Below, piece by piece: positions 1 through 64,000 of a stretch of DNA of 64,000 bases. The position numbers were made by a program, and so were the translations under genes. This stretch comes from a virus. The notes under the pieces were generated by a model, which worked only from the letters and a program-made list of their open reading frames with translations, was not told the DNA's origin and searched no databases. The stretch is from the IMG/VR virus record IMGVR_UViG_3300030430_004473, positions 1 through 64,000 of that record. One strand, written 5' to 3'. Within the stretch, counting starts at the first letter, position 1. Each line of letters starts with the position of its first letter.

Positions 1-2
1 TC

Positions 3-752
3 TTCTAACTTTTTGATCCAACTGTTGATGTATGCTTGACTATTTTCTTTTACATCTTCGCTATTTGCTCCGAGTTCTGCACAGATGAACATGGCCCCTA
101 ATTCTGCGATCAGCTCTTCATAACTGTATTGATGAGAGCCAAACTTATCGAAGTTTGCCACCCCATCACGATTCAATCTCGATTTAGCACCGGTCGAATG
201 AACGATCTCATGAGCTAAGACGCTCACAGCTGCTTCACTTGTTTTGAAGTTACTAGGGATTGATATAGTATCTGATAGAGGTCTATATGCTGGGGCACCA
301 GTAACTAACTGAGGAGCGTCTGAATGATTGAAGTAATCTAACAAAGAACCTTCAGCTTTAACGCCATCTTTGATTTCAAATTTAGCTTTAGCTTCTTCGC
401 TTAGTTCTACTTGTTCAATATTGAACACTGAATATATCTTTGTATTCATATACTTGATCTCTTCCGGATTTTCTTTACAGAATACCGGCTTGAAGAAGAT
501 GATACGTGTGGCCTTCTGTCCTTTCTTTACAAATGAGCCTGTTGCTTTCCAAGCTTTATAAGTACCAAAATAAGGTGAACCAAAGCCAGCAAACATCAAT
601 AACAACGTATTGACGCCAGTGTAAGCATTACCTGTTCCAATGGAACGTGGAAGGCCACCAGCTTGAAAGCTTGGTATCCACTTCTTATAAGTAGATAGGC
701 CGTTGATTACTGAAGTAGTTATTTGTTCTTGAATATCTGTAAGTTTTGACAT
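3..752 (-). CDS. ardC: ArdC-family anti-restriction / ssDNA-binding protein with zincin domain (3' end runs off window)
   Basis: Not in ORF track. Manual translation MSKLTDIQEQITTSVINGL..PRSIGTGNAYTGVN..TYKAW..VKKGQKA..YSVFNIEQ..HEIVHSTG..RLNR..YSYEELIAELGA matches ArdC motifs; RBS AAACGGAG. Confidence 0.85.
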   Translation of the reverse strand, partial: MSKLTDIQEQITTSVINGLSTYKKWIPSFQAGGLPRSIGTGNAYTGVNTLLLMFAGFGSPYFGTYKAWKATGSFVKKGQKATRIIFFKPVFCKENPEEIKYMNTKIYSVFNIEQVELSEEAKAKFEIKDGVKAEGSLLDYFNHSDAPQLVTGAPAYRPLSDTISIPSNFKTSEAAVSVLAHEIVHSTGAKSRLNRDGVANFDKFGSHQYSYEELIAELGAMFICAELGANSEDVKENSQAYINSWIKKLE

Positions 753-788
753 GATGTTCTCCGTTTGTTGATGTTTCGTATATAATAT

Positions 789-818
789 ATTATAATACAT
801 TATACATTATAATGTCAA
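789..818 (-). promoter_or_regulatory. sigma70-type promoter for ardC
   Basis: TTGACA-18 nt-TATAAT on the minus strand. Confidence 0.75.
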
Positions 819-871
819 GCATTATTTATGTAATAATTTCATATTTAATAAATAATTAACAAGGAACGATC

Positions 872-1174
872 ATGAAAGAAGATCCGATCATCTGGGAAAT
901 AGCTTATATTAGGACATTTGGCCCCATTGAGAAACCTATCTATGTTCGTGGCCTTAAAGCTACAATCAAAGGCCTGGAATGGCATATATGCGAAGTTGAT
1001 AAACGAAAAAACAAACCACAACATGGAACATATTGCAACGATAATTATTATTTAACAAATGAAAAAAGAAGTCATTTATCTTTTCATAGAACAATTGAAG
1101 GAGCTCAAGATTTCGCAGAAGAAGGAGGGCATAAAGCTGATCCTAGATACATAGATATAAGAGGTAAGAAATGA
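872..1174 (+). CDS. hypothetical protein
   Basis: 100-aa ORF with AAGGA RBS. Confidence 0.65.
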   Translation: MKEDPIIWEIAYIRTFGPIEKPIYVRGLKATIKGLEWHICEVDKRKNKPQHGTYCNDNYYLTNEKRSHLSFHRTIEGAQDFAEEGGHKADPRYIDIRGKK

Positions 1175-1350
1175 GTCCGGAATATATTATAAGAAAGTAT
1201 CTATTATTGAAACAATCCGTATCAGATCTTTGTATGCACCAGCTTATTGATATGTATAGAATAACTGATAGATTTGTTATTGCTCATCTGATATCTTGGG
1301 AACAAGCTTATAATAAAAAGAAATTAGAAGAACGAAACAAAGCATGTTGA
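1171..1350 (+). CDS. small hypothetical protein (59 aa)
   Basis: ATGA overlap with the upstream stop, GAGG upstream, open to TGA 1348-1350. Confidence 0.5.
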   Translation: MSPEYIIRKYLLLKQSVSDLCMHQLIDMYRITDRFVIAHLISWEQAYNKKKLEERNKAC

Positions 1351-1479
1351 TTCTTCTAGGGCCCCCCTACCTTTCTTTTTTTTGATTTTTTTACTCTACT
1401 GCTATACAGATATGCCGGAAATTTTTTCTGTAATTTTTGTGAAAGTGTAAGGCAGCTGAGAACGTGATATAGTGGAAGT

Positions 1480-3153
1480 ATGTTAGAACAGTATAAAGCG
1501 ACAGTATCAGAATTAAATAGTATAGCTCCAATGTTAGGACAGGTGTTGTGTCACCATAGGAATACGAGGGGCCAACCTATGAGTTTTTTGAATTATCCGA
1601 GTTTGCCACCTTTGTATAAGTTATTGCCTGAGGAGGGTGCGGATATATGTAAAGCTGTTCAGACTGGTTTGAGCGAGTTGATGATAAACTTGTGTTTTTA
1701 TCATGCTGGATCGTTGGGTAGGATAGTAGCTTATGTGTTGCCTACGTTTGGGGGTCGAGATCGATTTGTAGCTCAGCGAATCAATAGGATATTATTGCAA
1801 AGTGAGGGATATCGTTTGTTGTTACCGAATGGTAAAGAGACCGGTAATAACAAGTTGAAGCGTTTTGGAAGTGGTTCAATGTTGTTTTTGGGAAGTAATA
1901 CGCCCGTAGATTTTGTAGAATTTTCAGCTGATACGTTGATCATAGATGAATTGGATCAGTGTGATCCGGCAAATTTAGCTAAGGGTAAAGACAGATTACG
2001 AGCTTCATCAGATCCGAAGATGTATAGGTTAGGTAATCCTACGTTGCCAAATATAGGAATAAGTAAGTTATATGATGAGGGGTCACAACGTTTGTGGTAT
2101 ACGGTTTGTGATCATTGTGGAGAGTGGCAGACGTTAGACTGGTTTGAGAATGTAGTAAGAAAGACGGAAGATGGTGATTGGGTACCGAGAGATCCTAGAA
2201 TCAGTTTGAAAGTAGGAGAGTGGAAAGTATTTAAGGGAAATATAGATCCTGTTTGTAGGAAGTGTCATAGGCCGTTTATAAGACATAGACGAGGAGAGTG
2301 GGTAGCTAATTATGTTGGTCGAGAACGTGAGAGTTTTAGAATGACGAGATTAGACGTATTGAGTGATCCTTTGTTAGATTTATATAAAGAGTGGATGTTA
2401 GGTCAGGGAGATATGAATCGTTTATCAACGTTTTACACTTCTGTATTGGGTCAGGGTTTTGAACATAGTGGAGCTAGATTGACTGGTGAGCATTTGCATA
2501 ATGTTGCTACTGGTGATGAGTTAGATTATGGCGGTGGAGATTATTTAGCTGATCGTGTTGTATCTATGGGCGTTGATGTTGGTAGTGTATTGAATGTAAT
2601 GATATCAGTTGCAGAAGTAAGAGAAGAGACGAACGAACATGGAGAGTTGATAGATATAGCGGTTCGTAATACGATTTTTGTAGGAGCTTGTAAGCATTTT
2701 GAAGAGTTACAAGATATGATTTTGCGTTATCGTGTTGATTGTGTGGTGATTGACAGTATGCCGGAGACAAGGAAGTGTCAGGAGCTTCGAGATTGGGCTA
2801 TGGAAGAAACGGAATGTTTTGTTTGGTTGTGTCGTTTTCATCCAAATGCAAAGGTTAGTCATAGTGAATATGGCAGGAAGTTGAATTGGCGAGATCGAAC
2901 GGTTACAGTAGATAGGACACAGATAATAGATTTTACTTTTGATGAGATAGTGAATGGGAATCGTATATTTCCGAGTGATGTATTTACTGTATTGGGATTT
3001 GTGGATCAAATGCGGGCACCGGTTAGGGTTGTAGATACGGAAAAGAGTCGAATCATCTGGACCGAAAATGGAGCAGCTGATCACTATCGTTTTGCAGATG
3101 TATATAATAGAATAGCTTTTGATTTATCAGAAATGAATGGATCGTTTGGATAA
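1480..3153 (+). CDS. terL: terminase large subunit, lambda GpA-like
   Basis: GpA-type Walker A KAVQTGLSE, Walker B LIIDELD, CxxC pairs, nuclease GVDVG and C-terminal DH; upstream of portal. Confidence 0.9.
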   Translation: MLEQYKATVSELNSIAPMLGQVLCHHRNTRGQPMSFLNYPSLPPLYKLLPEEGADICKAVQTGLSELMINLCFYHAGSLGRIVAYVLPTFGGRDRFVAQRINRILLQSEGYRLLLPNGKETGNNKLKRFGSGSMLFLGSNTPVDFVEFSADTLIIDELDQCDPANLAKGKDRLRASSDPKMYRLGNPTLPNIGISKLYDEGSQRLWYTVCDHCGEWQTLDWFENVVRKTEDGDWVPRDPRISLKVGEWKVFKGNIDPVCRKCHRPFIRHRRGEWVANYVGRERESFRMTRLDVLSDPLLDLYKEWMLGQGDMNRLSTFYTSVLGQGFEHSGARLTGEHLHNVATGDELDYGGGDYLADRVVSMGVDVGSVLNVMISVAEVREETNEHGELIDIAVRNTIFVGACKHFEELQDMILRYRVDCVVIDSMPETRKCQELRDWAMEETECFVWLCRFHPNAKVSHSEYGRKLNWRDRTVTVDRTQIIDFTFDEIVNGNRIFPSDVFTVLGFVDQMRAPVRVVDTEKSRIIWTENGAADHYRFADVYNRIAFDLSEMNGSFG

Positions 3154-3158
3154 CAGAA

Positions 3159-3512
3159 ATGAAAGAATGGAAACCTATATTTATTGAAAACTCAAAACTT
3201 CCTGTAGTCCTTAGTTATTTTAGTCCTATAACAATAGGAGCTATCACACTTGGTTTTTTTGTTTTTTCTCGGGATATAATGACAGAAAGAACAAAGCGAC
3301 ATGAAACTATTCATTTTCAACAATTCTTAGAATTAGGTTTTGTCTTTTTCCTTTTCTTGTATGTTTACTATTGGTTTCGAAACATTATGAAAGGTTTAAG
3401 TGGATCACAAGCATATTATGATATTCCTTTTGAAAGAGAAGCTTATGAAAATGATGAAGATGAAGAATATCTACAGAATCGTGAACGATACGCTTGGAGA
3501 AGAATAACATGA
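3159..3512 (+). CDS. small membrane protein with HExxH (putative metallopeptidase)
   Basis: HETIHFQQ, YYDIPFEREAY, hydrophobic segments. Confidence 0.6.
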   Translation: MKEWKPIFIENSKLPVVLSYFSPITIGAITLGFFVFSRDIMTERTKRHETIHFQQFLELGFVFFLFLYVYYWFRNIMKGLSGSQAYYDIPFEREAYENDEDEEYLQNRERYAWRRIT

Positions 3513-4978
3513 TACAGATAGCAAATAGAAGAATAGAAATAGGAGAGAAGAAGAAAGAGCCTATTGAAAGAGGAACGTGGGGAGGAATCCAACGAGCTAG
3601 GAAGGGTTTGCATTATTATACGGATCTGTATGGAGGTAGTTCTGTATTATACGGATCTGAGTATGAACGAACGAACAGAACATTATCAGACGGAGAGTTG
3701 TGGGAAGTATATAGGCGTTGTAGTGATGTTCGAGCAGCTATAGATAGTATAGTTAGACGAGTAGCAACATTTGATTGGTTGGTTGAGCCTATCAGATCGC
3801 CACAGGAAGAAGGTTGGGCCGAGTTGAATGAGTTATCGAAAACTGGCACCGCATTTTTGAATATGCCGAATAAGAACGGTCAGACGTGGCAGGAAATCAT
3901 GACAGCTTTTTTAACTGATGTTCTCGTATATGATAGAGGATCAATAGAAATAGTCTATGACAGAGAAATGAAGTTAAGCGAGTTGGTACCGTTGCGAGGA
4001 TCGACAGTAGTTCCTATCTTGAATAACAAAGGTAGGATAGTAAGATATGAACAGAATATCTATAGTGGTGGGGAGCCTACGGGTTACACAAGTGGTTCAC
4101 AGACAACGACAGTAAAGTTCAAGCCGAGTCAGTTACTATATTTCAATCTCTATCCGAATACAACGGATGGGGTTGGAAATCCTTTGTTAGAAGCTTTGGT
4201 GAATGAAGTCATAGCTTTAATGCGAGGAAGTCAACATGCTATGTTATCGTTAGACGCAGACGAGATCCCTCCAGGCATTTTGGTTTTGGCAGGAATAAGT
4301 GGGCGAGCAGCTCAAGAGGCCAAAGCAGATATGCAGAGATTAAAAGGTCAGGATCATAAGATACGAGTAATGACAACGCCAGATCCGAGTGGTGTGGGAG
4401 CGAAGTGGTTGGAATTAAAGAGAACGCCTAAAGATATAGAAATGAGGCAGTTGATAGATGATATTCGTAGAGCTGTGTATCGTGTTTTTGGGGTTCAACC
4501 GGTTGAAATGGGAATCAGTGAGGGGATCAATCGTGCGACCGCTCAAGCGCAGTTGGATGTTTCTAGTAGTCATTTGGTCACCCCTATATTGGAATTGTTA
4601 CAATCAAAGATCAATACGTTGGTATTGCCTTTGTTGTATGGTAAAGAAGTAGCTCAGCATATACGTTTTCGATTTAATAGAGAAGCTAGATTAAATGCAG
4701 ACGACATGCAAAAGTTGGCAACGAAACATCAGATATATGTTAGAAATGGCGTTATGACGAGGAATGAAGTAAGAGAAGAATTGGGATTGTTGCCTATCAA
4801 AGGTGGTGATGTAGCAACAATGGAAGTGGCAGGTATGCCAACCCCTGTTCAGAATCTAGGAGAAGCTATGTCGTTAGAAACGGATGATAGTAGTAGTGAA
4901 ACGATAGGTGGTGATGTAATAGTTCCAATTGAACCGGCACGGCCTACGGAATATGAAGAAACAGAACAAGATATATAA
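3509..4978 (+). CDS. portal protein (HK97 family)
   Basis: MTRNEVREELGLLPIKGGD signature; position after terL; ATG 3509 has GGAG RBS and ATGA coupling. Confidence 0.9.
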   Translation: MIQIANRRIEIGEKKKEPIERGTWGGIQRARKGLHYYTDLYGGSSVLYGSEYERTNRTLSDGELWEVYRRCSDVRAAIDSIVRRVATFDWLVEPIRSPQEEGWAELNELSKTGTAFLNMPNKNGQTWQEIMTAFLTDVLVYDRGSIEIVYDREMKLSELVPLRGSTVVPILNNKGRIVRYEQNIYSGGEPTGYTSGSQTTTVKFKPSQLLYFNLYPNTTDGVGNPLLEALVNEVIALMRGSQHAMLSLDADEIPPGILVLAGISGRAAQEAKADMQRLKGQDHKIRVMTTPDPSGVGAKWLELKRTPKDIEMRQLIDDIRRAVYRVFGVQPVEMGISEGINRATAQAQLDVSSSHLVTPILELLQSKINTLVLPLLYGKEVAQHIRFRFNREARLNADDMQKLATKHQIYVRNGVMTRNEVREELGLLPIKGGDVATMEVAGMPTPVQNLGEAMSLETDDSSSETIGGDVIVPIEPARPTEYEETEQDI

Positions 4979-5014
4979 AAATATGTTATAAGAAGGAAAG
5001 AGGATTTTGTAAAA

Positions 5015-8000
5015 ATGCACATCAATATACCTTCATCAATAATATCAGCAGCTTTGAAAGGTGTCATAGAATCTTTGGAAAAGTCAGAAGATCGGGCGTT
5101 AGATACGACAATTGGGGATATCTTTATAGATAAAGAGCCAGATAGTGGTTTATATGAAGCTGATATCAATAAGACGTTTTATGTAACGGTTGTAAGTGGT
5201 AAGTATTATATGAACGGATATCGTCATGAAAATATTCAGTTGATGAAAGGAAATAGATATATCTTCTTACAACAAGCTGAAAGTAATGTATCTCATAATA
5301 TGGCGTTTAGTACAACGAGAGACGGAACGCATAATGGTGGTGTTGCGTATACTACTGGCGTTGAGCTGATTGGAGAAGTAGGAACGAGAGAACATAAGTT
5401 GGTATTAAATACAAGTGAGGATACGCCTCTTTTGTATTATTATTGTGTGAATCATGCCGGCATGGGTGGTTCTATTGACTTTGTTTCTATGAATCGATCT
5501 GGTGAACGAGAAGAACCGAGTGAAGAAGAAAGTAGTACAGAAGATATGATTATACGTCAGGAGGATAAGTTTGGAACGAAGAAAGAAGCTTATGACGCTC
5601 TACCGGAATCAACGAAGAAGGTAATAGATACCAAAGCTCGAGAACATAATGAAGAAGTAGGATCGGATCGAAGTAAGCGAACAACGGCCCCTACTTTGGC
5701 TATGGTATATTGGAGAGGAATTGGAGCTTACAATACGAATCCGGAAAGTGTTAGGCCAACGGTGACGAGTGCAGAACAGTGGGCGATAGCTAGAGTTAAT
5801 AGTTATTTGTATGCTTTGAGGAATGGTAGATTTAGAAGTGGCAAGCATGACACTGATTTATTGCCTAGAGATCATCCTATGAGTAGCAAGGGAGAAGAAT
5901 CAAGATCTCGATTACGATTAAGAGGGTTGTTAGATCCGGAAAATCAGCTAAGTCCGAATGAATTAGACATGTTGATTACTCAGTTAACATCAATCAAGAT
6001 CAATGCAGAAACGATCAAAATGATTTTGGAAGAGTTTGGTCACATGCCGGCTTGGGGTGAGTCAAAGATAAATAGTATATCAGATACGTTAGCGAAGTTA
6101 GAATCATATATGTTAGCTGATTTATCAGAAGATCTAGAAAGAGCTGTTGGAGATGTAGATCCGACAAATTTCCCAAAGTCAGGGGATGATATGAAAGTGT
6201 CATTGAGGAATAGTGAATATCCTTTGTTTGATCGTGACTTTGCTGAAATGATAAAGAATGACTATCCAAGTATTTGGGATCGTGGTGGTAATGTACTCGG
6301 AAACAAACAATATACTAGATTGACAAAGATATTAGATCAAGGTGGTTCAATAGAAACGTCAACGGATGAAGAAGCTGTTAGGTTACGAGAGGCGTGGGCA
6401 GCTAGACATAAACAAGATTTCAGAATGGCAGGAACGATAGCTCAGATCAAGTGGTTGGTTATTGGTAATCGAGGAGAGTCATATATGAAAAATTTGGTTA
6501 GAGAAGAAATAAGTAAAATAGAAAATGCTACAAGATCAAAGGGGTTGAGTATGAAAAAACAAATTGAATTTCGTTGTGTCAGTTCTACGAATCATGAATC
6601 TGGAAACGTGACATATAATTTGAATGGATCAGAAAGAATACATTTGGGTATCAAAGATATAGATGTTCGAGCTTATGATGAAGAAGATAAAGAGATGGAT
6701 ATCGAGGAAAGTTTGAGAGCTATCAATGGTAGAGGGCGACCGGCTAAATACTATTCAATAGAAGGGATTGCTAGTAGTACTTCTATAGATAGTTACGGAA
6801 CCGAAATGAGTTATAGTGCTTTGTTAGAAATGCAGGGCCAAATGCAAATGGGCGTTCCGTTATTGCCTCGTCACACTTCTAGATCGAATGGAGATTTAGC
6901 AGAATGGGATGAAGTGATTGGTAGAACGTATGAAGCTGAATTAAAACAAGATGATGTAGTCATGCCGGCAGAAAGAGGAGATAGACAATATTCTTTACTG
7001 GTCCGATCAAGATTGTATGGAGAAGACGCTATAGCTAGAGAGTTGGTAAAACGATTGAGAAGAGGAGAACCGATAGGCCAGAGCATAGGTGGCTGGTTCA
7101 ATGATATGGAAGTGATAACAAATTCAGATGATGAGATCGAACGTGTTATCATTAAGTCAGTAACATTAGATCATCTAGCAATAACGAGAGCACCAGCTAA
7201 CCCTGATTCAGTAGGATTAGCAACGTATTCAAAGAATAGCAAAGAGTTACACACTATCATATCAACATGGAGATCCTCAATGAAACCAACAGAAAAACCA
7301 AATCTTGAAGAACCGACAGAAAAAGAAGAAACTTCTGAAGTTTCGGACTTGCCTCTTTCAGATGATAAGAAAGAGTTATCGAAACAATCAGATGTTATTC
7401 AACAGACAAAGCTTCCCGAGAACCAATTAAATAAAGATCAATCAGAAGTGGAGAAACGTCATATAGCTGAAATCAACGAAACAGAAGATCAGTATATGAT
7501 AACTTTTGAAAAGAACATGTCTGATCGAATGGCTCATGAAGAAGATATGAAGCAGAAAATGGAAGAATACATGGATCATGAAATGAAAGAGAAGATGAAA
7601 GAGTATATGGATCATGAAGAAATGCAGGAATACATGAAAGAAGTATTTGAAAAGAAAATGGAAGAATTCATGAAAGATTTAATGGAACAGAACAAAATGG
7701 AATTTGATGATCTTGCAAATGAACGAACCGAAGAAAAAGAAGAAGCTGAAACGAGAGATCTAGATAGTAGTGCGGTAGTCGTTGAACCGGTAATGAATGA
7801 CGTTGAAGTAGAGGGTGGACCGGCAGAAGAAGTTCCGGCAGTGGATGAATTAACAAATAGTCCGTTTGATCATTTACAAAACTTTTCAGTAATGCCTTTC
7901 AATGATGATATGCCGTTAGCAGCTGAAGATGTTCCGTGGGGTTGGGATACAACAGCTCAAGATGAAGTACTAGGAGAAGGATTAGATAACTGGAATCGTT

Positions 8001-8812
8001 ATGCTATGGCTCATGTTTATCGAGACGCAGAAGCTAACCCAGAAACCAAAGGAGCATATAAGTTGCCAATAGCGAAAATGGTAAACGGAGAATTGCGGGT
8101 TGTGTTGAATGGTGTAAGAGCAGCTATGGCGGCTTTGAATGGTGCTAGAGGCGGTGTTGATGTACCGGAAGAAGAACGTGAGCAAATACACAATGTTTTG
8201 AGTCAGTATTATTCTAAATTTGGAGAAGAAGCTCCAGAATTAAGAAACAAAGAAGAAGAAATTAAAAAATCAGACACTACTATAGAAAAAAGTGTTATAC
8301 TACAATCAGAAACAATCAAAGAGGAGTCCTCCATGAATAATGAAGATATGAAAACATTGGCTGAATTAATTGGTCGATCAATTGAAGCTGGCCTAAAGCC
8401 GTTATCTGATCGTATCGACAATATTGAAAGCAGAGCACAATCAACAATGAATGAAGCTCCTGTTAAAGAAGTTGAAAAAGCAACAATTGAAACAGTAATA
8501 CCAAAAGAAGTTGAAGAGCTTCGAGCAATTATTGAAAAGCAAAATGAAATAATTGAAAGTGCATTATCTGAACCTCAACGAGTTGGACTTCATCCAGGCC
8601 AGTTGCATAGAGGAATAGGAGCAACAAGTGCTATTGAAAGTTTGGTAGAGCGATCTTCTAAAGAAGGATATGTCGGTTTATCAGCTATCGTAAAAAGAAA
8701 CGTTGATGTTATTTCAGAAGAAACAGAAATGTCAAAACTATCTGTTCATAAGATCAAAGAATTATTATCGGCTGGGCTCAATGCAGCTGAAAAAGACGGC
8801 CTAATTGGATAA
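5015..8812 (+). CDS. multidomain prohead protease / head maturation protein with C-terminal scaffold
   Basis: HK97-type protease motifs IEGIASSTSIDSYG..H..QSIGG..LDHLAITRAPANP; lies between portal and capsid; extra domains include YYYCVNHAGMGG. Confidence 0.8.
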   Translation: MHINIPSSIISAALKGVIESLEKSEDRALDTTIGDIFIDKEPDSGLYEADINKTFYVTVVSGKYYMNGYRHENIQLMKGNRYIFLQQAESNVSHNMAFSTTRDGTHNGGVAYTTGVELIGEVGTREHKLVLNTSEDTPLLYYYCVNHAGMGGSIDFVSMNRSGEREEPSEEESSTEDMIIRQEDKFGTKKEAYDALPESTKKVIDTKAREHNEEVGSDRSKRTTAPTLAMVYWRGIGAYNTNPESVRPTVTSAEQWAIARVNSYLYALRNGRFRSGKHDTDLLPRDHPMSSKGEESRSRLRLRGLLDPENQLSPNELDMLITQLTSIKINAETIKMILEEFGHMPAWGESKINSISDTLAKLESYMLADLSEDLERAVGDVDPTNFPKSGDDMKVSLRNSEYPLFDRDFAEMIKNDYPSIWDRGGNVLGNKQYTRLTKILDQGGSIETSTDEEAVRLREAWAARHKQDFRMAGTIAQIKWLVIGNRGESYMKNLVREEISKIENATRSKGLSMKKQIEFRCVSSTNHESGNVTYNLNGSERIHLGIKDIDVRAYDEEDKEMDIEESLRAINGRGRPAKYYSIEGIASSTSIDSYGTEMSYSALLEMQGQMQMGVPLLPRHTSRSNGDLAEWDEVIGRTYEAELKQDDVVMPAERGDRQYSLLVRSRLYGEDAIARELVKRLRRGEPIGQSIGGWFNDMEVITNSDDEIERVIIKSVTLDHLAITRAPANPDSVGLATYSKNSKELHTIISTWRSSMKPTEKPNLEEPTEKEETSEVSDLPLSDDKKELSKQSDVIQQTKLPENQLNKDQSEVEKRHIAEINETEDQYMITFEKNMSDRMAHEEDMKQKMEEYMDHEMKEKMKEYMDHEEMQEYMKEVFEKKMEEFMKDLMEQNKMEFDDLANERTEEKEEAETRDLDSSAVVVEPVMNDVEVEGGPAEEVPAVDELTNSPFDHLQNFSVMPFNDDMPLAAEDVPWGWDTTAQDEVLGEGLDNWNRYAMAHVYRDAEANPETKGAYKLPIAKMVNGELRVVLNGVRAAMAALNGARGGVDVPEEEREQIHNVLSQYYSKFGEEAPELRNKEEEIKKSDTTIEKSVILQSETIKEESSMNNEDMKTLAELIGRSIEAGLKPLSDRIDNIESRAQSTMNEAPVKEVEKATIETVIPKEVEELRAIIEKQNEIIESALSEPQRVGLHPGQLHRGIGATSAIESLVERSSKEGYVGLSAIVKRNVDVISEETEMSKLSVHKIKELLSAGLNAAEKDGLIG
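7530..7700 (+). repeat. imperfect tandem repeats encoding E/M/K-rich spacer (EYMDHE)
   Basis: Repeated gaatacatggatcatgaa / gagtatatggatcatgaa units. Confidence 0.6.
8333..8812 (+). CDS. nested in-frame scaffolding protein (internal start)
   Basis: TGT-TATACT at 8293-8301, GAGGAG at 8321, in-frame ATG 8333, coiled-coil-like product. Confidence 0.6.
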   Translation: MNNEDMKTLAELIGRSIEAGLKPLSDRIDNIESRAQSTMNEAPVKEVEKATIETVIPKEVEELRAIIEKQNEIIESALSEPQRVGLHPGQLHRGIGATSAIESLVERSSKEGYVGLSAIVKRNVDVISEETEMSKLSVHKIKELLSAGLNAAEKDGLIG

Positions 8813-8850
8813 TCACACAATATAAAAAATTTCACTAGGAGAACAACAAT

Positions 8851-9852
8851 ATGACAAATTTTGGAACAAGTTGGGCAGGAAGTTCAGACGCTACTCGTGA
8901 GCGTTTTGAACGTGCCGTTAATGTTGGTAATGCTGGAACGGCATTATTGCAAACATTCATCAATAGAACAGTTCAACAATTAACATTGAGAGAATTCGGT
9001 TTACAAGCTGTCTTATCTCGAAGAGCTGGATCTGGAGATGCTGAGTATATCAACCGAAGAGAAGCTGGAACAAACGGTGCTACTTGGTTAGCAGATACCG
9101 ATCCGGTTGCAGAAGAAACAGGAACATACGGTCAAGTATCATTCCCATATCGATCTTTGGTTACTCGTGGAAAGGTCACTAGAAAACTTCAAGCAACAGG
9201 CCGATCTTATGCTGATATCCTAGCATTAGAAATGGCAGCTAAAGCTGAAGATTTCGCCAATGCGTTAGAAACTGGAATGATCAGTGCTAACTCTTTGGGT
9301 TCGGCAGACGCTAACGCACCGGCTGGATTTTTGACATTGATTCAACAAATCAATTCATTTGACATGTCTCAAACTGTTTCAAATGCTGGAGCTACAACCG
9401 CAAACGCAGCTTTATCACTAGCAAAACTAGATGAAGCGATTGACCGAGTAAAAGGATCAGCTCAAAGAGGTGATTTGGTTATTATCGGATCATTTGGTGG
9501 AATTAGATCTGTTAATGCAGCTTTGCAAGCACAACAAAGATTCAATGATGTAGTTGAAATCGCAGCTGGCTTTAGAGTAAGAACCTATGACGGAATTCCG
9601 TTAGTAGTATCTACTTCAATGCCAAACGATCTTAACTTCAATGCAGCTGGAGCTATAAAAGACACTTCTGGCGCTGGAACAGCTCTTATGGTATTGAACA
9701 CAAGGTATAACTACATCGCAGAATTGACACCTACAACCGTAATGCCTATTGCAAAAACCGATTCTCAGTTCGATCAATTCGATATGTACTGGGATGGTTC
9801 AAATGTATTAAGCAATACGAAAGGTGCAGCTCTATTAACTCATATTGGATAG
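8851..9852 (+). CDS. major capsid protein (HK97 fold)
   Basis: 333 aa after protease, TAGGAG RBS, YDGIPLVVS motif, followed by terminator. Confidence 0.85.
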   Translation: MTNFGTSWAGSSDATRERFERAVNVGNAGTALLQTFINRTVQQLTLREFGLQAVLSRRAGSGDAEYINRREAGTNGATWLADTDPVAEETGTYGQVSFPYRSLVTRGKVTRKLQATGRSYADILALEMAAKAEDFANALETGMISANSLGSADANAPAGFLTLIQQINSFDMSQTVSNAGATTANAALSLAKLDEAIDRVKGSAQRGDLVIIGSFGGIRSVNAALQAQQRFNDVVEIAAGFRVRTYDGIPLVVSTSMPNDLNFNAAGAIKDTSGAGTALMVLNTRYNYIAELTPTTVMPIAKTDSQFDQFDMYWDGSNVLSNTKGAALLTHIG

Positions 9853-9925
9853 CATAGATAGATATATCCGGACTTTGCAATATAGTTAGTCATAAATATT
9901 CATATTGAGTTTGTTATGTGAATGG

Positions 9926-9953
9926 AAAGGGGATCGTAAGATCCTCTTTTTTT
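9926..9953 (+). terminator. rho-independent terminator after capsid gene
   Basis: AAAGGGGATC-GTAA-GATCCTCTTT followed by T tract. Confidence 0.85.
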
Positions 9954-9993
9954 ATGTTATACTAGAAGAGCAGAATCAATGCTGGAGGCAAAA

Positions 9994-10293
9994 ATGCTAG
10001 AAGATTATAATTATATATTGGTAAGATCAGATCGTGATTTATCGTTGTCCTATTTATTCAGTACATATACAGAACAAGCGAGTAGTTTCACAGTAGAATT
10101 CAAAGGTCGAGCTTATTGTGGAATAAGATTGAAAGATGAAACTTCAAGAAATGTAGCTCTTTGTTATGGTTGGAATGATATTACAGCTGAATACAAAGAG
10201 TGGACCGAAAAAGAAACAATCAAAGAAGATCCGAAACCAAAAGCAACAGTGAAGAAGAAAGCATCTACTAGAAAGAAATCAGTGAAGAAGTAA
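9994..10293 (+). CDS. hypothetical protein, K-rich tail
   Basis: GGAGG RBS before ATG 9994; TGT-TATACT upstream. Confidence 0.65.
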   Translation: MLEDYNYILVRSDRDLSLSYLFSTYTEQASSFTVEFKGRAYCGIRLKDETSRNVALCYGWNDITAEYKEWTEKETIKEDPKPKATVKKKASTRKKSVKK

Positions 10294-10917
10294 ATGGCAA
10301 CATTCGCACAATTAACAACGATCAAAGCTATGTTAGGCATAAGTGGAGGCACATGTGCCGGAACGACACGATATGATGACGCTATTACAATACTTCTTGA
10401 TGTAGTAGATCAGATCATACTGGATGAGCTAGATTTAACAAGTGCGACAACAACAACATACACAGATTTTATAGATATAGATTTTGTGGGCCAAACAGAA
10501 GTAGCATTGAGACATAGGCCGGTGGTTTCGATAGTAGGTTTGACGATAAATGGAGAAGCTATAAGTGCTTCAACACCTACAACAAACAACGGTACTTATG
10601 TATTAAATAAAGATCTGGGCGTTATCAAAATGGACCCGTTGTATTATGTTATTCCGAGTGGTAGGGCAATAGTACAATGTACTTACACAGCTGGATTTGA
10701 TAGTGTACCGAGCGATCTGGTTTATGCAGGAAATTTAATAGCAGTATCATTATTTAATCAACAGAGTCATGTCGGATTTCAATCAGAAAGAACAAACGGC
10801 TACTCTTATAATCTCGGAAGTGCTGAGGGATCATTTGTTCCAGCTATGGCACGAAGAATATTAAACAAACATAGGCGTTTATTCGCTAGAGGAAGTATAT
10901 ATGGAAACATGGGCTAA
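10294..10917 (+). CDS. head-tail connector/adaptor
   Basis: YTAGFDSVPSDL motif; position after capsid. Confidence 0.75.
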   Translation: MATFAQLTTIKAMLGISGGTCAGTTRYDDAITILLDVVDQIILDELDLTSATTTTYTDFIDIDFVGQTEVALRHRPVVSIVGLTINGEAISASTPTTNNGTYVLNKDLGVIKMDPLYYVIPSGRAIVQCTYTAGFDSVPSDLVYAGNLIAVSLFNQQSHVGFQSERTNGYSYNLGSAEGSFVPAMARRILNKHRRLFARGSIYGNMG

Positions 10918-11149
10918 ACATAAGAAAGAGAATCGTGAATATGGGGTATCAATCAAGCATGAAGCTGAAGGATATGTATATATTTGTGAAGAACCGTTGA
11001 AGATTCGAGAAATGAAATTGAGATATGGTTTTGTAGATTGCGAAGCTCCGATAACTCAAAACGCAGTACAATCGAAACCGGCACCACAAGCTACATCACC
11101 GGAACCAAAGTCGGAAACGACAGAAAAAAAGTCAGAATCAGACCAATAA
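10901..11149 (+). CDS. hypothetical protein
   Basis: GAGG RBS; overlaps previous stop. Confidence 0.55.
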   Translation: METWAKHKKENREYGVSIKHEAEGYVYICEEPLKIREMKLRYGFVDCEAPITQNAVQSKPAPQATSPEPKSETTEKKSESDQ

Positions 11150-11201
11150 TATCGCTGATTATGTTATAATACATTATACTGTAAATTGAGAGTAATGTAT
11201 T

Positions 11202-12188
11202 ATGAATGTATTAAGTTTGTTTGACGGAATTAGTTGTGGTCAATTAGCATTAAAGAATCTAGGTATTACACCGACAAATTATTTTGCAAGTGAAATAGAT
11301 CAATCAGCTATTGATGTAACAATGAAGCATTTTCCGAATACAAAACAGATCGGTGATGTTTGTAAAGTCCAAGCTAGTGATCTACCGAAGATCGATTTAC
11401 TGTTAGCTGGTTCTCCTTGTCAAGGTTTTTCAAGTGCTGGTAGAGGATTAGGACTAGAAGATCCTAGATCGAAGCTGTATTTTGAATTTGAACGATTATT
11501 GAAAGAAGTCCGGCCTACTTACTTCTTACTAGAAAATGTCGTGATGTTATCAAAGGATCTGAATTTGATATCAAGTAGATTAGGATATGAACCGGTATTT
11601 ATAAATAGTGGTCATTTTTCTATAGCTGAAAGAAGAAGATATTACTGGTCAAATATACCGATTCGGAAACTACCGATTGAAAACAATAAACAAGTAATAT
11701 CAGATGTATATCGAAAAGAAGATAAACGTGGAAAGTATCATATAGATATTAAGACGATCAAAGATAATGAACGAAAAAAAACATGTCGAGTAGCTTACAA
11801 TGAAAGATTTATGCAGTGGTCAGACAATCTGGATCACAAAGAGCATAATTATTATAGTCAGACATGTCGAGCTTATTACAGAAGTAGTAAATATCCTTGT
11901 GTTACTTGTACTCAACCGCCAAAATTTATTTCTCATGATGATAATTCAATAGTCTATCCTACAATTCGAGAAATAGAGCTGATGATAGGTTTACCGGAAG
12001 GATATACATCAATACATAACGCATATTATAAACGGCTTCATAACATAGGAAATGGGTGGGATATTCCAACGATAGAGCATATCCTTCAAGACATCCAGGC
12101 TTTGCTGAAGAATAATAAATATCAAGCTCGCAGACCTATCCAAATGCAGTTATTCAGAGATCCGGAGCTTGATTGTCAGATTGACTGA
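11202..12188 (+). CDS. DNA (cytosine-5)-methyltransferase
   Basis: LSLFDGISCG, GSPCQGFS, ENV, RRRYYW, GNGW. Confidence 0.92.
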   Translation: MNVLSLFDGISCGQLALKNLGITPTNYFASEIDQSAIDVTMKHFPNTKQIGDVCKVQASDLPKIDLLLAGSPCQGFSSAGRGLGLEDPRSKLYFEFERLLKEVRPTYFLLENVVMLSKDLNLISSRLGYEPVFINSGHFSIAERRRYYWSNIPIRKLPIENNKQVISDVYRKEDKRGKYHIDIKTIKDNERKKTCRVAYNERFMQWSDNLDHKEHNYYSQTCRAYYRSSKYPCVTCTQPPKFISHDDNSIVYPTIREIELMIGLPEGYTSIHNAYYKRLHNIGNGWDIPTIEHILQDIQALLKNNKYQARRPIQMQLFRDPELDCQID

Positions 12189-12198
12189 CTTCTAACTT

Positions 12199-12651
12199 CT
12201 AACTTTTATCGTTGAGAAGTTTGAACAACTGATATGACTTTTCAAAGTGGCCACCAAGATGAAGAGAGTTTTTAGCTCTAGATCTAGAGTCATTGGTTTG
12301 AATGATTTCAACGATTTTAGCATTGAGCTGGTTCTTTCTTCTGGTGCTCATTCCAACATAAACTTGGAATTCAGCTATAGTTTTGGTTCCTCTCTTACTG
12401 TTACATCTTTTGCAACAAGTGATGAGATTGTTAGCTAGATTGCTACCTCCCTGAGAATCCGGAACGATATGATCTAAAGATAAAGAATTCCAGAAGTCAT
12501 TTCTTTTGATATTATCTTTCTCTATCTGTGACTCAGACATGCCACAGTACCAGCACTTTCTTTGGTCTCGAAAGTAGATCGCTTGACGCTTTTCTCGCGC
12601 GATCCAGCTTCCAGCATGACGTTTTGCTTTGCGATTTCTTTTTGTAGGCAT
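12199..12651 (-). CDS. HNH endonuclease
   Basis: CWYC..LDHIVP..GG.N..NNLITCCKRCNSKRG. Confidence 0.9.
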   Translation of the reverse strand: MPTKRNRKAKRHAGSWIAREKRQAIYFRDQRKCWYCGMSESQIEKDNIKRNDFWNSLSLDHIVPDSQGGSNLANNLITCCKRCNSKRGTKTIAEFQVYVGMSTRRKNQLNAKIVEIIQTNDSRSRAKNSLHLGGHFEKSYQLFKLLNDKS

Positions 12652-12681
12652 AATAAACTCCGTTGTTGTTAGTCATAATTT

Positions 12682-12710
12682 ATTCTAACACAAAACGTAT
12701 TACTATACAA
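12682..12710 (-). promoter_or_regulatory. sigma70-type promoter for HNH gene
   Basis: TTGTAT-17-TAGAAT with extended TG; spacer AGTAATACGTTTTGTG shared with 50201-50216. Confidence 0.65.
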
Positions 12711-12722
12711 CAAAAAGAGAAT

Positions 12723-13259
12723 TTATTTTATTTTTCTTTCAATAAACTTCTTCAGACGATCTTCATTGATAGAGAAACAATATAGATCTTCACCGTTGTG
12801 ATTGTAGGTGGGGCCGGTAACAAGCTCGAATACTTTATCTTTTGGAACATTCTGATAATGATATTCTGTAGCTGTATCATGATCGTGATTCCAAGCTATA
12901 TAGAAACGAACATTGAAAGAATTATCTTGATTTCTAGTTATTTTCATAGGTTCTATATAGTGAATCCATCCCTCGTTTGTAACCGAGAAACCAATTTTAT
13001 TTGCGTATTCTTTTATTTGAACAAAAGAACGTTCTACAGAACGATTGATCCAAGCTTCGAAACTGATAACTTGTTTCAGTTCTTTTTTAGAATCATCATC
13101 ATAGACTATTGTAATATCAATAGGATCGTGGCCTTCGTAATGATATGTATAGCCACCGCCAAAATATTGATCTTCTTTGTTTTCAGTAACCAGCTTAGAA
13201 TTACTGAATTGAAGATTAGAAATCTTTTTATCAAATAGGTCTGTATGTTTATTAGTCAT
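12723..13259 (-). CDS. hypothetical protein
   Basis: ACAACGGAGG RBS. Confidence 0.7.
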   Translation of the reverse strand: MTNKHTDLFDKKISNLQFSNSKLVTENKEDQYFGGGYTYHYEGHDPIDITIVYDDDSKKELKQVISFEAWINRSVERSFVQIKEYANKIGFSVTNEGWIHYIEPMKITRNQDNSFNVRFYIAWNHDHDTATEYHYQNVPKDKVFELVTGPTYNHNGEDLYCFSINEDRLKKFIERKIK

Positions 13260-13317
13260 AATATCCTCCGTTGTAAGTAATAAATAATATGTATTGTTGT
13301 ATCTTTGCAGACAGCTT

Positions 13318-13527
13318 TCAAAATGGAATTTTCAATATTTCTTCAGCTAGATATTTGGCTTTGTGTGCTAACGTCATAGCTTCGAGACTATTGAAATCCG
13401 GATCTACAAACTTGATATGCATGAAAACGCATATTTCCGGTGTTAGTTCTTTGCGAAGTCCACCGGCTCGGTGAACCTTTTTCATCATTAAATAATGATC
13501 GATCAAATAAGAAATAGAATCTACCAT
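13318..13527 (-). CDS. hypothetical protein
   Basis: In-frame ATG 13527 coupled to an upstream mini-ORF. Confidence 0.45.
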   Translation of the reverse strand: MVDSISYLIDHYLMMKKVHRAGGLRKELTPEICVFMHIKFVDPDFNSLEAMTLAHKAKYLAEEILKIPF

Positions 13528-13613
13528 AACATTTCTACCAATGAATAAACCAACATCATCATAGCAATCCAAAGTATTCCGATTTCTAATTTAGATAGGT
13601 CGTTACGTTTCAT
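13521..13613 (-). CDS. 30-aa hydrophobic microprotein
   Basis: MKRNDLSKLEIGILWIAMMMLVYSLVEMLW; overlaps the stop of the GT gene and the start of the next gene. Confidence 0.4.
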   Translation of the reverse strand: MKRNDLSKLEIGILWIAMMMLVYSLVEMLW

Positions 13614-14826
13614 CTTTCAGCTCTAATTTGAAGTTATAATCTTGTATTCTATATGTATCTTTTATTTTGAGCTGTTGTTGAAATCTTTTGTAATCTACAT
13701 GATGATGATACCTATTAAATTTCTTTGTTACAGTTACACAATCGGGATGTTGATCTTGTAGCGATTTAGCAAACAGATATCTATCATCATTGTCAGTATA
13801 AACTGAATCAGTGTTACCACCTTTCATTCTCATAGAAGCTACTTTATCTCCCAAAAATGTAGCGAAGTTTATCGTGCAGAATCCGGCTTTTAAGATACGC
13901 AAACACAGATCTGTATCTTCATTGTACCGGCCTCGCCAAAGCTTTCCGTTTATCTTTATTTGGTTGTTTATTTCTTTATTCATTAAGCTCATAGAATAGA
14001 CTCTCGTATTCAAATAATACGGAGGAATACAGAAGTCATTTTTACAAAGTCCTAGATGATACATGCCTGATATTCCTACATTCGTATATCTATCAGTAAA
14101 GTCCTCTACAGCTGCAAATATAGCTGGTGACTTCACACGATAAGAAATGTTATTGGTCATTCTCCAGAAGTATCGAATATTATCATCAAGTAACCAGTAT
14201 TTTTGAGACGTTACATGATCATCAATCCAATTACGAACCGGAATAGAAGAAGCTGTTGTTGTATCAAAATCGCCAGTAATGACTCTATTTCCGTATATAG
14301 ATTGATAGGGTTCTATTTCATTAGGTTCTACTACGATATAGAAGTCAACGCCCATCCACATTAAAGTTTGAGCAGTTAAACAAGTTTCAGCTCTTCCTTT
14401 GCTTATTATGTATATTGGATATCTAGGTTTTATATCATCAGAAGTATAAATATATTTGTTGATACCTTTTTCATGCTTGTCTTTTTTAGGATACCAGATC
14501 GATTTTGTTTTTTCTGTAATCGGTTGTTCAAAGAAGTCACTGAGCTGATCACAAGTGAAGTTTGTTTTAAGTTCTATATGATGATACGGATATACTTTGA
14601 TTGATCGGTATTCTGGCATGTCGGTCCACTCAAAATCATCACAATTAATTTCATAGTGTTTCTTTTCTCGATTATCTTTTTTGGCAGTAATGATCGTAGT
14701 ATTGCCAAACAAATCCAGGCCGGTATTCATATCAACAGATCTATATTTGATTAGATCCATGTTTATCTTTTTAGAAATGCTTTCAACAGCTGAAATGCTA
14801 TCAAATCTTACTTGTATCGTTCTCAT
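13603..14826 (-). CDS. GREB1-like / TET-associated glycosyltransferase (GT-A), probable DNA base glycosylation
   Basis: PRYPIYIISKGR, WLLDDNI, WRGRYNEDTDL, MKGGNT motifs; GAGG RBS before ATG 14826. Confidence 0.75.
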   Translation of the reverse strand: MRTIQVRFDSISAVESISKKINMDLIKYRSVDMNTGLDLFGNTTIITAKKDNREKKHYEINCDDFEWTDMPEYRSIKVYPYHHIELKTNFTCDQLSDFFEQPITEKTKSIWYPKKDKHEKGINKYIYTSDDIKPRYPIYIISKGRAETCLTAQTLMWMGVDFYIVVEPNEIEPYQSIYGNRVITGDFDTTTASSIPVRNWIDDHVTSQKYWLLDDNIRYFWRMTNNISYRVKSPAIFAAVEDFTDRYTNVGISGMYHLGLCKNDFCIPPYYLNTRVYSMSLMNKEINNQIKINGKLWRGRYNEDTDLCLRILKAGFCTINFATFLGDKVASMRMKGGNTDSVYTDNDDRYLFAKSLQDQHPDCVTVTKKFNRYHHHVDYKRFQQQLKIKDTYRIQDYNFKLELKDET

Positions 14827-14893
14827 AGTATCCTCATAAGAAAGTGATAGCCTAACGTATTGTAGGCTATCTGTTGTTGTTCTATTTAGAAGA

Positions 14894-15514
14894 TTACCAC
14901 GGTTGATTATTTGCCCATTTGCGGATATCTGCTCCACGAATACCGTATGTCATTTGATAATCAGAACCTTCAGTATATTCATCTTCTACTCTCATATATC
15001 CACCGTCTGCAGCTGATTTTGATTTCATCCATTTTACATTTTCAAGTGCTTTATACAACCAGTGGAACCCCACACTGTACTGAAGATCATCCCATGAGTG
15101 GTTGTTTTCATCAGCATATAGTTCTATATATCCAGCTTCATCAAACGATACGTGATAGTGCTTAAAAAAAGCATTATCTATAAGATTTTGCTTTAGATCT
15201 TTTTGATTTAATCTTTTAATTTCTTTATTCCAAACTTTTCCGACAAGTTCTTCTTTTTCATCATACCAACCATGTGTTCTTAAACCGGTTGGAACGTATG
15301 ACCAATTATCTTTCTTAAAAACAGAAAAGACTACTGATAATTGTTCTTTTTCAGAAAGACTTTCCCACTTCTTTCTACTTTTCATGCTTTTCTTCTTTTC
15401 GTTTATTATTTTCACAAATTGATTGTGTTTTGTAACTATGTATTTGATGAGCTTGTTATATTCGCTCATTTTACCTATTTTGAAAGATCCCTTAGCTTCT
15501 TGATTACATGACAT
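14894..15514 (-). CDS. hypothetical protein
   Basis: AACAACGGAG RBS and own promoter. Confidence 0.7.
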   Translation of the reverse strand: MSCNQEAKGSFKIGKMSEYNKLIKYIVTKHNQFVKIINEKKKSMKSRKKWESLSEKEQLSVVFSVFKKDNWSYVPTGLRTHGWYDEKEELVGKVWNKEIKRLNQKDLKQNLIDNAFFKHYHVSFDEAGYIELYADENNHSWDDLQYSVGFHWLYKALENVKWMKSKSAADGGYMRVEDEYTEGSDYQMTYGIRGADIRKWANNQPW

Positions 15515-15556
15515 GATTTTTCTCCGTTGTTGAATGTTAGAATGTCTAGTAATAAT

Positions 15557-15584
15557 ATTATAGCATTTTGTATTATATAGTCAA
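15557..15584 (-). promoter_or_regulatory. sigma70-type promoter
   Basis: TTGACT-16-(TGC)TATAAT. Confidence 0.65.
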
Positions 15585-15587
15585 ATT

Positions 15588-16112
15588 TTAATTTGCATTT
15601 ATTTCAATATATTGATCTTTTTGATCGGTTTTTTGAAATATTCCAACATTATCTCCCCAATAACCAGATTCATCAATGTAGTATTCTATTAGTGATACGT
15701 CTGTATTCCACTTTGCTAGAGCAGGATAGGCATCAGCTAAGAATCGCCAGCAATCACGATCCCAATGATACGATCCTCTACTCGGTGTGCATATATATAT
15801 GTAACCTCCAAGCTTCGTTATTCGTACCATTTCATTGAACGTAACCCAAAAAGCTTGATCGTGTTCAAACATAGAAGTAGAAACAACAACATCAATAGAA
15901 GATGTATTGATCGGATATTTATTGTGAGCTTCAACAACAATATCAACCCCTTCAGCTTGTCTTATATCTAGTGTTCTATAATTGTGTTCAGCGAAAAGAT
16001 TTCTCAGATTTCCGTTTATGTCGGCCCCTCCGATATCAATTACTTCAAGGCCTGGCCGTGATAGGTACTTGTTTACGAATTTCGTTATATTATTTAGGGC
16101 AGTTGGGTGCAT
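15588..16112 (-). CDS. class I SAM-dependent methyltransferase (type 11-like)
   Basis: VIDIGGADING, DVVVSTSMFEH, DCWRF. Confidence 0.8.
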   Translation of the reverse strand: MHPTALNNITKFVNKYLSRPGLEVIDIGGADINGNLRNLFAEHNYRTLDIRQAEGVDIVVEAHNKYPINTSSIDVVVSTSMFEHDQAFWVTFNEMVRITKLGGYIYICTPSRGSYHWDRDCWRFLADAYPALAKWNTDVSLIEYYIDESGYWGDNVGIFQKTDQKDQYIEINAN

Positions 16113-16172
16113 TGTAATACCAAAGTAATAGGTTATGTGTTATAATATATAATGCAATAGGAGAACAAAAGC

Positions 16173-16793
16173 ATGAATAGTATAGATACAAATGAACATA
16201 TATTGAACCGAGCTGACATGATCAATATGATAGCTCAGAAGATCAAAGCAAAGTCCTATCTTGAAATAGGCGTTCAAACAGGCAAAACGTTTAACAACGT
16301 CAACATAACTGAAAAAGTAGGTGTCGATCCAGATTCTCGTTGGGATAGTCAAACGCATTTAATGACTTCTGACTTCTTCTTTGAAACAAACAATCAAACT
16401 TTTGATATCATCTTTGTAGATGGCCTACATGAATCAGAACAATGTTATAAAGATATACAGAACGCATTAAAATGCCTTAATTCTGGCGGTGTTATATTAG
16501 TGGATGATGTAGCACCAAAGAAGAAAGAATATCAGACTAGAGAGCCAACAGCTCTTCACTGGACCGGTGATGTTTGGCGAGCTTGGATCAAGGTTCGAAG
16601 AGTTTCAAGATATCATACAAAAACGTATGATGTTGCTTTTGGAATAGGAATCATAGACACAAATGAAACAAACGCAGCTACTTACTGGAAAACAACAGAC
16701 AATATAGATTATGATACGTTTCGATCTCAGTTCTTCTATGAATATTTGAATCTAGCAAGTGCAGAACAGTTTCAACGAGATTGGAATATATAA
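16173..16793 (+). CDS. class I SAM-dependent methyltransferase (type 24-like)
   Basis: YLEIGV, FDIIFVDGLH, GGVILVDD, WTGDVW. Confidence 0.8.
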   Translation: MNSIDTNEHILNRADMINMIAQKIKAKSYLEIGVQTGKTFNNVNITEKVGVDPDSRWDSQTHLMTSDFFFETNNQTFDIIFVDGLHESEQCYKDIQNALKCLNSGGVILVDDVAPKKKEYQTREPTALHWTGDVWRAWIKVRRVSRYHTKTYDVAFGIGIIDTNETNAATYWKTTDNIDYDTFRSQFFYEYLNLASAEQFQRDWNI

Positions 16794-16828
16794 TAGATTG
16801 TGATATAATATAAATATACGGAGAACCT

Positions 16829-17191
16829 ATGAAAGAATATGAACAAATAAAGAATGACATTCAATTAAAAATAGCTAGATCAAGTATGGCTAACATTACT
16901 GAAGCAATACAAGAAATAGATATGTATATTCACGTTAATTGTATGAAACACGACATAAAATATAGAGTACACAAACAGGTTGGAGATATTCAAACAGAAG
17001 TACTATTTAATGAAGTAGTATCTACACACTTTGCAGACGTTGATCGTAGACCTGAAGGCCTTTGTGATTTGTGGAATCTAGTATCATATAGAGCTGATCT
17101 AGTGTGGAAATATAGAGCGGTATATTCACGATTCAAAATATGTATGGATAACATTAAAAAAAACAATAAAAACAACAAGGAGATAGCATGA
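16829..17191 (+). CDS. hypothetical protein
   Basis: TGA-TATAAT and ACGGAG RBS. Confidence 0.65.
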   Translation: MKEYEQIKNDIQLKIARSSMANITEAIQEIDMYIHVNCMKHDIKYRVHKQVGDIQTEVLFNEVVSTHFADVDRRPEGLCDLWNLVSYRADLVWKYRAVYSRFKICMDNIKKNNKNNKEIA

Positions 17192-17976
17192 AATATGGTT
17201 TTTTACTTATAACGGATGAATATTATAGCTTTAGGAAAGATCAGATCAGTATGATTGATCGAGTTCTATCGCATTATGACAATCCGAAAATAATCGGTAG
17301 ACAGATCAAAGGAACAGACACAAAAGATATTTTGAATAAATTGAGAAAAGAATCTATGAATATTGTAGCTCTGAAACAGCAACGAAAGATAGAACGTCTT
17401 TTTGTTATTGTTGCTTGTGGAATGAATGAATTAAAAGGTGGAGGAAGTTCGAAGTGGAATAAAATTCATCTGGAATCAATATCCAATGAGCTTGATCTAT
17501 TAGAAGTAGAGAAGATCTTTATAAATCCTCAAATGCAGAAGAAGAATGATTTTAATAAACATCAAAGAGTTTGGTTATCGTCATATACTGAAAGATTAAA
17601 ACAGCTTAAAGACATCAATCTTATGAATCATCAAGTGAAAGATCTGAAAGTAAATAAAACAGATATAGAAGTATTGAGTAAAAGGATATCCTCTATCTTG
17701 AAAAGATTATATGCTGAGGCCGTAGTTGGAGAAGATAAAGTATTAGTAGCTGATAAAGTAATACCTACAATCGTGGTGAAAAGGCCAAAAAGAAAACGTC
17801 ATTTGAAATTTCCGGAAAAATCAAAGAAAAAAGAAGAAGCAAAACCAAAACCAAAGCTTGTTGTGGTAGAATCTAAAGACAAACCAAAACCAAAAGAAGA
17901 AAAGAATACGAAAAAAGTAAAAGAAAAGAAAGGTATCGATCTAACTTCTTCAAGTTTCAATCTAGCTTCATATTAG
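17188..17976 (+). CDS. hypothetical protein, K-rich C-terminus
   Basis: AAGGAG RBS, ATGA coupling. Confidence 0.65.
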   Translation: MKYGFLLITDEYYSFRKDQISMIDRVLSHYDNPKIIGRQIKGTDTKDILNKLRKESMNIVALKQQRKIERLFVIVACGMNELKGGGSSKWNKIHLESISNELDLLEVEKIFINPQMQKKNDFNKHQRVWLSSYTERLKQLKDINLMNHQVKDLKVNKTDIEVLSKRISSILKRLYAEAVVGEDKVLVADKVIPTIVVKRPKRKRHLKFPEKSKKKEEAKPKPKLVVVESKDKPKPKEEKNTKKVKEKKGIDLTSSSFNLASY

Positions 17977-17985
17977 GAAAATATC

Positions 17986-18441
17986 ATGTTGTATATATGC
18001 GGAAAAAATTATAATACTTACAGATTAAATAGAAGATCAAATATTATTAAGTTAGACGAGAATATTCCTTATGGCAGCTTAGCAAAGATAAATGAATCTT
18101 TTCATATTTCATATAAATCAAACTTCATAGGTTTCTATGGTATAACTGAAGAAGTCAAAAAGTTTGCTCTGGCAAATCAGAATAAGAATCTATTGTTGAT
18201 TATAGCGGACCACATTTCAAATGCCGATCTGATAGCTTTAAAGAACGAAAAGAATATCATACTACACGATAAGAATCTTTATGTAGTACATGACGATCCT
18301 ACACTTCCTTATATCTTAGACGAAAACAATAAAAAAACGTATACTTTTGGCGATACAAACTTTTCAATCATAGAAAAATTACAACCCAAAGAGCTACCAA
18401 AATCGGAAGGTATTGATGTTAGTGACAATAGTCCGGAATAG
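17986..18441 (+). CDS. hypothetical protein
   Basis: ORF with AGGA RBS. Confidence 0.55.
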   Translation: MLYICGKNYNTYRLNRRSNIIKLDENIPYGSLAKINESFHISYKSNFIGFYGITEEVKKFALANQNKNLLLIIADHISNADLIALKNEKNIILHDKNLYVVHDDPTLPYILDENNKKTYTFGDTNFSIIEKLQPKELPKSEGIDVSDNSPE

Positions 18442-19021
18442 AATATCAGTAAAAAGACAAACGACCGAAGCCAAACAAGGAAGTGTAGCAGCTAGTGTAA
18501 CTACATTTCCGGCACCGAGCCAGGCCTCTACTGTATTGCTTGAGCTGAATAATGCAGATACCGGATCAGTATTGATTACTGGAACAGATAAGAATGATGG
18601 GGCCCAAACAGAAACGTTGACGTTTACTTCATCAAAGATAGCTCAAAGTGTGAAAGTGTTCAAAACAGTAACTCAATTAGACTTCACCGATCTAGCCGGA
18701 AATTATTTCTATGCTAGGTTTCGAGGAAGAGACGGATCTAGCGTCAAGGTTCAATCAACAGTATACACTTGTATAAATGCTCAGATATCGCCAAGTAGAC
18801 AGAGCTGGCCTAACGATAGAAGTGGAACAGTGCAAAGCGGTAATATGAAGATTCTAGTGCCTTTGTATTGTATAGATGAATCTAACGTAATACAATCCGG
18901 TGACTTACTAACAGATCTAGATAGCTCGCAAGTCTTTATGGCAACAGGAAATATATTCTTTGAAGGAATCGGAATAAACAGATATCAGGTTATATATGCA
19001 GAAAGACGAGAAAGAACGTAA
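18416..19021 (+). CDS. virion structural protein, possibly head-closure
   Basis: T/S-rich beta-type composition; C-terminal IQSGDLLTD resembles head-closure proteins. Confidence 0.45.
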   Translation: MLVTIVRNRISVKRQTTEAKQGSVAASVTTFPAPSQASTVLLELNNADTGSVLITGTDKNDGAQTETLTFTSSKIAQSVKVFKTVTQLDFTDLAGNYFYARFRGRDGSSVKVQSTVYTCINAQISPSRQSWPNDRSGTVQSGNMKILVPLYCIDESNVIQSGDLLTDLDSSQVFMATGNIFFEGIGINRYQVIYAERRERT

Positions 19022-19274
19022 TTTTATTGATAAGAAGTTACTGAAATATTTGTTGAAAAAACTAGAATTTGATGTTTGGTTACTAGCTGATAGAACAGGA
19101 ATCAAGTATATGAAAATTTGGTTGTCTGTAAATTCTACTCGAAGATTAAAAGATGAAGAGTTAGATATCTTATCAGAATATGTAAAGAAAAATACATCAC
19201 TAACAGATCACTACATAAATAAGCGTTTTAACAAGCTTTATGCTCGTAATAGGCGATCTCCAAAAACGAGGTAG
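18996..19274 (+). CDS. hypothetical basic protein
   Basis: 92-aa ORF. Confidence 0.4.
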   Translation: MQKDEKERNFIDKKLLKYLLKKLEFDVWLLADRTGIKYMKIWLSVNSTRRLKDEELDILSEYVKKNTSLTDHYINKRFNKLYARNRRSPKTR

Positions 19275-19297
19275 TCAATACATGTTATACTGTTGAC

Positions 19298-19708
19298 ATG
19301 AAACGTCTTTATAAAAATTTCCTTGCTACATTGAAGTATAGCGATACTCAGCTTTATGAATTGAGTATATCGCTATTGATGATACTTCTGAATCCGTTTC
19401 ATTTGTTGGGTTTGGTAAGTTGTACTCATATTGACAGTGCTATGGTAGCTCTATTGATGGTTCTATCAGTTATAGTCGGCCTGGCCCTGTTCGGAAGTGT
19501 GTTATCTCAGAAATTAAATCGTAGATATTTTGTAGCTAAATTGTACTGGTTCTTTACATTACTAACAATAGCAAGTATTATTAAATGCGGTATTCACGAA
19601 GCTGGTCTATTAGCTTCTTTTCTATTACAATTTTTCAGTTCTTTGTTTCTAGTCTGGCGATTAGGGTTAGAAGTAGTTCACAGAGAAATTAGAAAGAGGA
19701 GATCATAA
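19298..19708 (+). CDS. membrane protein (4 TM), holin candidate
   Basis: Four hydrophobic segments and a basic C-terminus. Confidence 0.55.
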   Translation: MKRLYKNFLATLKYSDTQLYELSISLLMILLNPFHLLGLVSCTHIDSAMVALLMVLSVIVGLALFGSVLSQKLNRRYFVAKLYWFFTLLTIASIIKCGIHEAGLLASFLLQFFSSLFLVWRLGLEVVHREIRKRRS

Positions 19709-20086
19709 ATGTTTAATTGGGAACATATTGCAACAATAGTAGTGACTTTGATCGGAGCAGCTTCATCTGAAAGAGCATGGAGATACTGGCAGAACAAACA
19801 AAAAGCAGCAATCGAGGATAAGAATATTCAACGAGAAGATCAGAATATGTATCGTGATGATCTCAGAGAAGAAGTAAAACGATTAAGAAACGATATGATC
19901 AAACTGTATGCAGAACGTGATGAAGAACGAACCAAAACAGCTTCTGATATTGCTGATCTCAGAGAACAGTTGGCAGTATTCAAAACCCGAGTAGAACATC
20001 TTGAAAAAGAGAATACCGAATTACGGGATCGGTTGGCAAACTGGAAACAGAAAGCAACCGATCAAGGTTTCACAATCACTGATTGA
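19709..20086 (+). CDS. N-terminal membrane anchor plus coiled coil (lysis-accessory-like)
   Basis: AGGAG RBS; hydrophobic N-terminus, heptad pattern. Confidence 0.55.
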   Translation: MFNWEHIATIVVTLIGAASSERAWRYWQNKQKAAIEDKNIQREDQNMYRDDLREEVKRLRNDMIKLYAERDEERTKTASDIADLREQLAVFKTRVEHLEKENTELRDRLANWKQKATDQGFTITD

Positions 20087-20264
20087 GCTTCAGTAATATC
20101 TTTTTAAGATCTTCTTCTTTACCTGTAATAGTACAGGTTTTGAAGCAAACAATACAATTGTATCGTATACATAGATCTTGAAAACCAGCTTCAATTATTT
20201 CAATAGATGTAGCTTCAGTAACAAATTTTTCTATTGTTGTAATATAATCAAATGTTAATGTCAT
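20076..20264 (-). CDS. hypothetical protein
   Basis: AACGGAG RBS. Confidence 0.6.
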   Translation of the reverse strand: MTLTFDYITTIEKFVTEATSIEIIEAGFQDLCIRYNCIVCFKTCTITGKEEDLKKILLKLNQ

Positions 20265-20275
20265 AATTTTCTCCG

Positions 20276-20470
20276 TTATTTGATAATGATATTTTGTTGT
20301 TGCTTTTTGGTCATTTTTCCTTTTTTATAGGAATTGAATACGATATACATTTCTCTTATCTTTGTGTGCTGACGAGTCCAAGCAGCTTTTTCAGCTTCAT
20401 TATTTGCCGTCATAGCATACAAGATTTCTTTTTCTTTTCCAATAAGTACGTTTAAATCCCAAAGTGTCAT
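20276..20470 (-). CDS. hypothetical protein
   Basis: AACAACGGAGG RBS before ATG 20470. Confidence 0.6.
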   Translation of the reverse strand: MTLWDLNVLIGKEKEILYAMTANNEAEKAAWTRQHTKIREMYIVFNSYKKGKMTKKQQQNIIIK

Positions 20471-20500
20471 GATTACCTCCGTTGTTTGAATCATATAATT

Positions 20501-20529
20501 ATCTTATAACACAAATCGTATTATGTCAA
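20501..20529 (-). promoter_or_regulatory. sigma70-type promoter
   Basis: TTGACA-17-TAAGAT. Confidence 0.7.
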
Positions 20530-20553
20530 ATAAATAATGAAATAATTTTATAT

Positions 20554-21183
20554 TTAATCAATATTCATGATCTTCTGTGTTTGTAGACTGAGCTTCCAAG
20601 TCGGCCTGGCTTTGCAGTACTCGATAGATTCTTTCATATATTGTTTGTTCTTACTTTCATCTTTACTGTCTAACGGTTGTATATAATAATGATCAGCAGT
20701 AATATACTTAGAAACCAAGTCAGGATCTAAAGCTGGATAGACTACTTTCAATTCGTGAGCATGTTCAAGCTTCTGTCGAGATCTTGATTTTGGACTACAA
20801 CAAATCCAATCAATATTTGGCGGTGGTATAATAGATCCGTTTGTTTCTACAGCTACATAATATCCGTTATCTTTCAATGTCTGTATCAATTCAAATTTAA
20901 CTTGCAACAAAGGTTCGCCACCGGTTAAAACTACAAACTTGCATGATTCTGATAACATCAGAAGTTTATCGATCAATGTATCGCCAGAATAGACGCCACC
21001 GTTTTGACCGTTTATTCCTATGAAGTCCGTATCACAGAAATTACATATTGCGTTTTTTCTATGTTCTTCTCTACCGGACCAGAAGTTACAGCTTGAAAAA
21101 CGAACGAATATAGCCGGCCTACCGCTATGAAAACCTTCACCTTGTATAGAGTAAAATATTTCTTTAATTGCGTAGTTTTTCAT
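20554..21183 (-). CDS. queE: 7-carboxy-7-deazaguanine synthase (radical SAM)
   Basis: EIFYSIQGEG, C-x14-CxxC, CDTDF, TGGEPLLQ, ETNG, LSLQTQK. Confidence 0.92.
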   Translation of the reverse strand: MKNYAIKEIFYSIQGEGFHSGRPAIFVRFSSCNFWSGREEHRKNAICNFCDTDFIGINGQNGGVYSGDTLIDKLLMLSESCKFVVLTGGEPLLQVKFELIQTLKDNGYYVAVETNGSIIPPPNIDWICCSPKSRSRQKLEHAHELKVVYPALDPDLVSKYITADHYYIQPLDSKDESKNKQYMKESIEYCKARPTWKLSLQTQKIMNID

Positions 21184-21821
21184 GGTAGTGCCATGACGAT
21201 TTGATCACCTTTCTGTATTCCGTTAGAAATGCATGAATTACAAGTTCCACAAGCTACATAGTTATTATTTATTTTAAGAGGTTGATAGCAGGAAGAACAA
21301 CATGAAAGAACATCAATCACAATGTGATTAGAATCATGAAAAATTTCGTCTTTGGCTATATCCATCAAAGGAGCTTCGATCCGAACATTCCAATCATCAG
21401 CTATAGAGTTAATCTTTTTCAGAAACTCAGGCCGGCAATCAACATAATCAGCTACATCATCCAACACGGCCCCGTATTGAATAACATTAGCACCGTTACA
21501 TACAGCTACATTTATAGCCATGTTGAGCATAATAGCGTTTCTATTAGGTACTACTCTAGATCCTGTGTTCCCACTTCCTATTTCCATAGATTTGGCATTG
21601 ATAGGCAAGTATAGACTTTGATATTCAAATGTATCATCATAATAAGATATCAGTTTCTTATAGATCAAAAGACTCGCTAACTTTTCAGCTTCTTTTGCTG
21701 GATGATCATAATCTATATGAAGTAGTAGAGCTTTTCCACTCTTCAAAGAAATAGCATGTTGAAGTGCTAGAATCGTGCTATCGATCCCACCGGAGAAAAG
21801 GATAATCTTCTTTACTGTCAT
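21180..21821 (-). CDS. queC: 7-cyano-7-deazaguanine synthase
   Basis: SGGIDS PP-loop, VPNRN, DCRPEF, SCY..CGTCNSC. Confidence 0.92.
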   Translation of the reverse strand: MTVKKIILFSGGIDSTILALQHAISLKSGKALLLHIDYDHPAKEAEKLASLLIYKKLISYYDDTFEYQSLYLPINAKSMEIGSGNTGSRVVPNRNAIMLNMAINVAVCNGANVIQYGAVLDDVADYVDCRPEFLKKINSIADDWNVRIEAPLMDIAKDEIFHDSNHIVIDVLSCCSSCYQPLKINNNYVACGTCNSCISNGIQKGDQIVMALP

Positions 21822-22650
21822 TTTTTCCAAGTCCTATATAGTCTGTGTCAATCAATAGCATTTCGTCATACGTTGATGAACAAATGCCAAAAATAGACAA
21901 TCGTTGTTGTAGTGTTTTAAGTATTGTAAATGTTAGTTTTTCTTCTAAAAATAATGTAGTTTGTTTCTTCTTCATAGCAAAGTAATTAATGAATTTCTTA
22001 TTGTGAGTAAGAAACTGAGTATAGCCGGACCCGTCTATGCTTTTTACTTTATGAGCTAGACAATACTTTAATCTTCTCATTGTGTTGACTCTACCAACAT
22101 GGCACCATACATCATGTTCCATACATAAAGAAGATATCCACGGAATAGCTTCTAGTTTTGGTTCTGTTGTTCCACCTACGAAAATACCATATCCTCTACT
22201 AACAAAAGGAAGAAGATCGTCTTTGGTCATGCCATCTTGCCAAACAAGTAATAACTTCGTATCTAGATCTAGTTGTTCTAACCGATCAATCCACTCATCA
22301 GCTTGTTCCAGTGTTGCTTTGCTATCTCCTACTACATCAGGAATCGCAATCCAGTCAGCTCCGTTTCCTAAGTCTTTACACATGTTAATAAATCGATCTT
22401 CATCAAAGTCTGTTCCTTTGTTGTAATCAATATAAGCACCGTTATCCAGGCCGTATCCTCTCAAGTTGATAGAATGAAGTAGATAGTCTTTTTTGTTCCA
22501 GAATTGTGGACTCAGTACAACACGCATAGCCAAACGAGAAAACACTTTATGACGTTGAATATCATTCTTTCTATGTACTGAATGAATGAAAGATCCATAC
22601 ATAACAATGTTCATTTCTTTATAGATATTATGATCGTCAGCTATTATCAT
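21778..22650 (-). CDS. TGT-fold (DpdA-like) DNA guanine transglycosylase candidate
   Basis: LDNGAY, PDVVGD, VWQ, FVGG, HVGRVNT, SIDGSG; first gene of the queC-queE operon. Confidence 0.65.
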   Translation of the reverse strand: MIIADDHNIYKEMNIVMYGSFIHSVHRKNDIQRHKVFSRLAMRVVLSPQFWNKKDYLLHSINLRGYGLDNGAYIDYNKGTDFDEDRFINMCKDLGNGADWIAIPDVVGDSKATLEQADEWIDRLEQLDLDTKLLLVWQDGMTKDDLLPFVSRGYGIFVGGTTEPKLEAIPWISSLCMEHDVWCHVGRVNTMRRLKYCLAHKVKSIDGSGYTQFLTHNKKFINYFAMKKKQTTLFLEEKLTFTILKTLQQRLSIFGICSSTYDEMLLIDTDYIGLGKNDSKEDYPFLRWDR

Positions 22651-22656
22651 GAATAA

Positions 22657-22685
22657 ACAATAACACAGAATGAGCTATTATTCAA
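22657..22685 (-). promoter_or_regulatory. promoter for tgt-like/queC/queE operon (possibly leaderless)
   Basis: TTGAAT-17-(TGT)TATTGT, 6 nt before ATG 22650. Confidence 0.5.
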
Positions 22686-22745
22686 CGAATAATCTGTTTT
22701 GTGTTATTATATTGCTACATATAAAAGACACAAGGAGGTCGAAAA

Positions 22746-25523
22746 ATGGAATTTGCTATTGTTGTTCCTACAATGGGACTATCACACGTTAAAGAATTAT
22801 GTCAATCTATCATTGAAAACTGGAGGGGTAGAGGTCTATTGGTTCTGTCTTTCAATCCTAAAGATACGCACATGGCCTTGTTAGTAAAAAATGAATGTGA
22901 TTCATTATTGAAAGCAGCTACAGAATCAATGCATGGTTTTGAATACAAGATTATCTATCATGATCATCCTTTGGGTTTTGGTGCAGCTGTTAATGTTGGT
23001 CTGAGAGAAATACCAAACTTAAAAGAAATAAAGCAAGTCATTATATTGAATGATGATTGTATAGTTACTTCTGGCTGGCGAGAGGGTTTATGGAATGGTC
23101 ATATTACTAACAAAGCCCAAACAGCTCATCAAAGCATGACAGGAAAAGAACAATCTCCGATAGGTTTGCTGGGTGGACCGGTCGGCTTGGTTTCAGCATG
23201 TTCGTTTAATGTATCCGGTGAACAGAATATTGGTAATGAAGGAAACTTGAAAGCTTTTGAAAAAATGGGCATTAAAGAATTTTCTCGTCAATATAAACTT
23301 CAGTTATCAAATCAATACCTTAGAGCTGACTTTATTAGTGGGTTTGTCTTATCTATTGAAAATAGTTGTTTTTGGGATCTTGTAGAAGAAACAGAAAAAG
23401 GAATCTGTTTATTTGATGAACGATTTTTGATAGGTGGTTTTGAAGATAATGATCTATGTTATCGAGCAACAAAAGCTGGATATCAAATGTTGATAGCGAA
23501 AGATACGTTTATTCATCATCTCGGTCACAAATCATTTGGTTCATACTATCCAGAAGCTCTAGTGGGTTTACATAATCGTGATGTATATTACAACAAATGG
23601 AAAGAAGAAACACAACGAGATCAGAAACTTGTAGCTGCTTACAGACTTGCAATAAAATGCGTTAATGATTTGGTACAGTTCCGATCTTCAGTGAAAAAAG
23701 CTATTGGCGTTGGTGTTAAAGGTTTTGCGATTTTACTGACGAACAATCCGAAATCGTTACTAGATTCTTATGACAAAAACCTACTTCATTCTTTGCCACC
23801 AGAAGAAAGAAAATTTGCTGAAGAGCTGGTCAAATGTCAAGATCAAGAGGCAATAATCGAGAAGTTTGAAGATTACATAACGATATTGACCGGATATGTA
23901 GAGGCCAATTTAGGCTATACCGATTGGAAGAGTTTCAATGAACGAAAAGAAAGAAACAGAACACACGAATTAGCTGAAGAAATGGGAGCTGATTGGATCA
24001 TTTCTATAGATAGTGATGAAGTCATAGAAGATCGTATTACAAAAGACTATATGGATCGATTGATGAAACATCCTGATCCTTTGGTTATGGGCTATCATAC
24101 CGGCTGGATCAATCACTGGGAAACAATGAATCTAGTAAGAACAGACAAACCTTTTACAAGCGGACCAGACTTGAAAGCTAGTATGATTGGCGTTAGAATG
24201 TGGAAAACTAGAAAGAATCCTTTGAGAATAGTATCAGGAACAGACAACGGCTTACATTGTGGTAATGCACCGGAATATAGTCCATACACAATTCGAGTAG
24301 CCGGTTTTCGATTCAGACACTTGTCACATGTTCGAGGTGTTGACAGAATAGCAAAGAAATTATTTTATGACAACATAGATCAATCTAAAGAATCAATCTT
24401 TATAGGCCAAAATGATGGCTACAATCATATAGTTCAACGTGATGATGTTGTAGTTCAGTTGTTCAATCCAGCGAACGGAATAGCTGGTTTTATGCTTTGC
24501 TACGAAGAAGAAGAAACAGAATTAGTAGCTCAAAAGTTAGAATTGATGTATTCGGTTTGTGATTATGCAATTATAGTTTGGACTAGCAAAGAAGAAAAGA
24601 GTGAAAAACTATTATCATTAGCTGCTCATTATAAAGCGATATGGCTACACAAAGAGTTTGATCGTAATGTAGGACTATCTGAATGTAGAAACGCAGCTGT
24701 AGACTATATTCGAGAAAACCTATTACAAAAAGGTGTCAGTTGGGCGTTGTTCTATGACCCTGATGAAATGTTGTTGGAATCTCCACATGTTCACAATGCA
24801 AGTATTAGAAGATGTGCAGAATTGAATGACAGTTGGGGTATTTCATTCACTTTCAAAAACAAATTGCCAAAAGGTTCGACACTTCCTGTATCTAACAGTT
24901 CTTCTATTCGTATGTTCAGAGTAGATCCGCAAGGCATTATGCGTTTTAGCGGTAGAGTTCATGAGTCATTTGATGATAGTTTAACGTTTTTACAAAATCA
25001 AAATATCAATCCTTTGATTAAAACATTCCCATACAACATGTTGAATCTAGGCCTATCCAAAGATCCAGAAGCTATGAAAAAGAAATTATTGAAGTATACA
25101 GAAATGCTAGTGAATGACTTAGAACAAAATCCTTTACGATCTCAGTGTTGGCTAGCTCTAGGTTTGCAATATGTTAATGAAGGTGACATGGAAAAAGCAG
25201 AAATCTGTATGGAACGAAGTTGTATGACAGCTGGCGGTGCATATATGCCGTTCAAAGAGTTGGCAACGATACAAATAAACAAAACATTAGCTCTGATATT
25301 GAAGTCAAAAGAAAGATTAAATGGTGGAGAGTCTGTTTATTGGCCTGGTGTTGACGATCTTATCAAAGTCATTACGAAAGTTGTTCCTCCTCATCCTATT
25401 ATCAATACGGGTCCGAAGAACATCATAGAAGATTTGGAATTGCCTTTCTTCCCTTATGATCGTATAACAGTAAATGAAGAAGGCGATTTTATAATTATAC
25501 CAGAGCAACAAAATGAAGAATAA
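22746..25523 (+). CDS. multi-domain GT2-family glycosyltransferase with TPR-like C-terminus
   Basis: Three DxD-type sites (LNDDC, IDSDE, YDPDE), GFEDNDL, GRVHE. Confidence 0.8.
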   Translation: MEFAIVVPTMGLSHVKELCQSIIENWRGRGLLVLSFNPKDTHMALLVKNECDSLLKAATESMHGFEYKIIYHDHPLGFGAAVNVGLREIPNLKEIKQVIILNDDCIVTSGWREGLWNGHITNKAQTAHQSMTGKEQSPIGLLGGPVGLVSACSFNVSGEQNIGNEGNLKAFEKMGIKEFSRQYKLQLSNQYLRADFISGFVLSIENSCFWDLVEETEKGICLFDERFLIGGFEDNDLCYRATKAGYQMLIAKDTFIHHLGHKSFGSYYPEALVGLHNRDVYYNKWKEETQRDQKLVAAYRLAIKCVNDLVQFRSSVKKAIGVGVKGFAILLTNNPKSLLDSYDKNLLHSLPPEERKFAEELVKCQDQEAIIEKFEDYITILTGYVEANLGYTDWKSFNERKERNRTHELAEEMGADWIISIDSDEVIEDRITKDYMDRLMKHPDPLVMGYHTGWINHWETMNLVRTDKPFTSGPDLKASMIGVRMWKTRKNPLRIVSGTDNGLHCGNAPEYSPYTIRVAGFRFRHLSHVRGVDRIAKKLFYDNIDQSKESIFIGQNDGYNHIVQRDDVVVQLFNPANGIAGFMLCYEEEETELVAQKLELMYSVCDYAIIVWTSKEEKSEKLLSLAAHYKAIWLHKEFDRNVGLSECRNAAVDYIRENLLQKGVSWALFYDPDEMLLESPHVHNASIRRCAELNDSWGISFTFKNKLPKGSTLPVSNSSSIRMFRVDPQGIMRFSGRVHESFDDSLTFLQNQNINPLIKTFPYNMLNLGLSKDPEAMKKKLLKYTEMLVNDLEQNPLRSQCWLALGLQYVNEGDMEKAEICMERSCMTAGGAYMPFKELATIQINKTLALILKSKERLNGGESVYWPGVDDLIKVITKVVPPHPIINTGPKNIIEDLELPFFPYDRITVNEEGDFIIIPEQQNEE

Positions 25524-25980
25524 AACAGGACTTCGGTTTGATACAAGGCAGCTAGACTTTCTACGAAAAATAGAAAAGAAAACCGGTCAAGCTAGTGCGA
25601 AAGCTATAGCAAAGACCGGAGCTGTAATGTTACAAGAAATAAAGAAGTCTGTCAATATGGCAGCTTTTAGTCAAGCTCAATTAGCGGGCATGGATCATCC
25701 GTATGCAAAACGACATGGAAAAATTGGAAATCTCAAAGGCAGGCCGAGTTATGCAGTAGGAAAAAATACCGGCAAGTTTGCTAGAACGATTTTAGGTAAA
25801 ACAACGAATCAATATGAATATCGAATATTTTATCAAGATTCTGAAATAGGAAGATATATTGTATTAGGTACTCGAATCATGTTAGCTAGAGATCCGATAG
25901 GCCAAACTTTTCAATCGAGAAAAACACAACAATTATTCAAAAAAACATTAAATAAAGAATTCAAAAGAGCTATGAAATGA
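25513..25980 (+). CDS. neck/tail completion protein (HK97 gp10-like)
   Basis: Basic 155 aa; LGTRIMLARD; position. Confidence 0.6.
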   Translation: MKNKTGLRFDTRQLDFLRKIEKKTGQASAKAIAKTGAVMLQEIKKSVNMAAFSQAQLAGMDHPYAKRHGKIGNLKGRPSYAVGKNTGKFARTILGKTTNQYEYRIFYQDSEIGRYIVLGTRIMLARDPIGQTFQSRKTQQLFKKTLNKEFKRAMK

Positions 25981-26390
25981 AGTCTGATCCGTTAGAATTG
26001 TTACAATTGATTCGATTGAAGTTATTAAGTACTTCAGCAGTGACCGATTTGGTAGGTGAGCGTATTCATACAAGTCATTATATGGACTTTGATAATGAAA
26101 CCAGACCGTTGCCAGCGGTGATTATCGAGTTACAAGGTGGTGACATGAATTATAGTCAGAAACTTCAATCTACAACATTGTATATATATACTTATTCAAA
26201 CCAAAACTCAGCTCAAGCTACCGAGTTGTATCATCAAGTTACTCTAGCTCTACATGCTCAAGAATTGAATCATGCCGAATTAACATTGAAGGGAATGATA
26301 GAAGAAACTACCAGACCGATAAGTGGCTATAATGACAAAGTAAGATCTTGGTTTCTGAGAGGAAGTTTTTTAGCTTTGACAGTAGGATAG
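25977..26390 (+). CDS. tail terminator protein
   Basis: LVGERI..PAVII pattern; upstream of tail tube. Confidence 0.7.
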   Translation: MKSDPLELLQLIRLKLLSTSAVTDLVGERIHTSHYMDFDNETRPLPAVIIELQGGDMNYSQKLQSTTLYIYTYSNQNSAQATELYHQVTLALHAQELNHAELTLKGMIEETTRPISGYNDKVRSWFLRGSFLALTVG

Positions 26391-26399
26391 GAGATAAAC

Positions 26400-26654
26400 A
26401 TGCCGGAGAAAGAGAAAGATTTTGAAGATAACCTAGAACATTGGCATTGTGAAAAGTGCAAAATACGAATAGGCGTTGTGGATAAAGAAGAACAACAAAT
26501 CAGAGTACGATATAAAGATCTAGTAGTTCTATACGATTGGAAAGGAATAAGTAAGAATGATGATGAGCTGAAAATTATCTGTAGACGTTGTGCTTGGATG
26601 AATACAAAAAAGCGAATCGATCTGAATATTGATACACAAAAACAAAAAAGGTGA
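26400..26654 (+). CDS. Zn-ribbon protein, Mu Com-like
   Basis: CEKC..IICRRCAWMN; AGGAG RBS. Confidence 0.55.
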   Translation: MPEKEKDFEDNLEHWHCEKCKIRIGVVDKEEQQIRVRYKDLVVLYDWKGISKNDDELKIICRRCAWMNTKKRIDLNIDTQKQKR

Positions 26655-26684
26655 TATACTATAGACAATCATTAAGGAGAAATT

Positions 26685-27278
26685 ATGGCATTAAATCAAC
26701 CGAATGGAAATACAAATAATATATCGTTTGGGCCTGGTGTAGTTAAGATTGGGCCGTGGCAGGATACGAATCCGAACCCACCTACCAGCTTTTCTGGTGA
26801 TATCACCCCAGCGACGGATGTAGGTTTTATCGGAGAAGATGGGATCACAATAGAATTAACTTCTGAAAAACGAAATATCGTTCAAGGTAATCCACAAATT
26901 GTTACTTATAGCTTTGCTACGTCTCAATCAGTTATGATCAATTTTACTTCTATTGAGTACGATTTTGAAAACTTCGTCTTTGCTTTGGGAGCTGGTGCTA
27001 CTTCTAACCCTGCAGGACAATCTCTATTTGCTTTTGGTGGTAATCCTTTGAATACAGAATGTGCAATATTCATAGAGCATAAAATGGCAAGTAGTGGAAA
27101 CACACTAAATATCTATGCTTGGAAATGTCAAAGTGAATCCGGCTTTAGTATTCCTCTAACAGCTACAGAAGAACATTCGTTCGAATTCTCTTTTCAAGTA
27201 TTAAACTCGGTTTATGACTGGCAAGGTCAAGTTTTGCCAGCTGAAGAAGGTTTGATAAGATTGCAACGAGTATATTAA
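26685..27278 (+). CDS. major tail tube protein
   Basis: NISFGPG..DVGFIGEDG; TGA-TATACT promoter, AAGGAG RBS, downstream terminator. Confidence 0.8.
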   Translation: MALNQPNGNTNNISFGPGVVKIGPWQDTNPNPPTSFSGDITPATDVGFIGEDGITIELTSEKRNIVQGNPQIVTYSFATSQSVMINFTSIEYDFENFVFALGAGATSNPAGQSLFAFGGNPLNTECAIFIEHKMASSGNTLNIYAWKCQSESGFSIPLTATEEHSFEFSFQVLNSVYDWQGQVLPAEEGLIRLQRVY

Positions 27279-27324
27279 TTTAAACTGTTTGTATAGTTCA
27301 TAAATAATTTCCTTTATTTGGTTC

Positions 27325-27365
27325 GGGTGGGTTTTGTAGGTTAGGCTCACCCTTTTCTTTTTTTT
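27325..27365 (+). terminator. rho-independent terminator after tail tube
   Basis: GGGTGGGTTT/AGGCTCACCC stem followed by long T tract. Confidence 0.8.
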
Positions 27366-27402
27366 GTGTTATAGTATTCTGTATTACAAAGGAGGCAGAA
27401 TA

Positions 27403-27879
27403 ATGTCAGAAAAAACAGATACACAAACAAAAGCAGAAGAAGCTACAGAAACTATCAAAGGTTTATTTGCAAACCTCGTTCCGGTAGATAGAACAACAGT
27501 GACAGATATTTTTGGTGAAGAACATCACTTGTCATGTACTATATCAGCTCGAACACAGATCAAACTATTACGATTGATAGAAGAAGTGAAAGACGTTGAA
27601 TTTAACATTGATTTCTCAACAGATGAAGTCAATATTATAGATATGCTTTTATCACTAGCAAACAATGAAAAGTTTTTAGCAGTACTAGGAAAGTGCTTTG
27701 ATCTGGCCTATCCCAAAGTAGTTGCAGAAGTCAAATTTGAAGCTGACCAAAACGGAATTGACGCTGATGATGCTCTAGATCTATTTCCAATTGAAGATGT
27801 AATCGGAGCAATCGCCCCTTTATTTATTCGCCTAGCAAAAAAGACAATGGGAGCGTTGCAAACCGTAACGGAAAGCTAG
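27403..27879 (+). CDS. tail assembly chaperone (G)
   Basis: GGAGG RBS; between tube and tape measure. Confidence 0.75.
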   Translation: MSEKTDTQTKAEEATETIKGLFANLVPVDRTTVTDIFGEEHHLSCTISARTQIKLLRLIEEVKDVEFNIDFSTDEVNIIDMLLSLANNEKFLAVLGKCFDLAYPKVVAEVKFEADQNGIDADDALDLFPIEDVIGAIAPLFIRLAKKTMGALQTVTES

Positions 27880-28223
27880 GCGTACCGCCCAAAAAGAAAA
27901 CAGAAAAAGAACAAGTCGAAGAGCTTGAAGAAGTTATCGGTACTTTAATAGAATCTGGATATGATCTAGAAAGAGTACTGGACTTTTCTTTTGAACAAAT
28001 ATCGTTTATTGCTCGGTGTATCGTTCGACACAAAGCAAAAATGCTTAATATGGTTTTCGAGCCGATAGCTGCCGGTTTCAGTAAGAAAGGAAAAAAACAA
28101 AGACGTGCTGAAAGTATCGAAACGCAAAAGAAATTACGTCAATCTGGAGCTTCTCCGGAAGTTCGAGATCAAATGCTTGTTGACAAACTAGCTGGTCTCG
28201 GAATATCAGTTAAAGATCAATGA
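27403..28223 (+). CDS. tail assembly chaperone GT (-1 frameshift product)
   Basis: -1 frame open 27795-28223; slippery C_CCT_TTA (27816-27822) and A_AAA_AAG (27837-27843). Confidence 0.7.
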
Positions 28224-28257
28224 ATGATGATATAATGATATTCATTAGGAGATAAAC

Positions 28258-31200
28258 ATGGCTTCATTGTATTCAATCGCAGCTAGCATGAACATAGATG
28301 TAAAGCAGTTTAAGAGTCAGTTAGGATCGGCTCAAAAAAGCTTAAATATGTTTCAAAACAGTTTAGGTGCAGTAAACAAAGCTATGGGTGCTATTGCGAT
28401 TGGTGGATTAGCAGCTATAACCGCTGGACTAGGTAAGTTAGCAAAACAGACAGTACAGACAGGCATGGCCTTTGAAAAGTCTATGGCTCAATTAGCTGCA
28501 GTAAAAGGTTTCACAGACGGATCGGCAGAAGCTGAAAGAGGAATAAAGAAACTAGAAAAGACCGCTAGAGAGTTAGGAAAGAGCACGGCATATTCGGCTA
28601 CGCAAGCTTCAGACGCTATGATTGAGTTAGGTCGTGCCGGTTTAACAGCTGCAGAAATCTCTGGTGCGATAGCTCCAAGTTTATTTCTAGCCGGTTCGAG
28701 TGCTAGTGATCTAACAAGTGCAACGTCTTTAATGGCAGCTACAATGAAACAGTTCTCATTAGATACGTCAGACGCTTCAAGAGTTGCAGATGTGTTTACG
28801 ATAGCCCAACAGGAAACCATGCTATCTATGGAATCGTTGACAAATGCTATGAAGTTCGCTGGTACCGTTGGATCGGCTATGAGTATGTCACTAGAAGAAA
28901 CAACAGCTGCAGTGGGTATGTTTCGAGATCTAGGGGTGCAAGGTGCTACGGCTGGTACACAGTTTAGACAGATGATGATATCTCTAGCGAATCCAACAAA
29001 AAAGGCTCAAGATACACTGGAAAAGTTTGGTCTAACTGTAGATGATGTGAATCCACAAGTTAAAGGTTTCAGAGGAATCTTAGAAACATTAGCAAAATCC
29101 AATATGGATCTAGCAGATATAACGAATCTAGTAAGCAAAAGAGCTTCAGCTTCGGTCACAAAGTTGGTTTCTCAGTTCAAAGCAGCTCAGAATAGTGTTG
29201 AAGGAACCACGTTCAAATATGATGATTTGTTACAGAAATTTGAAGAAGGCGGTGGTAGAGCAGAAACGACATACAATGCTATGATTGATAATGTAGCTGG
29301 TCGTTTTGATATATTGAAGTCAGCATTTGAAGAATTTCAATTAACAATATATGACACGTTTTCAGAACCTTTGAAAGAAGTTATTGGCGGTGATGATACA
29401 AGCGGTTTAATCGGTTTGGTGAATACGTTTACAGAAACCTTTCAAGCTAGTGGTGCAGTGTTCCAACAAATGTTTTCAGAAATGTTTGGAGAAACACTAC
29501 AGAACATCAATCAGAATCAGACAGAAATAGCTGCTGGTTTTATTTCGATCATATCATCAGCTGTTAAATTAGGTCAAACAGTTGTGAGTTTGGTGCCTCA
29601 CTTCGTGACGTTGTTCAAAGTAGCAGTAGCGTGGATAGTCACCGCCAAAATATTTGCATTTGCTAAAGCGTTAGTTGTTATGGTTACTGGTATTAAGGCC
29701 GGTATAGTTGCATTTGGTGGCCTCAGGGCAGCTACTATGGCGTTTATAGCTGCGAGTGGGGGTATCCTACCTTTGATAGCTGCGTTTGCTACATTAGTAA
29801 CGATTATAACAAGTTTCGCAGTAGCAAGTAGTAAAGCAGCAAAAGAACAGGCAAACGTAACAGAATCTATAAATTCTTCTCGAGACGCCATAGCTAGATT
29901 CAACAAAGAAAGAGTATCCGGAGAAAGAGGAGCCGGTCAAGGTGTTGGAACAGGTATAGAAAGAACAAAAAATCTCAATGCAATCGAGCAACAAATACAT
30001 TTAGAAGGTCAATTAACTGATGAATTGAAAAGAGGTTTTAATACTCTTGATAATATGACCGAAGCTCAAGAAAATAAAGCGATAGCAGACGGCAAAATGT
30101 TTTCTATTCTGGTTGGTGGTAAGCAAATATTAGTCGATCATGCTCAAGCTCTTCGTTTGGAAAATACAGCATTGAACGAAAATGGTGCTATTTCTGATCA
30201 GTTGGTTCAGAAACAAGAGGCTATCAACAAAGCTAGAGAAGAAGCAACCGCTCAATATAAAGCAGATCGCCAAGCGATAGAAGATGTCAAAGAAGCTATC
30301 AGAGTATATAACGAGGAAAATGATAGTGGAAGAACCTTGTCGCAAGCTGTAGCAAGAGCATCAGGTAACTTTTCACAAGAGCTACAAAAAGTTGCTTACA
30401 ACGGTAATAATGCCGAAGAAGTTCTACAACAAATGATCAACAAGTTAGGAGCAGCTGAACAAGGATTTGTCAGAGCAGATCAAGCAGCTGATAACTTTAA
30501 TGAACAATTGGCCCAGGCCGAAGAACAACGAAGAAAACAAGAGGCTGAGGCCGAACAAAAAGCAGCTGAAGAAAAGAAGAAAAAAAGAGCTGATGATTTC
30601 AAAAAACGTCAAAAAGAAATGAAGAAAGCAATTGAAGCTCGAATAAAACTAGAACAGAAATTGCAAGATCAAATAGATGTTATTCGAGCAAAAGATTCAG
30701 ATAAAGCGAGCGTACTACTACAACAACGATTCAACGAAGTTCGTAAAGTATATAATGAAGAGCTGAAGTTTATCGGTTCGAATTTAGCAAAACGTAGACA
30801 GTTAGAATTAGATTATTTACAGACGATAACACTACTCACAGAAGAAGCTAACGCCAAACGATTACAAGGTTTGATTGATACAGCTGAACAAGTCGAACAA
30901 CAGAATGAATTTTATGGAAAAAATGAAATTCAAAGAATCCGAGAACAAACAAAAGCAAGGATCGATCAATTAAAAGAAGAACGTGATGAAATCATAAAGA
31001 ATAATGAAACTCTAGCGAATGAGAGAGTAGGACAAATCATAACGGATATGGACTCCGGTGCTCTTAGTGGTGAAGAAGCTGATGTTGCTATGGCAGAAAC
31101 AGATAGTCAGTTAGCAGCCGGAAACCTAGAAGCTGAAAAAGCATTTATTCAAGCTCGAAATGCAGTGCAGTTACAGGGCGGTAGAGAGTTAGCAGAAGCT

Positions 31201-33441
31201 TTAGAAGCTATAGATAACGAAATAGCTCAGAGTAGATTAGACGTAGCAAAACAAAGCGTTTTACAAGAGTTAGAGGCCAATCAACAAGTTGCGGTACAGA
31301 GATTAAAAGAAGCTGGTGCTACGAACGCTCAGTTGGAAAAGTTAGAAGCTATACATAGACAACAAAGATTAAATGCAGAAGAAGAATTAATAAGCCAGTT
31401 TGTGAAACCGTATGGAGAATACACTGATCAGATTGACAAATTAAATAAGAAATCGAACAGTGCTTTTTTGAAAGGAGCTAGAGAAAGAGCAACGAGAGAA
31501 GTAGAATTCTTAGAAGAAAAAATAAAACTTGAAGAAGAATTAGCTAGAGTGAGAGCCGAAACAGCTGGTCTATCAGAAGAAGATCAAGCTTCAGCAGTTG
31601 GTAGAGTTCAATCAGAAATCGATCAATTAACAGAGTCATTTGAAAAGTCTACGTCATTTCTAGGTAAGTTTAAAGAAGGTCTAGCAACAATAGGAATCAA
31701 GTCTATTCAAGCATTAGGCAAAGCGTTCCAGAAGTTCGGAAGTTTAGCTGCTGGTGCTTTGCAAGGTGTAATATCACTGGGTAACAATCTATTATCTACG
31801 TTTACTGGTGGGACCGAAATCAATCCGTTTCAAATGATCACTGGTGCAGCTGGAGATCAAGTAGCTCAACAGGAAGAACAACAAGGCCAATTGGATGAAG
31901 CTTTAGCAAGTGGTCAAATAACACAGGAACAGTTTGACGAACGATCTCAACAGTTAGTAGATCCAGCTGAAATAGCCAAAGAGTTTGTAGGTAATATCGT
32001 ATCAGAAGCTAAGAATATGGCTATGGCTATTGCTACACAAGCTCCGTTGATTATAGCCGAGTTAGCCGTTGCTATTCCGGAATTGGTTGATCTGTTAGTC
32101 GAGAATATTCCTAAAGTCATAATAGCTTTGGGTGAAGGTTTGCCTACTGTAGTTCTGGCATTGATAGACGGAATCATAGAATTACTTCCGGTACTCGCAG
32201 ACGCTTTATTGAATAATGCGTTGCCAAATATCATAGACGGAATAGTGGTTTTACTTACTGAAAAACTACCAGAGTTAGCTGATACACTTCTTCCGATTGT
32301 TACAGATCTAGTAGAGTTTATTGTTACTGAAGCTCCGAAGATTGTAGATGCGTTAATTGAAGCTCTACCTGATGTTGTAGACTTTTTGGTTCAAGGTGTA
32401 ACTGAAATATTGACTGGTATTCCTAAATTATTAAAGACATTACTCGGTGCTATTCCTACAATCATCACCGAATTATTAGGTGGTGTATCTGAATTGGTTA
32501 TGGCAGTTTTTGACGCAGTTCCGTTGATTATAGAAGAAGTGATCAAAGCTCTACCTGATATCATCAGTTCTTTAATTCGTGGTATTTTAGACGTTATTGT
32601 AGCGATAGCCCAAGCACTTCCAGGCCTCATCAACGAGATTATTAATTTATTGCCTCTTTTGTTAGAAGGTATTTTGACATTAATTCCGGAAATTATAATT
32701 GCTCTGGTTGAAGCTTTGCCTCTTATTATTGAAGGTTTGATCAAAGGTTTGCCGGACTTGATAACTACTTTAATTACATTAGTTCCTCAAGTTGTATTTG
32801 CTATTATTAAAGCATTACCGCAAATAGCTGTTGTTTTGATACAGACTATTTTCACTCTTGCATTGGTCGAAATACCTAAATTGGTCGTCTTATTAGTTGA
32901 AGAAGTGTTGAAAGGTATAGGACAAGGAATAAAACAGTTATTTGTAGAAATAGGAGATTTCTTTTCTGGATTTGGCGATAGTATTACAGAAGCTTTAGAT
33001 AGTCTAAAGGTCTTTTTCAAAGATGTAATCAAAGAAATCGTATCGTTAGGAGCTAAAGAAACAGAAACGTTTGGAGATACGCCTGGCCCTATTGTAGCCG
33101 GTTCTAGTGGTTTTACGGCTAGTTTCGCACCGAATGACTATATAATAGCAGCTCAACGCCCAATGGACTTGATGAAACAAGCTATGCAAGCATTAGGTTC
33201 ATCAATTCCGAAGTCAGTAACAAATTCAGTAGCTCAAGCGTTTCCTCCTCAATCATCAAATGAATCTAGTAGAGGTTCAACAACAAACGTGAATATTATA
33301 GCTGAAGGTAGATTGTTAGATGAAATACAAATAACGGCTTTGGATAGAGGCCATGCTCCAAAACTAGAAAGAAAGTTGAAGAAAAATCGAGGTACGAAAG
33401 TAGGTTTTGACAGAGGGCGATTTAATCTTTTTGGAAAATAA
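28258..33441 (+). CDS. tape measure protein (TP901-like)
   Basis: 1727 aa; ARELGKSTAYSATQAS, AGTQFR; C-terminal amphipathic periodic repeats. Confidence 0.92.
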   Translation: MASLYSIAASMNIDVKQFKSQLGSAQKSLNMFQNSLGAVNKAMGAIAIGGLAAITAGLGKLAKQTVQTGMAFEKSMAQLAAVKGFTDGSAEAERGIKKLEKTARELGKSTAYSATQASDAMIELGRAGLTAAEISGAIAPSLFLAGSSASDLTSATSLMAATMKQFSLDTSDASRVADVFTIAQQETMLSMESLTNAMKFAGTVGSAMSMSLEETTAAVGMFRDLGVQGATAGTQFRQMMISLANPTKKAQDTLEKFGLTVDDVNPQVKGFRGILETLAKSNMDLADITNLVSKRASASVTKLVSQFKAAQNSVEGTTFKYDDLLQKFEEGGGRAETTYNAMIDNVAGRFDILKSAFEEFQLTIYDTFSEPLKEVIGGDDTSGLIGLVNTFTETFQASGAVFQQMFSEMFGETLQNINQNQTEIAAGFISIISSAVKLGQTVVSLVPHFVTLFKVAVAWIVTAKIFAFAKALVVMVTGIKAGIVAFGGLRAATMAFIAASGGILPLIAAFATLVTIITSFAVASSKAAKEQANVTESINSSRDAIARFNKERVSGERGAGQGVGTGIERTKNLNAIEQQIHLEGQLTDELKRGFNTLDNMTEAQENKAIADGKMFSILVGGKQILVDHAQALRLENTALNENGAISDQLVQKQEAINKAREEATAQYKADRQAIEDVKEAIRVYNEENDSGRTLSQAVARASGNFSQELQKVAYNGNNAEEVLQQMINKLGAAEQGFVRADQAADNFNEQLAQAEEQRRKQEAEAEQKAAEEKKKKRADDFKKRQKEMKKAIEARIKLEQKLQDQIDVIRAKDSDKASVLLQQRFNEVRKVYNEELKFIGSNLAKRRQLELDYLQTITLLTEEANAKRLQGLIDTAEQVEQQNEFYGKNEIQRIREQTKARIDQLKEERDEIIKNNETLANERVGQIITDMDSGALSGEEADVAMAETDSQLAAGNLEAEKAFIQARNAVQLQGGRELAEALEAIDNEIAQSRLDVAKQSVLQELEANQQVAVQRLKEAGATNAQLEKLEAIHRQQRLNAEEELISQFVKPYGEYTDQIDKLNKKSNSAFLKGARERATREVEFLEEKIKLEEELARVRAETAGLSEEDQASAVGRVQSEIDQLTESFEKSTSFLGKFKEGLATIGIKSIQALGKAFQKFGSLAAGALQGVISLGNNLLSTFTGGTEINPFQMITGAAGDQVAQQEEQQGQLDEALASGQITQEQFDERSQQLVDPAEIAKEFVGNIVSEAKNMAMAIATQAPLIIAELAVAIPELVDLLVENIPKVIIALGEGLPTVVLALIDGIIELLPVLADALLNNALPNIIDGIVVLLTEKLPELADTLLPIVTDLVEFIVTEAPKIVDALIEALPDVVDFLVQGVTEILTGIPKLLKTLLGAIPTIITELLGGVSELVMAVFDAVPLIIEEVIKALPDIISSLIRGILDVIVAIAQALPGLINEIINLLPLLLEGILTLIPEIIIALVEALPLIIEGLIKGLPDLITTLITLVPQVVFAIIKALPQIAVVLIQTIFTLALVEIPKLVVLLVEEVLKGIGQGIKQLFVEIGDFFSGFGDSITEALDSLKVFFKDVIKEIVSLGAKETETFGDTPGPIVAGSSGFTASFAPNDYIIAAQRPMDLMKQAMQALGSSIPKSVTNSVAQAFPPQSSNESSRGSTTNVNIIAEGRLLDEIQITALDRGHAPKLERKLKKNRGTKVGFDRGRFNLFGK

Positions 33442-33473
33442 TAAGTTATCATATAGAAAAAAAGGACACAAAC

Positions 33474-36400
33474 ATGCCTACACAACCTAGCAGTTTTTTT
33501 ATTGTACCGAGCTTACAAGACGCAGTATTTGACAACGATCAAACAAATTCGCAAGGTGGTATCAGTTTTGGGGTAGGAATAGGAAGCTCAACAAATGTAG
33601 GTTCATTGAGCGTACTCGGAACAGGAACGCCATCAACAAATTCACCGGCAGATCTGACATTAAGAGTACAGGATAGTGGATCACTGAATGAAACAACGTT
33701 TTTATACAAGCAATCCAATGAAGCTGATTCTCTCTACAAAGGTGAACACGATAGACGTTATAGTCATCTACACAGTACGCCTTTTCCATATCAATCGTTA
33801 GACGATCCTAACTATTACGGATATGGAATGTGTTTGGGTTATGTAGGAATAAATGACACTGAGTTTGTTGTAATAGTCGATCAATATAATATTCATCAAG
33901 TGGTCATATCTTATAGACAAATAGCTACTTCAGATCTGTATACTTTTGACGGTGGTTGGAATAAAACAACATTGAATCTTCGTAGTCTTTTCAATCGTGG
34001 TATTGATTCGTCTGGTGCAGCTGCAACCGCAGTAGTACAAATGGCCTCATGTACTCTACAGACTGGAAAAGCATTGATATTTGTTAGATACAACAATGAT
34101 ATTGATGTTTATACAACGTCAAACGGAATAACGTGGCAATTGATAGCAGAACAGATTTTAGGTCGTTTTTTAGATATAGAACAACGGAATAGAATCACGT
34201 TGAAGAATCTTCAAGCAGCTGCTTCGAGTAACTTTGTAAAGATAGCATTGACAATATTTCAGAACGCAAATGATCATGTTGGAATTCTAACTTCATCAGA
34301 TAACGGTTTGACATGGACTTTAACAGATAAAGAGCTTACTGTAGCAGGTCAAAGCTCGCAATCCGGTTTTGATAGATATTCTTTTTCATTGTGTTCGTTA
34401 GGAAACTCGGGCGGTTTTTTACTAGCAAATGCAAACAATGTATTAAATATAATTGAAGTCTTTCATTGTAATGGAGCTAACAGCTTTTCGAAGAAGTCAA
34501 ATTTATCGGTTACATATCCGGTATACCAAACATTTGCACCGTTAGTAGCACTATGTGAAGGGGTTGATAGTGTCATATTATTTTTGGATGGGGTGTATCA
34601 ACCTACATGGTTATTAGAACCTGTTTCTTCGCCAAATAAAGAATTGTTGGATATTTTTCCAAATGCCGGCAATACCGGTGTAGGAAATGATAAAGAAACG
34701 TTTGGACTAGAACAGAATATTTTTGAAATGAAGTTGAATCAGAATATAGATACAGCTACGTTTCGAGACTTAGGACAATATCCGTTTGAACATGAAACTA
34801 CAACAGTAACAGAACAAGTAGTAGAGCCTGTAGCATTTTCTATTCTTACAGGTCAACCAATAACAGAAACAGTAACAACAGAAAAACCGTTTAGATACCC
34901 ATCTCAAACAACCGGCTTTCAAGGGGTTCGTAATTTCAAATGGCAACGATTAAGAATGATCAAAATAGGGGCCGGTATTGCTCTTTGCACTCGATTAAGA
35001 ATAGCTAACCTTACTGGTAATGCTGGAGAAGTAGGTGGTCTATTATATTTGAGATATGGAGGTTTTGATACTCGGCCTACAAATGACGTTTATGATTCTG
35101 TAAGACAAGGAGAAAAAGGACATCCGATCAACAATCATCAACAGACATATATTTTATTTTTGATAGAATGGTATTCATGGTGTGGATCTCCAGCTGGTGT
35201 CATAGATACAAGTGAAAATTCAAAATGGGCGTTATATCGAAATGTAGCAACAATGAAAAGTTTTGTAGATCGATTATTGATTATGAATAATGGAACAGTA
35301 GATCAACAATTATGGTTTGAATATAGACCAACGAGATCCTATTCTTCTACTACTCCGTTACTAGATTCTTATGTAACCCCTGAAAGAAATTGGTTTTTTG
35401 CAACAAATAATTTAGCTTTCGATCCGGTTGAAGATGGTACGCCCGCAGACAAACGATATAAATGGTCTAGTGGTTGTGTACTAGAATGGTGCGTAAATGT
35501 TAGCAGTACTTTAACAGAACCTTCGGGGCCTTTTCCAAATAGAGAGGGTCAATGTGCTATCTATATTGAAGGATATAGATTTAGTTTAAGCGCTCCCACA
35601 GCTGGAAGTTCTAGTGTATCAGCTGCGTTAGAAATCAGAATGTTCAAAGATTCTGTTTTTATATTTGATCATGGTAGCAATTCAATAGTAGAAACATTGA
35701 ATATAACAACAACAGGAAGAAATTTATCTGATAGCTATTTTGAATTTAAGTTAGCAATCATGCCAGTATCTCCAACGTCAAATTCAGCTCAATACATACT
35801 TCAATGCAGACCGTTAGGAAGTTCATCATACGTTACTTCAGCTAAGAGGACAGTAACAACAACGAGCACGCCAATAACAGCTAGTGATCCAGATGAAAAT
35901 TATTATCAACAAAGAATCAAGTTTGGAATGTTGAGCGTTACAAACGCAAACATCACTGACGGAACAAGTCAAAACTGGAAATATGTTCGTTTACATCCAT
36001 GTAATGACTTTGATCTTTTTGCAATAAATGGAACAATTTCATATCGATCAGTACCGAATATATTGAGAGGTTTTAACATAACGAATAACTTGATTTATTT
36101 ACAAGATGGGCAGAGTGTTTTGTGGTCCGGTTCGAGTGGTGCTGAAGCTGATACATTTGAGCTGAAACCGGAATATGCAAATTCATGTAGCAACATATTG
36201 CATTTTGATAATCCGAGACAACAATGGAGATCAGCTGGTTTAACAGACAACATTCAAACAGTGTTCTCCAGGCCGACAAAGAACGGAAAAATACAGAAAG
36301 ATTTTATAAGTGGTTTTTCTATAATAGGAACAAACGCAACATCAGTTCAATTAGCGAGTCAAGTCAATAGCTCTTCAAGCTTTACCACACAAGCTACAAT

Positions 36401-37205
36401 CAATTTAGAACGTGCTAGGGCTAGAGTCACAACAACAGTAACCGAAGGACAAACAATGGAGCTAGAATTTGATTCTGGTTTTCATCCGTATGCTGGTGAA
36501 TTTCAATCTGGTAGAGGTTCCGGTGAAATAAAGTATTATGCTCGATTTGGAACATTAGGAGGAGGATCAGCAAATATAAGCTTGAATGATCATCATGAAG
36601 TGCTAGATCATTTTGAAGATCCAAGTAGTTCAAAACAAAATATACAGTTATCAGATTTGGCAACGAATTCCACGATAGGGGCCGGTACAACCTTGATCAT
36701 ATATGGAGATAGAGGTTACGCATGTTTCAGTGGAATCAGAGATAATACTTCATATCGAATCAAAGCAGTAGGAACAGCTAACGAAGTAGAAGGGTATTTG
36801 TATGCTGGAACGATATGCGTAGGTAATACGTTGCAAATAGATCCTGTATTAAATTGGCAACATACTGTAGCGGTCCAGTCCAATAATACCGAGTTTAAGA
36901 CGAGAGCTGGAATAGAATGGTCATATAACGAGGGTCCGAGTCGTAGACAGTTAAATGGTACTATTGTGGGTGATGTAACTGAACAAATGCGTAACCGATT
37001 AAAGAACACAATCAGAAGAGCTACAGACTTTAATAGTAGATCGTTGTTGTTTGTTCTACAAGATGGGGTTCAAGATACAGATATGATCTATTATGGAAAA
37101 GTAGAAGTAGGAACAAATGAAAATGCCGGCTATTACTATGATACAGAAGCTCAGCAGTGGAGATCAGTGGGGAATATGACACTGACGATCATAGAAAATA
37201 CATAA
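33474..37205 (+). CDS. large tail-tip protein (evolved Dit-like) with Asp-box beta-propeller
   Basis: Follows tape measure; TTSNGITW and SSDNGLTW Asp-boxes; beta-rich. Confidence 0.6.
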   Translation: MPTQPSSFFIVPSLQDAVFDNDQTNSQGGISFGVGIGSSTNVGSLSVLGTGTPSTNSPADLTLRVQDSGSLNETTFLYKQSNEADSLYKGEHDRRYSHLHSTPFPYQSLDDPNYYGYGMCLGYVGINDTEFVVIVDQYNIHQVVISYRQIATSDLYTFDGGWNKTTLNLRSLFNRGIDSSGAAATAVVQMASCTLQTGKALIFVRYNNDIDVYTTSNGITWQLIAEQILGRFLDIEQRNRITLKNLQAAASSNFVKIALTIFQNANDHVGILTSSDNGLTWTLTDKELTVAGQSSQSGFDRYSFSLCSLGNSGGFLLANANNVLNIIEVFHCNGANSFSKKSNLSVTYPVYQTFAPLVALCEGVDSVILFLDGVYQPTWLLEPVSSPNKELLDIFPNAGNTGVGNDKETFGLEQNIFEMKLNQNIDTATFRDLGQYPFEHETTTVTEQVVEPVAFSILTGQPITETVTTEKPFRYPSQTTGFQGVRNFKWQRLRMIKIGAGIALCTRLRIANLTGNAGEVGGLLYLRYGGFDTRPTNDVYDSVRQGEKGHPINNHQQTYILFLIEWYSWCGSPAGVIDTSENSKWALYRNVATMKSFVDRLLIMNNGTVDQQLWFEYRPTRSYSSTTPLLDSYVTPERNWFFATNNLAFDPVEDGTPADKRYKWSSGCVLEWCVNVSSTLTEPSGPFPNREGQCAIYIEGYRFSLSAPTAGSSSVSAALEIRMFKDSVFIFDHGSNSIVETLNITTTGRNLSDSYFEFKLAIMPVSPTSNSAQYILQCRPLGSSSYVTSAKRTVTTTSTPITASDPDENYYQQRIKFGMLSVTNANITDGTSQNWKYVRLHPCNDFDLFAINGTISYRSVPNILRGFNITNNLIYLQDGQSVLWSGSSGAEADTFELKPEYANSCSNILHFDNPRQQWRSAGLTDNIQTVFSRPTKNGKIQKDFISGFSIIGTNATSVQLASQVNSSSSFTTQATINLERARARVTTTVTEGQTMELEFDSGFHPYAGEFQSGRGSGEIKYYARFGTLGGGSANISLNDHHEVLDHFEDPSSSKQNIQLSDLATNSTIGAGTTLIIYGDRGYACFSGIRDNTSYRIKAVGTANEVEGYLYAGTICVGNTLQIDPVLNWQHTVAVQSNNTEFKTRAGIEWSYNEGPSRRQLNGTIVGDVTEQMRNRLKNTIRRATDFNSRSLLFVLQDGVQDTDMIYYGKVEVGTNENAGYYYDTEAQQWRSVGNMTLTIIENT

Positions 37206-37231
37206 AAAATGAATTTATTTTATATTTTTAT

Positions 37232-37260
37232 TTGACAAATAATAACACAGATCGTATAAT
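37232..37260 (+). promoter_or_regulatory. consensus sigma70 promoter opening an early-gene island
   Basis: TTGACA-17-TATAAT. Confidence 0.85.
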
Positions 37261-37285
37261 AAGAATGTATTCAACGGAGGTTCTT

Positions 37286-37582
37286 ATGTCAATCAAAACA
37301 CAAATCATCAATCTAGCTAACAAGCTTGCTATCAATGTAGATCTAACTGATCTAACTGGTGAAGAGCTACAATGGTTGTATAACGATTTATGTCAAGAGG
37401 AAATGGCTTTGTATCGAGATACATGTCATTACTATGGTGTTGATTCTTTGGGTCCAGATGATGAAGCTGGTCTTAATGACAATGAAGAAGAAACTATAAA
37501 TATGTCAGAAGCTGATTTGAAAGATATCGGCTTCAGAGAGTTATCAGCTGAAGAAAAAGCAGAAATCTTAAAGCGATTATAA
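37286..37582 (+). CDS. acidic hypothetical protein
   Basis: CAACGGAGG RBS before ATG 37286. Confidence 0.7.
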   Translation: MSIKTQIINLANKLAINVDLTDLTGEELQWLYNDLCQEEMALYRDTCHYYGVDSLGPDDEAGLNDNEEETINMSEADLKDIGFRELSAEEKAEILKRL

Positions 37583-37630
37583 TCGCTTTCTATATCATAT
37601 TATATTAACTAAATAAAAACGGAGTTTATT

Positions 37631-38077
37631 ATGAATTATCAAAAAGAATTAGAGTTAGTCTACTGGATGGCAGTAACAGATCGCTGTGAAGAGTGGAAAA
37701 CAAAGAAAGGTATGATAGAATTCTATCAATACCTCAAAACAAAAAAGCGAGTTGTCAAAGCTTTATCGTCTATAGGAATTGATATTGACGAGGAAATCAA
37801 AGCTATAAAGAAACTCACTTATAAAACAAATCGTGTTTGGTGGGGAGATACCAATTTGATCAATCCAGAGGGACTTATTTCTTTTGACGGAAGAGATGAT
37901 GTTTTTGAAAGGTTTGGTTATGAGCCTGCTACGGTTAAAGTAGCGAAAGCTCTCGGTAGATTTTCTCTTGAATATCTCGGTGAAGAATATGATAAGCACG
38001 TTGCTGAAAAGAAAGCAAAAGAAGAAGCTGCAAAGAAAAAGAAAGAAGAACGAAGAAAAAGAAGATCTAAAAAGTAA
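37631..38077 (+). CDS. hypothetical protein
   Basis: AACGGAG RBS. Confidence 0.7.
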   Translation: MNYQKELELVYWMAVTDRCEEWKTKKGMIEFYQYLKTKKRVVKALSSIGIDIDEEIKAIKKLTYKTNRVWWGDTNLINPEGLISFDGRDDVFERFGYEPATVKVAKALGRFSLEYLGEEYDKHVAEKKAKEEAAKKKKEERRKRRSKK

Positions 38078-38118
38078 TATACATTGTCTTATAATAGTAT
38101 CTAGCAACGGAGCTTAAT

Positions 38119-38631
38119 ATGAAAATCATAAACGAACGAAAATTGAACATAAAAGGTAGACATCCAACAATCTCTCTACCTTTTATAAGAGCATGGATAC
38201 AAGCTAGTCATACAGTTCTATCGTATCATGGCAGAACATTCGATTTGTATGATTATAGGTTCTTCATAAAAGATTTAAGTGAAAGTTCAGCATGGGGAAC
38301 GTGTAATAGTAAGAAAAAGACAATAAAACTCTCTACGAAGATAAAAACAGCTGAACAAATTGCTACTGTGATCTTGCATGAATGTATTCATGCGTCAATG
38401 TCGTGGGAAAAAGGTACGGATGAAAAGTGTACCTCTACACTGGTATCTAAATTAAAACCAACAGTAGCTATAATAGCTCAGACGTTAGTAGACAATACCT
38501 TCAAAAATGCAGCTTACATAGCTCATACGAAGGCCGGTATGTCTTACCCTACCAAAGATGGGAAAGACTTCTATGATAAAAATCAGTACGTTAATACTAA
38601 TGCAAAAGATAAATATAGATCTAAAAAATAA
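38119..38631 (+). CDS. SprT-like zincin metalloprotease
   Basis: WGTC..IKLS..VILHECIH. Confidence 0.65.
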   Translation: MKIINERKLNIKGRHPTISLPFIRAWIQASHTVLSYHGRTFDLYDYRFFIKDLSESSAWGTCNSKKKTIKLSTKIKTAEQIATVILHECIHASMSWEKGTDEKCTSTLVSKLKPTVAIIAQTLVDNTFKNAAYIAHTKAGMSYPTKDGKDFYDKNQYVNTNAKDKYRSKK

Positions 38632-38690
38632 CTACACAAATAATATATATTGTGTTATAATAATTAGGTATTTCAACAACGGAGAAAATT

Positions 38691-38963
38691 ATGAAGTATG
38701 TTTGGGTATGTCGTTATCAAAACTCACAGGGTGATGATATAGAAAGAGATATACGTGTAGATCATACATGTGCATTATTTGAAAGAGATTCCAACGACAG
38801 TGAAGATATTACTGTTGTAGTTGCTCTATTTGCTATGACTGGAAAGAAAGTCTGGGGAATAGCTGAAGTTTGTGGCAATACCTTAGAGCCACAATTTGAT
38901 ACCGGCCTGGCCGTGCCGGAGAAGTTTATCAAAGATATAGAAGAATATTATACTTTTCAATAG
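38691..38963 (+). CDS. hypothetical protein
   Basis: TGTGT-TATAAT and AACAACGGAG RBS. Confidence 0.7.
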   Translation: MKYVWVCRYQNSQGDDIERDIRVDHTCALFERDSNDSEDITVVVALFAMTGKKVWGIAEVCGNTLEPQFDTGLAVPEKFIKDIEEYYTFQ

Positions 38964-38972
38964 GAGATAATC

Positions 38973-39242
38973 ATGAGTAAATACAAAGAATATAAAGTAG
39001 AAGAAGAACATAAGAAACCAAATATAGAAGCTTTTTCAATAGAACAGTGCGAAGAGCATATAAAGGATCTGTATGTAGCTATCAATGTTTATACGTTGAA
39101 ACTTCATCAGATCACTGATTCTGTTGAACGTGGTCTAGTGCTAACGTGTACTCAGATCCAAATGTATCGTGAGCTGGATGAAACCTATCAACAATTAACC
39201 AAACTATTAAAGGAGAAAATAACATGTCTTATCAAACAATAA
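38973..39242 (+). CDS. hypothetical protein
   Basis: AGGAG RBS. Confidence 0.65.
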   Translation: MSKYKEYKVEEEHKKPNIEAFSIEQCEEHIKDLYVAINVYTLKLHQITDSVERGLVLTCTQIQMYRELDETYQQLTKLLKEKITCLIKQ

Positions 39243-39799
39243 TAAACGGAAGAACATTCCTTAGAAGAATCACAAAACAAGATTATCTGGACTTCTACAA
39301 AATAACAAAATTTAATGCTAGTGATAGAGTTACATCAATAGCTGTATTACTTCTAAACATAGAAGATCTTCTAGTAAAGAAATATGATGATCATATATTC
39401 GATTATACTACTGATTGGCATGACTGGTTTCAATCACTATCAAATACAATCGGTAATTCAGTTCATCTACTAACTTGGAAAAGTTTCGAACATGACAATG
39501 AGTTTTATTTGAGTTTTGAAGCTGGTTCGAAAACCGGATCAGTAGTTACTATGTCCTATGTTACTCGCATAGAAAGTCAATATGATGAATCTTTTTCGAA
39601 AGAATACGATAAGACACAGTTCATTTCTATTATAGATCTTGAAGATATTTCTAAATTGAGTACTGAATTTAGACAAGCAGCTCAATCTATTTTTCTTGTT
39701 TCTCAACAAAAAACGCTCAAAGTAGTACTTAATGATTATACTAAATTAAAGACAAAGCATGATAATGTTCAAAGCTTTTTCAGAGAAATCATTAAATAA
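39224..39799 (+). CDS. hypothetical protein
   Basis: AAGGAG RBS. Confidence 0.65.
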   Translation: MSYQTIINGRTFLRRITKQDYLDFYKITKFNASDRVTSIAVLLLNIEDLLVKKYDDHIFDYTTDWHDWFQSLSNTIGNSVHLLTWKSFEHDNEFYLSFEAGSKTGSVVTMSYVTRIESQYDESFSKEYDKTQFISIIDLEDISKLSTEFRQAAQSIFLVSQQKTLKVVLNDYTKLKTKHDNVQSFFREIIK

Positions 39800-39812
39800 T
39801 TCGAGGTTGATC

Positions 39813-39929
39813 GTGCGTGAATTCTATTTGAGAACATGTTCCTGTTGTTCAAAAGTATTTCAATTTAAGAAGATTAAAAAGAGCATATTAAAACCGAAAT
39901 GGATCTGTAAAAAATGTAGGCAATCATGA
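39813..39929 (+). CDS. 38-aa Zn-finger microprotein
   Basis: GAGG RBS, GTG start, CSCC..CKKC, ATGA coupling to next gene; absent from ORF track. Confidence 0.55.
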   Translation: MREFYLRTCSCCSKVFQFKKIKKSILKPKWICKKCRQS

Positions 39930-40141
39930 CGATTAAAATTATAATAAAATGTAGCAAGTGTGAAAAAGAATCGACAGTTTATAACATGAATGAAGTTGAT
40001 GTATTCAAATATATGGGCTGGCGTTTCTGTTCCAAAGATAACAGCTTACATACTTGTTCCGAGTGCTATGAAAAACAACAAAATCCAACCAAAGGAGAAA
40101 AGAAGAATGAGAGAAAAGAAACCGAGAGTCGATCTGGATAA
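39926..40141 (+). CDS. small Zn-finger protein
   Basis: CSKC..GW..CSEC. Confidence 0.6.
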   Translation: MTIKIIIKCSKCEKESTVYNMNEVDVFKYMGWRFCSKDNSLHTCSECYEKQQNPTKGEKKNERKETESRSG

Positions 40142-40337
40142 AGTAGGACATAAAGACAGAGAACGAATAGATCTTGTTATGCAAACTCAGAACGATAAGA
40201 AGAAGAAGCTCGAATATCTGAAAATGTGTATCAATACATATAATGCTATGTCAAATCGTCTTATAGCAGCTCGTGAAAGAGATCACTATATGATGATATC
40301 AAAGTATTGTGAAGATCTGATGAAAGGTATCAAATGA
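40107..40337 (+). CDS. hypothetical protein
   Basis: AAGGAG RBS before ATG 40107. Confidence 0.55.
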   Translation: MREKKPRVDLDKVGHKDRERIDLVMQTQNDKKKKLEYLKMCINTYNAMSNRLIAARERDHYMMISKYCEDLMKGIK

Positions 40338-40651
40338 CGATACATGACTTCATAGATTTAATTCCATATCGAAAGAAAAGATATTTTTGTAGAAAGGCCG
40401 GCATTGATAAAGATTCACTTCGTAGGTGGACCGAAAAAAAATGTCAACCGAGTACATTATCAATCATTTATTTGAGTATGGCCCTATCAAAAGAGCTAGG
40501 CTTGGACTTCAACAAGCTCTTATTGCAGGGAATCAAAGCAGCTGCAAGGATAAAGAATGACAGAATTTTTCAAGAAATACATGACAGAAGAAATGATACA
40601 GAAGTTGATACAACAGAATATCATAGAATATCAAACAATAATGAGCTATAA
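40334..40651 (+). CDS. XRE-like HTH protein
   Basis: FCRKAGIDKDSLRRW..P. Confidence 0.6.
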   Translation: MTIHDFIDLIPYRKKRYFCRKAGIDKDSLRRWTEKKCQPSTLSIIYLSMALSKELGLDFNKLLLQGIKAAARIKNDRIFQEIHDRRNDTEVDTTEYHRISNNNEL

Positions 40652-40778
40652 ACGTGAATACAGACAGAGTTCATGTTCGCCATATAATCTATGCTTAATC
40701 TGTTTGTTTATATCCAAAGAGCTAGGACTAGACTTTGATAAACTGTTACTAGAAGCTTGTGAAATGATACTAAATTAG
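40557..40778 (+). CDS. paralogue of upstream HTH protein
   Basis: Shares SKELGLDF.KLLL. Confidence 0.55.
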   Translation: MTEFFKKYMTEEMIQKLIQQNIIEYQTIMSYKREYRQSSCSPYNLCLICLFISKELGLDFDKLLLEACEMILN

Positions 40779-40837
40779 TAGGATATTACATCAAACTGTG
40801 ATATAATATATTACACAAGATCAACGGAGATATCATC

Positions 40838-41047
40838 ATGATTTGTTTGTATCAATATGAAAATAAGTCTTACATTATACGAATGATATGGTTTGTTTCT
40901 GAAGAATCTGGTGAAACAAAAGAATGGTATGGGGTTGTAGAGGGAGCTGATGATGTTTTGTTTACAAGTCTGTATCATGATGAAGTCTATGACTTCTATA
41001 TAAAAACAATCAACAATAGGAAAGCAAATGGCGATAAAAGACAATGA
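40838..41047 (+). CDS. hypothetical protein
   Basis: TGA-TATAAT and CAACGGAG RBS. Confidence 0.65.
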   Translation: MICLYQYENKSYIIRMIWFVSEESGETKEWYGVVEGADDVLFTSLYHDEVYDFYIKTINNRKANGDKRQ

Positions 41048-41318
41048 CATATTATGTTTTACAACGGATGAAATAATAGAAATGAATTGGGAAGCTATAG
41101 CTCTCGGTGATAGTAGACAATATTTATCTGAAGAAGGGATCAAAGCTCTAGATCCACAAGGATATCATGTATTGAGAAACAAACTAAATTTAGAAGTATG
41201 TATCAGAATGGTGTTATTATTGAAAACAGAAAATGTATCAGAACCGATAATTGGCATGATCGATATATCACATGAAGATTATGAACGAATTTATCAAGAG
41301 GCCATCCAAATACAATGA
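41028..41318 (+). CDS. hypothetical protein
   Basis: AGGA RBS. Confidence 0.55.
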   Translation: MAIKDNDILCFTTDEIIEMNWEAIALGDSRQYLSEEGIKALDPQGYHVLRNKLNLEVCIRMVLLLKTENVSEPIIGMIDISHEDYERIYQEAIQIQ

Positions 41319-42973
41319 AGCTTAGAGATTTATTTGATTTAACTGATAGTAGCACGATAGTAAATTCGTTTTGGCAATCACGTTTTCAACAGAACAAAAT
41401 CTATCCTCTAGTTGGGGTAGATATCATCTTTGCGAATGGTAAACGAATCCGGATGAGTACGCAATCAGTAACATTGTATGATTCAAATAATTCAGCTGTA
41501 GTCTATGAACCGTTATTAATTAACGAACCAAATATCAATGAAAGTTATGATTGGAAAGGTGGATCACCGAGTCAAAGATCGTTTACAGTTTCGATAGACG
41601 GTAGACGTGTAAATGCTCTGGATATTGTTTTTGGCGGTAATATGCTAGCTGGCTCAGCTGAATTATCGTTGATTGATGATGATGTGCCTTATGAAAAACG
41701 CTTTGTGTTTATGATTGGTGATATGATATCAGGTGTGAGTTTTGGAGCTGATCGAGAAACTGTTGAAGTAACAATATCAGATCCTAAATTGACCGTAGAT
41801 AAGATTATACCGGAATATATTACAACCGAAGAAAGTTTGCCCGATCTACCGGAGAATCAACAAAGTCAAAGGTATCCGTTAATATTTAATCGTTGGAATA
41901 AAGTGCCGGCTATTATGATCGATATGAATATTCTAACGCCAAAATATCTAGTAGCCTATGGTCATGATATCGAAGTGAAAAAAGTTTTTAGAAATGGTAC
42001 TGGTACAGTTAGCGAAGCCGAAGCTACAATGAACGGCCTAATTAGTAATCCTAGTTTGTACCAATGGAAAGTTATATATGAATATGATGAGCTTAGTAGA
42101 CCTTACACTGGAATAGAGTTTGTAGATTCGCCAAATTATATAATAGGAGAAAACACGTTTACAGATTCAGATACAGTATATTGTGATGTAATAAAGAAGA
42201 ACGATAAATTCACAGTAATAGATTTGGCAGTGTTCTTATTGTCAAACTATACAGATTTTGGAATTAAGAGTATTGATGAAGTACTGACTAGCAGATCAAA
42301 ACTGAAAGAACCACAAGGGCTATCTTCGAACGTTTGTATCAATGGAAGTGGTGATAATGTAACCACAACAATTGAATTCATATCTAGCACTCTTCTCGGT
42401 TCGTTTCCTATGATACAATTAGCTTATTCAGCTCAAGGGATCGGCTTGGTATTCACTGATAGAAATCCAAAGTATTCAGTTTTAAGTTTGGTATCTGGTC
42501 AAAATCTTCTATTTGATCGAGTATCCGGTTTTACAGAATCAAGTAGAGAAGAAATATATAACAAGTTCACACTTCAGTATGATTATAATGCTATGAACGA
42601 TAACTATAACAAAACACTTGAACGAAATTCCACAAATCACAACCTTTGTAAGTTATCAGAACAGAAGATCGGCCTCAGAGAAATGGAGCCGGTTCTAGCT
42701 ATAAATGTCTTTGATGATACTACAGCTCAATATATTATTGATTGGTTATCAAATCATTATACATTTCCTACATATACAGTAGAGTATGAAGGATCGCCAA
42801 AACTGTTTTTTCTGTTAAAAGTAGGTGATAATATACAGCTATCAGACGAGAAATTAAACATTTCAAATATCAATGGAACAGTAGAAGCTTTATCTTACCA
42901 AAGAGGAAAAGTGTCTATCGTATTGAAATTATGGATTTTGTTTGATGTTATAAATGGTTATGTGTTAAGATGA
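41315..42973 (+). CDS. tail tip / baseplate hub protein (Tal-like)
   Basis: YPLIF, C-terminal LKVGDNIQL motif; structural composition. Confidence 0.65.
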   Translation: MKLRDLFDLTDSSTIVNSFWQSRFQQNKIYPLVGVDIIFANGKRIRMSTQSVTLYDSNNSAVVYEPLLINEPNINESYDWKGGSPSQRSFTVSIDGRRVNALDIVFGGNMLAGSAELSLIDDDVPYEKRFVFMIGDMISGVSFGADRETVEVTISDPKLTVDKIIPEYITTEESLPDLPENQQSQRYPLIFNRWNKVPAIMIDMNILTPKYLVAYGHDIEVKKVFRNGTGTVSEAEATMNGLISNPSLYQWKVIYEYDELSRPYTGIEFVDSPNYIIGENTFTDSDTVYCDVIKKNDKFTVIDLAVFLLSNYTDFGIKSIDEVLTSRSKLKEPQGLSSNVCINGSGDNVTTTIEFISSTLLGSFPMIQLAYSAQGIGLVFTDRNPKYSVLSLVSGQNLLFDRVSGFTESSREEIYNKFTLQYDYNAMNDNYNKTLERNSTNHNLCKLSEQKIGLREMEPVLAINVFDDTTAQYIIDWLSNHYTFPTYTVEYEGSPKLFFLLKVGDNIQLSDEKLNISNINGTVEALSYQRGKVSIVLKLWILFDVINGYVLR

Positions 42974-42997
42974 TTTTACTCGAATCAGGAGAATATC

Positions 42998-43294
42998 ATG
43001 TCAAATCAGAGAGAAATATATAAAACACTATTAGCTTCACTTCCTATCAATGAAATCGTTGAGCTTGCTGAAATCCTATCTGAAAAAGGATTTAGCGAAG
43101 AAGATACAATTCAACAAGTATCTTTAATGATTGACGGAATGTTAGACTTTACGAAGATAATAAAGAAGAATCCGGCAGTAGGCCAAGCCATAGAAGCTAT
43201 AGATGATAAACTGATAGCAACGATCATCAAAATAGCTGTTTCAGTAGCCAAAACAAAGAAGTTATTTGGCAGAAGTGGAAGATTAAGTAGATAA
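42998..43294 (+). CDS. hypothetical protein
   Basis: AGGAG RBS. Confidence 0.6.
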   Translation: MSNQREIYKTLLASLPINEIVELAEILSEKGFSEEDTIQQVSLMIDGMLDFTKIIKKNPAVGQAIEAIDDKLIATIIKIAVSVAKTKKLFGRSGRLSR

Positions 43295-43297
43295 TAA

Positions 43298-44584
43298 ATG
43301 GCTGGAAATTTAACAGTAGACCGATCTTCTGGCTATACAGCTTCGGATCTCAATACTTTTTTTGATAATGCAGTAACTACAATCAATGGGGTATTGCCAA
43401 ACGGAATTGCTATACAATTTGGTAATGCGTTCGCTAACATATCAATAGCTGACAATAATAATCTAGTTTCTGTTTTTAGTGCTTCGAGAGTTACAAATAA
43501 TGATATATCAGCTTCAATCATGACGCCCGTTGATGTACTGAAAGCAATTAATTATTTAGGAATGAATTTGTCTGAACAAAGCAATTCTACTTGGGTTGTT
43601 GGTGGGTTTCCGGTAGATTCATCAACAGGAATTCAATCGTGGGAAGTACTTGTAGCAAGTCAATCAACCGAAGAAGAAGAGCTAGCAATAACAGAAGAAC
43701 AACAAGATATGGCTACATTATTTGGCGAATCTGATATAGATACCGCAAATACAGTTCAATCAATGAACATCATCAATCAGAGTACAAATAAAGCTGAACA
43801 ATTGAATAGTTTGGGAATCAATGATCGTTTGTTCCAAACAACAGAAAGCATGACGGCTTTTATTTTGAATAATCCGGCTCAAAATGCAGCTCAAAATGCT
43901 ACTACTCAAGTGTGGAATACGAACACACTACTACAAGGCCAAACAGTAGCAGATAAAGGCCTAGCTGAATTCGGTAGTTTTGTAAATAACTTTTTCAGTA
44001 TGTTTCAAGTACAACCTCTTTCAAATAGTGGTGGTGCAACGTGGAATCAAACAGCTTTTTCAGAAGAAACTGTTGACAGTTCGTTATCAGACAAAAGCGA
44101 TCTTCCTAGATTGACGAGAGAAACGTTTAATGATGTATCGACAGGAGGCTGGGGACCCGTTCCGAATCCAAGCGTTTCAGCTCTTACTACATTAACAATT
44201 GAAACTTTTGAAGATAGTCAAGGAATAATCAATAATATCGTTGGTTGGTTTCAGAATCCTAGAAACAATCCGAGACAAGTAACAATCGAAAGCTTTTCAA
44301 AAGAATGGCCTGAAGGTAGGTACCCACAACGCATTTGTTCAGGATCTAGTTCTGGAGATCTTGAAGAAATAACAGAAAACATCAGTTCTCAAATAACTGG
44401 ATCAGCTACTACATTTTCTTTGACAAACCAATATTCTAGTGGTAGTTTAAGAGTGTATTGGAATGGTCAACGTCAAATAGTAGGCGAAACAATAACAGAA
44501 TTATCCAATAAGACATTTTCAACGACATTTGTTCCTCTAGTAGGACAATACTTGATCGTAGACTATGTACCTTCTGAACAATAA
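43298..44584 (+). CDS. virion structural protein
   Basis: S/T/N-rich; C-terminal GSATTFSL..LRVYWNGQRQ beta domain. Confidence 0.6.
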   Translation: MAGNLTVDRSSGYTASDLNTFFDNAVTTINGVLPNGIAIQFGNAFANISIADNNNLVSVFSASRVTNNDISASIMTPVDVLKAINYLGMNLSEQSNSTWVVGGFPVDSSTGIQSWEVLVASQSTEEEELAITEEQQDMATLFGESDIDTANTVQSMNIINQSTNKAEQLNSLGINDRLFQTTESMTAFILNNPAQNAAQNATTQVWNTNTLLQGQTVADKGLAEFGSFVNNFFSMFQVQPLSNSGGATWNQTAFSEETVDSSLSDKSDLPRLTRETFNDVSTGGWGPVPNPSVSALTTLTIETFEDSQGIINNIVGWFQNPRNNPRQVTIESFSKEWPEGRYPQRICSGSSSGDLEEITENISSQITGSATTFSLTNQYSSGSLRVYWNGQRQIVGETITELSNKTFSTTFVPLVGQYLIVDYVPSEQ

Positions 44585-44616
44585 TCTTTTATTTTTTTAT
44601 ACTATTTGGAGCGATT

Positions 44617-47121
44617 ATGGCTATACAATTTGTTCGCGATCAATTGATTGACGCGATTATTAACCCTAGTAAAATAGATCTAACTACTGGAAACTACGAT
44701 TTTTCTAGTGTTACATCACTAACTTATAAAACCCCTACTACTGACTCTGAAGTAGCTATTAAGAGTTACGTTGATAGTGTTATCAACGGCCTTAACTGGA
44801 AAGACACTTGCCGAGCAGCTTCAACAGCTAACATTACTGGTACTTATGCAAATGGAACGGATGGCGTTGGTGCTACTCTTACAGTTACAAACTCCGGAAT
44901 TACACAAGATGGCGTTACACTTCGAGCAAATGATCGTATACTGTTGAAAAATCAGACAACAGATCCAGCTGAAAACGGTATTTATCAGCTTTCAACAGAC
45001 GGAAACGCATTAGGAGCTTCAGTTGAAGTAACTATAGCAAATGCAAGTAACATTACAAGTGGTGTAAAAGGAAAAGTACTTGTCGATCTAGTAAACAACG
45101 GAAATCTAGTCAATAACGTATCAAATCTTGTTATTGATGATTTTACTGGAACATCACACACATTTACATTTGGAGATGGCGTTGGTAATGTAGCAATAGG
45201 TGCTAGTGCAGCTGACACAATGACGAATCTAACAAATGCTATAGAAGCTCAAAATCCTAGAAAATTTCAAATAGATCAGAGTGGATCTCAAAGATTTATA
45301 TATTTAGCGGATGCAGGAGCTTCTAGTGATAATCCTCAAATAGCTAGTAATGCTATGACAGCTTTTGAATTAGGTGCTCAAACTACTTCACCTCAATCAT
45401 TTACTACCGGTAGTAGTGGCGATAAGATTACATTCACAAAGGCTGATGATAGTACAGTAATAATGGAAGCTGTATTGAGTACCCCAGGCCGAATTGGTAA
45501 TCAATTTGAAAAAACAGCTACTTCAGTAAATCAAGAAGTATCTTTATCTTTGCGAGATTCTTTAGTAGGTAATCCCGATCTTGACGCTAGAATAGACAAT
45601 GTAGATCCTGATAAAGTTATTGTATCGTTAGTAACTACCGGAACCGGTGGAAACGGAAAAGCAGTTACTTATTCACTTAGTAATGCCGGATGTATAACTG
45701 GAGGCTCCACATTTGAAAACGGTCAAGCTGTAACTAACTCAGTACTAACTAGAACGACAGATTTTGATATTGGTTCTGAAATGGCTAGTGCAGCTGTGTT
45801 TATCGAAGAAGGTACAACAAATGGAGATAACGGGTTTACATTAACTACAAATCAACCTATTCAAGTTGGTTTCACAAGTCTAACATTTGTTCAGTTCAAT
45901 GGTGCCGGTCAAATAACAGCTGGAGCCGGTCTTTCAAAGTCTGGAAATACGTTATCGGTTAATGTTGATGATAATACTCTTGAAATTAATGGCGATACTT
46001 TAAGAATCAAATCAAGTGCAGCTGGAAATGGTTTGACAGGTGGTGGGCCTTTAGCATTATCAGTTCAAAATGATGGGACTACAATTACTGTAGGGGCCGG
46101 TGGTATTAAGGTTTCAGACAATGGCATAACTGAAAATCAATTAGCTGGTTCTGTAGCCGGTGACGGTCTTAGTGGTGGAGGCGGTTCAGCTCTTGCTTTG
46201 GATATTGCAGAATTAACATCAGAAGTAATAGCTAGTGGTGACTTCCTTGCGTTTGCGGATGATAGTGCTGGTGGAAAGCCTACGAAGAAAGAAACAGTAG
46301 ACGATTTGGCAGCTTTATTTGCCGGTACTGGACTTGCAGCTGCTTCAGCAGTGTTATCGTTAGATATTAACAGTTTAACCGGTGCAGCTATACAAGGTGT
46401 TGATGAAATCGTATTTTCAGACACAAGTGATTCTAACAACATAAGAAAAGAAACAATCACTGATTTAGCTGCTTTCTTTGCTGGGACTGGTCTAGGATCT
46501 TCTAACGGTGTTCTAGCCTTAGATATTGCTAACATGACAGCTGCTACAATAGCTTCCGGTGACTTTATAACATTTTCTGATACAGGTTCTTCTGACGCTA
46601 TAAGAAAAGAAAGTATTGATGATATTGCTAGTTTGTTTGCTGGAAATGGTTTGAGTGCTAGTTCAGCTGTAATGGCTCTAGATCTCAATGAATTAACAGC
46701 TGCAACAGTAAACGTAGCCAATGATAGCATAGCGATTATAGACGCTGATGATTCTAACAGTACAAAGAAAGAATCTATTTCCGATCTTGTAAGTGCTATA
46801 GCTGGTACAGGTTTATCAGAAACTAGTGGTGTGTTAAATGTTGGTTCTCTCTCATTTTCTGAATTGGCATTTAGACCTTACATAGATAATTTTACAGCGA
46901 ACGGTTCTACTCTTGCATTTGCTCTAACAAATGATATCAATTCAGCTACTTGGGTGTTTGGAGCTGTTGTATCTAGGAATGGTCAAATCTTGAAACGTGT
47001 AGCAGCTTCACCAGCTGATTCTAGTGAATATACTATCGCTTCTAGTGGTGGTACTACAACCGTAACACTAGGAGCTAACCCAGCTAACGGTGAATTGATT
47101 CAAGTGAATTATTTCGCTTAG
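44617..47121 (+). CDS. tail fibre / virion fibre protein
   Basis: WKDTCRAASTANI..DRILLKNQT..ENGIY, ITAGAGL, GDGL repeats. Confidence 0.7.
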   Translation: MAIQFVRDQLIDAIINPSKIDLTTGNYDFSSVTSLTYKTPTTDSEVAIKSYVDSVINGLNWKDTCRAASTANITGTYANGTDGVGATLTVTNSGITQDGVTLRANDRILLKNQTTDPAENGIYQLSTDGNALGASVEVTIANASNITSGVKGKVLVDLVNNGNLVNNVSNLVIDDFTGTSHTFTFGDGVGNVAIGASAADTMTNLTNAIEAQNPRKFQIDQSGSQRFIYLADAGASSDNPQIASNAMTAFELGAQTTSPQSFTTGSSGDKITFTKADDSTVIMEAVLSTPGRIGNQFEKTATSVNQEVSLSLRDSLVGNPDLDARIDNVDPDKVIVSLVTTGTGGNGKAVTYSLSNAGCITGGSTFENGQAVTNSVLTRTTDFDIGSEMASAAVFIEEGTTNGDNGFTLTTNQPIQVGFTSLTFVQFNGAGQITAGAGLSKSGNTLSVNVDDNTLEINGDTLRIKSSAAGNGLTGGGPLALSVQNDGTTITVGAGGIKVSDNGITENQLAGSVAGDGLSGGGGSALALDIAELTSEVIASGDFLAFADDSAGGKPTKKETVDDLAALFAGTGLAAASAVLSLDINSLTGAAIQGVDEIVFSDTSDSNNIRKETITDLAAFFAGTGLGSSNGVLALDIANMTAATIASGDFITFSDTGSSDAIRKESIDDIASLFAGNGLSASSAVMALDLNELTAATVNVANDSIAIIDADDSNSTKKESISDLVSAIAGTGLSETSGVLNVGSLSFSELAFRPYIDNFTANGSTLAFALTNDINSATWVFGAVVSRNGQILKRVAASPADSSEYTIASSGGTTTVTLGANPANGELIQVNYFA
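46192..46840 (+). repeat. four ~53-aa tandem repeats in fibre
   Basis: LxLDIxxLT..SGD....D....KE.I.DLA..FAG.GL four times. Confidence 0.75.
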
Positions 47122-47183
47122 TAAATAATTAAAAGAATTTCTTCGGGTTGGAGAATTAATAATAATACAATTTATTGTATTCC

Positions 47184-47228
47184 GCTCCTTTCTATGTTAT
47201 ACAAAATGATATAGAAAGGAGCTTTTTT
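47184..47228 (+). terminator. terminator hairpin overlapping the next promoter and RBS
   Basis: GCTCCTTTCTAT/ATAGAAAGGAGC perfect inverted repeat followed by T6. Confidence 0.75.
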
Positions 47229-47600
47229 ATGTTTGTGATTTATATTAAATTGAATGGTGCCAAAGAAATAGCACCGGTGCCTTGCAAAGCGATATTTGAA
47301 AGTGCGATACTGGGATCTGATTATATGGAGCTACATGGTGTTGATGAAAGAATCAAAGATAATATCTTGCCAAAGGCCACGATCAAAGTCATGACGATAC
47401 GCAAAGCTCATATTGAGTCAATCGTATCTTTCAATGCTTACAAAGAAGATGTTAGAAAAGATATTGTTGAACCAAAAGAAGAACCAAAGACAGAAAAACC
47501 ACCGCCAAAGAAAGAAGTAGTGAAGAAGAAAGAAGAACCAAAGACAAAACGCAAGTATGTTCGAAGTGGTAAGTATTCAAAGAAGAACAAAGTGAAATAA
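47229..47600 (+). CDS. hypothetical protein, K-rich C-terminus
   Basis: AAGGAG RBS before ATG 47229. Confidence 0.65.
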   Translation: MFVIYIKLNGAKEIAPVPCKAIFESAILGSDYMELHGVDERIKDNILPKATIKVMTIRKAHIESIVSFNAYKEDVRKDIVEPKEEPKTEKPPPKKEVVKKKEEPKTKRKYVRSGKYSKKNKVK

Positions 47601-47604
47601 TCGA

Positions 47605-47943
47605 ATGACATTTGATGAATACGACCGAGAAGCTGAAAAAACAGCTAACTATCCTAGAGTGAACAACATAGGCCTTTGCTATGTATTTTTGGGCTTGGTT
47701 GAAGAAGCTGGTGAATGTTCTGGAAAAATCAAAAAGATAATTCGTGATGAAGAAAGTATAGAAGTAGGAATACAGAAAAAGAAATATGATATCATCAAAG
47801 AGCTTGGTGATGTTCTATGGTACGTTTCAGCATGTGCTAGAGAAATCGGAACAGATCTAGAAACGATAGCCAAAGAAAATAATAAGAAGTTACAAAGTAG
47901 ATATGAACGTGGTACGATAAAAGGAAGTGGTGACAACCGATAG
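47605..47943 (+). CDS. MazG-like NTP pyrophosphohydrolase
   Basis: LGLVEEAGE..ELGDVLWY..N..KL..R..GSGDNR. Confidence 0.88.
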   Translation: MTFDEYDREAEKTANYPRVNNIGLCYVFLGLVEEAGECSGKIKKIIRDEESIEVGIQKKKYDIIKELGDVLWYVSACAREIGTDLETIAKENNKKLQSRYERGTIKGSGDNR

Positions 47944-47953
47944 GAGAATAGAC

Positions 47954-48208
47954 ATGTCAAATGAATTAAATTGGTTTCATATCAGACGTTGGAACAAAAA
48001 TAGAGCAGTTAGAAAACATCAGTTTGAAATGGCAAAAAGAAATCCTTCAGAAACTGACGATCAAATCATCCGAGCAATAGCTCAGAACAATGTCACAATT
48101 ACAAGAAAGGATACAGAAGATGAAAACAGGAAACAAGATCATAACGAAAGTTCTACCGAAACCGCTACACTGGACTCTACACAACATGATAGCTCATCCA
48201 ACGAGTGA
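47954..48208 (+). CDS. hypothetical protein
   Basis: AGGAG RBS. Confidence 0.5.
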   Translation: MSNELNWFHIRRWNKNRAVRKHQFEMAKRNPSETDDQIIRAIAQNNVTITRKDTEDENRKQDHNESSTETATLDSTQHDSSSNE

Positions 48209-48335
48209 AATATTTTGGTTAGGTGGTTATGTATTACTTAAAAAGTTTGATCGTGGATCGAGTTTGATTAGGTTCGGTAATCTGATTCATGATATTACAA
48301 TACCATATCATCAACGTGGTGAAGGGAGAGGATAA
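48120..48335 (+). CDS. hypothetical protein
   Basis: AAGG RBS; WTLHNMIAHP..HD motif. Confidence 0.55.
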   Translation: MKTGNKIITKVLPKPLHWTLHNMIAHPTSEIFWLGGYVLLKKFDRGSSLIRFGNLIHDITIPYHQRGEGRG

Positions 48336-49831
48336 TGTCAAAGAGCAATTGGAGCGGAGGATCTGGCTGGGGAGCTATAAACGATCCGACAGGGCTATTA
48401 ACCGGTAGAGTGCTAGTCACTACAGCTGGTCAAAGTCAGTATGCAGAAGATTATTTGTTTACACTGGCAGGAACAACAACAAATTTCACTGATGTTCATT
48501 ATGCAGTAACTATGAATTATGCGTTTCCTACATACGTCAGTGCTACTACGTTTAATGGAGCTTCATTGGGTATTATTAGCCGAGCTTCAGCTCTGACTAC
48601 TACGGCCCCTACAACAGCTGAATCTTGTTATATTGGTCGAATATCGCCAAAAGATGGGGTTGCTGAAATAGTTAGAAGAGTGTCTGGTGTTGATACTGTG
48701 TTAGCTAGTTCTACTCTTTCAAATGATACATATACTTATGGTGTATTGCATACTATGAGATTGAATACATTTGGAACAAATCCCGTAACGATTCAATTCT
48801 TAGTAGATGATGAAGTGTTAGTTAATGCTGGAGATTCTTCGGTTTCAGCTTTGGTTACTGGATATGCTGGTATTCAAATGCAAGGTGGGACCGCTTATGT
48901 AGATAACTTCACGATATTCCAATATACTTCATCCGGAACAGGAGCTTATACTGGCCTATATCCAAACAGTTTCTATGACACAGCTGTAGATCTAACATCT
49001 ACATTTCTCATTCTATGGTTAAGAGGTGATGTAGGTTTAACAAAGACTGGAGATTTTGTAGATTCGTGGGCAGATTCTTCACAAACTCGATTGGGTTCAA
49101 GTTATTCATTAACTCAAACCGGTAGTAATAGACCGGAATCGCCCACATCAGCTACGTTGAATAGTTTGGCTTATGTTCGTTTTGATCGATCAAAGAATAA
49201 TTTTCTACAAGGAGCTATCAATTCTGGATTCGATATATTCAATTCGGGATTTAATCTAGGCGTAGCTATGTTTGCAGTAATTAGATTTTGGGAAAATAAT
49301 GGTATAGTTGGAGATGGCAGATCTGTTTCAGATCCTGATGATACTGTAGCTCCACTTGGTAATTACGGAAGAGGATATCAATTTGAAGCTGTGAATTCTA
49401 TTTTAAGTAGTACAACACACGACAGAGATGGAAGATTTTTCAACAATAGTGCGGCTCAAGTAAAGGGGCCGGCCTTTGTAATGCAGAATTGGGGAATACT
49501 AGAAATCATATCTTTTGGCACTATAACAAATAGAGCAGCTGTTTATTTTAATGGATCAATAGTGGGAACAGTACTATCTGATAGACCGTTGAATTCAGAT
49601 TTATCAGATCCAGGCTTATTGTTTATGCTAGGTAGAAGAGTGTTTACTGAAACAGCTCCGGATTATCTATATGGATCATTTGATCTAGCAGAATATTTAT
49701 TGGTTCAAGTTGGTTCTGGTGGCATGACAGATACGATTCGCCAAAAGACAGAAGGATATCTAGCTTGGAAGTGGAATTTAGAGGCCTTACTTCCTTCTAG
49801 TCACCCTTTTAAGACTTCACCACCAACATAA
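48335..49831 (+). CDS. virion protein with LamG/concanavalin-like domains
   Basis: LWLRGD..VDSWAD..EGYLAWKWNL..LPSSHPFK. Confidence 0.65.
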   Translation: MSKSNWSGGSGWGAINDPTGLLTGRVLVTTAGQSQYAEDYLFTLAGTTTNFTDVHYAVTMNYAFPTYVSATTFNGASLGIISRASALTTTAPTTAESCYIGRISPKDGVAEIVRRVSGVDTVLASSTLSNDTYTYGVLHTMRLNTFGTNPVTIQFLVDDEVLVNAGDSSVSALVTGYAGIQMQGGTAYVDNFTIFQYTSSGTGAYTGLYPNSFYDTAVDLTSTFLILWLRGDVGLTKTGDFVDSWADSSQTRLGSSYSLTQTGSNRPESPTSATLNSLAYVRFDRSKNNFLQGAINSGFDIFNSGFNLGVAMFAVIRFWENNGIVGDGRSVSDPDDTVAPLGNYGRGYQFEAVNSILSSTTHDRDGRFFNNSAAQVKGPAFVMQNWGILEIISFGTITNRAAVYFNGSIVGTVLSDRPLNSDLSDPGLLFMLGRRVFTETAPDYLYGSFDLAEYLLVQVGSGGMTDTIRQKTEGYLAWKWNLEALLPSSHPFKTSPPT

Positions 49832-49840
49832 TACTACAAA

Positions 49841-49869
49841 TTGACATATAGATCATTTTGTGTTATTAT
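49841..49869 (+). promoter_or_regulatory. sigma70-type promoter
   Basis: TTGACA-17-(TGT)TATTAT. Confidence 0.75.
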
Positions 49870-49894
49870 TGAATATATACCAAAGGAGATCAAC

Positions 49895-50188
49895 ATGTTT
49901 GGAAAATACGCAACCAAAGGGATTGACATGCCACGTCAAGCTCTGTTCCGAGATTTAAGAGCTACATATATGGCTCAAACTGGTCATAATAATACAGAAA
50001 CAGCGATGTTTCTTGAAATGAGTCCTCAATCTTGTAGTACGTTAGCGAGTGGTTCTGACAAACGTCAACCTCCGTGGTATGCAGTGATGAGATTGGTGGA
50101 ATTTCTAGGATTGGAGCTTGTTCTTCAGGCCGACACTATTTTCATCAGAAAAATAATCAAAGAAGAACAAAGTGAAATAAAATCATAA
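49895..50188 (+). CDS. HTH DNA-binding protein
   Basis: AAGGAG RBS; TETAMFLEMSPQSCSTL is HTH-like. Confidence 0.55.
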   Translation: MFGKYATKGIDMPRQALFRDLRATYMAQTGHNNTETAMFLEMSPQSCSTLASGSDKRQPPWYAVMRLVEFLGLELVLQADTIFIRKIIKEEQSEIKS

Positions 50189-50193
50189 AAAGT

Positions 50194-50223
50194 TTCACAG
50201 AGTAATACGTTTTGTGATATAAT
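50194..50223 (+). promoter_or_regulatory. sigma70-type promoter
   Basis: TTCACA-18-(TGA)TATAAT; spacer shared with HNH promoter. Confidence 0.65.
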
Positions 50224-50247
50224 GATTTTACTACAACGGAGGTAAAA

Positions 50248-50559
50248 ATGATTTATATAATCGTCACGACAGACATGCTTGATATGAACATGTATGTCAC
50301 TTGTTACTCTACCAAAAAAGAGTTTGAAATACATAAAGCTCTAGCTGAAGAGCTTGAACGCAAAGATCAGCTATATGAAGGTGGTAATGGTTCAATAAGA
50401 CATGATTTTCACGAAGTACCTTTGCTAGGTAAGTCTCTAAAAAAGATTGCCCTTTCTATAACAAAAGCTTGTCATGGTGATACGATCAGTGACGTTATTG
50501 ATCAGATTGATGAACTAGATACAGAGGAAAATAACAACAACGGAGAAGATAATGACTAG
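50248..50559 (+). CDS. hypothetical protein
   Basis: ACAACGGAGG RBS. Confidence 0.65.
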   Translation: MIYIIVTTDMLDMNMYVTCYSTKKEFEIHKALAEELERKDQLYEGGNGSIRHDFHEVPLLGKSLKKIALSITKACHGDTISDVIDQIDELDTEENNNNGEDND

Positions 50560-51157
50560 AAAATATAGAAAACATATAAATTATAACAAAAAATATATCG
50601 TAAATAGACAAGTGTTAAAAGCATTGAGAAAGAAACACTTTGCAACGCAAACGAAGTTTGTAGAACATGTGAATTCAATCAACAAAGATGATCCTACGAA
50701 ATCGGATTTTGTTATTTCATTATCTCACTACAAGCAAATAGAGAGCAAAGACCAAAAACTCGTCAAAGATACTGTATTAGAAGTATTTGCAAAAGTGTTT
50801 GGTTGTACTGTTGAAAATCTTATATATTCTGGTCCGGAAGAAAATAAGACATTCGATATAGTAGAGCAAGCTGTTCAAAGTGTTGTAGACACTGAAAATC
50901 ATATTGTTGGTACTTGGCTAGAAACACTGGTTGATAAAGTGCTTCGATTAGAAGAACGTATTGAGAAACAAACGAAGCTGATCGAGAAACAGAATAGCGA
51001 AATACAACGATTAAACACAAATATAAATATTGTTATGAATCGTGAAAGAACAGCTATGAAGAAGTCTGATGATAAAGAAGTGATATCAATACCGAAAGAA
51101 GATATCATTATGTATCTATTGAAAAATAACATGATAAACATAACGCATACCTCATAA
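50552..51157 (+). CDS. XRE-like HTH plus coiled-coil protein
   Basis: LKALRKK..TQTKF..SHYKQIE..FAKVFGCTVENL; AACAACGGAGAAGA RBS. Confidence 0.65.
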   Translation: MTRKYRKHINYNKKYIVNRQVLKALRKKHFATQTKFVEHVNSINKDDPTKSDFVISLSHYKQIESKDQKLVKDTVLEVFAKVFGCTVENLIYSGPEENKTFDIVEQAVQSVVDTENHIVGTWLETLVDKVLRLEERIEKQTKLIEKQNSEIQRLNTNINIVMNRERTAMKKSDDKEVISIPKEDIIMYLLKNNMINITHTS

Positions 51158-51197
51158 TGTGTTATAATAATTAAGAATCTTAAATACGGAGATAAAA

Positions 51198-51371
51198 ATG
51201 AAAAGTCAATCTAAGATAAACCGGCTTATGGCATTAGGTCAAGTGTATGACGATAAAGTCAAAAGCAGCTCTTTGTATCCTAGTGGAATACAAAACGCTA
51301 GAAGAAAAATATCAGAAGCTGAATATAAAAAGAAGAAAGCAAAAAGAAAGAACAAAAAGAATAGGAGATAA
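51198..51371 (+). CDS. 57-aa basic microprotein
   Basis: TGTGT-TATAAT and ACGGAG RBS; absent from ORF track. Confidence 0.55.
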   Translation: MKSQSKINRLMALGQVYDDKVKSSSLYPSGIQNARRKISEAEYKKKKAKRKNKKNRR

Positions 51372-51373
51372 TC

Positions 51374-52066
51374 ATGAGTAATGTAGCAAGTGATCAAGTA
51401 AGATATGACTGGATAGATTCGTTGACAGAACGGCCTAACCTATCACCGGAACAGAGCGAAAAATTGAGGATCTGGATATGTGGTGAAATGAGTAAATATA
51501 TCGGATCTAGAAAAACGTATCTATTAAAGAAGATAGTCAAAATGTATCCATCTTTAGTTTCAGCTGTCATGCTTGATTTGGCGGTGATAGTACAACGTGA
51601 AGAGCTGAAGGTACTTCGTAGAGAGCCTGGAGGAACACGTTGCGATTGTTGTGATCAATACGTTAAGGAATACAAAAGAAAGGTATCGAAAAACATGTGT
51701 GTATTTCTTCAATCACTTGTATTTCTATCAATGAAGTCAAAAAGTCAGGGAAAAGGTGAATATGTTCACTTCAAAGAATGTGACTATCATAGTCATGACT
51801 ATCCCTATGTTGTTCATTGGGGACTAGCTGAGCGTTCTGAAGAAGAACAAGGCATGTATAGACCTACTGATCTAGGAATAAAGTTTGCGTTTGGTAAATG
51901 CGAAATTCCGAAGTTTATCTATACATACAACAATCATAAAACAGGAATAGATAAAACCGAAATGGTAAAGATAACAGATGTTCATAGTGAACGATTTGAT
52001 CTTGAAGAAATGCTATCAAGTGTAGTAGAAGAATCGAATGTTATAGAATTGCGAGCTTCTGAATGA
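51374..52066 (+). CDS. hypothetical protein
   Basis: AGGAG RBS; CDCCDQ. Confidence 0.65.
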   Translation: MSNVASDQVRYDWIDSLTERPNLSPEQSEKLRIWICGEMSKYIGSRKTYLLKKIVKMYPSLVSAVMLDLAVIVQREELKVLRREPGGTRCDCCDQYVKEYKRKVSKNMCVFLQSLVFLSMKSKSQGKGEYVHFKECDYHSHDYPYVVHWGLAERSEEEQGMYRPTDLGIKFAFGKCEIPKFIYTYNNHKTGIDKTEMVKITDVHSERFDLEEMLSSVVEESNVIELRASE

Positions 52067-53172
52067 TGAAACTTGGCAGTTTGTTTTCTGGAATAGGTGG
52101 TTTTGAAATGGGCTTGAGTAAAGCTCTAACTTTCAAAACCGCTTTTCTATGTGATAACGATAAAGCTAACATATCATTACTGTCAAAGAGGTTTGACGAT
52201 ATACCAGTATATGATGATGTAAAGAATATCAATAAACAAACTGTAGATATGGATATAGATATTTTGTGTGGTGGTTTTCCTTGTCAAAATATTTCTATAG
52301 CAAATACTAAAACTAGAGACGGTCTAGCTGGGGCCAAATCTGGACTTTGGTTTGAAATGGTAAGAATCATAGAAGAATATAGGCCGGCTATCGTAGTTGT
52401 GGAAAATGTTCCAAATATCAGAAGTGTATGCTTAAATGAAGTATTGATTACGTTGCATAACATCAATTATTCTGTTGAATGGGTAACGATATCAGCTGAA
52501 CAGCTTGGGGCTCCTCATTTGCGTAGACGTTGGTTTGCCGTTGCATATCCGAATCATGACAAAGAATTAGATTATTATTTTGAAAGAAATATAGAAATGA
52601 AAGAATACTGGAATGAAGAAGCTAGTGTATCTGAAATGATACCAACAAATGATATTGATATTAAATATCGAAACAAGCAAAGAACGAGAGTTGAACAGCT
52701 TGGAAATGCTATCGTGCCGGCATGTAGTGAGCTGATAGGACATTGTATAAAAGACAGTTTTCTGATATCTGGAAATAGATCCGTATTCCCGAGTAAAGCA
52801 AAAATAAACGCTCGAATCAGAAATAATAGAATAATTAGCGATCAGCTGAATCTATGGAATACAGACAATGAATATTCAGAAGTACTACCACAAAACGGAA
52901 AAATGTTGAATGGTGTTCTATATGAGTCAAATGCAATATCATATACATTAGAACGCAAATACACAAAATCGTACTTCACCCCTTGCAAAGCTGACGGAAA
53001 AAGATTGAGTCATTGCGATTCTACTATGACTTTTGACACGTTGTTAATGGATATGCTCAGAAAGTTAGGAACTACTGACGAGGATCGAATCAAATACAAG
53101 TACATGGTGAATCCAAACTTTGTAGAGTATATGATGAACTTCCCACACGACTGGACTAAAAATGAAGCCTGA
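52063..53172 (+). CDS. DNA (cytosine-5)-methyltransferase
   Basis: SLFSGIGG, GGFPCQ, ENV, RRRWF, LGNA. Confidence 0.92.
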   Translation: MMKLGSLFSGIGGFEMGLSKALTFKTAFLCDNDKANISLLSKRFDDIPVYDDVKNINKQTVDMDIDILCGGFPCQNISIANTKTRDGLAGAKSGLWFEMVRIIEEYRPAIVVVENVPNIRSVCLNEVLITLHNINYSVEWVTISAEQLGAPHLRRRWFAVAYPNHDKELDYYFERNIEMKEYWNEEASVSEMIPTNDIDIKYRNKQRTRVEQLGNAIVPACSELIGHCIKDSFLISGNRSVFPSKAKINARIRNNRIISDQLNLWNTDNEYSEVLPQNGKMLNGVLYESNAISYTLERKYTKSYFTPCKADGKRLSHCDSTMTFDTLLMDMLRKLGTTDEDRIKYKYMVNPNFVEYMMNFPHDWTKNEA

Positions 53173-53293
53173 TTTTAAGAAGCTCATATCAAAAGCGTAT
53201 TATGATAAAGAAGTATTCAAGCGATTGAAACAAAATCATAATTTGCAATACAATAAAGTCATAGATAACATTATTACAAAACATTTTGGAGAT

Positions 53294-53872
53294 ATGAAAA
53301 TGAAACCTAGAATATTGAGCAGAGTAGAGCAGAACGGCTACATGACTTTTGAAAGAGGTCAGTACAATCTAAATATAATCGGTGTCAGATCGATAACGAG
53401 AGAAGCTAACAAGTTTGACGATTGGCTATATGTCGTTTACAAGGATGAATCTGATGAATGGGTACAGTTGAAATTTCAGATAACAACAGATCCAGGCCTC
53501 TATCACTTGCAGAATCCTAGTAGAGTTGAGGGTACAGCTATTCTGGTTGCCGGTCAATATAGAAGTAGTCATAAGTTAGGGCTTCACAGAGGAAAATACG
53601 AAGCTCTTACACAAGTTGGTAAAGTTAGAGTATATCGTGACAATACCAAAGACCGAGAGTTAGATCTAGAAGCTGAAACGTATCAAAATGGTTATTTTGG
53701 AATTAACATTCACCGATCCAATGCTACTAGAGAATCAACACAAGTAGATAAATGGTCAGCCGGATGTCAAGTTTTCGCTAACCCAAATGAATATGACATG
53801 TTTATATCGTTGTGTAAGAGATCAGCTGAAAAATGGGGTGATACGTTTACATATACACTATTAGAGGATTGA
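53294..53872 (+). CDS. putative endolysin (L,D-transpeptidase-like fold)
   Basis: TTDPG, FGINIH..WSAGCQV His/Cys motif; GGAG upstream of ATG 53294/53300 (ORF extends to 53162). Confidence 0.6.
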   Translation: MKMKPRILSRVEQNGYMTFERGQYNLNIIGVRSITREANKFDDWLYVVYKDESDEWVQLKFQITTDPGLYHLQNPSRVEGTAILVAGQYRSSHKLGLHRGKYEALTQVGKVRVYRDNTKDRELDLEAETYQNGYFGINIHRSNATRESTQVDKWSAGCQVFANPNEYDMFISLCKRSAEKWGDTFTYTLLED

Positions 53873-53873
53873 T

Positions 53874-54824
53874 ATGGGTTTGACAAAATTATCAAAAGAG
53901 AAATTAAGTAACAATCTTGATTTAGTTGTATCAGTAAGCGGAGGAAAAGACAGTACAGCTACATGTCTGTATTTGTTAGAAAACGGATATACAACGAATG
54001 ATTTTGAAAGAGTATTTTTTGATACAGGCTGGGAATCCAAAGAAACGTATGACTATTTAGATTACTTAGAAACTAAGATCGGAAAGATCACACGATTAAA
54101 GAAACATGTCGATATTTCTCAATTTCCGAAAGAAACGCAACAAATGATTTTAGAAATTGAAAGTGATCTAGGTTTTGAAAGCCCGTTTGTAAGACTATGT
54201 TTCTATCATAAGTGTATGCCTAGTAGATTTCGCAAGTGGTGTACTAGAAGCTTGAAACTAGAAGTAGTTAAAGATTATTTCGACAATCATGATAATGATG
54301 TAATATCTATCATAGGCGTTCGAAGAGCTGAAAGTAGAGCTAGAGCAAATGTAGAAGAATGGGATTATCATGATCATTTAGATTGTGATGTATGGAGGCC
54401 GTTATATCTATGGTCGGAAAAAGACGTAATTGATATACACAATAAGCATAATATTCTACCGAATAATTTGTATCTACAAGGAAGCTCGAGAGTGGGTTGC
54501 TATCCTTGTATTTATGCAAAGAAAAAAGAAATTTCTATTTTAAGTACAGAACGAATAAAAATAATTGAAAAATTAGAAAAGTATACTGGTATTCATACGA
54601 AAAAAACAACAAACACACAATCACAAATTGAAAGATTAGAAGAAGTAAAAGAAAAATACGGATATTATTTCAATCAATTTTTTTCAAGAAAAGAACATGA
54701 TCCTTTTTCTGAAGTTGTTCTTTGGAGCAAAACAACGCACGGTGGAAAACAATTTAAATTGTTTGATACAGACGAACCATCTTGTAGTAAATGGGGTTTG
54801 TGTTCAGTTTGGGAAAATAAATAA
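53874..54824 (+). CDS. PAPS-reductase-family PP-loop protein
   Basis: SVSGGKDS, DTGWE, RKWCT, GVRRAES, RVGCYPC. Confidence 0.85.
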   Translation: MGLTKLSKEKLSNNLDLVVSVSGGKDSTATCLYLLENGYTTNDFERVFFDTGWESKETYDYLDYLETKIGKITRLKKHVDISQFPKETQQMILEIESDLGFESPFVRLCFYHKCMPSRFRKWCTRSLKLEVVKDYFDNHDNDVISIIGVRRAESRARANVEEWDYHDHLDCDVWRPLYLWSEKDVIDIHNKHNILPNNLYLQGSSRVGCYPCIYAKKKEISILSTERIKIIEKLEKYTGIHTKKTTNTQSQIERLEEVKEKYGYYFNQFFSRKEHDPFSEVVLWSKTTHGGKQFKLFDTDEPSCSKWGLCSVWENK

Positions 54825-54839
54825 CAAAAGGAGAGGATA

Positions 54840-55520
54840 ATGTCTACAGACGAATCAAGTCAGAAAAGCAGACATCTACAATTAAATCTTTGCAAGATAT
54901 TGAACTTAGAAGAAGAAGAAGATTATAAAAAGATAAAGACAGATAATCTTACTCAGATAGGTTCGTCAGCTCATGCAGATAACGAAAGAGAAAAAAATGA
55001 CTTCTATGCTACGCCACAATCAGCTGTAGTTAATTTCTTAAATTGTTATCTATACAGAGATAAAGAAGTGTTAGATAAAAATCTATGGGAATGTTCCTGT
55101 GGGGATGGTGCTATATCGAAGATTTTGGAAAACAACGGATATAATGTTTTTTCATCAGATTTGATAGATAGAGGATATGGAGAACAAAGCGATTTTATGA
55201 CTTATCAAGAAAATGTTGGAGGTGGCGACATAATTACAAACCCACCTTTCAAATTGATTCTTCCTTTCTTAGAACACGCAATCAAATTATTAGAAAATGG
55301 AAATAAGTTAATATTCTTAATGCGTCTACTTTGTTTAGAAGGAAAGCAAAGAAACGAATTTTTTAAGAAACATCCAATTAAATATGTCTATATTCATACA
55401 ACGAGAATAGCTTGTACTTTGCCTGATGTTCAAACCAAACCAGTTACAGCGATAGCTTATGCTTGGTATGTATGGGAAAAAGGCTATGAGGGTGAAACTG
55501 TTATTCGTTGGTTGCCTTAG
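54840..55520 (+). CDS. DNA N6-adenine methyltransferase
   Basis: DFYATP, WECSCGDG, IITNPPF, YAWYVW. Confidence 0.85.
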   Translation: MSTDESSQKSRHLQLNLCKILNLEEEEDYKKIKTDNLTQIGSSAHADNEREKNDFYATPQSAVVNFLNCYLYRDKEVLDKNLWECSCGDGAISKILENNGYNVFSSDLIDRGYGEQSDFMTYQENVGGGDIITNPPFKLILPFLEHAIKLLENGNKLIFLMRLLCLEGKQRNEFFKKHPIKYVYIHTTRIACTLPDVQTKPVTAIAYAWYVWEKGYEGETVIRWLP

Positions 55521-55532
55521 AGGAATAGAACA

Positions 55533-56138
55533 ATGATACAATTACACAACAAAGATTGTCTGGAAGCTATGAAGTCAATGAAAACAGATCAATTTGATCT
55601 AGCTATTGTAGATCCGCCTTACGGAATGCTCGAGGCCGGTATGCAAATGGGTGGAAAAAAAGGATCTTCTTTTCAACGTAAAGAAGTAAACAAATGGGAT
55701 AAAAAGCCACCGAAAGAATATTTTGATGAACTGTTTCGAGTATCAAAGAATCAGATTATCTGGGGTGGTAACTACTTCGGTCTACCACCTACGAGAGAAT
55801 GTATTTGTTGGGATAAAAAGAATTGTATGCCGTCTTTTTCACGTTGGGAAATGGCATGGACCAGCTTCAAAGGTGTGATGAAAATGTATGAACATATAAG
55901 TCAAAATCCAAATAGAATACATCCAACACAAAAGCCGGTAGCTCTATATATGTGGCTACTTAATACTTATGCAAAGCAGGGAGATAAGATCCTAGATACG
56001 CATATCGGATCTGGCAGTATTGCAATAGCTTGCCATGAGCTGAAGTATGATCTTGAAGGTTATGAAATAAATAAAAAATACTATCAGAAAACAATGTATA
56101 GACTCAAACAACATCAAAGACAATTGAAATTATTTTAA
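55533..56138 (+). CDS. DNA N4/N6 methyltransferase (beta class)
   Basis: DPPY, HPTQKP, LDTHIGSGS. Confidence 0.9.
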   Translation: MIQLHNKDCLEAMKSMKTDQFDLAIVDPPYGMLEAGMQMGGKKGSSFQRKEVNKWDKKPPKEYFDELFRVSKNQIIWGGNYFGLPPTRECICWDKKNCMPSFSRWEMAWTSFKGVMKMYEHISQNPNRIHPTQKPVALYMWLLNTYAKQGDKILDTHIGSGSIAIACHELKYDLEGYEINKKYYQKTMYRLKQHQRQLKLF

Positions 56139-56152
56139 CGGAAATAACGAAC

Positions 56153-56761
56153 ATGATAAACATATACAATGAAGATTGTTTACAAGCTATGAAAAACATG
56201 AATGATAATAGTTTTGATCTAGCTATCGTTGATCCTCCGTTTGGAATTGGAAACTTTGTTCAAACTAGCGGGGCCAAACGTGGATCAAAAGTTGATTGGA
56301 ATGATAACATTCCGACAGAAGAATATTTTTCAGAACTGAAAAGAGTATCAAAGAATAGAATCATATTTGGAGCAAATTATTTTAATTGCTTTGAAGAAAA
56401 ATATGGAGCTATTATTTGGGTAAAAAATCAACCCATGCCGGATTTTTCAAAGGCCGTGATTGCTTCATGCACTTTTCACAAAAAGATTGAAATATATGAA
56501 CAAACATGGACTAACTTTGTAGCTAAAGGAAGAAGTACAAAACATCCTTGTGAAATGCCTGTTGGAATATACAAATGGATTTTGCGTAACTATGCAAAGC
56601 AAGGAGATAAAATATTAGATACTCACTTAGGCTCTGGTTCAATCGCAATAGCTTGTGATGATATGGGCTATTCGTTGGATGGGTACGAACTAGATACAGG
56701 ATATTATGAAGAAGCTTGTAAACGATTGAAACAACATCAAAGACAATTAAAGCTCTTTTAA
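56153..56761 (+). CDS. DNA N4/N6 methyltransferase (beta class), paralogue
   Basis: DPPF, HPCEMP, LDTHLGSGS. Confidence 0.9.
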   Translation: MINIYNEDCLQAMKNMNDNSFDLAIVDPPFGIGNFVQTSGAKRGSKVDWNDNIPTEEYFSELKRVSKNRIIFGANYFNCFEEKYGAIIWVKNQPMPDFSKAVIASCTFHKKIEIYEQTWTNFVAKGRSTKHPCEMPVGIYKWILRNYAKQGDKILDTHLGSGSIAIACDDMGYSLDGYELDTGYYEEACKRLKQHQRQLKLF

Positions 56762-56762
56762 T

Positions 56763-56791
56763 TTGCATACTAAATCATTTTGTGTAATACT
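56763..56791 (+). promoter_or_regulatory. promoter for candidate sRNA
   Basis: TTGCAT-17-(TGT)AATACT; spacer ATCATTTTGTGT identical to promoter at 49841. Confidence 0.55.
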
Positions 56792-56797
56792 TAAATT

Positions 56798-56906
56798 GTT
56801 CGTTGACAAAAACAGCCAAGCAATTTTTCTTCTCCGTTGTTAAAGTTTTAAGGAAATTTGCTTTTGAAAGGGTGACTCATTTCGTTGGTTGCCCTTTCTT
56901 CTTTTT
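56798..56906 (+). ncRNA. candidate trans-acting anti-RBS small RNA
   Basis: Intergenic; 14-bp stem 56818-31/56850-63 with loop CUCCGUUGUUAAAGUUUU; ends in terminator; loop antisense to AACAACGGAG RBS class. Confidence 0.6.
56866..56906 (+). terminator. rho-independent terminator
   Basis: GAAAGGGTGAC/GTTGCCCTTTC stem (two G.U pairs, so + strand specific) followed by TTCTTTTT. Confidence 0.8.
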
Positions 56907-56972
56907 GTCAGAAAGTGACCGACAAAGATAACACTCTTCATGTTATGAATAATTAACAAGGAGAATAGAACA

Positions 56973-58274
56973 ATGAACATAACAGAATATCGAACTGTAA
57001 TGAATAGATATGAAGATAGCGAACGAATCAAACAGATAGGCCCAGCTTGGACTTTTACAAATAGCGAATTCGTTGAGCTAGGTTGTAAAAGAAAATGGTC
57101 GTATGGTTATTTGATGAATATAGAAACAACAGAAAAAGGAGACGCTCTTTTATATGGGATCGTTTGGCATGTAGTAATGGAACATGCATTATTAAGAATG
57201 AAGAATACAGATACATGTATAACCAAAGAAGAAGCTCTGGAACTGATTGAAATCGTAGGAAGAAAGTCTTTTGAAGAAGAACGTGAAGCAATACAAGTAA
57301 TCGAAGAAGCTAAAGAAGAATGGATAGAAAACTGTTTGGATAGAATGAAAAGAGCTATCGTGGGTTGGTGCGATCATTGGGCTATACTTCATAAAGAATA
57401 CGAAATCATAGCAATAGAGCAAACTCTAGCCAGGCCTATACTTCATCCTCAGACCGGTGAAATCTATAGTCCAAAGACATATATAATAGAAGAAGATGAT
57501 TGTTTATATCCAGCTGGTATCAACAAAGAACGATCCAATTTGATTGATGTATGTATACCATACTGGAAAGTAGGAAAAGCTGACGCTATACTTCTCAAAC
57601 GTGGAACAAAATCGCTTTATATACTAGATCATAAGACAACATCACAACCTACTTCATACGAACGAAAGTTTTTATTTGATATGCAGTTATCTGGCTACTG
57701 TTCTCTACTTGATTACGAAATCAAACATGGAGATATGACGTATTTATCAAAATATGAAGTCAAAGGTGTCATTTGGGATCTATGTCATAGCAAAGTGCCA
57801 AAACCACCGGAACCGTTAAAGTCCGGCAAACTATCAACAGCTAAGGCCAAACTTGTTCCGAGTTGGATCTATGAAGAATCTATTATCAAATATGAATTAG
57901 ATCGAAGTGATTATGAAGAACATTTGGAAATGCTAAAGACCAAAGCAGATCCGAACTACTTCTGTTTTTTGATTACATCAATTAATGAAAATGACATGAC
58001 ACGATCTGTATTAGAAGATTATAGTACAGCTTGCTCTATGCATGAACTGAAAACAAAACTTATCAATGCTGATAATATGACATTCCAATATACAGCTTCT
58101 AGGTATCCTATATGTCAACAATATCTCAGCTGTAAATATAGCTATTTATGTCAACCGAATGTAGCAATCGAAGATATAAATGAAACAATAAAGCACAAAA
58201 TATATTGGAAAAAGATTGAAAATAATACAGATTATGATATAATTAACTCAGACCAATTAGGTCTACCTTTCTAA
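56973..58274 (+). CDS. PD-(D/E)XK exonuclease (RecB/Cas4-like)
   Basis: CKRKW, GIVWH, GKADAI..ILDHKT, QLSGY, C-terminal Cys cluster. Confidence 0.85.
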   Translation: MNITEYRTVMNRYEDSERIKQIGPAWTFTNSEFVELGCKRKWSYGYLMNIETTEKGDALLYGIVWHVVMEHALLRMKNTDTCITKEEALELIEIVGRKSFEEEREAIQVIEEAKEEWIENCLDRMKRAIVGWCDHWAILHKEYEIIAIEQTLARPILHPQTGEIYSPKTYIIEEDDCLYPAGINKERSNLIDVCIPYWKVGKADAILLKRGTKSLYILDHKTTSQPTSYERKFLFDMQLSGYCSLLDYEIKHGDMTYLSKYEVKGVIWDLCHSKVPKPPEPLKSGKLSTAKAKLVPSWIYEESIIKYELDRSDYEEHLEMLKTKADPNYFCFLITSINENDMTRSVLEDYSTACSMHELKTKLINADNMTFQYTASRYPICQQYLSCKYSYLCQPNVAIEDINETIKHKIYWKKIENNTDYDIINSDQLGLPF

Positions 58275-58290
58275 TTCAACGGAGAAAAAT

Positions 58291-59007
58291 ATGTCTTTTA
58301 AGATAGAAAAAGCTTCCAAAGCTTCAAGTAATGCACCGATCAAGGCTTTGATATACGGTGATTCTGGTGCAGGAAAAACAACCCTAGCAGTTACAGGGCC
58401 TGGACCGGTTCTAGTACTATTAACCGAACGTCAAGCGATTACATCAATCAACGCCTCCAATCCTGAGGCTGATATTATTTATGTCAATACAGCTCAAGAT
58501 GTAAGAAACGTGATAGGAGCTTTGCGAAATGGTGATAAATCACTAGCAAAATATAAAACATTAGTAGTCGATTCTTTGACAGAAACACAACGATTAATTC
58601 AAGACGATATACTGAAAAAGGCTAGAAGAGATAGTATGCAATTGCAAGATTACGGAAAACTCGCAGACGCAACGAAAGGACTCATCAGAACACTGAGAGA
58701 TCTACCTATCAACGTCATTTGTACCGCTCTTATGGAACACGATAACGAAGAAGCTACTGGAAAACGTCATTATAGTCCTATCTTTATCGGTAAGAAAACC
58801 GGTCGTGAAATCGCTCAATGGTTCACGATAATAGGTTACTTGTATCGTAGGGATGTAAAAGAAGAAAACGAACGTGTTTCTCAAAGATACGTTATGTTTG
58901 ATGGCCCTTCTACAGTACTTTGCAAAATCGCAAATCCGTTAGAAGGTATCATTAAAGATCCAAAAATGGATAATATCATTCAATCAATTCAACAATACAA
59001 AGGATAA
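58291..59007 (+). CDS. Sak4-like AAA ATPase (single-strand annealing)
   Basis: IYGDSGAGKT, TLVVDSLT, QDYG; between exonuclease and SSB. Confidence 0.8.
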   Translation: MSFKIEKASKASSNAPIKALIYGDSGAGKTTLAVTGPGPVLVLLTERQAITSINASNPEADIIYVNTAQDVRNVIGALRNGDKSLAKYKTLVVDSLTETQRLIQDDILKKARRDSMQLQDYGKLADATKGLIRTLRDLPINVICTALMEHDNEEATGKRHYSPIFIGKKTGREIAQWFTIIGYLYRRDVKEENERVSQRYVMFDGPSTVLCKIANPLEGIIKDPKMDNIIQSIQQYKG

Positions 59008-59016
59008 GGAGAAATC

Positions 59017-59643
59017 ATGCCAAAAATAAATCCTTCTGATCATCAATCATCCAATAATGATCGGAGATCAACAGAACCAATGAAAGCAGGAAAGAAGATA
59101 CTAGCACCAGCTTCGGCCTCTTTTCGATACACAATGAATCAAGAACGATATTGCGAAATATTTTATGTTTGTTTGCACGATCTTGATAATAAAGAAAACG
59201 GTGATGTAGGTAAAACGATAAGTCAACGATATCTATTAAGAGAATCGCATAACTGGAGATGGGCCGAACTAGCTGCCGTTTTAATGTATAGTGATGTATT
59301 CGATAATGAAGATCCCAAAGATGTTCAAGCTCTTCTCTTAAAGAATGGCAATCGTATCAAAGTAGATCTAGTAGATGATGAATATAACGGAAAGAAAAGA
59401 CTACAAATGAGAAACTTATCAAAAGTACTGAAAGACGGAAAAGTACCGGAATACACTGATAGCGAAGTCAAACATGTATCAGAAGCTGAAAGCAACTATG
59501 CAAAAGTCAATGAATACAGAATTGAACAAGGCTGGACTACTGAAATACTTCCAAAATATCAAAAGAGTACATCAAATGAACCAGATGAAAATGATGATTG
59601 GGATATTCCTGATGATGATGATAATAACGATATCCCCTTTTAA
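59017..59643 (+). CDS. single-stranded DNA-binding protein
   Basis: Acidic tail ending DDDDNNDIPF; position. Confidence 0.7.
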   Translation: MPKINPSDHQSSNNDRRSTEPMKAGKKILAPASASFRYTMNQERYCEIFYVCLHDLDNKENGDVGKTISQRYLLRESHNWRWAELAAVLMYSDVFDNEDPKDVQALLLKNGNRIKVDLVDDEYNGKKRLQMRNLSKVLKDGKVPEYTDSEVKHVSEAESNYAKVNEYRIEQGWTTEILPKYQKSTSNEPDENDDWDIPDDDDNNDIPF

Positions 59644-59656
59644 GGAATAAAGAAGA

Positions 59657-60229
59657 ATGATTGTTGTAGGTATAGATCCAGCTAGTAATGGAGCTGCTAC
59701 GATATTGAAAGATAAAGTAGCACAAGTCGTATTTGAATGGAAATGTAGAAATAGGAAAGCAGGCCGTGTCTATGTTCTATCTATATCTACATACGGTTCT
59801 GATGAAAAAACGGTCATAGATTGTAAATGTGGAGCTGATATAGGAGCACAAATAGGTGCGTATGTACTATTACTGAAAGAAGAAGATGAACTTTTTTATC
59901 TATGCAGTGAAGACGCCTATGTCGGTTCTAACAATCGAACAGCTATTATCGTATCTCGGTTTGCTGGGATGATAGCCGGATCTGTTCACAACTACACCAG
60001 ATCATTGAATAGAGTTATGTGGGTACAACCAAACAAATGGCGAAAAGAATTAATTTCGGTCCCATACTTCACAAAAAGAGAAGTAGTAAAAAAATACTCG
60101 CTTGAATACGTTCCAAAGAAAGTACCTACTGTAGATCATCATTTGGCAGTACTCGGAATACACGATCATATCACTGATTCGGCTGGCGTAGCTATGTGGG
60201 CTTGGAATGAAATAAACAAAGAACAATAA
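59657..60229 (+). CDS. RuvC-like Holliday junction resolvase
   Basis: VGIDP, EDAY, P.KW.K, DHITDS. Confidence 0.8.
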   Translation: MIVVGIDPASNGAATILKDKVAQVVFEWKCRNRKAGRVYVLSISTYGSDEKTVIDCKCGADIGAQIGAYVLLLKEEDELFYLCSEDAYVGSNNRTAIIVSRFAGMIAGSVHNYTRSLNRVMWVQPNKWRKELISVPYFTKREVVKKYSLEYVPKKVPTVDHHLAVLGIHDHITDSAGVAMWAWNEINKEQ

Positions 60230-60258
60230 ATATCGCTGTTTTTTACAACGGAATAAAC

Positions 60259-60747
60259 ATGCAAGATCACGAATTTGTATTCAATGAATACAACAAGTAT
60301 CGAAAACATATAAAGAAAAACAAGTCTGTCATATCAAACGCAAAGATTAAGAAAATCAAAGCAATATTAAAACAGACAACAAAAGACGATCTCATACTTC
60401 TATTTGAATATCTATCAAATAGCGAAGATGATTATGTAAAGTTTATCAATGGTGATAATGAAGCTCAACGATTCTACGGAACACTTGATAATCTTTTCAG
60501 AAAATCAAAGATCAAAGAAAAAATCAGTAGAGCTAAGAAATGGAAATCTCTACAAAACAAAAATATTCCTACTCAAGATCTATTCATGCCTTTTATGTTG
60601 CTAGAAAAATCAGAAGTAGATAAATATTATCAAAACGAATTCAACGAATACGAAGAATCAAGTGAAGAAGAAGAGCCCAACATAACACTCTCAAATCTTC
60701 AAATGTCTATCTTTGCTCAACAATCAAAGGACAACGAACAAAAATGA
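60259..60747 (+). CDS. hypothetical protein, possibly replication initiation-related
   Basis: Upstream of primase-helicase; QMSIF motif. Confidence 0.5.
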   Translation: MQDHEFVFNEYNKYRKHIKKNKSVISNAKIKKIKAILKQTTKDDLILLFEYLSNSEDDYVKFINGDNEAQRFYGTLDNLFRKSKIKEKISRAKKWKSLQNKNIPTQDLFMPFMLLEKSEVDKYYQNEFNEYEESSEEEEPNITLSNLQMSIFAQQSKDNEQK

Positions 60748-62681
60748 AATGGTATGAACAAATCAACGAATCAGGAATCCATTCAGTAGCTTCAGCACTC
60801 GGCCTAACGATCAGAAAAAATATGATTACACCATGCCCAGCTTGTGGAGCTGAAAAAAGAGGAACAAACGACAAACGACCTCCAATTGGTTTCATTAAGA
60901 ACCTCAAAGGCTGGACTTGTCACAAATGCAAAGCAACCGGCAATATTATCGATCTCATAGCATATACACTTCAAGATAAACGATACAGAGAACTACCTAA
61001 AGAAGATCGTAAAAAAGTAATGAACTGGGCTGAAGAAAACAAACTTTATATCAATCAACAAGCTGAAACATTCAAGAAAATAATCAGTACTTACAACCTC
61101 ACCGATCAACAAGTACCCACAAACAACACACCCGAAGAATCAAATAGCCCTTTCAAATGGGAAAAAGATATACATCTTAAATATCATAACAATCTTTATG
61201 ATATGCCCTTTGGCCTTCACGTTATTGAATACTTATACGATTATAGAAAGATCAAAGATAACGTCATACGAAAATTTCAACTCGGAGCTATGCTTGACCA
61301 ATTTGATAATATTTGGATCGTCATACCACTACGAAACAAAGAAGGTGAAGTTATAAATCTCAAATTCCGATCACTTCCCAAACAGGATGAAAAAAAGAAA
61401 ATACGACACTGTAGCGGTCGACCTATGACTCTATTTAATATAGATAACCTTGATCATCATTATGATACCAATATAATCATTACTGAAGGGGAATTTGATG
61501 TACTAGCATATCTATCAGCTAACCCAAATGTAAACGTCTGTTCTGGTACTACGGGGGCCAAATCCAACTGGCCTGATGATTGGCTAGACGCTATCGAACC
61601 CTTTGAAAATATCTATATCAATTATGATGATGATGAAACCGGTAAAGAAGGAGCTGATAAACTTTCATCAAAACTCGGAAAAGAAAGATGTTACAAAATG
61701 AAATGCGATACATACAACGACTTCAATGAATACATTATGAATAATGAGGAAACGAAATGGCTTGATGATATTCAAAAGTTTATAAACAAAGCTGTATCCT
61801 TTCAAGAACATATTGCTCTCAAAACCGTAAGCGACTATCTTGATGAACTCGAAGATCTTATATCAAATCCTCAACAACTCAGAGGACTCAAAACTTCATC
61901 CGCTAGAATAGATTCATGTGCCGGTGGCATAGGGGCCGGCTTATGGGTTATCACCGGTGACACAGGACACGGTAAAACAACATGGGCCACCTTTGAATGT
62001 TGGTATCAAGCTCAACAAGGCGTTCCTATCATGCTAACCTCTTTCGAACAATCTCCAATCGGAACATGTCAAAAACTTCTCAGGTGCCAACTCGGGCAGG
62101 ACTTCACAAAAGTATCTAAAGAACAACGAAGAACAGCTATGAACCAACTCGGAGCTATGCCTCTTTATATCCTCGATCAATATGGAAACGCTCTACTACA
62201 AGATATCATATCCTCTATTAAATACGCTCAAAGAAGATACAACATCAAAATAGCACTTATCGATCATCTAGGTTTTCTCATAAATACAGACCAAAACACT
62301 GATGAACGCAGAGAAATAGAAGCTGCTGTTAGAGAACTCGCCACCATAGCTATCGCTTCTCAACTAACTATATTCCTCATATGTCACCCTAATAACCTTT
62401 CAAACGTGCAACAACGCAGAGTTAAAATATCTGACCTCAAAGGTGCTTCAGCAATAAAACAAGACGCTCACGTTGGGGTAGTAGTACAACGTCAACCTAT
62501 AACAACAGAAAGACCATACCCAACAACTACTCTATTCTTTGATAAAGTTAGATCCGAATTCGGGCAAGCAGGCTCCCACTGTACTCTAGCTTTCGATCCC
62601 ATAGCATGTGTTTATAAAGATGAATGGGTATCCACACCAGCTGCTCAAAGAGGGGCCAAAATAATCGTACCAAATAAATAA
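60744..62681 (+). CDS. primase-helicase (T7 gp4/Twinkle-like)
   Basis: CPAC..CHKC, TOPRIM TEGEFD and YDDD, SF4 GDTGHGKT, IDHL, LKGASAIKQ. Confidence 0.9.
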   Translation: MKWYEQINESGIHSVASALGLTIRKNMITPCPACGAEKRGTNDKRPPIGFIKNLKGWTCHKCKATGNIIDLIAYTLQDKRYRELPKEDRKKVMNWAEENKLYINQQAETFKKIISTYNLTDQQVPTNNTPEESNSPFKWEKDIHLKYHNNLYDMPFGLHVIEYLYDYRKIKDNVIRKFQLGAMLDQFDNIWIVIPLRNKEGEVINLKFRSLPKQDEKKKIRHCSGRPMTLFNIDNLDHHYDTNIIITEGEFDVLAYLSANPNVNVCSGTTGAKSNWPDDWLDAIEPFENIYINYDDDETGKEGADKLSSKLGKERCYKMKCDTYNDFNEYIMNNEETKWLDDIQKFINKAVSFQEHIALKTVSDYLDELEDLISNPQQLRGLKTSSARIDSCAGGIGAGLWVITGDTGHGKTTWATFECWYQAQQGVPIMLTSFEQSPIGTCQKLLRCQLGQDFTKVSKEQRRTAMNQLGAMPLYILDQYGNALLQDIISSIKYAQRRYNIKIALIDHLGFLINTDQNTDERREIEAAVRELATIAIASQLTIFLICHPNNLSNVQQRRVKISDLKGASAIKQDAHVGVVVQRQPITTERPYPTTTLFFDKVRSEFGQAGSHCTLAFDPIACVYKDEWVSTPAAQRGAKIIVPNK

Positions 62682-62700
62682 CAAAGAACAGGAAACTAAC

Positions 62701-63474
62701 ATGAAATTATTACATGGTGATTGTCTTGAACTGATGAAAAACATTGAAGATCAAAGTATCGACATGATTCTATGCGATCTTCCTTATGGTACTACAGCTT
62801 GTAAATGGGATACTGTAATACCGTTTGATCTTCTTTGGCACCAATATGAACGAATTATTAAAACAAATGGAGCTATAGTTTTGTTTGGTCAAGAGCCTTT
62901 TTCTTCTCATCTCAGACTAAGCAACTTAAATCTTTATAAATATGATTGGATATGGAAAAAGTCTAACCCATCAAACATAGCACTAGCTAACAAACAACCT
63001 ATGCGATATCATGAACTCATATCTGTATTCTATAAAAAACAACCAACCTATAACAAACAAATGATTCAAAGATCTGAAAATGGATCTAAAGCTATAAAAA
63101 CACAACAAAAAAGCGGTAAACCATTTGTAAATAGACGCAGTGAACAAACAGGACTTAAACATATTGAAATAGATCCTAACAAATATAACACAAAACTCAA
63201 AAATCCATCTACCATATTAGAATTTAACTCTTTACGCCCTACATCTAAAGAATTCGTAAAACATCCAACTCAGAAACCAATATCACTACTTCAATATCTC
63301 ATTCTTACATACACAAACGAAAATGAAATTGTATTGGATAATTGCATGGGTAGTGGAAGCACTGGTATAGCTGCATACAATCTTAAACGTCAATTTATCG
63401 GTATCGAAAAAGATAACACCTACTTCAATCTTGCAAAAGAACGTATTCAAGATCATCAATGGAAACTATTCTAA
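62701..63474 (+). CDS. DNA N4/N6 methyltransferase (beta class)
   Basis: DLPYGTT, HPTQKP, LDNCMGSGST. Confidence 0.92.
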   Translation: MKLLHGDCLELMKNIEDQSIDMILCDLPYGTTACKWDTVIPFDLLWHQYERIIKTNGAIVLFGQEPFSSHLRLSNLNLYKYDWIWKKSNPSNIALANKQPMRYHELISVFYKKQPTYNKQMIQRSENGSKAIKTQQKSGKPFVNRRSEQTGLKHIEIDPNKYNTKLKNPSTILEFNSLRPTSKEFVKHPTQKPISLLQYLILTYTNENEIVLDNCMGSGSTGIAAYNLKRQFIGIEKDNTYFNLAKERIQDHQWKLF

Positions 63475-63488
63475 AATAAAGGAACATC

Positions 63489-63929
63489 ATGACAAACTTC
63501 TTTCAATCCACAAAACGATTCTCCGGATATTCGGTAGCTTTCAGACAGTACAAAGCCACACACTCTCATTGTCAATACATACATGGATACTCGCTTGAAT
63601 TCATAGCTACCTTTCAAGGACAACTTGATCAATATAACTGGGTCAATGACTTCGGTATATTCTCAAAAAATGGCACCAAACAACAACTAAAATATATGTT
63701 CGACCATACAACCCTCGTAGATGAAAACGATCCACACATCAATATCTTTCAAACTCTTCATCATAAAAAAATCATTCAAATGAGAGTCGTGGAAAACCTA
63801 TCATCTGAATACTTCGCTAAAATCGTGTTCGATATCCTTTCTGAACAAAATACCGATCTCATGAAATGTATCAAAGTAGAATGTATCGAAAACAAAAATA
63901 ACTCAGCTTCTTATTCAATAGGAATATAA
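63489..63929 (+). CDS. queD: 6-carboxy-5,6,7,8-tetrahydropterin synthase
   Basis: HSHCQYIHGY, DFG, FDH, SSE, ENKNNSASY. Confidence 0.88.
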   Translation: MTNFFQSTKRFSGYSVAFRQYKATHSHCQYIHGYSLEFIATFQGQLDQYNWVNDFGIFSKNGTKQQLKYMFDHTTLVDENDPHINIFQTLHHKKIIQMRVVENLSSEYFAKIVFDILSEQNTDLMKCIKVECIENKNNSASYSIGI

Positions 63930-63931
63930 TC

Positions 63932-64000
63932 ATGAACAACTTAAACAACCAAATAACCATAGCTTATAAATGCAACCTCAATAAAATAGATGATGAACTC
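63932..64000 (+). CDS. start of unidentified ORF (truncated)
   Basis: AGGA RBS, ATG 63932, open to window end. Confidence 0.45.
   Translation, partial: MNNLNNQITIAYKCNLNKIDDEL

Follow-up and report, generated by a model that had tools for sequence, protein, structure and literature searches.

The uncultured phage genome IMGVR_UViG_3300030430_004473 (75,827 bp; completeness of 100% by CheckV) encodes several DNA methyltransferases (MTases) and other DNA-modification proteins along with a set of replication genes. We analyzed its first 64,000 nt, called the window below. The initial annotation had pointed out, on almost every modification enzyme, short peptides resembling the bacterial clamp-binding motif (consensus QL[S/D]LF, with QLGLF in Pol II and QLNLF in UmuC; PMC3716654), and we confirmed all of the listed peptides at their genes. 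The phage-encoded replication set includes a primase-helicase, a probable SSB, and recombination proteins. Domain searches of the whole 75,827-bp record found no DnaN N- or C-domain, PolA, PolB, Pol III alpha, or gp45 N-domain, extending to the full record the earlier statement that no polymerase or clamp is encoded in the window. Replication of the phage DNA must therefore rely on the host Pol III holoenzyme, which makes the clamp of the host the likely partner of clamp-binding tails.

Three β-class DNA MTases (PF01555) end in peptides of this type. Two are paralogs on the + strand, at 55533..56138 (201 aa, catalytic DPPY) and 56153..56761 (202 aa, DPPF), and each ends in QLKLF immediately before the stop codon (nt 56121-56135 and 56744-56758). 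The third, at 62701..63474 (+ strand, 257 aa), ends in QWKLF-stop (nt 63457-63471). The three have Pfam scores of 67.2, 56.6, and 108.5 bits (cut-off 26.7), and DPPY, DPPF, and DLPY plus GSGS are seen in their sequences, placing them in the N6/N4 β-class. The Pfam domains end at aa 186 of 201, 188 of 202, and 247 of 257, respectively, leaving the tails beyond the domains.

The tail appears to be selected as a peptide. The MTases at 55533 and 56153 are 51% identical overall, and their last 12 amino acids are identical (RLKQHQRQLKLF) even though the corresponding codons have at least five synonymous differences, indicating that it is the peptide, and not a DNA element, that is under selection. 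Additionally, a 96%-related phage (L001) has a different MTase, of 411 aa, at the same position, and it also ends in QMKLF-stop.

Similar tails were found on MTases of cultured phages. Among 17 cultured-phage homologs of the MTase at 55533, 10 carried Q..[LM]F at the C terminus or close to it and four more had partial forms. The full motif was in homologs from Streptococcus phage IPP30 (QLKLF-stop), Lactococcus phage D4351 (QISLFDEV-stop), Rhizobium phage 16-3 (QPDMF), Tenacibaculum phage JQ, Nonlabens phage P12024L, Cellulophaga phage Nekkels_1, Tetrasphaera phage TJE1, and Flavobacterium phages 11b, lillamy, and hemulen. A partner common to these host phyla would have to be widely conserved, a property consistent with DnaN. 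Neither DnaN nor PolA was found in five tail-carrying phages (four with the full motif and one with a partial form). For the MTase at 62701, Q..[LIM]F was in the last 15 amino acids of 9 of the 150 nearest 50%-identity representatives, compared to an expected 0.13 (p~2e-14). As in clamp-motif clients, the motif was kept among orthologs while the flanking residues varied. Shared descent, rather than convergence, may account for the tails of the three PF01555 enzymes.

Most close homologs of these MTases do not have the tail. It was also absent from the MTases of two remoter relatives with the same replication module (L003, 561 aa; L009, 327 aa), indicating that the tail is not obligatory. Comparison with phages encoding a replisome gave a contrast that was small and not clean: the MTase of Staphylococcus phage Terranova, which has PolA, is without the tail, and so is that of Lactococcus phage AM12, yet PolA and PolB were not found in AM12 either.

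Two proteins outside PF01555 have a comparable peptide on a C-terminal extension. The C5-cytosine MTase at 11202..12188 (+ strand, PF00145, 328 aa) has QMQLF at aa 314 (nt 12141-12155), within a C-terminal extension of ~30 aa; the Pfam match ends at aa 299. This enzyme and a second C5 MTase (see below) score 134.6 and 143.1 bits (cut-off 22) and have the SPCQ/FPCQ and ENV motifs. Approximately 115 of 120 homologs of the first end directly after motif X. The extension was limited to the query cluster and four homologs that are 45-48% identical, and all five have Q..LF, supporting separate acquisition of the tail by this subclade. The other protein, gp60259 (60259..60747, + strand, 162 aa), is an unknown protein adjoining the primase-helicase. 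It has an acidic linker followed by QMSIF (aa 148, nt 60700-60714) on an extension of ~40 aa. Its syntenic homologs (L002-L008) are 113-139 aa and stop short of the extension, and proteins in the nearest Atlas clusters have 121-127 aa. We believe that the gp60259 motif was probably gained with the added extension as a clamp-type peptide.

The motif was concentrated in modification proteins. We ran the proteome scan that the initial annotation had suggested, using Q[LMFWT].[LI][FW], a form of its pattern, which was defined post hoc, and found nine matches in 99 open reading frames (23,106 aa). Of these, seven fell within the 12 proteins for DNA modification (3,204 aa), for which shuffling gave a mean of 0.28; two were in six replication or recombination proteins, and there were none in the remaining 18,026 aa. 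With the neutral pattern Q..LF, there were six matches in modification proteins versus one elsewhere, a 37-fold enrichment (Fisher p=4e-5). The two QLKLF tails belong to paralogs and hence are not independent; counting them as one gave p=3e-4. The small-molecule enzymes QueC, QueE, and QueD were without the motif, in favor of clamp docking; the TAGT DNA glycosyltransferase was also without it, which counts against docking. None of the motifs matched the strict consensus QL[SD]LF; position 3 in the MTase tails is K or Q. The looser forms Q-x-x-[L/M/I]-F or QLxLx[L/F] were fitted by QLKLF (twice), QWKLF, QMQLF, QMSIF, and QLGLPF. The initial annotation had described most motifs as terminal or in linkers; only 6 of 11 were within the last 16 residues. 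By sequence, the strong candidates for clamp motifs are the C-terminal tails of the three PF01555 MTases, QMQLF of the C5 MTase at 11202, and QMSIF of gp60259.

The remaining internal and N-terminal motifs had no conservation to support a role as clamp tags. The second C5 MTase (52063..53172, + strand, 369 aa) has an internal QLNLW (aa 261, nt 52843-52857). Homology to cultured-phage MTases ends at approximately aa 230-239, before this motif, and the sole relative found was 92% identical. In the DpdA/TGT-like protein (21778..22650, - strand, 290 aa), QTTLF is at aa 230 (nt 21949-21963), homology to annotated DpdA-like proteins covers only aa 66-217, and no relatives retaining the C-terminal part were found. 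The DNA MTase core protein at 54840..55520 (+ strand, phrog_799) has QLNLC near its N terminus (aa 14, nt 54879-54893), ahead of a phrog match that begins at aa 26; this peptide lacks the terminal F or L and is a weak candidate. We regard QLNLW, QTTLF, and QLNLC as unsupported as docking peptides. The scan also yielded a match absent from the initial annotation: the primase-helicase (Toprim + DnaB_C; 60744..62681, + strand) has QLTIF at aa 540 (nt 62361-62375). This peptide lies in the context ASQLTIFLICH within the Pfam DnaB_C match (aa 381-603). It appears to be inside the ATPase core and hence is probably not a docking peptide.

The motif in the PAPS-reductase-like protein is a feature of its family. 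This protein (53874..54824, + strand, 316 aa; PF01507, phrog_424) matches the PAPS/APS reductase fold in its core and has both the PAPS_reduct domain and a C-terminal block, GGKQ[FYLM]x[LM]FD..P.C.KWG[LM]C. QFKLF (aa 293, nt 54750-54764) is part of this block, which is nearly invariant among the 120 homologs listed. In the AF2 model (mean pLDDT of 94), residues 291-300 had pLDDT of ~80 and there was no disorder. Based on these results, we rejected the proposal that QFKLF is a convergently acquired clamp tag. The GGKQ..LF block might be an ancient instance of a clamp-docking device.

The C-terminal tail of the exonuclease is ambiguous. The PD-(D/E)XK exonuclease (56973..58274, + strand; PF12705, phrog_1218) ends in QLGLPF-stop (nt 58254-58271), which the initial annotation counted among the clamp tags. 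The tail Q[LI][GS]LPF was kept in homologs that are 52-57% identical. Other homologs end in NNFKLPF, QQKLPF, TQLPF, SDDDLPF (L003), EEKALF (L004), or DDEVISW (L007). Q was retained in the nearest clade only, and the conserved core is LPF-COOH after acidic residues, an arrangement seen at the free C termini SDDDLPF, EDKQISLPF, and SDQLGLPF and like that of the SSB tip. QLGLPF and QISLPF can also be read as the clamp motif in its hexapeptide version, QLxLx[LF], and resemble QLSLPL of Hda and QLVLGL of Pol IV, so in this phage the tail fits either type. Two genes downstream is the probable SSB (59017..59643, + strand), which had no Pfam or PHROG match and whose tail reads DDDDNNDIPF-stop; its syntenic homologs end in EIPF, DIPF, or ELPF. 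Between them is a Sak4-like AAA_24 recombinase (58291..59007, + strand; PF13479), a candidate partner of SSB-type tails. The C-terminal tip of SSB (DDDIPF) is a protein-recruiting peptide, and Sak4 of phage HK620 requires the six C-terminal residues of its SSB (PMC5928155). We give an even chance to the possibility that the exonuclease tail, although on a nuclease and not on an SSB, mimics the SSB tip and binds whatever reads the tip of the phage SSB (for example, the Sak4-like recombinase or host SSB-interacting proteins), thereby coupling resection to annealing.

Structure prediction placed the tail of the MTase at 55533 in the peptide-binding pocket of DnaN. In co-modeling with DnaN, another check suggested in the initial annotation, the predicted complex with E. 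coli DnaN had an ipSAE of 0.62, in contrast to 0.00 for the best of three controls. Of 80 solved complexes, 58 attained the ipSAE mark that we used, compared with 2 of 110 mismatched pairs. Agreement in contacts between runs was at least 87%, with a partner pLDDT of 77 or higher. In the model, tail residues 193-201 contact β residues 172, 174-177, 242, 247, 320, 344, 346, 360, and 362-365, which we take to be the known peptide pocket. Contacts with Gly-174 and Pro-363 have been described (PMC3716654). The E. coli clamp is a stand-in for that of the host, and the passing score may reflect likeness to solved β-peptide complexes.

Based on these findings, we think it reasonably likely that the Q-x-x-[L/I]-F tails are β-clamp-type motifs that dock the MTases on host DnaN, coupling methylation of newly made phage DNA to the replication fork. 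The host Pol III holoenzyme would copy the phage DNA and leave DnaN rings on the new duplex, the tails would dock the MTases on these rings, and the docked enzymes would methylate the DNA at or just behind the fork. Docking in the pocket is a prediction from the model. Methylation of the phage DNA probably proceeds while the host is copying it; the coupling to the fork, and protection of the DNA before restriction enzymes act, are what we infer from such docking. The initial annotation had proposed that unrelated modifiers were convergently tagged to ride the host clamp. We retain clamp riding for the terminal tails of the three PF01555 MTases and the C5 MTase at 11202 and, probably, for gp60259, and not for the PAPS-reductase-like protein, the exonuclease, or the internal and N-terminal motifs. 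What supports the tails is their location outside Pfam domains, selection on the peptide in the paralogs, recurrence across phyla, the separate gain in a C5 MTase subclade, the gain by gp60259 on its added extension, the DnaN model, and the lack of a phage-encoded polymerase or clamp.

We considered whether the tails might serve the enzyme itself, by extending a helix, dimerizing, or contacting DNA or the SAM site, or might bind a conserved partner other than the clamp. In the AF2 monomer of the MTase at 55533, the last helix (residues 181-200) runs through the tail with pLDDT of ~95 and the linker is ~8-10 residues; furthermore, the PAPS-reductase-like protein shows that Q..LF can be part of an ordered, family-invariant block. 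However, most close homologs work without the tail, making it an optional add-on, the same type of pentapeptide is on a PF00145 MTase and gp60259, and in the predicted complex the tail occupies the pocket of DnaN, with the controls scoring 0.00. We consider a role in the enzyme itself or with another partner to be unlikely.

Somewhat less likely still is that the motifs bind the host clamp mainly for takeover, depriving host polymerases, Hda, and repair proteins of DnaN by titration, rather than to position the enzymes. Several clamp binders made together would compete for the pocket, and over-expressed MuC of phage Mu disturbs the Hda-DnaN control of initiation (bioRxiv 10.1101/2025.01.04.631326). 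Against this, the tags are on DNA-acting enzymes and absent from other early proteins, and the phage needs the host clamp for its own replication. The regular expression was fitted to the hits, QLNLW, QTTLF, and QLNLC are without support, and QLTIF is in a helicase core, all of which could reflect chance or composition inflated by a post hoc motif. We find coincidence very improbable as an account of the whole pattern: the enrichment of the neutral Q..LF persists, and for the terminal tails coincidence is contradicted by conservation in phages of several phyla and by purifying selection.

The putative clamp docking of these MTases resembles known systems in part. Like the peptides of bacterial clamp clients, the tails are pentapeptides that begin with Q and end with L-F, are usually C-terminal, and are predicted to use the same two-subsite DnaN pocket; unlike those clients, the carriers are phage DNA MTases, with K or Q at position 3 in place of S or D and with L, M, or W at position 2. 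We found no description of phage DNA MTases as β-clamp clients in the literature that we searched. MuC, a transcription factor dependent on the host β clamp for late transcription (bioRxiv 10.1101/2025.01.04.631326), is likewise a non-polymerase phage protein with a clamp motif aimed at host DnaN, whereas the tags described here are on DNA-modifying enzymes, several of them at once. DNMT1 also combines a DNA MTase with a clamp-docking peptide, and its coupling to PCNA allows new DNA to be methylated where it is replicated (PMC9690074). The DNMT1 tag is a PIP box for PCNA and is not homologous to the bacterial motif for DnaN, and here a virus would use the clamp of its host, presumably for self-protection from restriction rather than for epigenetic inheritance.

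If correct, our interpretation would give a simple physical answer to how new phage DNA is modified before restriction enzymes cut it: the MTase would ride the ring left behind by the polymerase. DNA-modifying enzymes would join the list of β-clamp clients as a bacterial and phage counterpart of DNMT1-PCNA, and the tail may be a sequence mark separating phage self-protection MTases from other orphan MTases. It is plausible, at slightly less than even chances, that clamp docking is a strategy used generally and across phyla by phage orphan DNA MTases and some other DNA-acting phage enzymes, in which a repeatedly gained C-terminal peptide, matched to the replicating clamp, makes self-protective modification co-replicative, with polymerase-less phages using host DnaN. 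The same tail is found in culturable Streptococcus, Lactococcus, Flavobacterium, and Rhizobium phages, making the idea directly testable.

In phage T4, gp43, gp33, and gp55 bind gp45 through their C-terminal tails (PMC9690074). There, too, several unrelated phage proteins share one common C-terminal clamp-docking peptide; in contrast to the phage described here, T4 has its own clamp and uses another type of peptide. The MTase homolog of the jumbo phage Atu_ph07, which has its own PolB, ends in DGLFEF-stop, and this may be a tail of the T4 gp45-binding kind.

Clamp-type peptides were concentrated in proteins that modify or replicate DNA. The initial annotation had listed such peptides on the modification enzymes and read them as fork-coupled modification by way of the host DnaN clamp, and all of the listed peptides were confirmed in the sequence. 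Its pentapeptide pattern, which was fitted to its own hits, matched nine times in total, with seven matches in the 12 modification proteins (3,204 amino acids; 0.28 expected from shuffling) and two in replication proteins, and was absent from the remaining 18,026 amino acids. The neutral pattern Q..LF, counted as a second pattern, occurred six times in modification proteins versus once elsewhere (Fisher p = 4e-5; p = 3e-4 with two paralogues collapsed). In six proteins the motif fell within the C-terminal 16 residues, and each of the six is a methyltransferase (MTase) or a replication/recombination protein. No clamp-type peptide occurred in QueC, QueD or QueE, which build the deazaguanine base out of small molecules; this fits a tag intended for DNA-acting enzymes. 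The TET-associated glycosyltransferase (TAGT) likewise had none.

Replication of the phage most likely relies on the replicase and clamp of its host. The record (75,827 bp, GC about 35%) was 100% complete by CheckV, the window being its first 64 kb. Genes were found for a terminase, a portal, a major head protein and long tail proteins, and for a recombination and replication module consisting of a PD-(D/E)XK exonuclease, a Sak4-like AAA_24 protein, a probable SSB with the C-terminus DDNNDIPF, and a primase-helicase. The modification genes are unusually rich: two C5 MTases (PF00145), three PF01555 MTases, one phrog_799 MTase, and genes for PAPS-reductase-like, DpdA-like, QueC, radical-SAM QueE-like, PTPS/QueD and TAGT proteins. 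Six-frame searches of the entire genome detected no DnaN (N- or C-domain), PolA, PolB, Pol III alpha or gp45 N-domain, and the final 12 kb held small ORFs only. The earlier statement that the window encodes no polymerase or clamp therefore extends to the complete genome, and it is this lack that makes reliance on the host proteins most likely.

The terminal tails of the PF01555 MTases appear to be conserved as peptides. In all three enzymes (named here by start coordinate: 55533, 56153 and 62701) the tail lies outside the Pfam domain, which ends at amino acids 186 of 201, 188 of 202, and 247 of 257. Across their full length the paralogues 55533 and 56153 share 51% identity, yet the final 12 residues (RLKQHQRQLKLF) match exactly even though at least five codons differ synonymously, which indicates selection on the tail as a peptide. 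The synonymous differences also argue against a shared DNA element or a recent gene conversion behind the two tails and, together with conservation across phyla, led us to reject the idea that a DNA-level element at the ends of the genes produced the common tails. In a 96%-related contig, a different 411-amino-acid MTase occupies the position of a paralogue and also ends QMKLF-stop; cassettes of the MTase island evidently swap while the tail is kept. This single MTase (L001:3341-4576) replaces the PAPS reductase, the phrog_799 MTase and one PF01555 paralogue (53874-56761 in the window).

The tail was also found well beyond close relatives. Of the 50%-identity representatives, the 150 nearest to MTase 62701 included nine with Q..[LIM]F among their final 15 residues versus 0.13 expected (p about 2e-14), and looser variants were commoner than the strict form. 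Q..[LM]F was at or near the C-terminus in 10 of 17 cultured-phage homologues of MTase 55533, with partial forms in four more. The full motif occurred in homologues from Streptococcus (QLKLF-stop), Lactococcus (QISLFDEV-stop), Rhizobium (QPDMF), Tenacibaculum, Nonlabens, Cellulophaga, Tetrasphaera and three Flavobacterium phages, and neither DnaN nor PolA was found in five of these cultured phages (four of them bearing the full motif and the fifth a partial form). Because the tail is common to phages of Bacillota, Bacteroidota, Actinomycetota and Pseudomonadota, its partner would have to be very widely conserved, a requirement that the beta clamp fits.

A second MTase family seems to have acquired a similar tail. 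About 115 of the 120 listed homologues of C5 MTase 11202 end right after motif X (GNGWTVDVIAHIF..), and among the 120 an extension of about 30 residues was present only in the 11202 cluster and in four full-length homologues of 45-48% identity. Q[IMG][QMR]LF was kept in every such extension (p about 8e-7), and on this comparison the tail is a separate gain. The protein gp60259 (60259-60747), which adjoins the primase-helicase, has syntenic homologues of 113-139 amino acids that stop before its acidic linker and QMSIF; the nearest Atlas clusters are 121-127 amino acids long. QLTIF of the primase-helicase was rejected as a docking peptide, as it lies inside the DnaB_C domain (amino acids 381-603), in the ATPase core.

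Structural modeling supports, without demonstrating, binding of the 55533 tail to DnaN. The complex prediction with DnaN that had been proposed as a check was made with full-length MTase 55533, an 86-row alignment and E. coli DnaN (a stand-in for that of the host), and it placed the tail in the pocket. The model scored 0.62 and the highest of three controls 0.00; 58 of 80 solved complexes and 2 of 110 mismatched pairs attain the mark that it passed. Contact agreement between runs was at least 87% and partner pLDDT at least 77. In the model, tail residues 193-201 touch beta residues 172, 174-177, 242, 247, 320, 344, 346, 360 and 362-365, which we take to be the peptide-binding pocket. Many beta-peptide complexes have solved structures, so the pass may reflect likeness to these. 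The pocket has two subsites and contacts peptides through Gly-174 and Pro-363, and the clamp consensus is QL[S/D]LF, with QLGLF in Pol II and QLNLF in UmuC (PMC3716654). In the AF2 monomer of 55533, the last helix runs on through the tail with high confidence, which counts against a simple picture of a floppy tail.

Based on these results, we lean towards the view that the terminal MTase tails are genuine beta-clamp-binding motifs that serve to couple modification to replication. Host Pol III would copy the phage genome and DnaN rings would stay on the new duplex DNA; MTases with clamp peptides of moderate affinity would gather at these rings and methylate nascent DNA, presumably giving protection from restriction. 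Titration of the host clamp is possible, either as a side effect of enzyme positioning or as an alternative to it, and such an effect was seen on over-expression of MuC (bioRxiv 10.1101/2025.01.04.631326). For the tail of the exonuclease (56973-58274), clamp binding and a likeness to the tip of SSB that would address the neighboring Sak4-like protein are about equally probable. Q[LI][GS]LPF-COOH is retained in exonuclease homologues of 52-57% identity, and the constant part across the family is acidic residues followed by LPF-COOH. The homologues end SDDDLPF (L003:9959-11272), EEKALF (L004:9965-11257) and DDEVISW (L007:9968-11272); the SSBs encoded in these three related loci have EIPF or DIPF at the C-terminus, and the probable SSB of the phage itself has DIPF. 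A nuclease may thus have borrowed the recruiting peptide of an SSB. The exonuclease tail may address the Sak4-like protein because its end is SSB-like and Sak4 of HK620 requires the six C-terminal residues of its SSB (PMC5928155).

The reading as fork-coupled tagging by way of the clamp is thus supported in part, for the terminal MTase tails, and lacks comparable support for several other peptides. In the PAPS-reductase-like protein (53874-54824), Q..LF is a family feature and not a tag gained by the present phage: GGKQ[FYLM]x[LM]FD...P.C.KWG[LM]C was nearly invariant in the 120 listed homologues. The AF2 model (mean pLDDT 94, about 80 at residues 291-300) has no disordered segment, and Foldseek covered only a core of about 207 residues, leaving the C-terminal block outside. 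The fuller block, W.KT.RGGKQ[FY]xLFD...P.C.KWG[LM]C, is C-terminal and beyond the solved PAPS/APS reductase core; its paired cysteines recall the ECGLH tail of CysH. QLNLW (C5 MTase 52063), QTTLF (the DpdA/TGT-like protein 21778) and the N-terminal QLNLC (MTase 54840) lie in parts without alignable homologues, two of them lack the terminal Phe, and they are unsupported as clamp motifs. The 21778 and 52063 motifs fell beyond the core alignable by tblastn; single-protein searches for related loci returned none for 21778 and only a 92% relative for 52063.

In larger phages, signs that the type of tail follows the type of replisome are suggestive only. Staphylococcus phage Terranova has its own PolA, and its MTase homologue has no tail. 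The 490-kb jumbo phage Agrobacterium Atu_ph07 has its own PolB, and its PF01555 homologue (NC_042013.1, 298392-299150) ends DGLFEF-stop, not Q..LF; this ending may be matched to a phage-encoded clamp, and the gp45 C-domain Pfam model found no clamp there. Absence of the tail cannot be stated as a clean rule for phages that bring their own replisome: the MTase homologue of Lactococcus phage AM12 has no tail, and neither PolA nor PolB was found in AM12. In more distant relatives that share the replication module, the MTases lack the tail.

Polymerases and repair proteins of bacteria are familiar carriers of clamp-binding motifs. In other systems, DNMT1 docks on PCNA and several T4 proteins on gp45 (PMC9690074), and MuC of phage Mu uses the host clamp for transcription (bioRxiv 10.1101/2025.01.04.631326). 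Full-text literature searches yielded no paper on clamp-binding motifs of bacterial or phage DNA MTases. The present analysis adds a complete genome that encodes neither clamp nor polymerase, so that the host clamp is the likely target, together with the evidence of selection on the tail, the separate gain in a C5 MTase, and a list of culturable phages that bear the tail.

The phage has no close cultured relative by terminase (best identity to cultured phages at most 24%), and megablast of 52000-64000 against cultured phages gave no match. The genome has no tRNAs. The closest MTase homologues and low GC suggested a Bacteroidota host, which is doubtful given GGAG-type Shine-Dalgarno sites upstream of 58 of 99 genes. 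The TAGT gene (13603-14937, minus strand; 444 amino acids; PF20691, 5e-28; phrog_842) is just downstream of C5 MTase 11202 on the opposite strand; a search of the whole genome for a Tet_JBP domain, which would account for a 5-hydroxymethyl substrate, found none. A 1,265-amino-acid ORF (5015-8812) between the portal and major head genes had no significant Pfam family, with DUF5824 below threshold. The phrog_3000 protein (53162-53872, 236 amino acids), which adjoins the MTases, is 50-57% identical to proteins in three related loci (L004, L005 and L009), and the C-terminus is always ..[FY]TL[IL][ET]E. Upstream of start codons genome-wide, AACGGAG(A) precedes many accessory or early genes and TAGGAG(A) many virion genes.

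Follow-up and report, generated by a model that had tools for sequence, protein, structure and literature searches.

A candidate phage small RNA gene whose invariant loop is complementary to the ribosome-binding site of a class of the phage's own genes

Only for a handful of model phages is the timing of early-gene shut-off well understood; there it depends on proteins such as T4 RegB, RegA and Alc. Most of the known phage small RNAs have a single operon (c4, P4 CI, OOP, sar) or host genes as their target. RNA elements of another kind, the nut sites of lambda (boxA/boxB) and the put sites of HK022, bring about antitermination. In Firmicutes, RsaE/RoxS and the hairpins of RNAIII present an unpaired C/U-rich loop that pairs with many Shine-Dalgarno (SD) regions, and a Rho-independent terminator is part of the same arrangement. 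T4 RegB cuts GGAG in early SD sequences and inactivates early mRNAs (PMC3014915). The c4 RNA of phages P1/P7 blocks translation through loops that pair around the ant ribosome-binding site (RBS) of the phage mRNA (PMC12197685), and the cuckoo RNAs of the Alphaproteobacteria (CcsR / alpha-r14) carry the same pyrimidine-rich, anti-SD-like loop motif, CCUCCUCCC, on variable stems (PMC4615179).

By analogy, the mechanism that we propose here for a candidate phage small RNA (sRNA) would be closest to those of c4 and the cuckoo RNAs, and its logic closest to that of T4 RegB. Like c4 (P1/P7; Rfam RF01695), the candidate is a phage small RNA that depends on its fold and has a loop complementary to sequence at RBSs; c4, however, is cut from its target's own transcript, acts on one operon (icd-ant) and serves temperate-phage immunity, whereas the RNA described here has a stand-alone gene, one seed and about 20 dispersed predicted targets, and has no sequence or Rfam similarity to c4. 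An invariant loop on freely varying stems is shared with the cuckoo RNAs, and the version in one relative (L005) even has two copies of the seed, but the cuckoo RNAs are chromosomal bacterial RNAs of two to four hairpins, with another motif and host targets, and are not matched to a phage RBS class. RsaE/RoxS and RNAIII differ in being bacterial and in their motif; the present seed reaches 6 nt further upstream than GGAG and would thereby give class specificity in place of general SD binding. The likeness to T4 RegB/RegA is that many early mRNAs would be shut down together via a feature of the initiation region, the difference being that RegB and RegA are proteins, with recognition by nuclease or protein binding and not by base pairing.

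The sequence analyzed (the window) makes up the first 64 kb of an IMG/VR virus record, from an uncultured marine phage, that is 75,827 bp long with a GC content of 35.6%. Searches of the INPHARED phages for near and distant DNA similarity gave no match, and the TerL protein is at most 24% identical to that of any cultured phage. The sRNA gap, 56762-56972, sits between a gene for an N6/N4 DNA methylase (56153..56761, + strand; Pfam PF01555) and a gene for a PD-(D/E)XK nuclease (56973..58274, + strand; Pfam PF12705), which was the anchor for finding relatives; a search of bacterial genome contigs found no bacterial relative of this nuclease. Judged from its sequence, the gap very likely encodes a self-contained candidate + strand small non-coding RNA of about 105 nt.

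The gene begins with a sigma70-type promoter at 56763..56791 (+ strand), composed of a -35 TTGCAT (56763-68), a 17-nt spacer, a TG at 56783-84 and a -10 AATACT (56786-91). Besides the TG it matches the sigma70 consensus at 7/12 positions and is weak by consensus. Its spacer ATCATTTTGTGT is common to it and to the strong phage promoter at 49841; the two are homologous, and the sRNA promoter is clearly a copy of the phage's own promoter type. Transcription is predicted to start near 56798. The main hairpin (56818..56863, + strand) is folded by RNAfold into an outer helix of 6 bp, a U/U internal loop, an inner helix of 7 bp and an 18-nt apical loop; its arms, AAGCAATTTTTCTT at 56818-31 and AAGGAAATTTGCTT at 56850-63, give 13 pairs with one U.U mismatch and one U.G wobble. 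The loop starts with the 10-mer CUCCGUUGUU (56832..56841, + strand), which is the proposed seed and is identical in 7/7 sequence versions of the element. A Rho-independent terminator at 56866..56906 (+ strand) consists of a 13-bp bulged hairpin with U.G pairs (56866-56898), richer in GC than the main hairpin, then UUCUUUUU; a simple terminator scan missed it because of the bulge, yet it is predicted by RNAfold. Methylase transcripts would also end at this terminator, carrying the hairpin in their 3' UTR.

Folding of 56790-56910 gave -32.7 kcal/mol on the + strand (z -3.8; 0/200 shuffles were as good) against -25.4 kcal/mol on the - strand (z -2.7), and the mean unpaired probability of the seed 10-mer is 0.84 here and 0.45-0.87 in the relatives. 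The promoter, stem and terminator are all present where a preliminary description of this DNA, made from the sequence alone, had placed them. Rfam cmscan of 55000-58500 (E up to 10) and of L071-L075 (E up to 5) found nothing on the element, and the C4 antisense RNA covariance model (RF01695) gave no match to it. The only nearby Rfam match is PK-repZ on the minus strand of L073, at 25.6 bits versus a threshold of 44, which is sub-threshold and inconsistent. Literature searches returned no description of this RNA, nor of any lytic-phage sRNA directed against the RBSs of a whole regulon. The DNA contigs of three sequencing runs held only relatives of the phage at 95-97% identity; the one metatranscriptome that was searched (X5) contained nothing on the sRNA element, and the phage itself appeared in no RNA run.

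Distant relatives were found in metagenome contigs via alignment of nuclease homologs, and 5-9 kb were read per relative. Homologous sRNA units are present in eight other contigs, which represent six further sequence versions. The closest relative (L003/L065, also L070) is about 93% identical at the nucleotide level and has an identical sRNA promoter. It differs at six places in the 211-nt gap, and five of the six differences fall in the 28 stem positions, leaving the loop unchanged: TT is replaced by CC in the 5' arm (56827-28), and an A is deleted and AA replaced by GG in the 3' arm (56850, 56854-55). These changes compensate each other, so that the helix is kept and made stronger. In L071, L072, L074 and L075, whose nucleases are 43-52% identical in amino acid sequence, the unit adjoins the nuclease gene on its upstream side, as it also does in L070, and comprises a sigma70 promoter, a wholly different stem with the same loop start CUCCGUUGUU, and a strong intrinsic terminator. 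In L070, L071, L074 and L075 the gene before the sRNA encodes a methylase whose end is likewise QLKLF-stop. A covariance model built from the window located the unit of L073 (nuclease 45% identical) about 1 kb upstream of the nuclease gene, and a seed scan located that of L005 (nuclease 39% identical) elsewhere, on the other strand and behind a consensus promoter.

Equivalent and mostly stronger promoters (TTGACA-16-TGtTATACT and similar) stand before the hairpin in L071-L075 and L005, those of L074 and L075 being near-consensus. Every relative has a terminator with a GC-rich hairpin and a U tract at the same place and on the same strand; a promoter-like site and a terminator thus occur on the + strand in 7/7 sequence versions, and the predicted full-length RNAs of the family are 96-137 nt long. 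The loop CUCCGUUGUU is invariant across the family while the flanking RNA is unalignable. Three pattern scans of viral contigs around the seed (a 16-mer, a 15-mer and a degenerate 18-mer) returned 35, 59 and 38 loci, and no member among them beyond the known close relative.

Constrained folds of all members gave one architecture, with an outer helix of 5-8 bp, an internal loop of 1-2 nt, an inner helix of 3-7 bp and an apical loop of 18-22 nt. Each position of the outer helix is occupied by two to four different Watson-Crick pair types across the family; these were counted by script from the constrained folds, the model-made and MAFFT alignments being out of register. Covariance models R1 and R2 recovered the relatives and the L073 copy, with alignments that misregistered several stems and included non-members. 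In an arm-swap test, cognate arms paired at -7.9 to -15.6 kcal/mol and non-cognate arms mostly at 0 to -6 kcal/mol, and every 5' arm paired best or nearly best with its own 3' arm. Seven sequence versions do not suffice for formal covariation statistics. Four members have U.G wobbles, which are valid on the + strand only and would be A.C mismatches on the other; none of the six frames holds an ORF conserved across the family. A minus-strand mini-ORF, the alternative that had been set against an RNA gene at the outset, is excluded: its start codon is absent in L072, L073 and L075, and no frame is conserved. With promoter, covarying hairpin, invariant loop and terminator recurring in seven sequence versions, we regard it as highly probable that the locus is a conserved + strand non-coding RNA gene, a candidate defined by comparative sequence evidence, in agreement with the original proposal.

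The loop is complementary to the phage's own translation-initiation regions. The exact complement of its 10-mer, AACAACGGAG, has nine copies in the 75.8-kb genome when both strands are counted, eight in translation-initiation regions and one in the sRNA gene itself. The 14-mer AACAACGGAGAAGA has an exact copy at 50536-49, where it is the RBS of gene 50552, and is the reverse complement of 56828-41; if as many as two mismatches are allowed, it has 11 matches versus 0.71 expected, and 0/100 shuffles reached 11. By a rough whole-genome gene call, about 21-24 gene starts are preceded by (C)AACGGAG at SD spacing. When the 18-nt loop alone was paired with 90 initiation regions by RNAduplex, 19 reached -14 kcal/mol or better, 16 of them of the ACGGAG class, compared with a mean of 0.57 regions and a maximum of six for shuffled loops (n=300). 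Median pairing was -15.3 kcal/mol for the ACGGAG class versus -7.5 kcal/mol for the others (p = 5e-11), and random coding windows seldom reached -12 kcal/mol. The selectivity of the loop for RBSs of this class, claimed in the preliminary description, is thus borne out at the level of predicted pairing.

The best predicted target is the RBS of gene 50552 (50536..50549, + strand), 14 nt of which are complementary to 56828-41, with a pairing energy of -16.1 kcal/mol for the loop alone and -23.1 kcal/mol when flanking stem bases are included. Further predicted targets are the RBSs of gene 38691 (AACAACGGAGAA, 38675..38686, + strand), behind a sigma70 promoter, of genes 15514 (AACAACGGAGAA, 15520..15531, - strand) and 20470 (AACAACGGAG, 20477..20486, - strand), each behind a consensus promoter, and of the HNH endonuclease gene 12651 (AACAACGGAG, 12658..12667, - strand). 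The match lengths first reported, 14 nt at 50552, 12 nt at 15514 and 38691 and 10 nt at 12651, are all correct by sequence. The 14-nt complementarity is exact in this phage, and only the 10-mer CUCCGUUGUU is kept in the relatives. The other 4 nt (UCUU) belong to the stem and have changed in the closest relative without a matching change in the RBS, no covariation of these four stem bases with the 50552 RBS being seen there. Two narrower readings were considered and rejected. Pairing of the loop in cis with the nuclease RBS (AACAAGGAGAA, 11 bp with one bulge in the window) is not conserved in the relatives, and the AAA_24 gene that follows the nuclease gene, taken as the single conserved target, lacks the ACGGAG site in L074.

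In each relative locus with the sRNA there are gene starts, many of them close to a promoter, that bear ACGGAG or ACGGGG, and the ACGGGG variants of L074 and L075 still pair with the loop via G.U. Since neither the loop nor the RBS motif varies within the family, the two are co-conserved and not covarying. Sites of the AACAACGGAGAA type also serve as RBSs in unrelated viral contigs, and at least nine unrelated IMG/VR contigs have the 16-mer CTTTAACAACGGAGAA where genes start; the RBS "barcode" is not private.

Within the genome, a good sigma70-type promoter lies within 90 nt of 11/21 ACGGAG genes versus 5/69 others (Fisher p = 2e-5), and leaders in the class measure only some 15-25 nt. Its members comprise an ArdC-like anti-restriction gene (3-800, minus strand), the HNH endonuclease gene and the AAA_24 gene, together with many small ORFs without a family. 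Because of this promoter type and gene content, the ACGGAG genes are probably early. The scattered early regulon of the preliminary description stands as an enrichment of the class at promoter-proximal genes that include the ArdC-like gene.

Any function of the RNA must run through the loop because the loop is its only conserved sequence. On balance, we favor the reading that the sRNA is an anti-RBS repressor of the phage's own ACGGAG gene class. The hairpin would display the invariant CUCCGUUGUU single-stranded in its apical loop, and the loop would base-pair with AACAACGGAG in about 20 dispersed phage genes, mostly the first genes behind a sigma70-type promoter and with very short leaders. 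Since the duplex would cover the SD GGAG plus the six bases upstream that AACAACGGAG spans, it is expected to keep the 30S subunit from its binding site, in the manner established for anti-SD sRNAs, and pairing might also expose the mRNA to RNases. The predicted outcome is a collective down-regulation of translation across the ACGGAG class, from which genes of the AGGAG type, including most virion genes, would escape by pairing poorly. Production of the RNA, its pairing in vivo, repression and the early identity of the targets are what we infer.

The AATAC(A/G) spacer element of the early promoters recurs in several sRNA promoters, and the RNA is therefore probably made together with its targets. 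This suggests a self-limiting pulse or a threshold rather than a late switch. Of the off-switch first proposed, repression would remain; late timing is not implied, the sRNA promoters looking like early promoters, and a pulse limiter or threshold is as likely. A wider scenario is possible, and we offer it tentatively: in a virulent-type marine phage lineage, one early-transcribed stable sRNA may govern the phage's own early program, titrating early mRNAs addressed by AACAACGGAG to give a self-limiting pulse without a protein regulator. If this is true, the shared address could let the same RNA also silence superinfecting relatives, and the locus would represent a regulon-scale RNA switch in a lytic-type phage genome, an RNA counterpart of T4 RegB/RegA. 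The pairing of seed and RBS predicts expression-class membership for unannotated ORFs, an invariant loop with freely covarying stems gives a simple criterion by which metagenomic phages can be searched for RNAs of this sort, and the system is small enough for testing in a heterologous host.

Several other readings of the element were weighed against repression of the ACGGAG class. One is that the unit is a cis-acting leader, in which the promoter serves the nuclease and replication genes, a hairpin of the nut/boxB or put type governs read-through of the terminator, and the short RNA is a by-product. We consider this unlikely. The order of promoter, conserved-loop hairpin with a covarying stem, terminator and gene is, as generally known, that of lambdoid nut sites; a + strand gene follows the terminator in all members; and our promoter scan between the terminator and the nuclease start in this phage found no obvious promoter of the nuclease gene's own, so that the window lacks a good promoter there. 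L071 and L072, however, do have their own promoter (of the TTGACT-18-TATGAT type) between the terminator and the nuclease gene, the unit sits elsewhere in L073 and L005, and the relatives' terminators are strong, with 9-12 bp GC-rich stems and U8-U9. The boxA-like GCTCTTT upstream of the hairpin is coding sequence (QLKLF-stop) and is not conserved. Compared with nut and put, then, the unit shares a promoter-proximal hairpin with a conserved loop and a covarying stem upstream of a terminator, and differs in having no conserved boxA, in its mobility relative to the downstream genes, in the downstream promoters of relatives and in its RBS-complementary loop, whose exact complementarity to the phage's commonest RBS 10-mer a cis role leaves unexplained. 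Cis leader and trans-acting roles are not mutually exclusive.

The RNA might instead act in trans on host mRNAs, or on the early mRNAs of competing phages with AACAACGGAG-type sites, and so serve host takeover or superinfection exclusion. The presence of CTTTAACAACGGAGAA at gene starts in those unrelated contigs fits such targets, as does an sRNA promoter of the early type used by host RNA polymerase, and small RNAs are immunity factors of P1/P7 (c4; PMC12197685) and, as is generally known, of P4. The roughly 20 matching sites in the phage's own genome would nevertheless be unavoidable, so that self-regulation would occur anyway, and we find a role directed mainly at other genomes quite unlikely.

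It is very improbable that the element is a structured RNA working through a protein or through DNA replication, for example as the binding target or decoy of an RNA-binding protein, or as a transcript that primes or activates an origin in the replication-gene module. Its place between DNA-modification and recombination/replication genes would suit such a role, and hairpins with conserved loops are typical of protein recognition elements; a discrete promoter-to-terminator unit with a strong terminator is atypical of primer transcripts, however, and neither iterons nor an AT-rich unwinding element are conserved. Binding of a protein to CUCCGUUGUU would not extend to the complementary sequence, and the RBS match would then be a coincidence of about 1e-2 or lower. 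As for regulation of ANGGA ribosome sites of the CsrA/RsmA type, a search of the 75.8-kb genome for CsrA (PF02599; E up to 1) gave no match, and the motif is present in the + strand RNA as its complement and not as GGA. No Hfq or ProQ gene was found in the genome either.

Scarcely credible is a unit without seed function, in which a stabilizer hairpin and terminator end the methylase operon and the loop is the relic of an inverted minus-strand gene start: the minus strand of the loop does read as a normal RBS with a TTG 8 nt later, and in L073 a genuine minus-strand gene starts with this RBS on the upstream side of the nuclease gene, but L073 also has the hairpin unit 0.8 kb from that start, the minus-strand start codon is missing in the three relatives named above with no frame conserved, there is no minus-strand promoter, the wobble pairs become mismatches on that strand, and a relic would not stay invariant amid complete turnover of the stem nor carry a conserved promoter of its own.

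Two minor observations concern more distant contigs. The L005 version is distant and has two seeds, UUCCGUUGUU and CUCCGUUGUU; the variant UUCCGUUGUU, the first of the two, has no visible partner in 6 kb of L005. In L007, CUCCGUUGU lies directly before a terminator at a gene 3' end, and genes with CAACGGAG sites come next.

The extended ribosome-binding site CTTTAACAACGGAGAA, an exact 16-mer, was found 5 to 9 nt 5' of genes starting with ATG in at least nine unrelated IMG/VR viral contigs (L034, L036, L039, L041, L046, L048, L062, L064 and L067). It is a 'good' ribosome site in wide use, no private tag of the phage. Within the phage, the ACGGAG-class RBS complementary to the loop of the predicted sRNA also occurs beyond the window (genome coordinates 69140-69185), where UAUUACAACGGAG and the start of a gene come directly after the GC-rich terminator-like hairpin GGGGCCACGGCCCC. 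In this case, the RBS of the class stands at the foot of a terminator, not behind a promoter. At the record's left end, a minus-strand gene (3-800) encodes an ArdC-like anti-restriction protein with ArdcN and zincin-like MPTase-PolyVal domains; it is preceded by a consensus promoter and has an RBS of the ACGGAG class.

The strong sigma70-type promoters of the phage have in common a spacer element, AATAC(G/A)N4-6(T)G, positioned 6 to 8 nt 5' of the -10 box, for example, in the promoters at 12710, 15584 and 20529 (all on the minus strand), 50194, and 66892 (genome coordinate). The same AATAC-type element is present in the sRNA promoters of the distant carriers L071, L072 and L074. It may serve the early class as a regulator site or as an extended promoter element. 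In 58216-58290, a further near-consensus promoter, TTGAAA-16-TG-TATAAT, lies inside the 3' end of the PD-(D/E)XK nuclease gene, and after it come a small hairpin (58249-65) and then the RBS of the AAA_24 gene, which is of the ACGGAG class. The position of this promoter suggests that the downstream replication genes have their own start, in which case read-through of the sRNA terminator would be needed by the nuclease gene alone.

Two paralogous genes for N6/N4 DNA methylases lie in tandem upstream of the sRNA (55533-56138 and 56153-56761); they are 72% identical over their first 95 nt and near-identical at their 3' ends. Relatives, namely the close relative L065 and the DNA contigs of sequencing runs X1 and X2, have a single methylase gene, with a junction exactly as though 56138-56759 had been skipped. 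Both methylase genes and the 5' part of the sRNA are enclosed by a direct repeat in two parts (55504-55536 versus 56881-56976). The first part, TTCGTTGGTTGCC, is found at the end of gene 54840-55520 (55504-16) and again within the sRNA terminator, in its 3' half (56881-93); the second, GAATAGAACAATGA, comprises the RBS and start of the first methylase gene (55523-36) and of the nuclease gene (56963-76). The upstream copies are absent from the close relative, and the split repeat looks like a recombination scar left by cassette insertion or duplication.

Among distant versions of the sRNA, one on the minus strand of L005 (approximately 100-270), with a consensus promoter upstream, has two seeds, UUCCGUUGUU in the main loop and CUCCGUUGUU in a small second hairpin. 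A possible 3'-UTR version is found on the plus strand of L007 (2400-2480), where CUCCGUUGU directly precedes a terminator and three genes with CAACGGAG sites follow.
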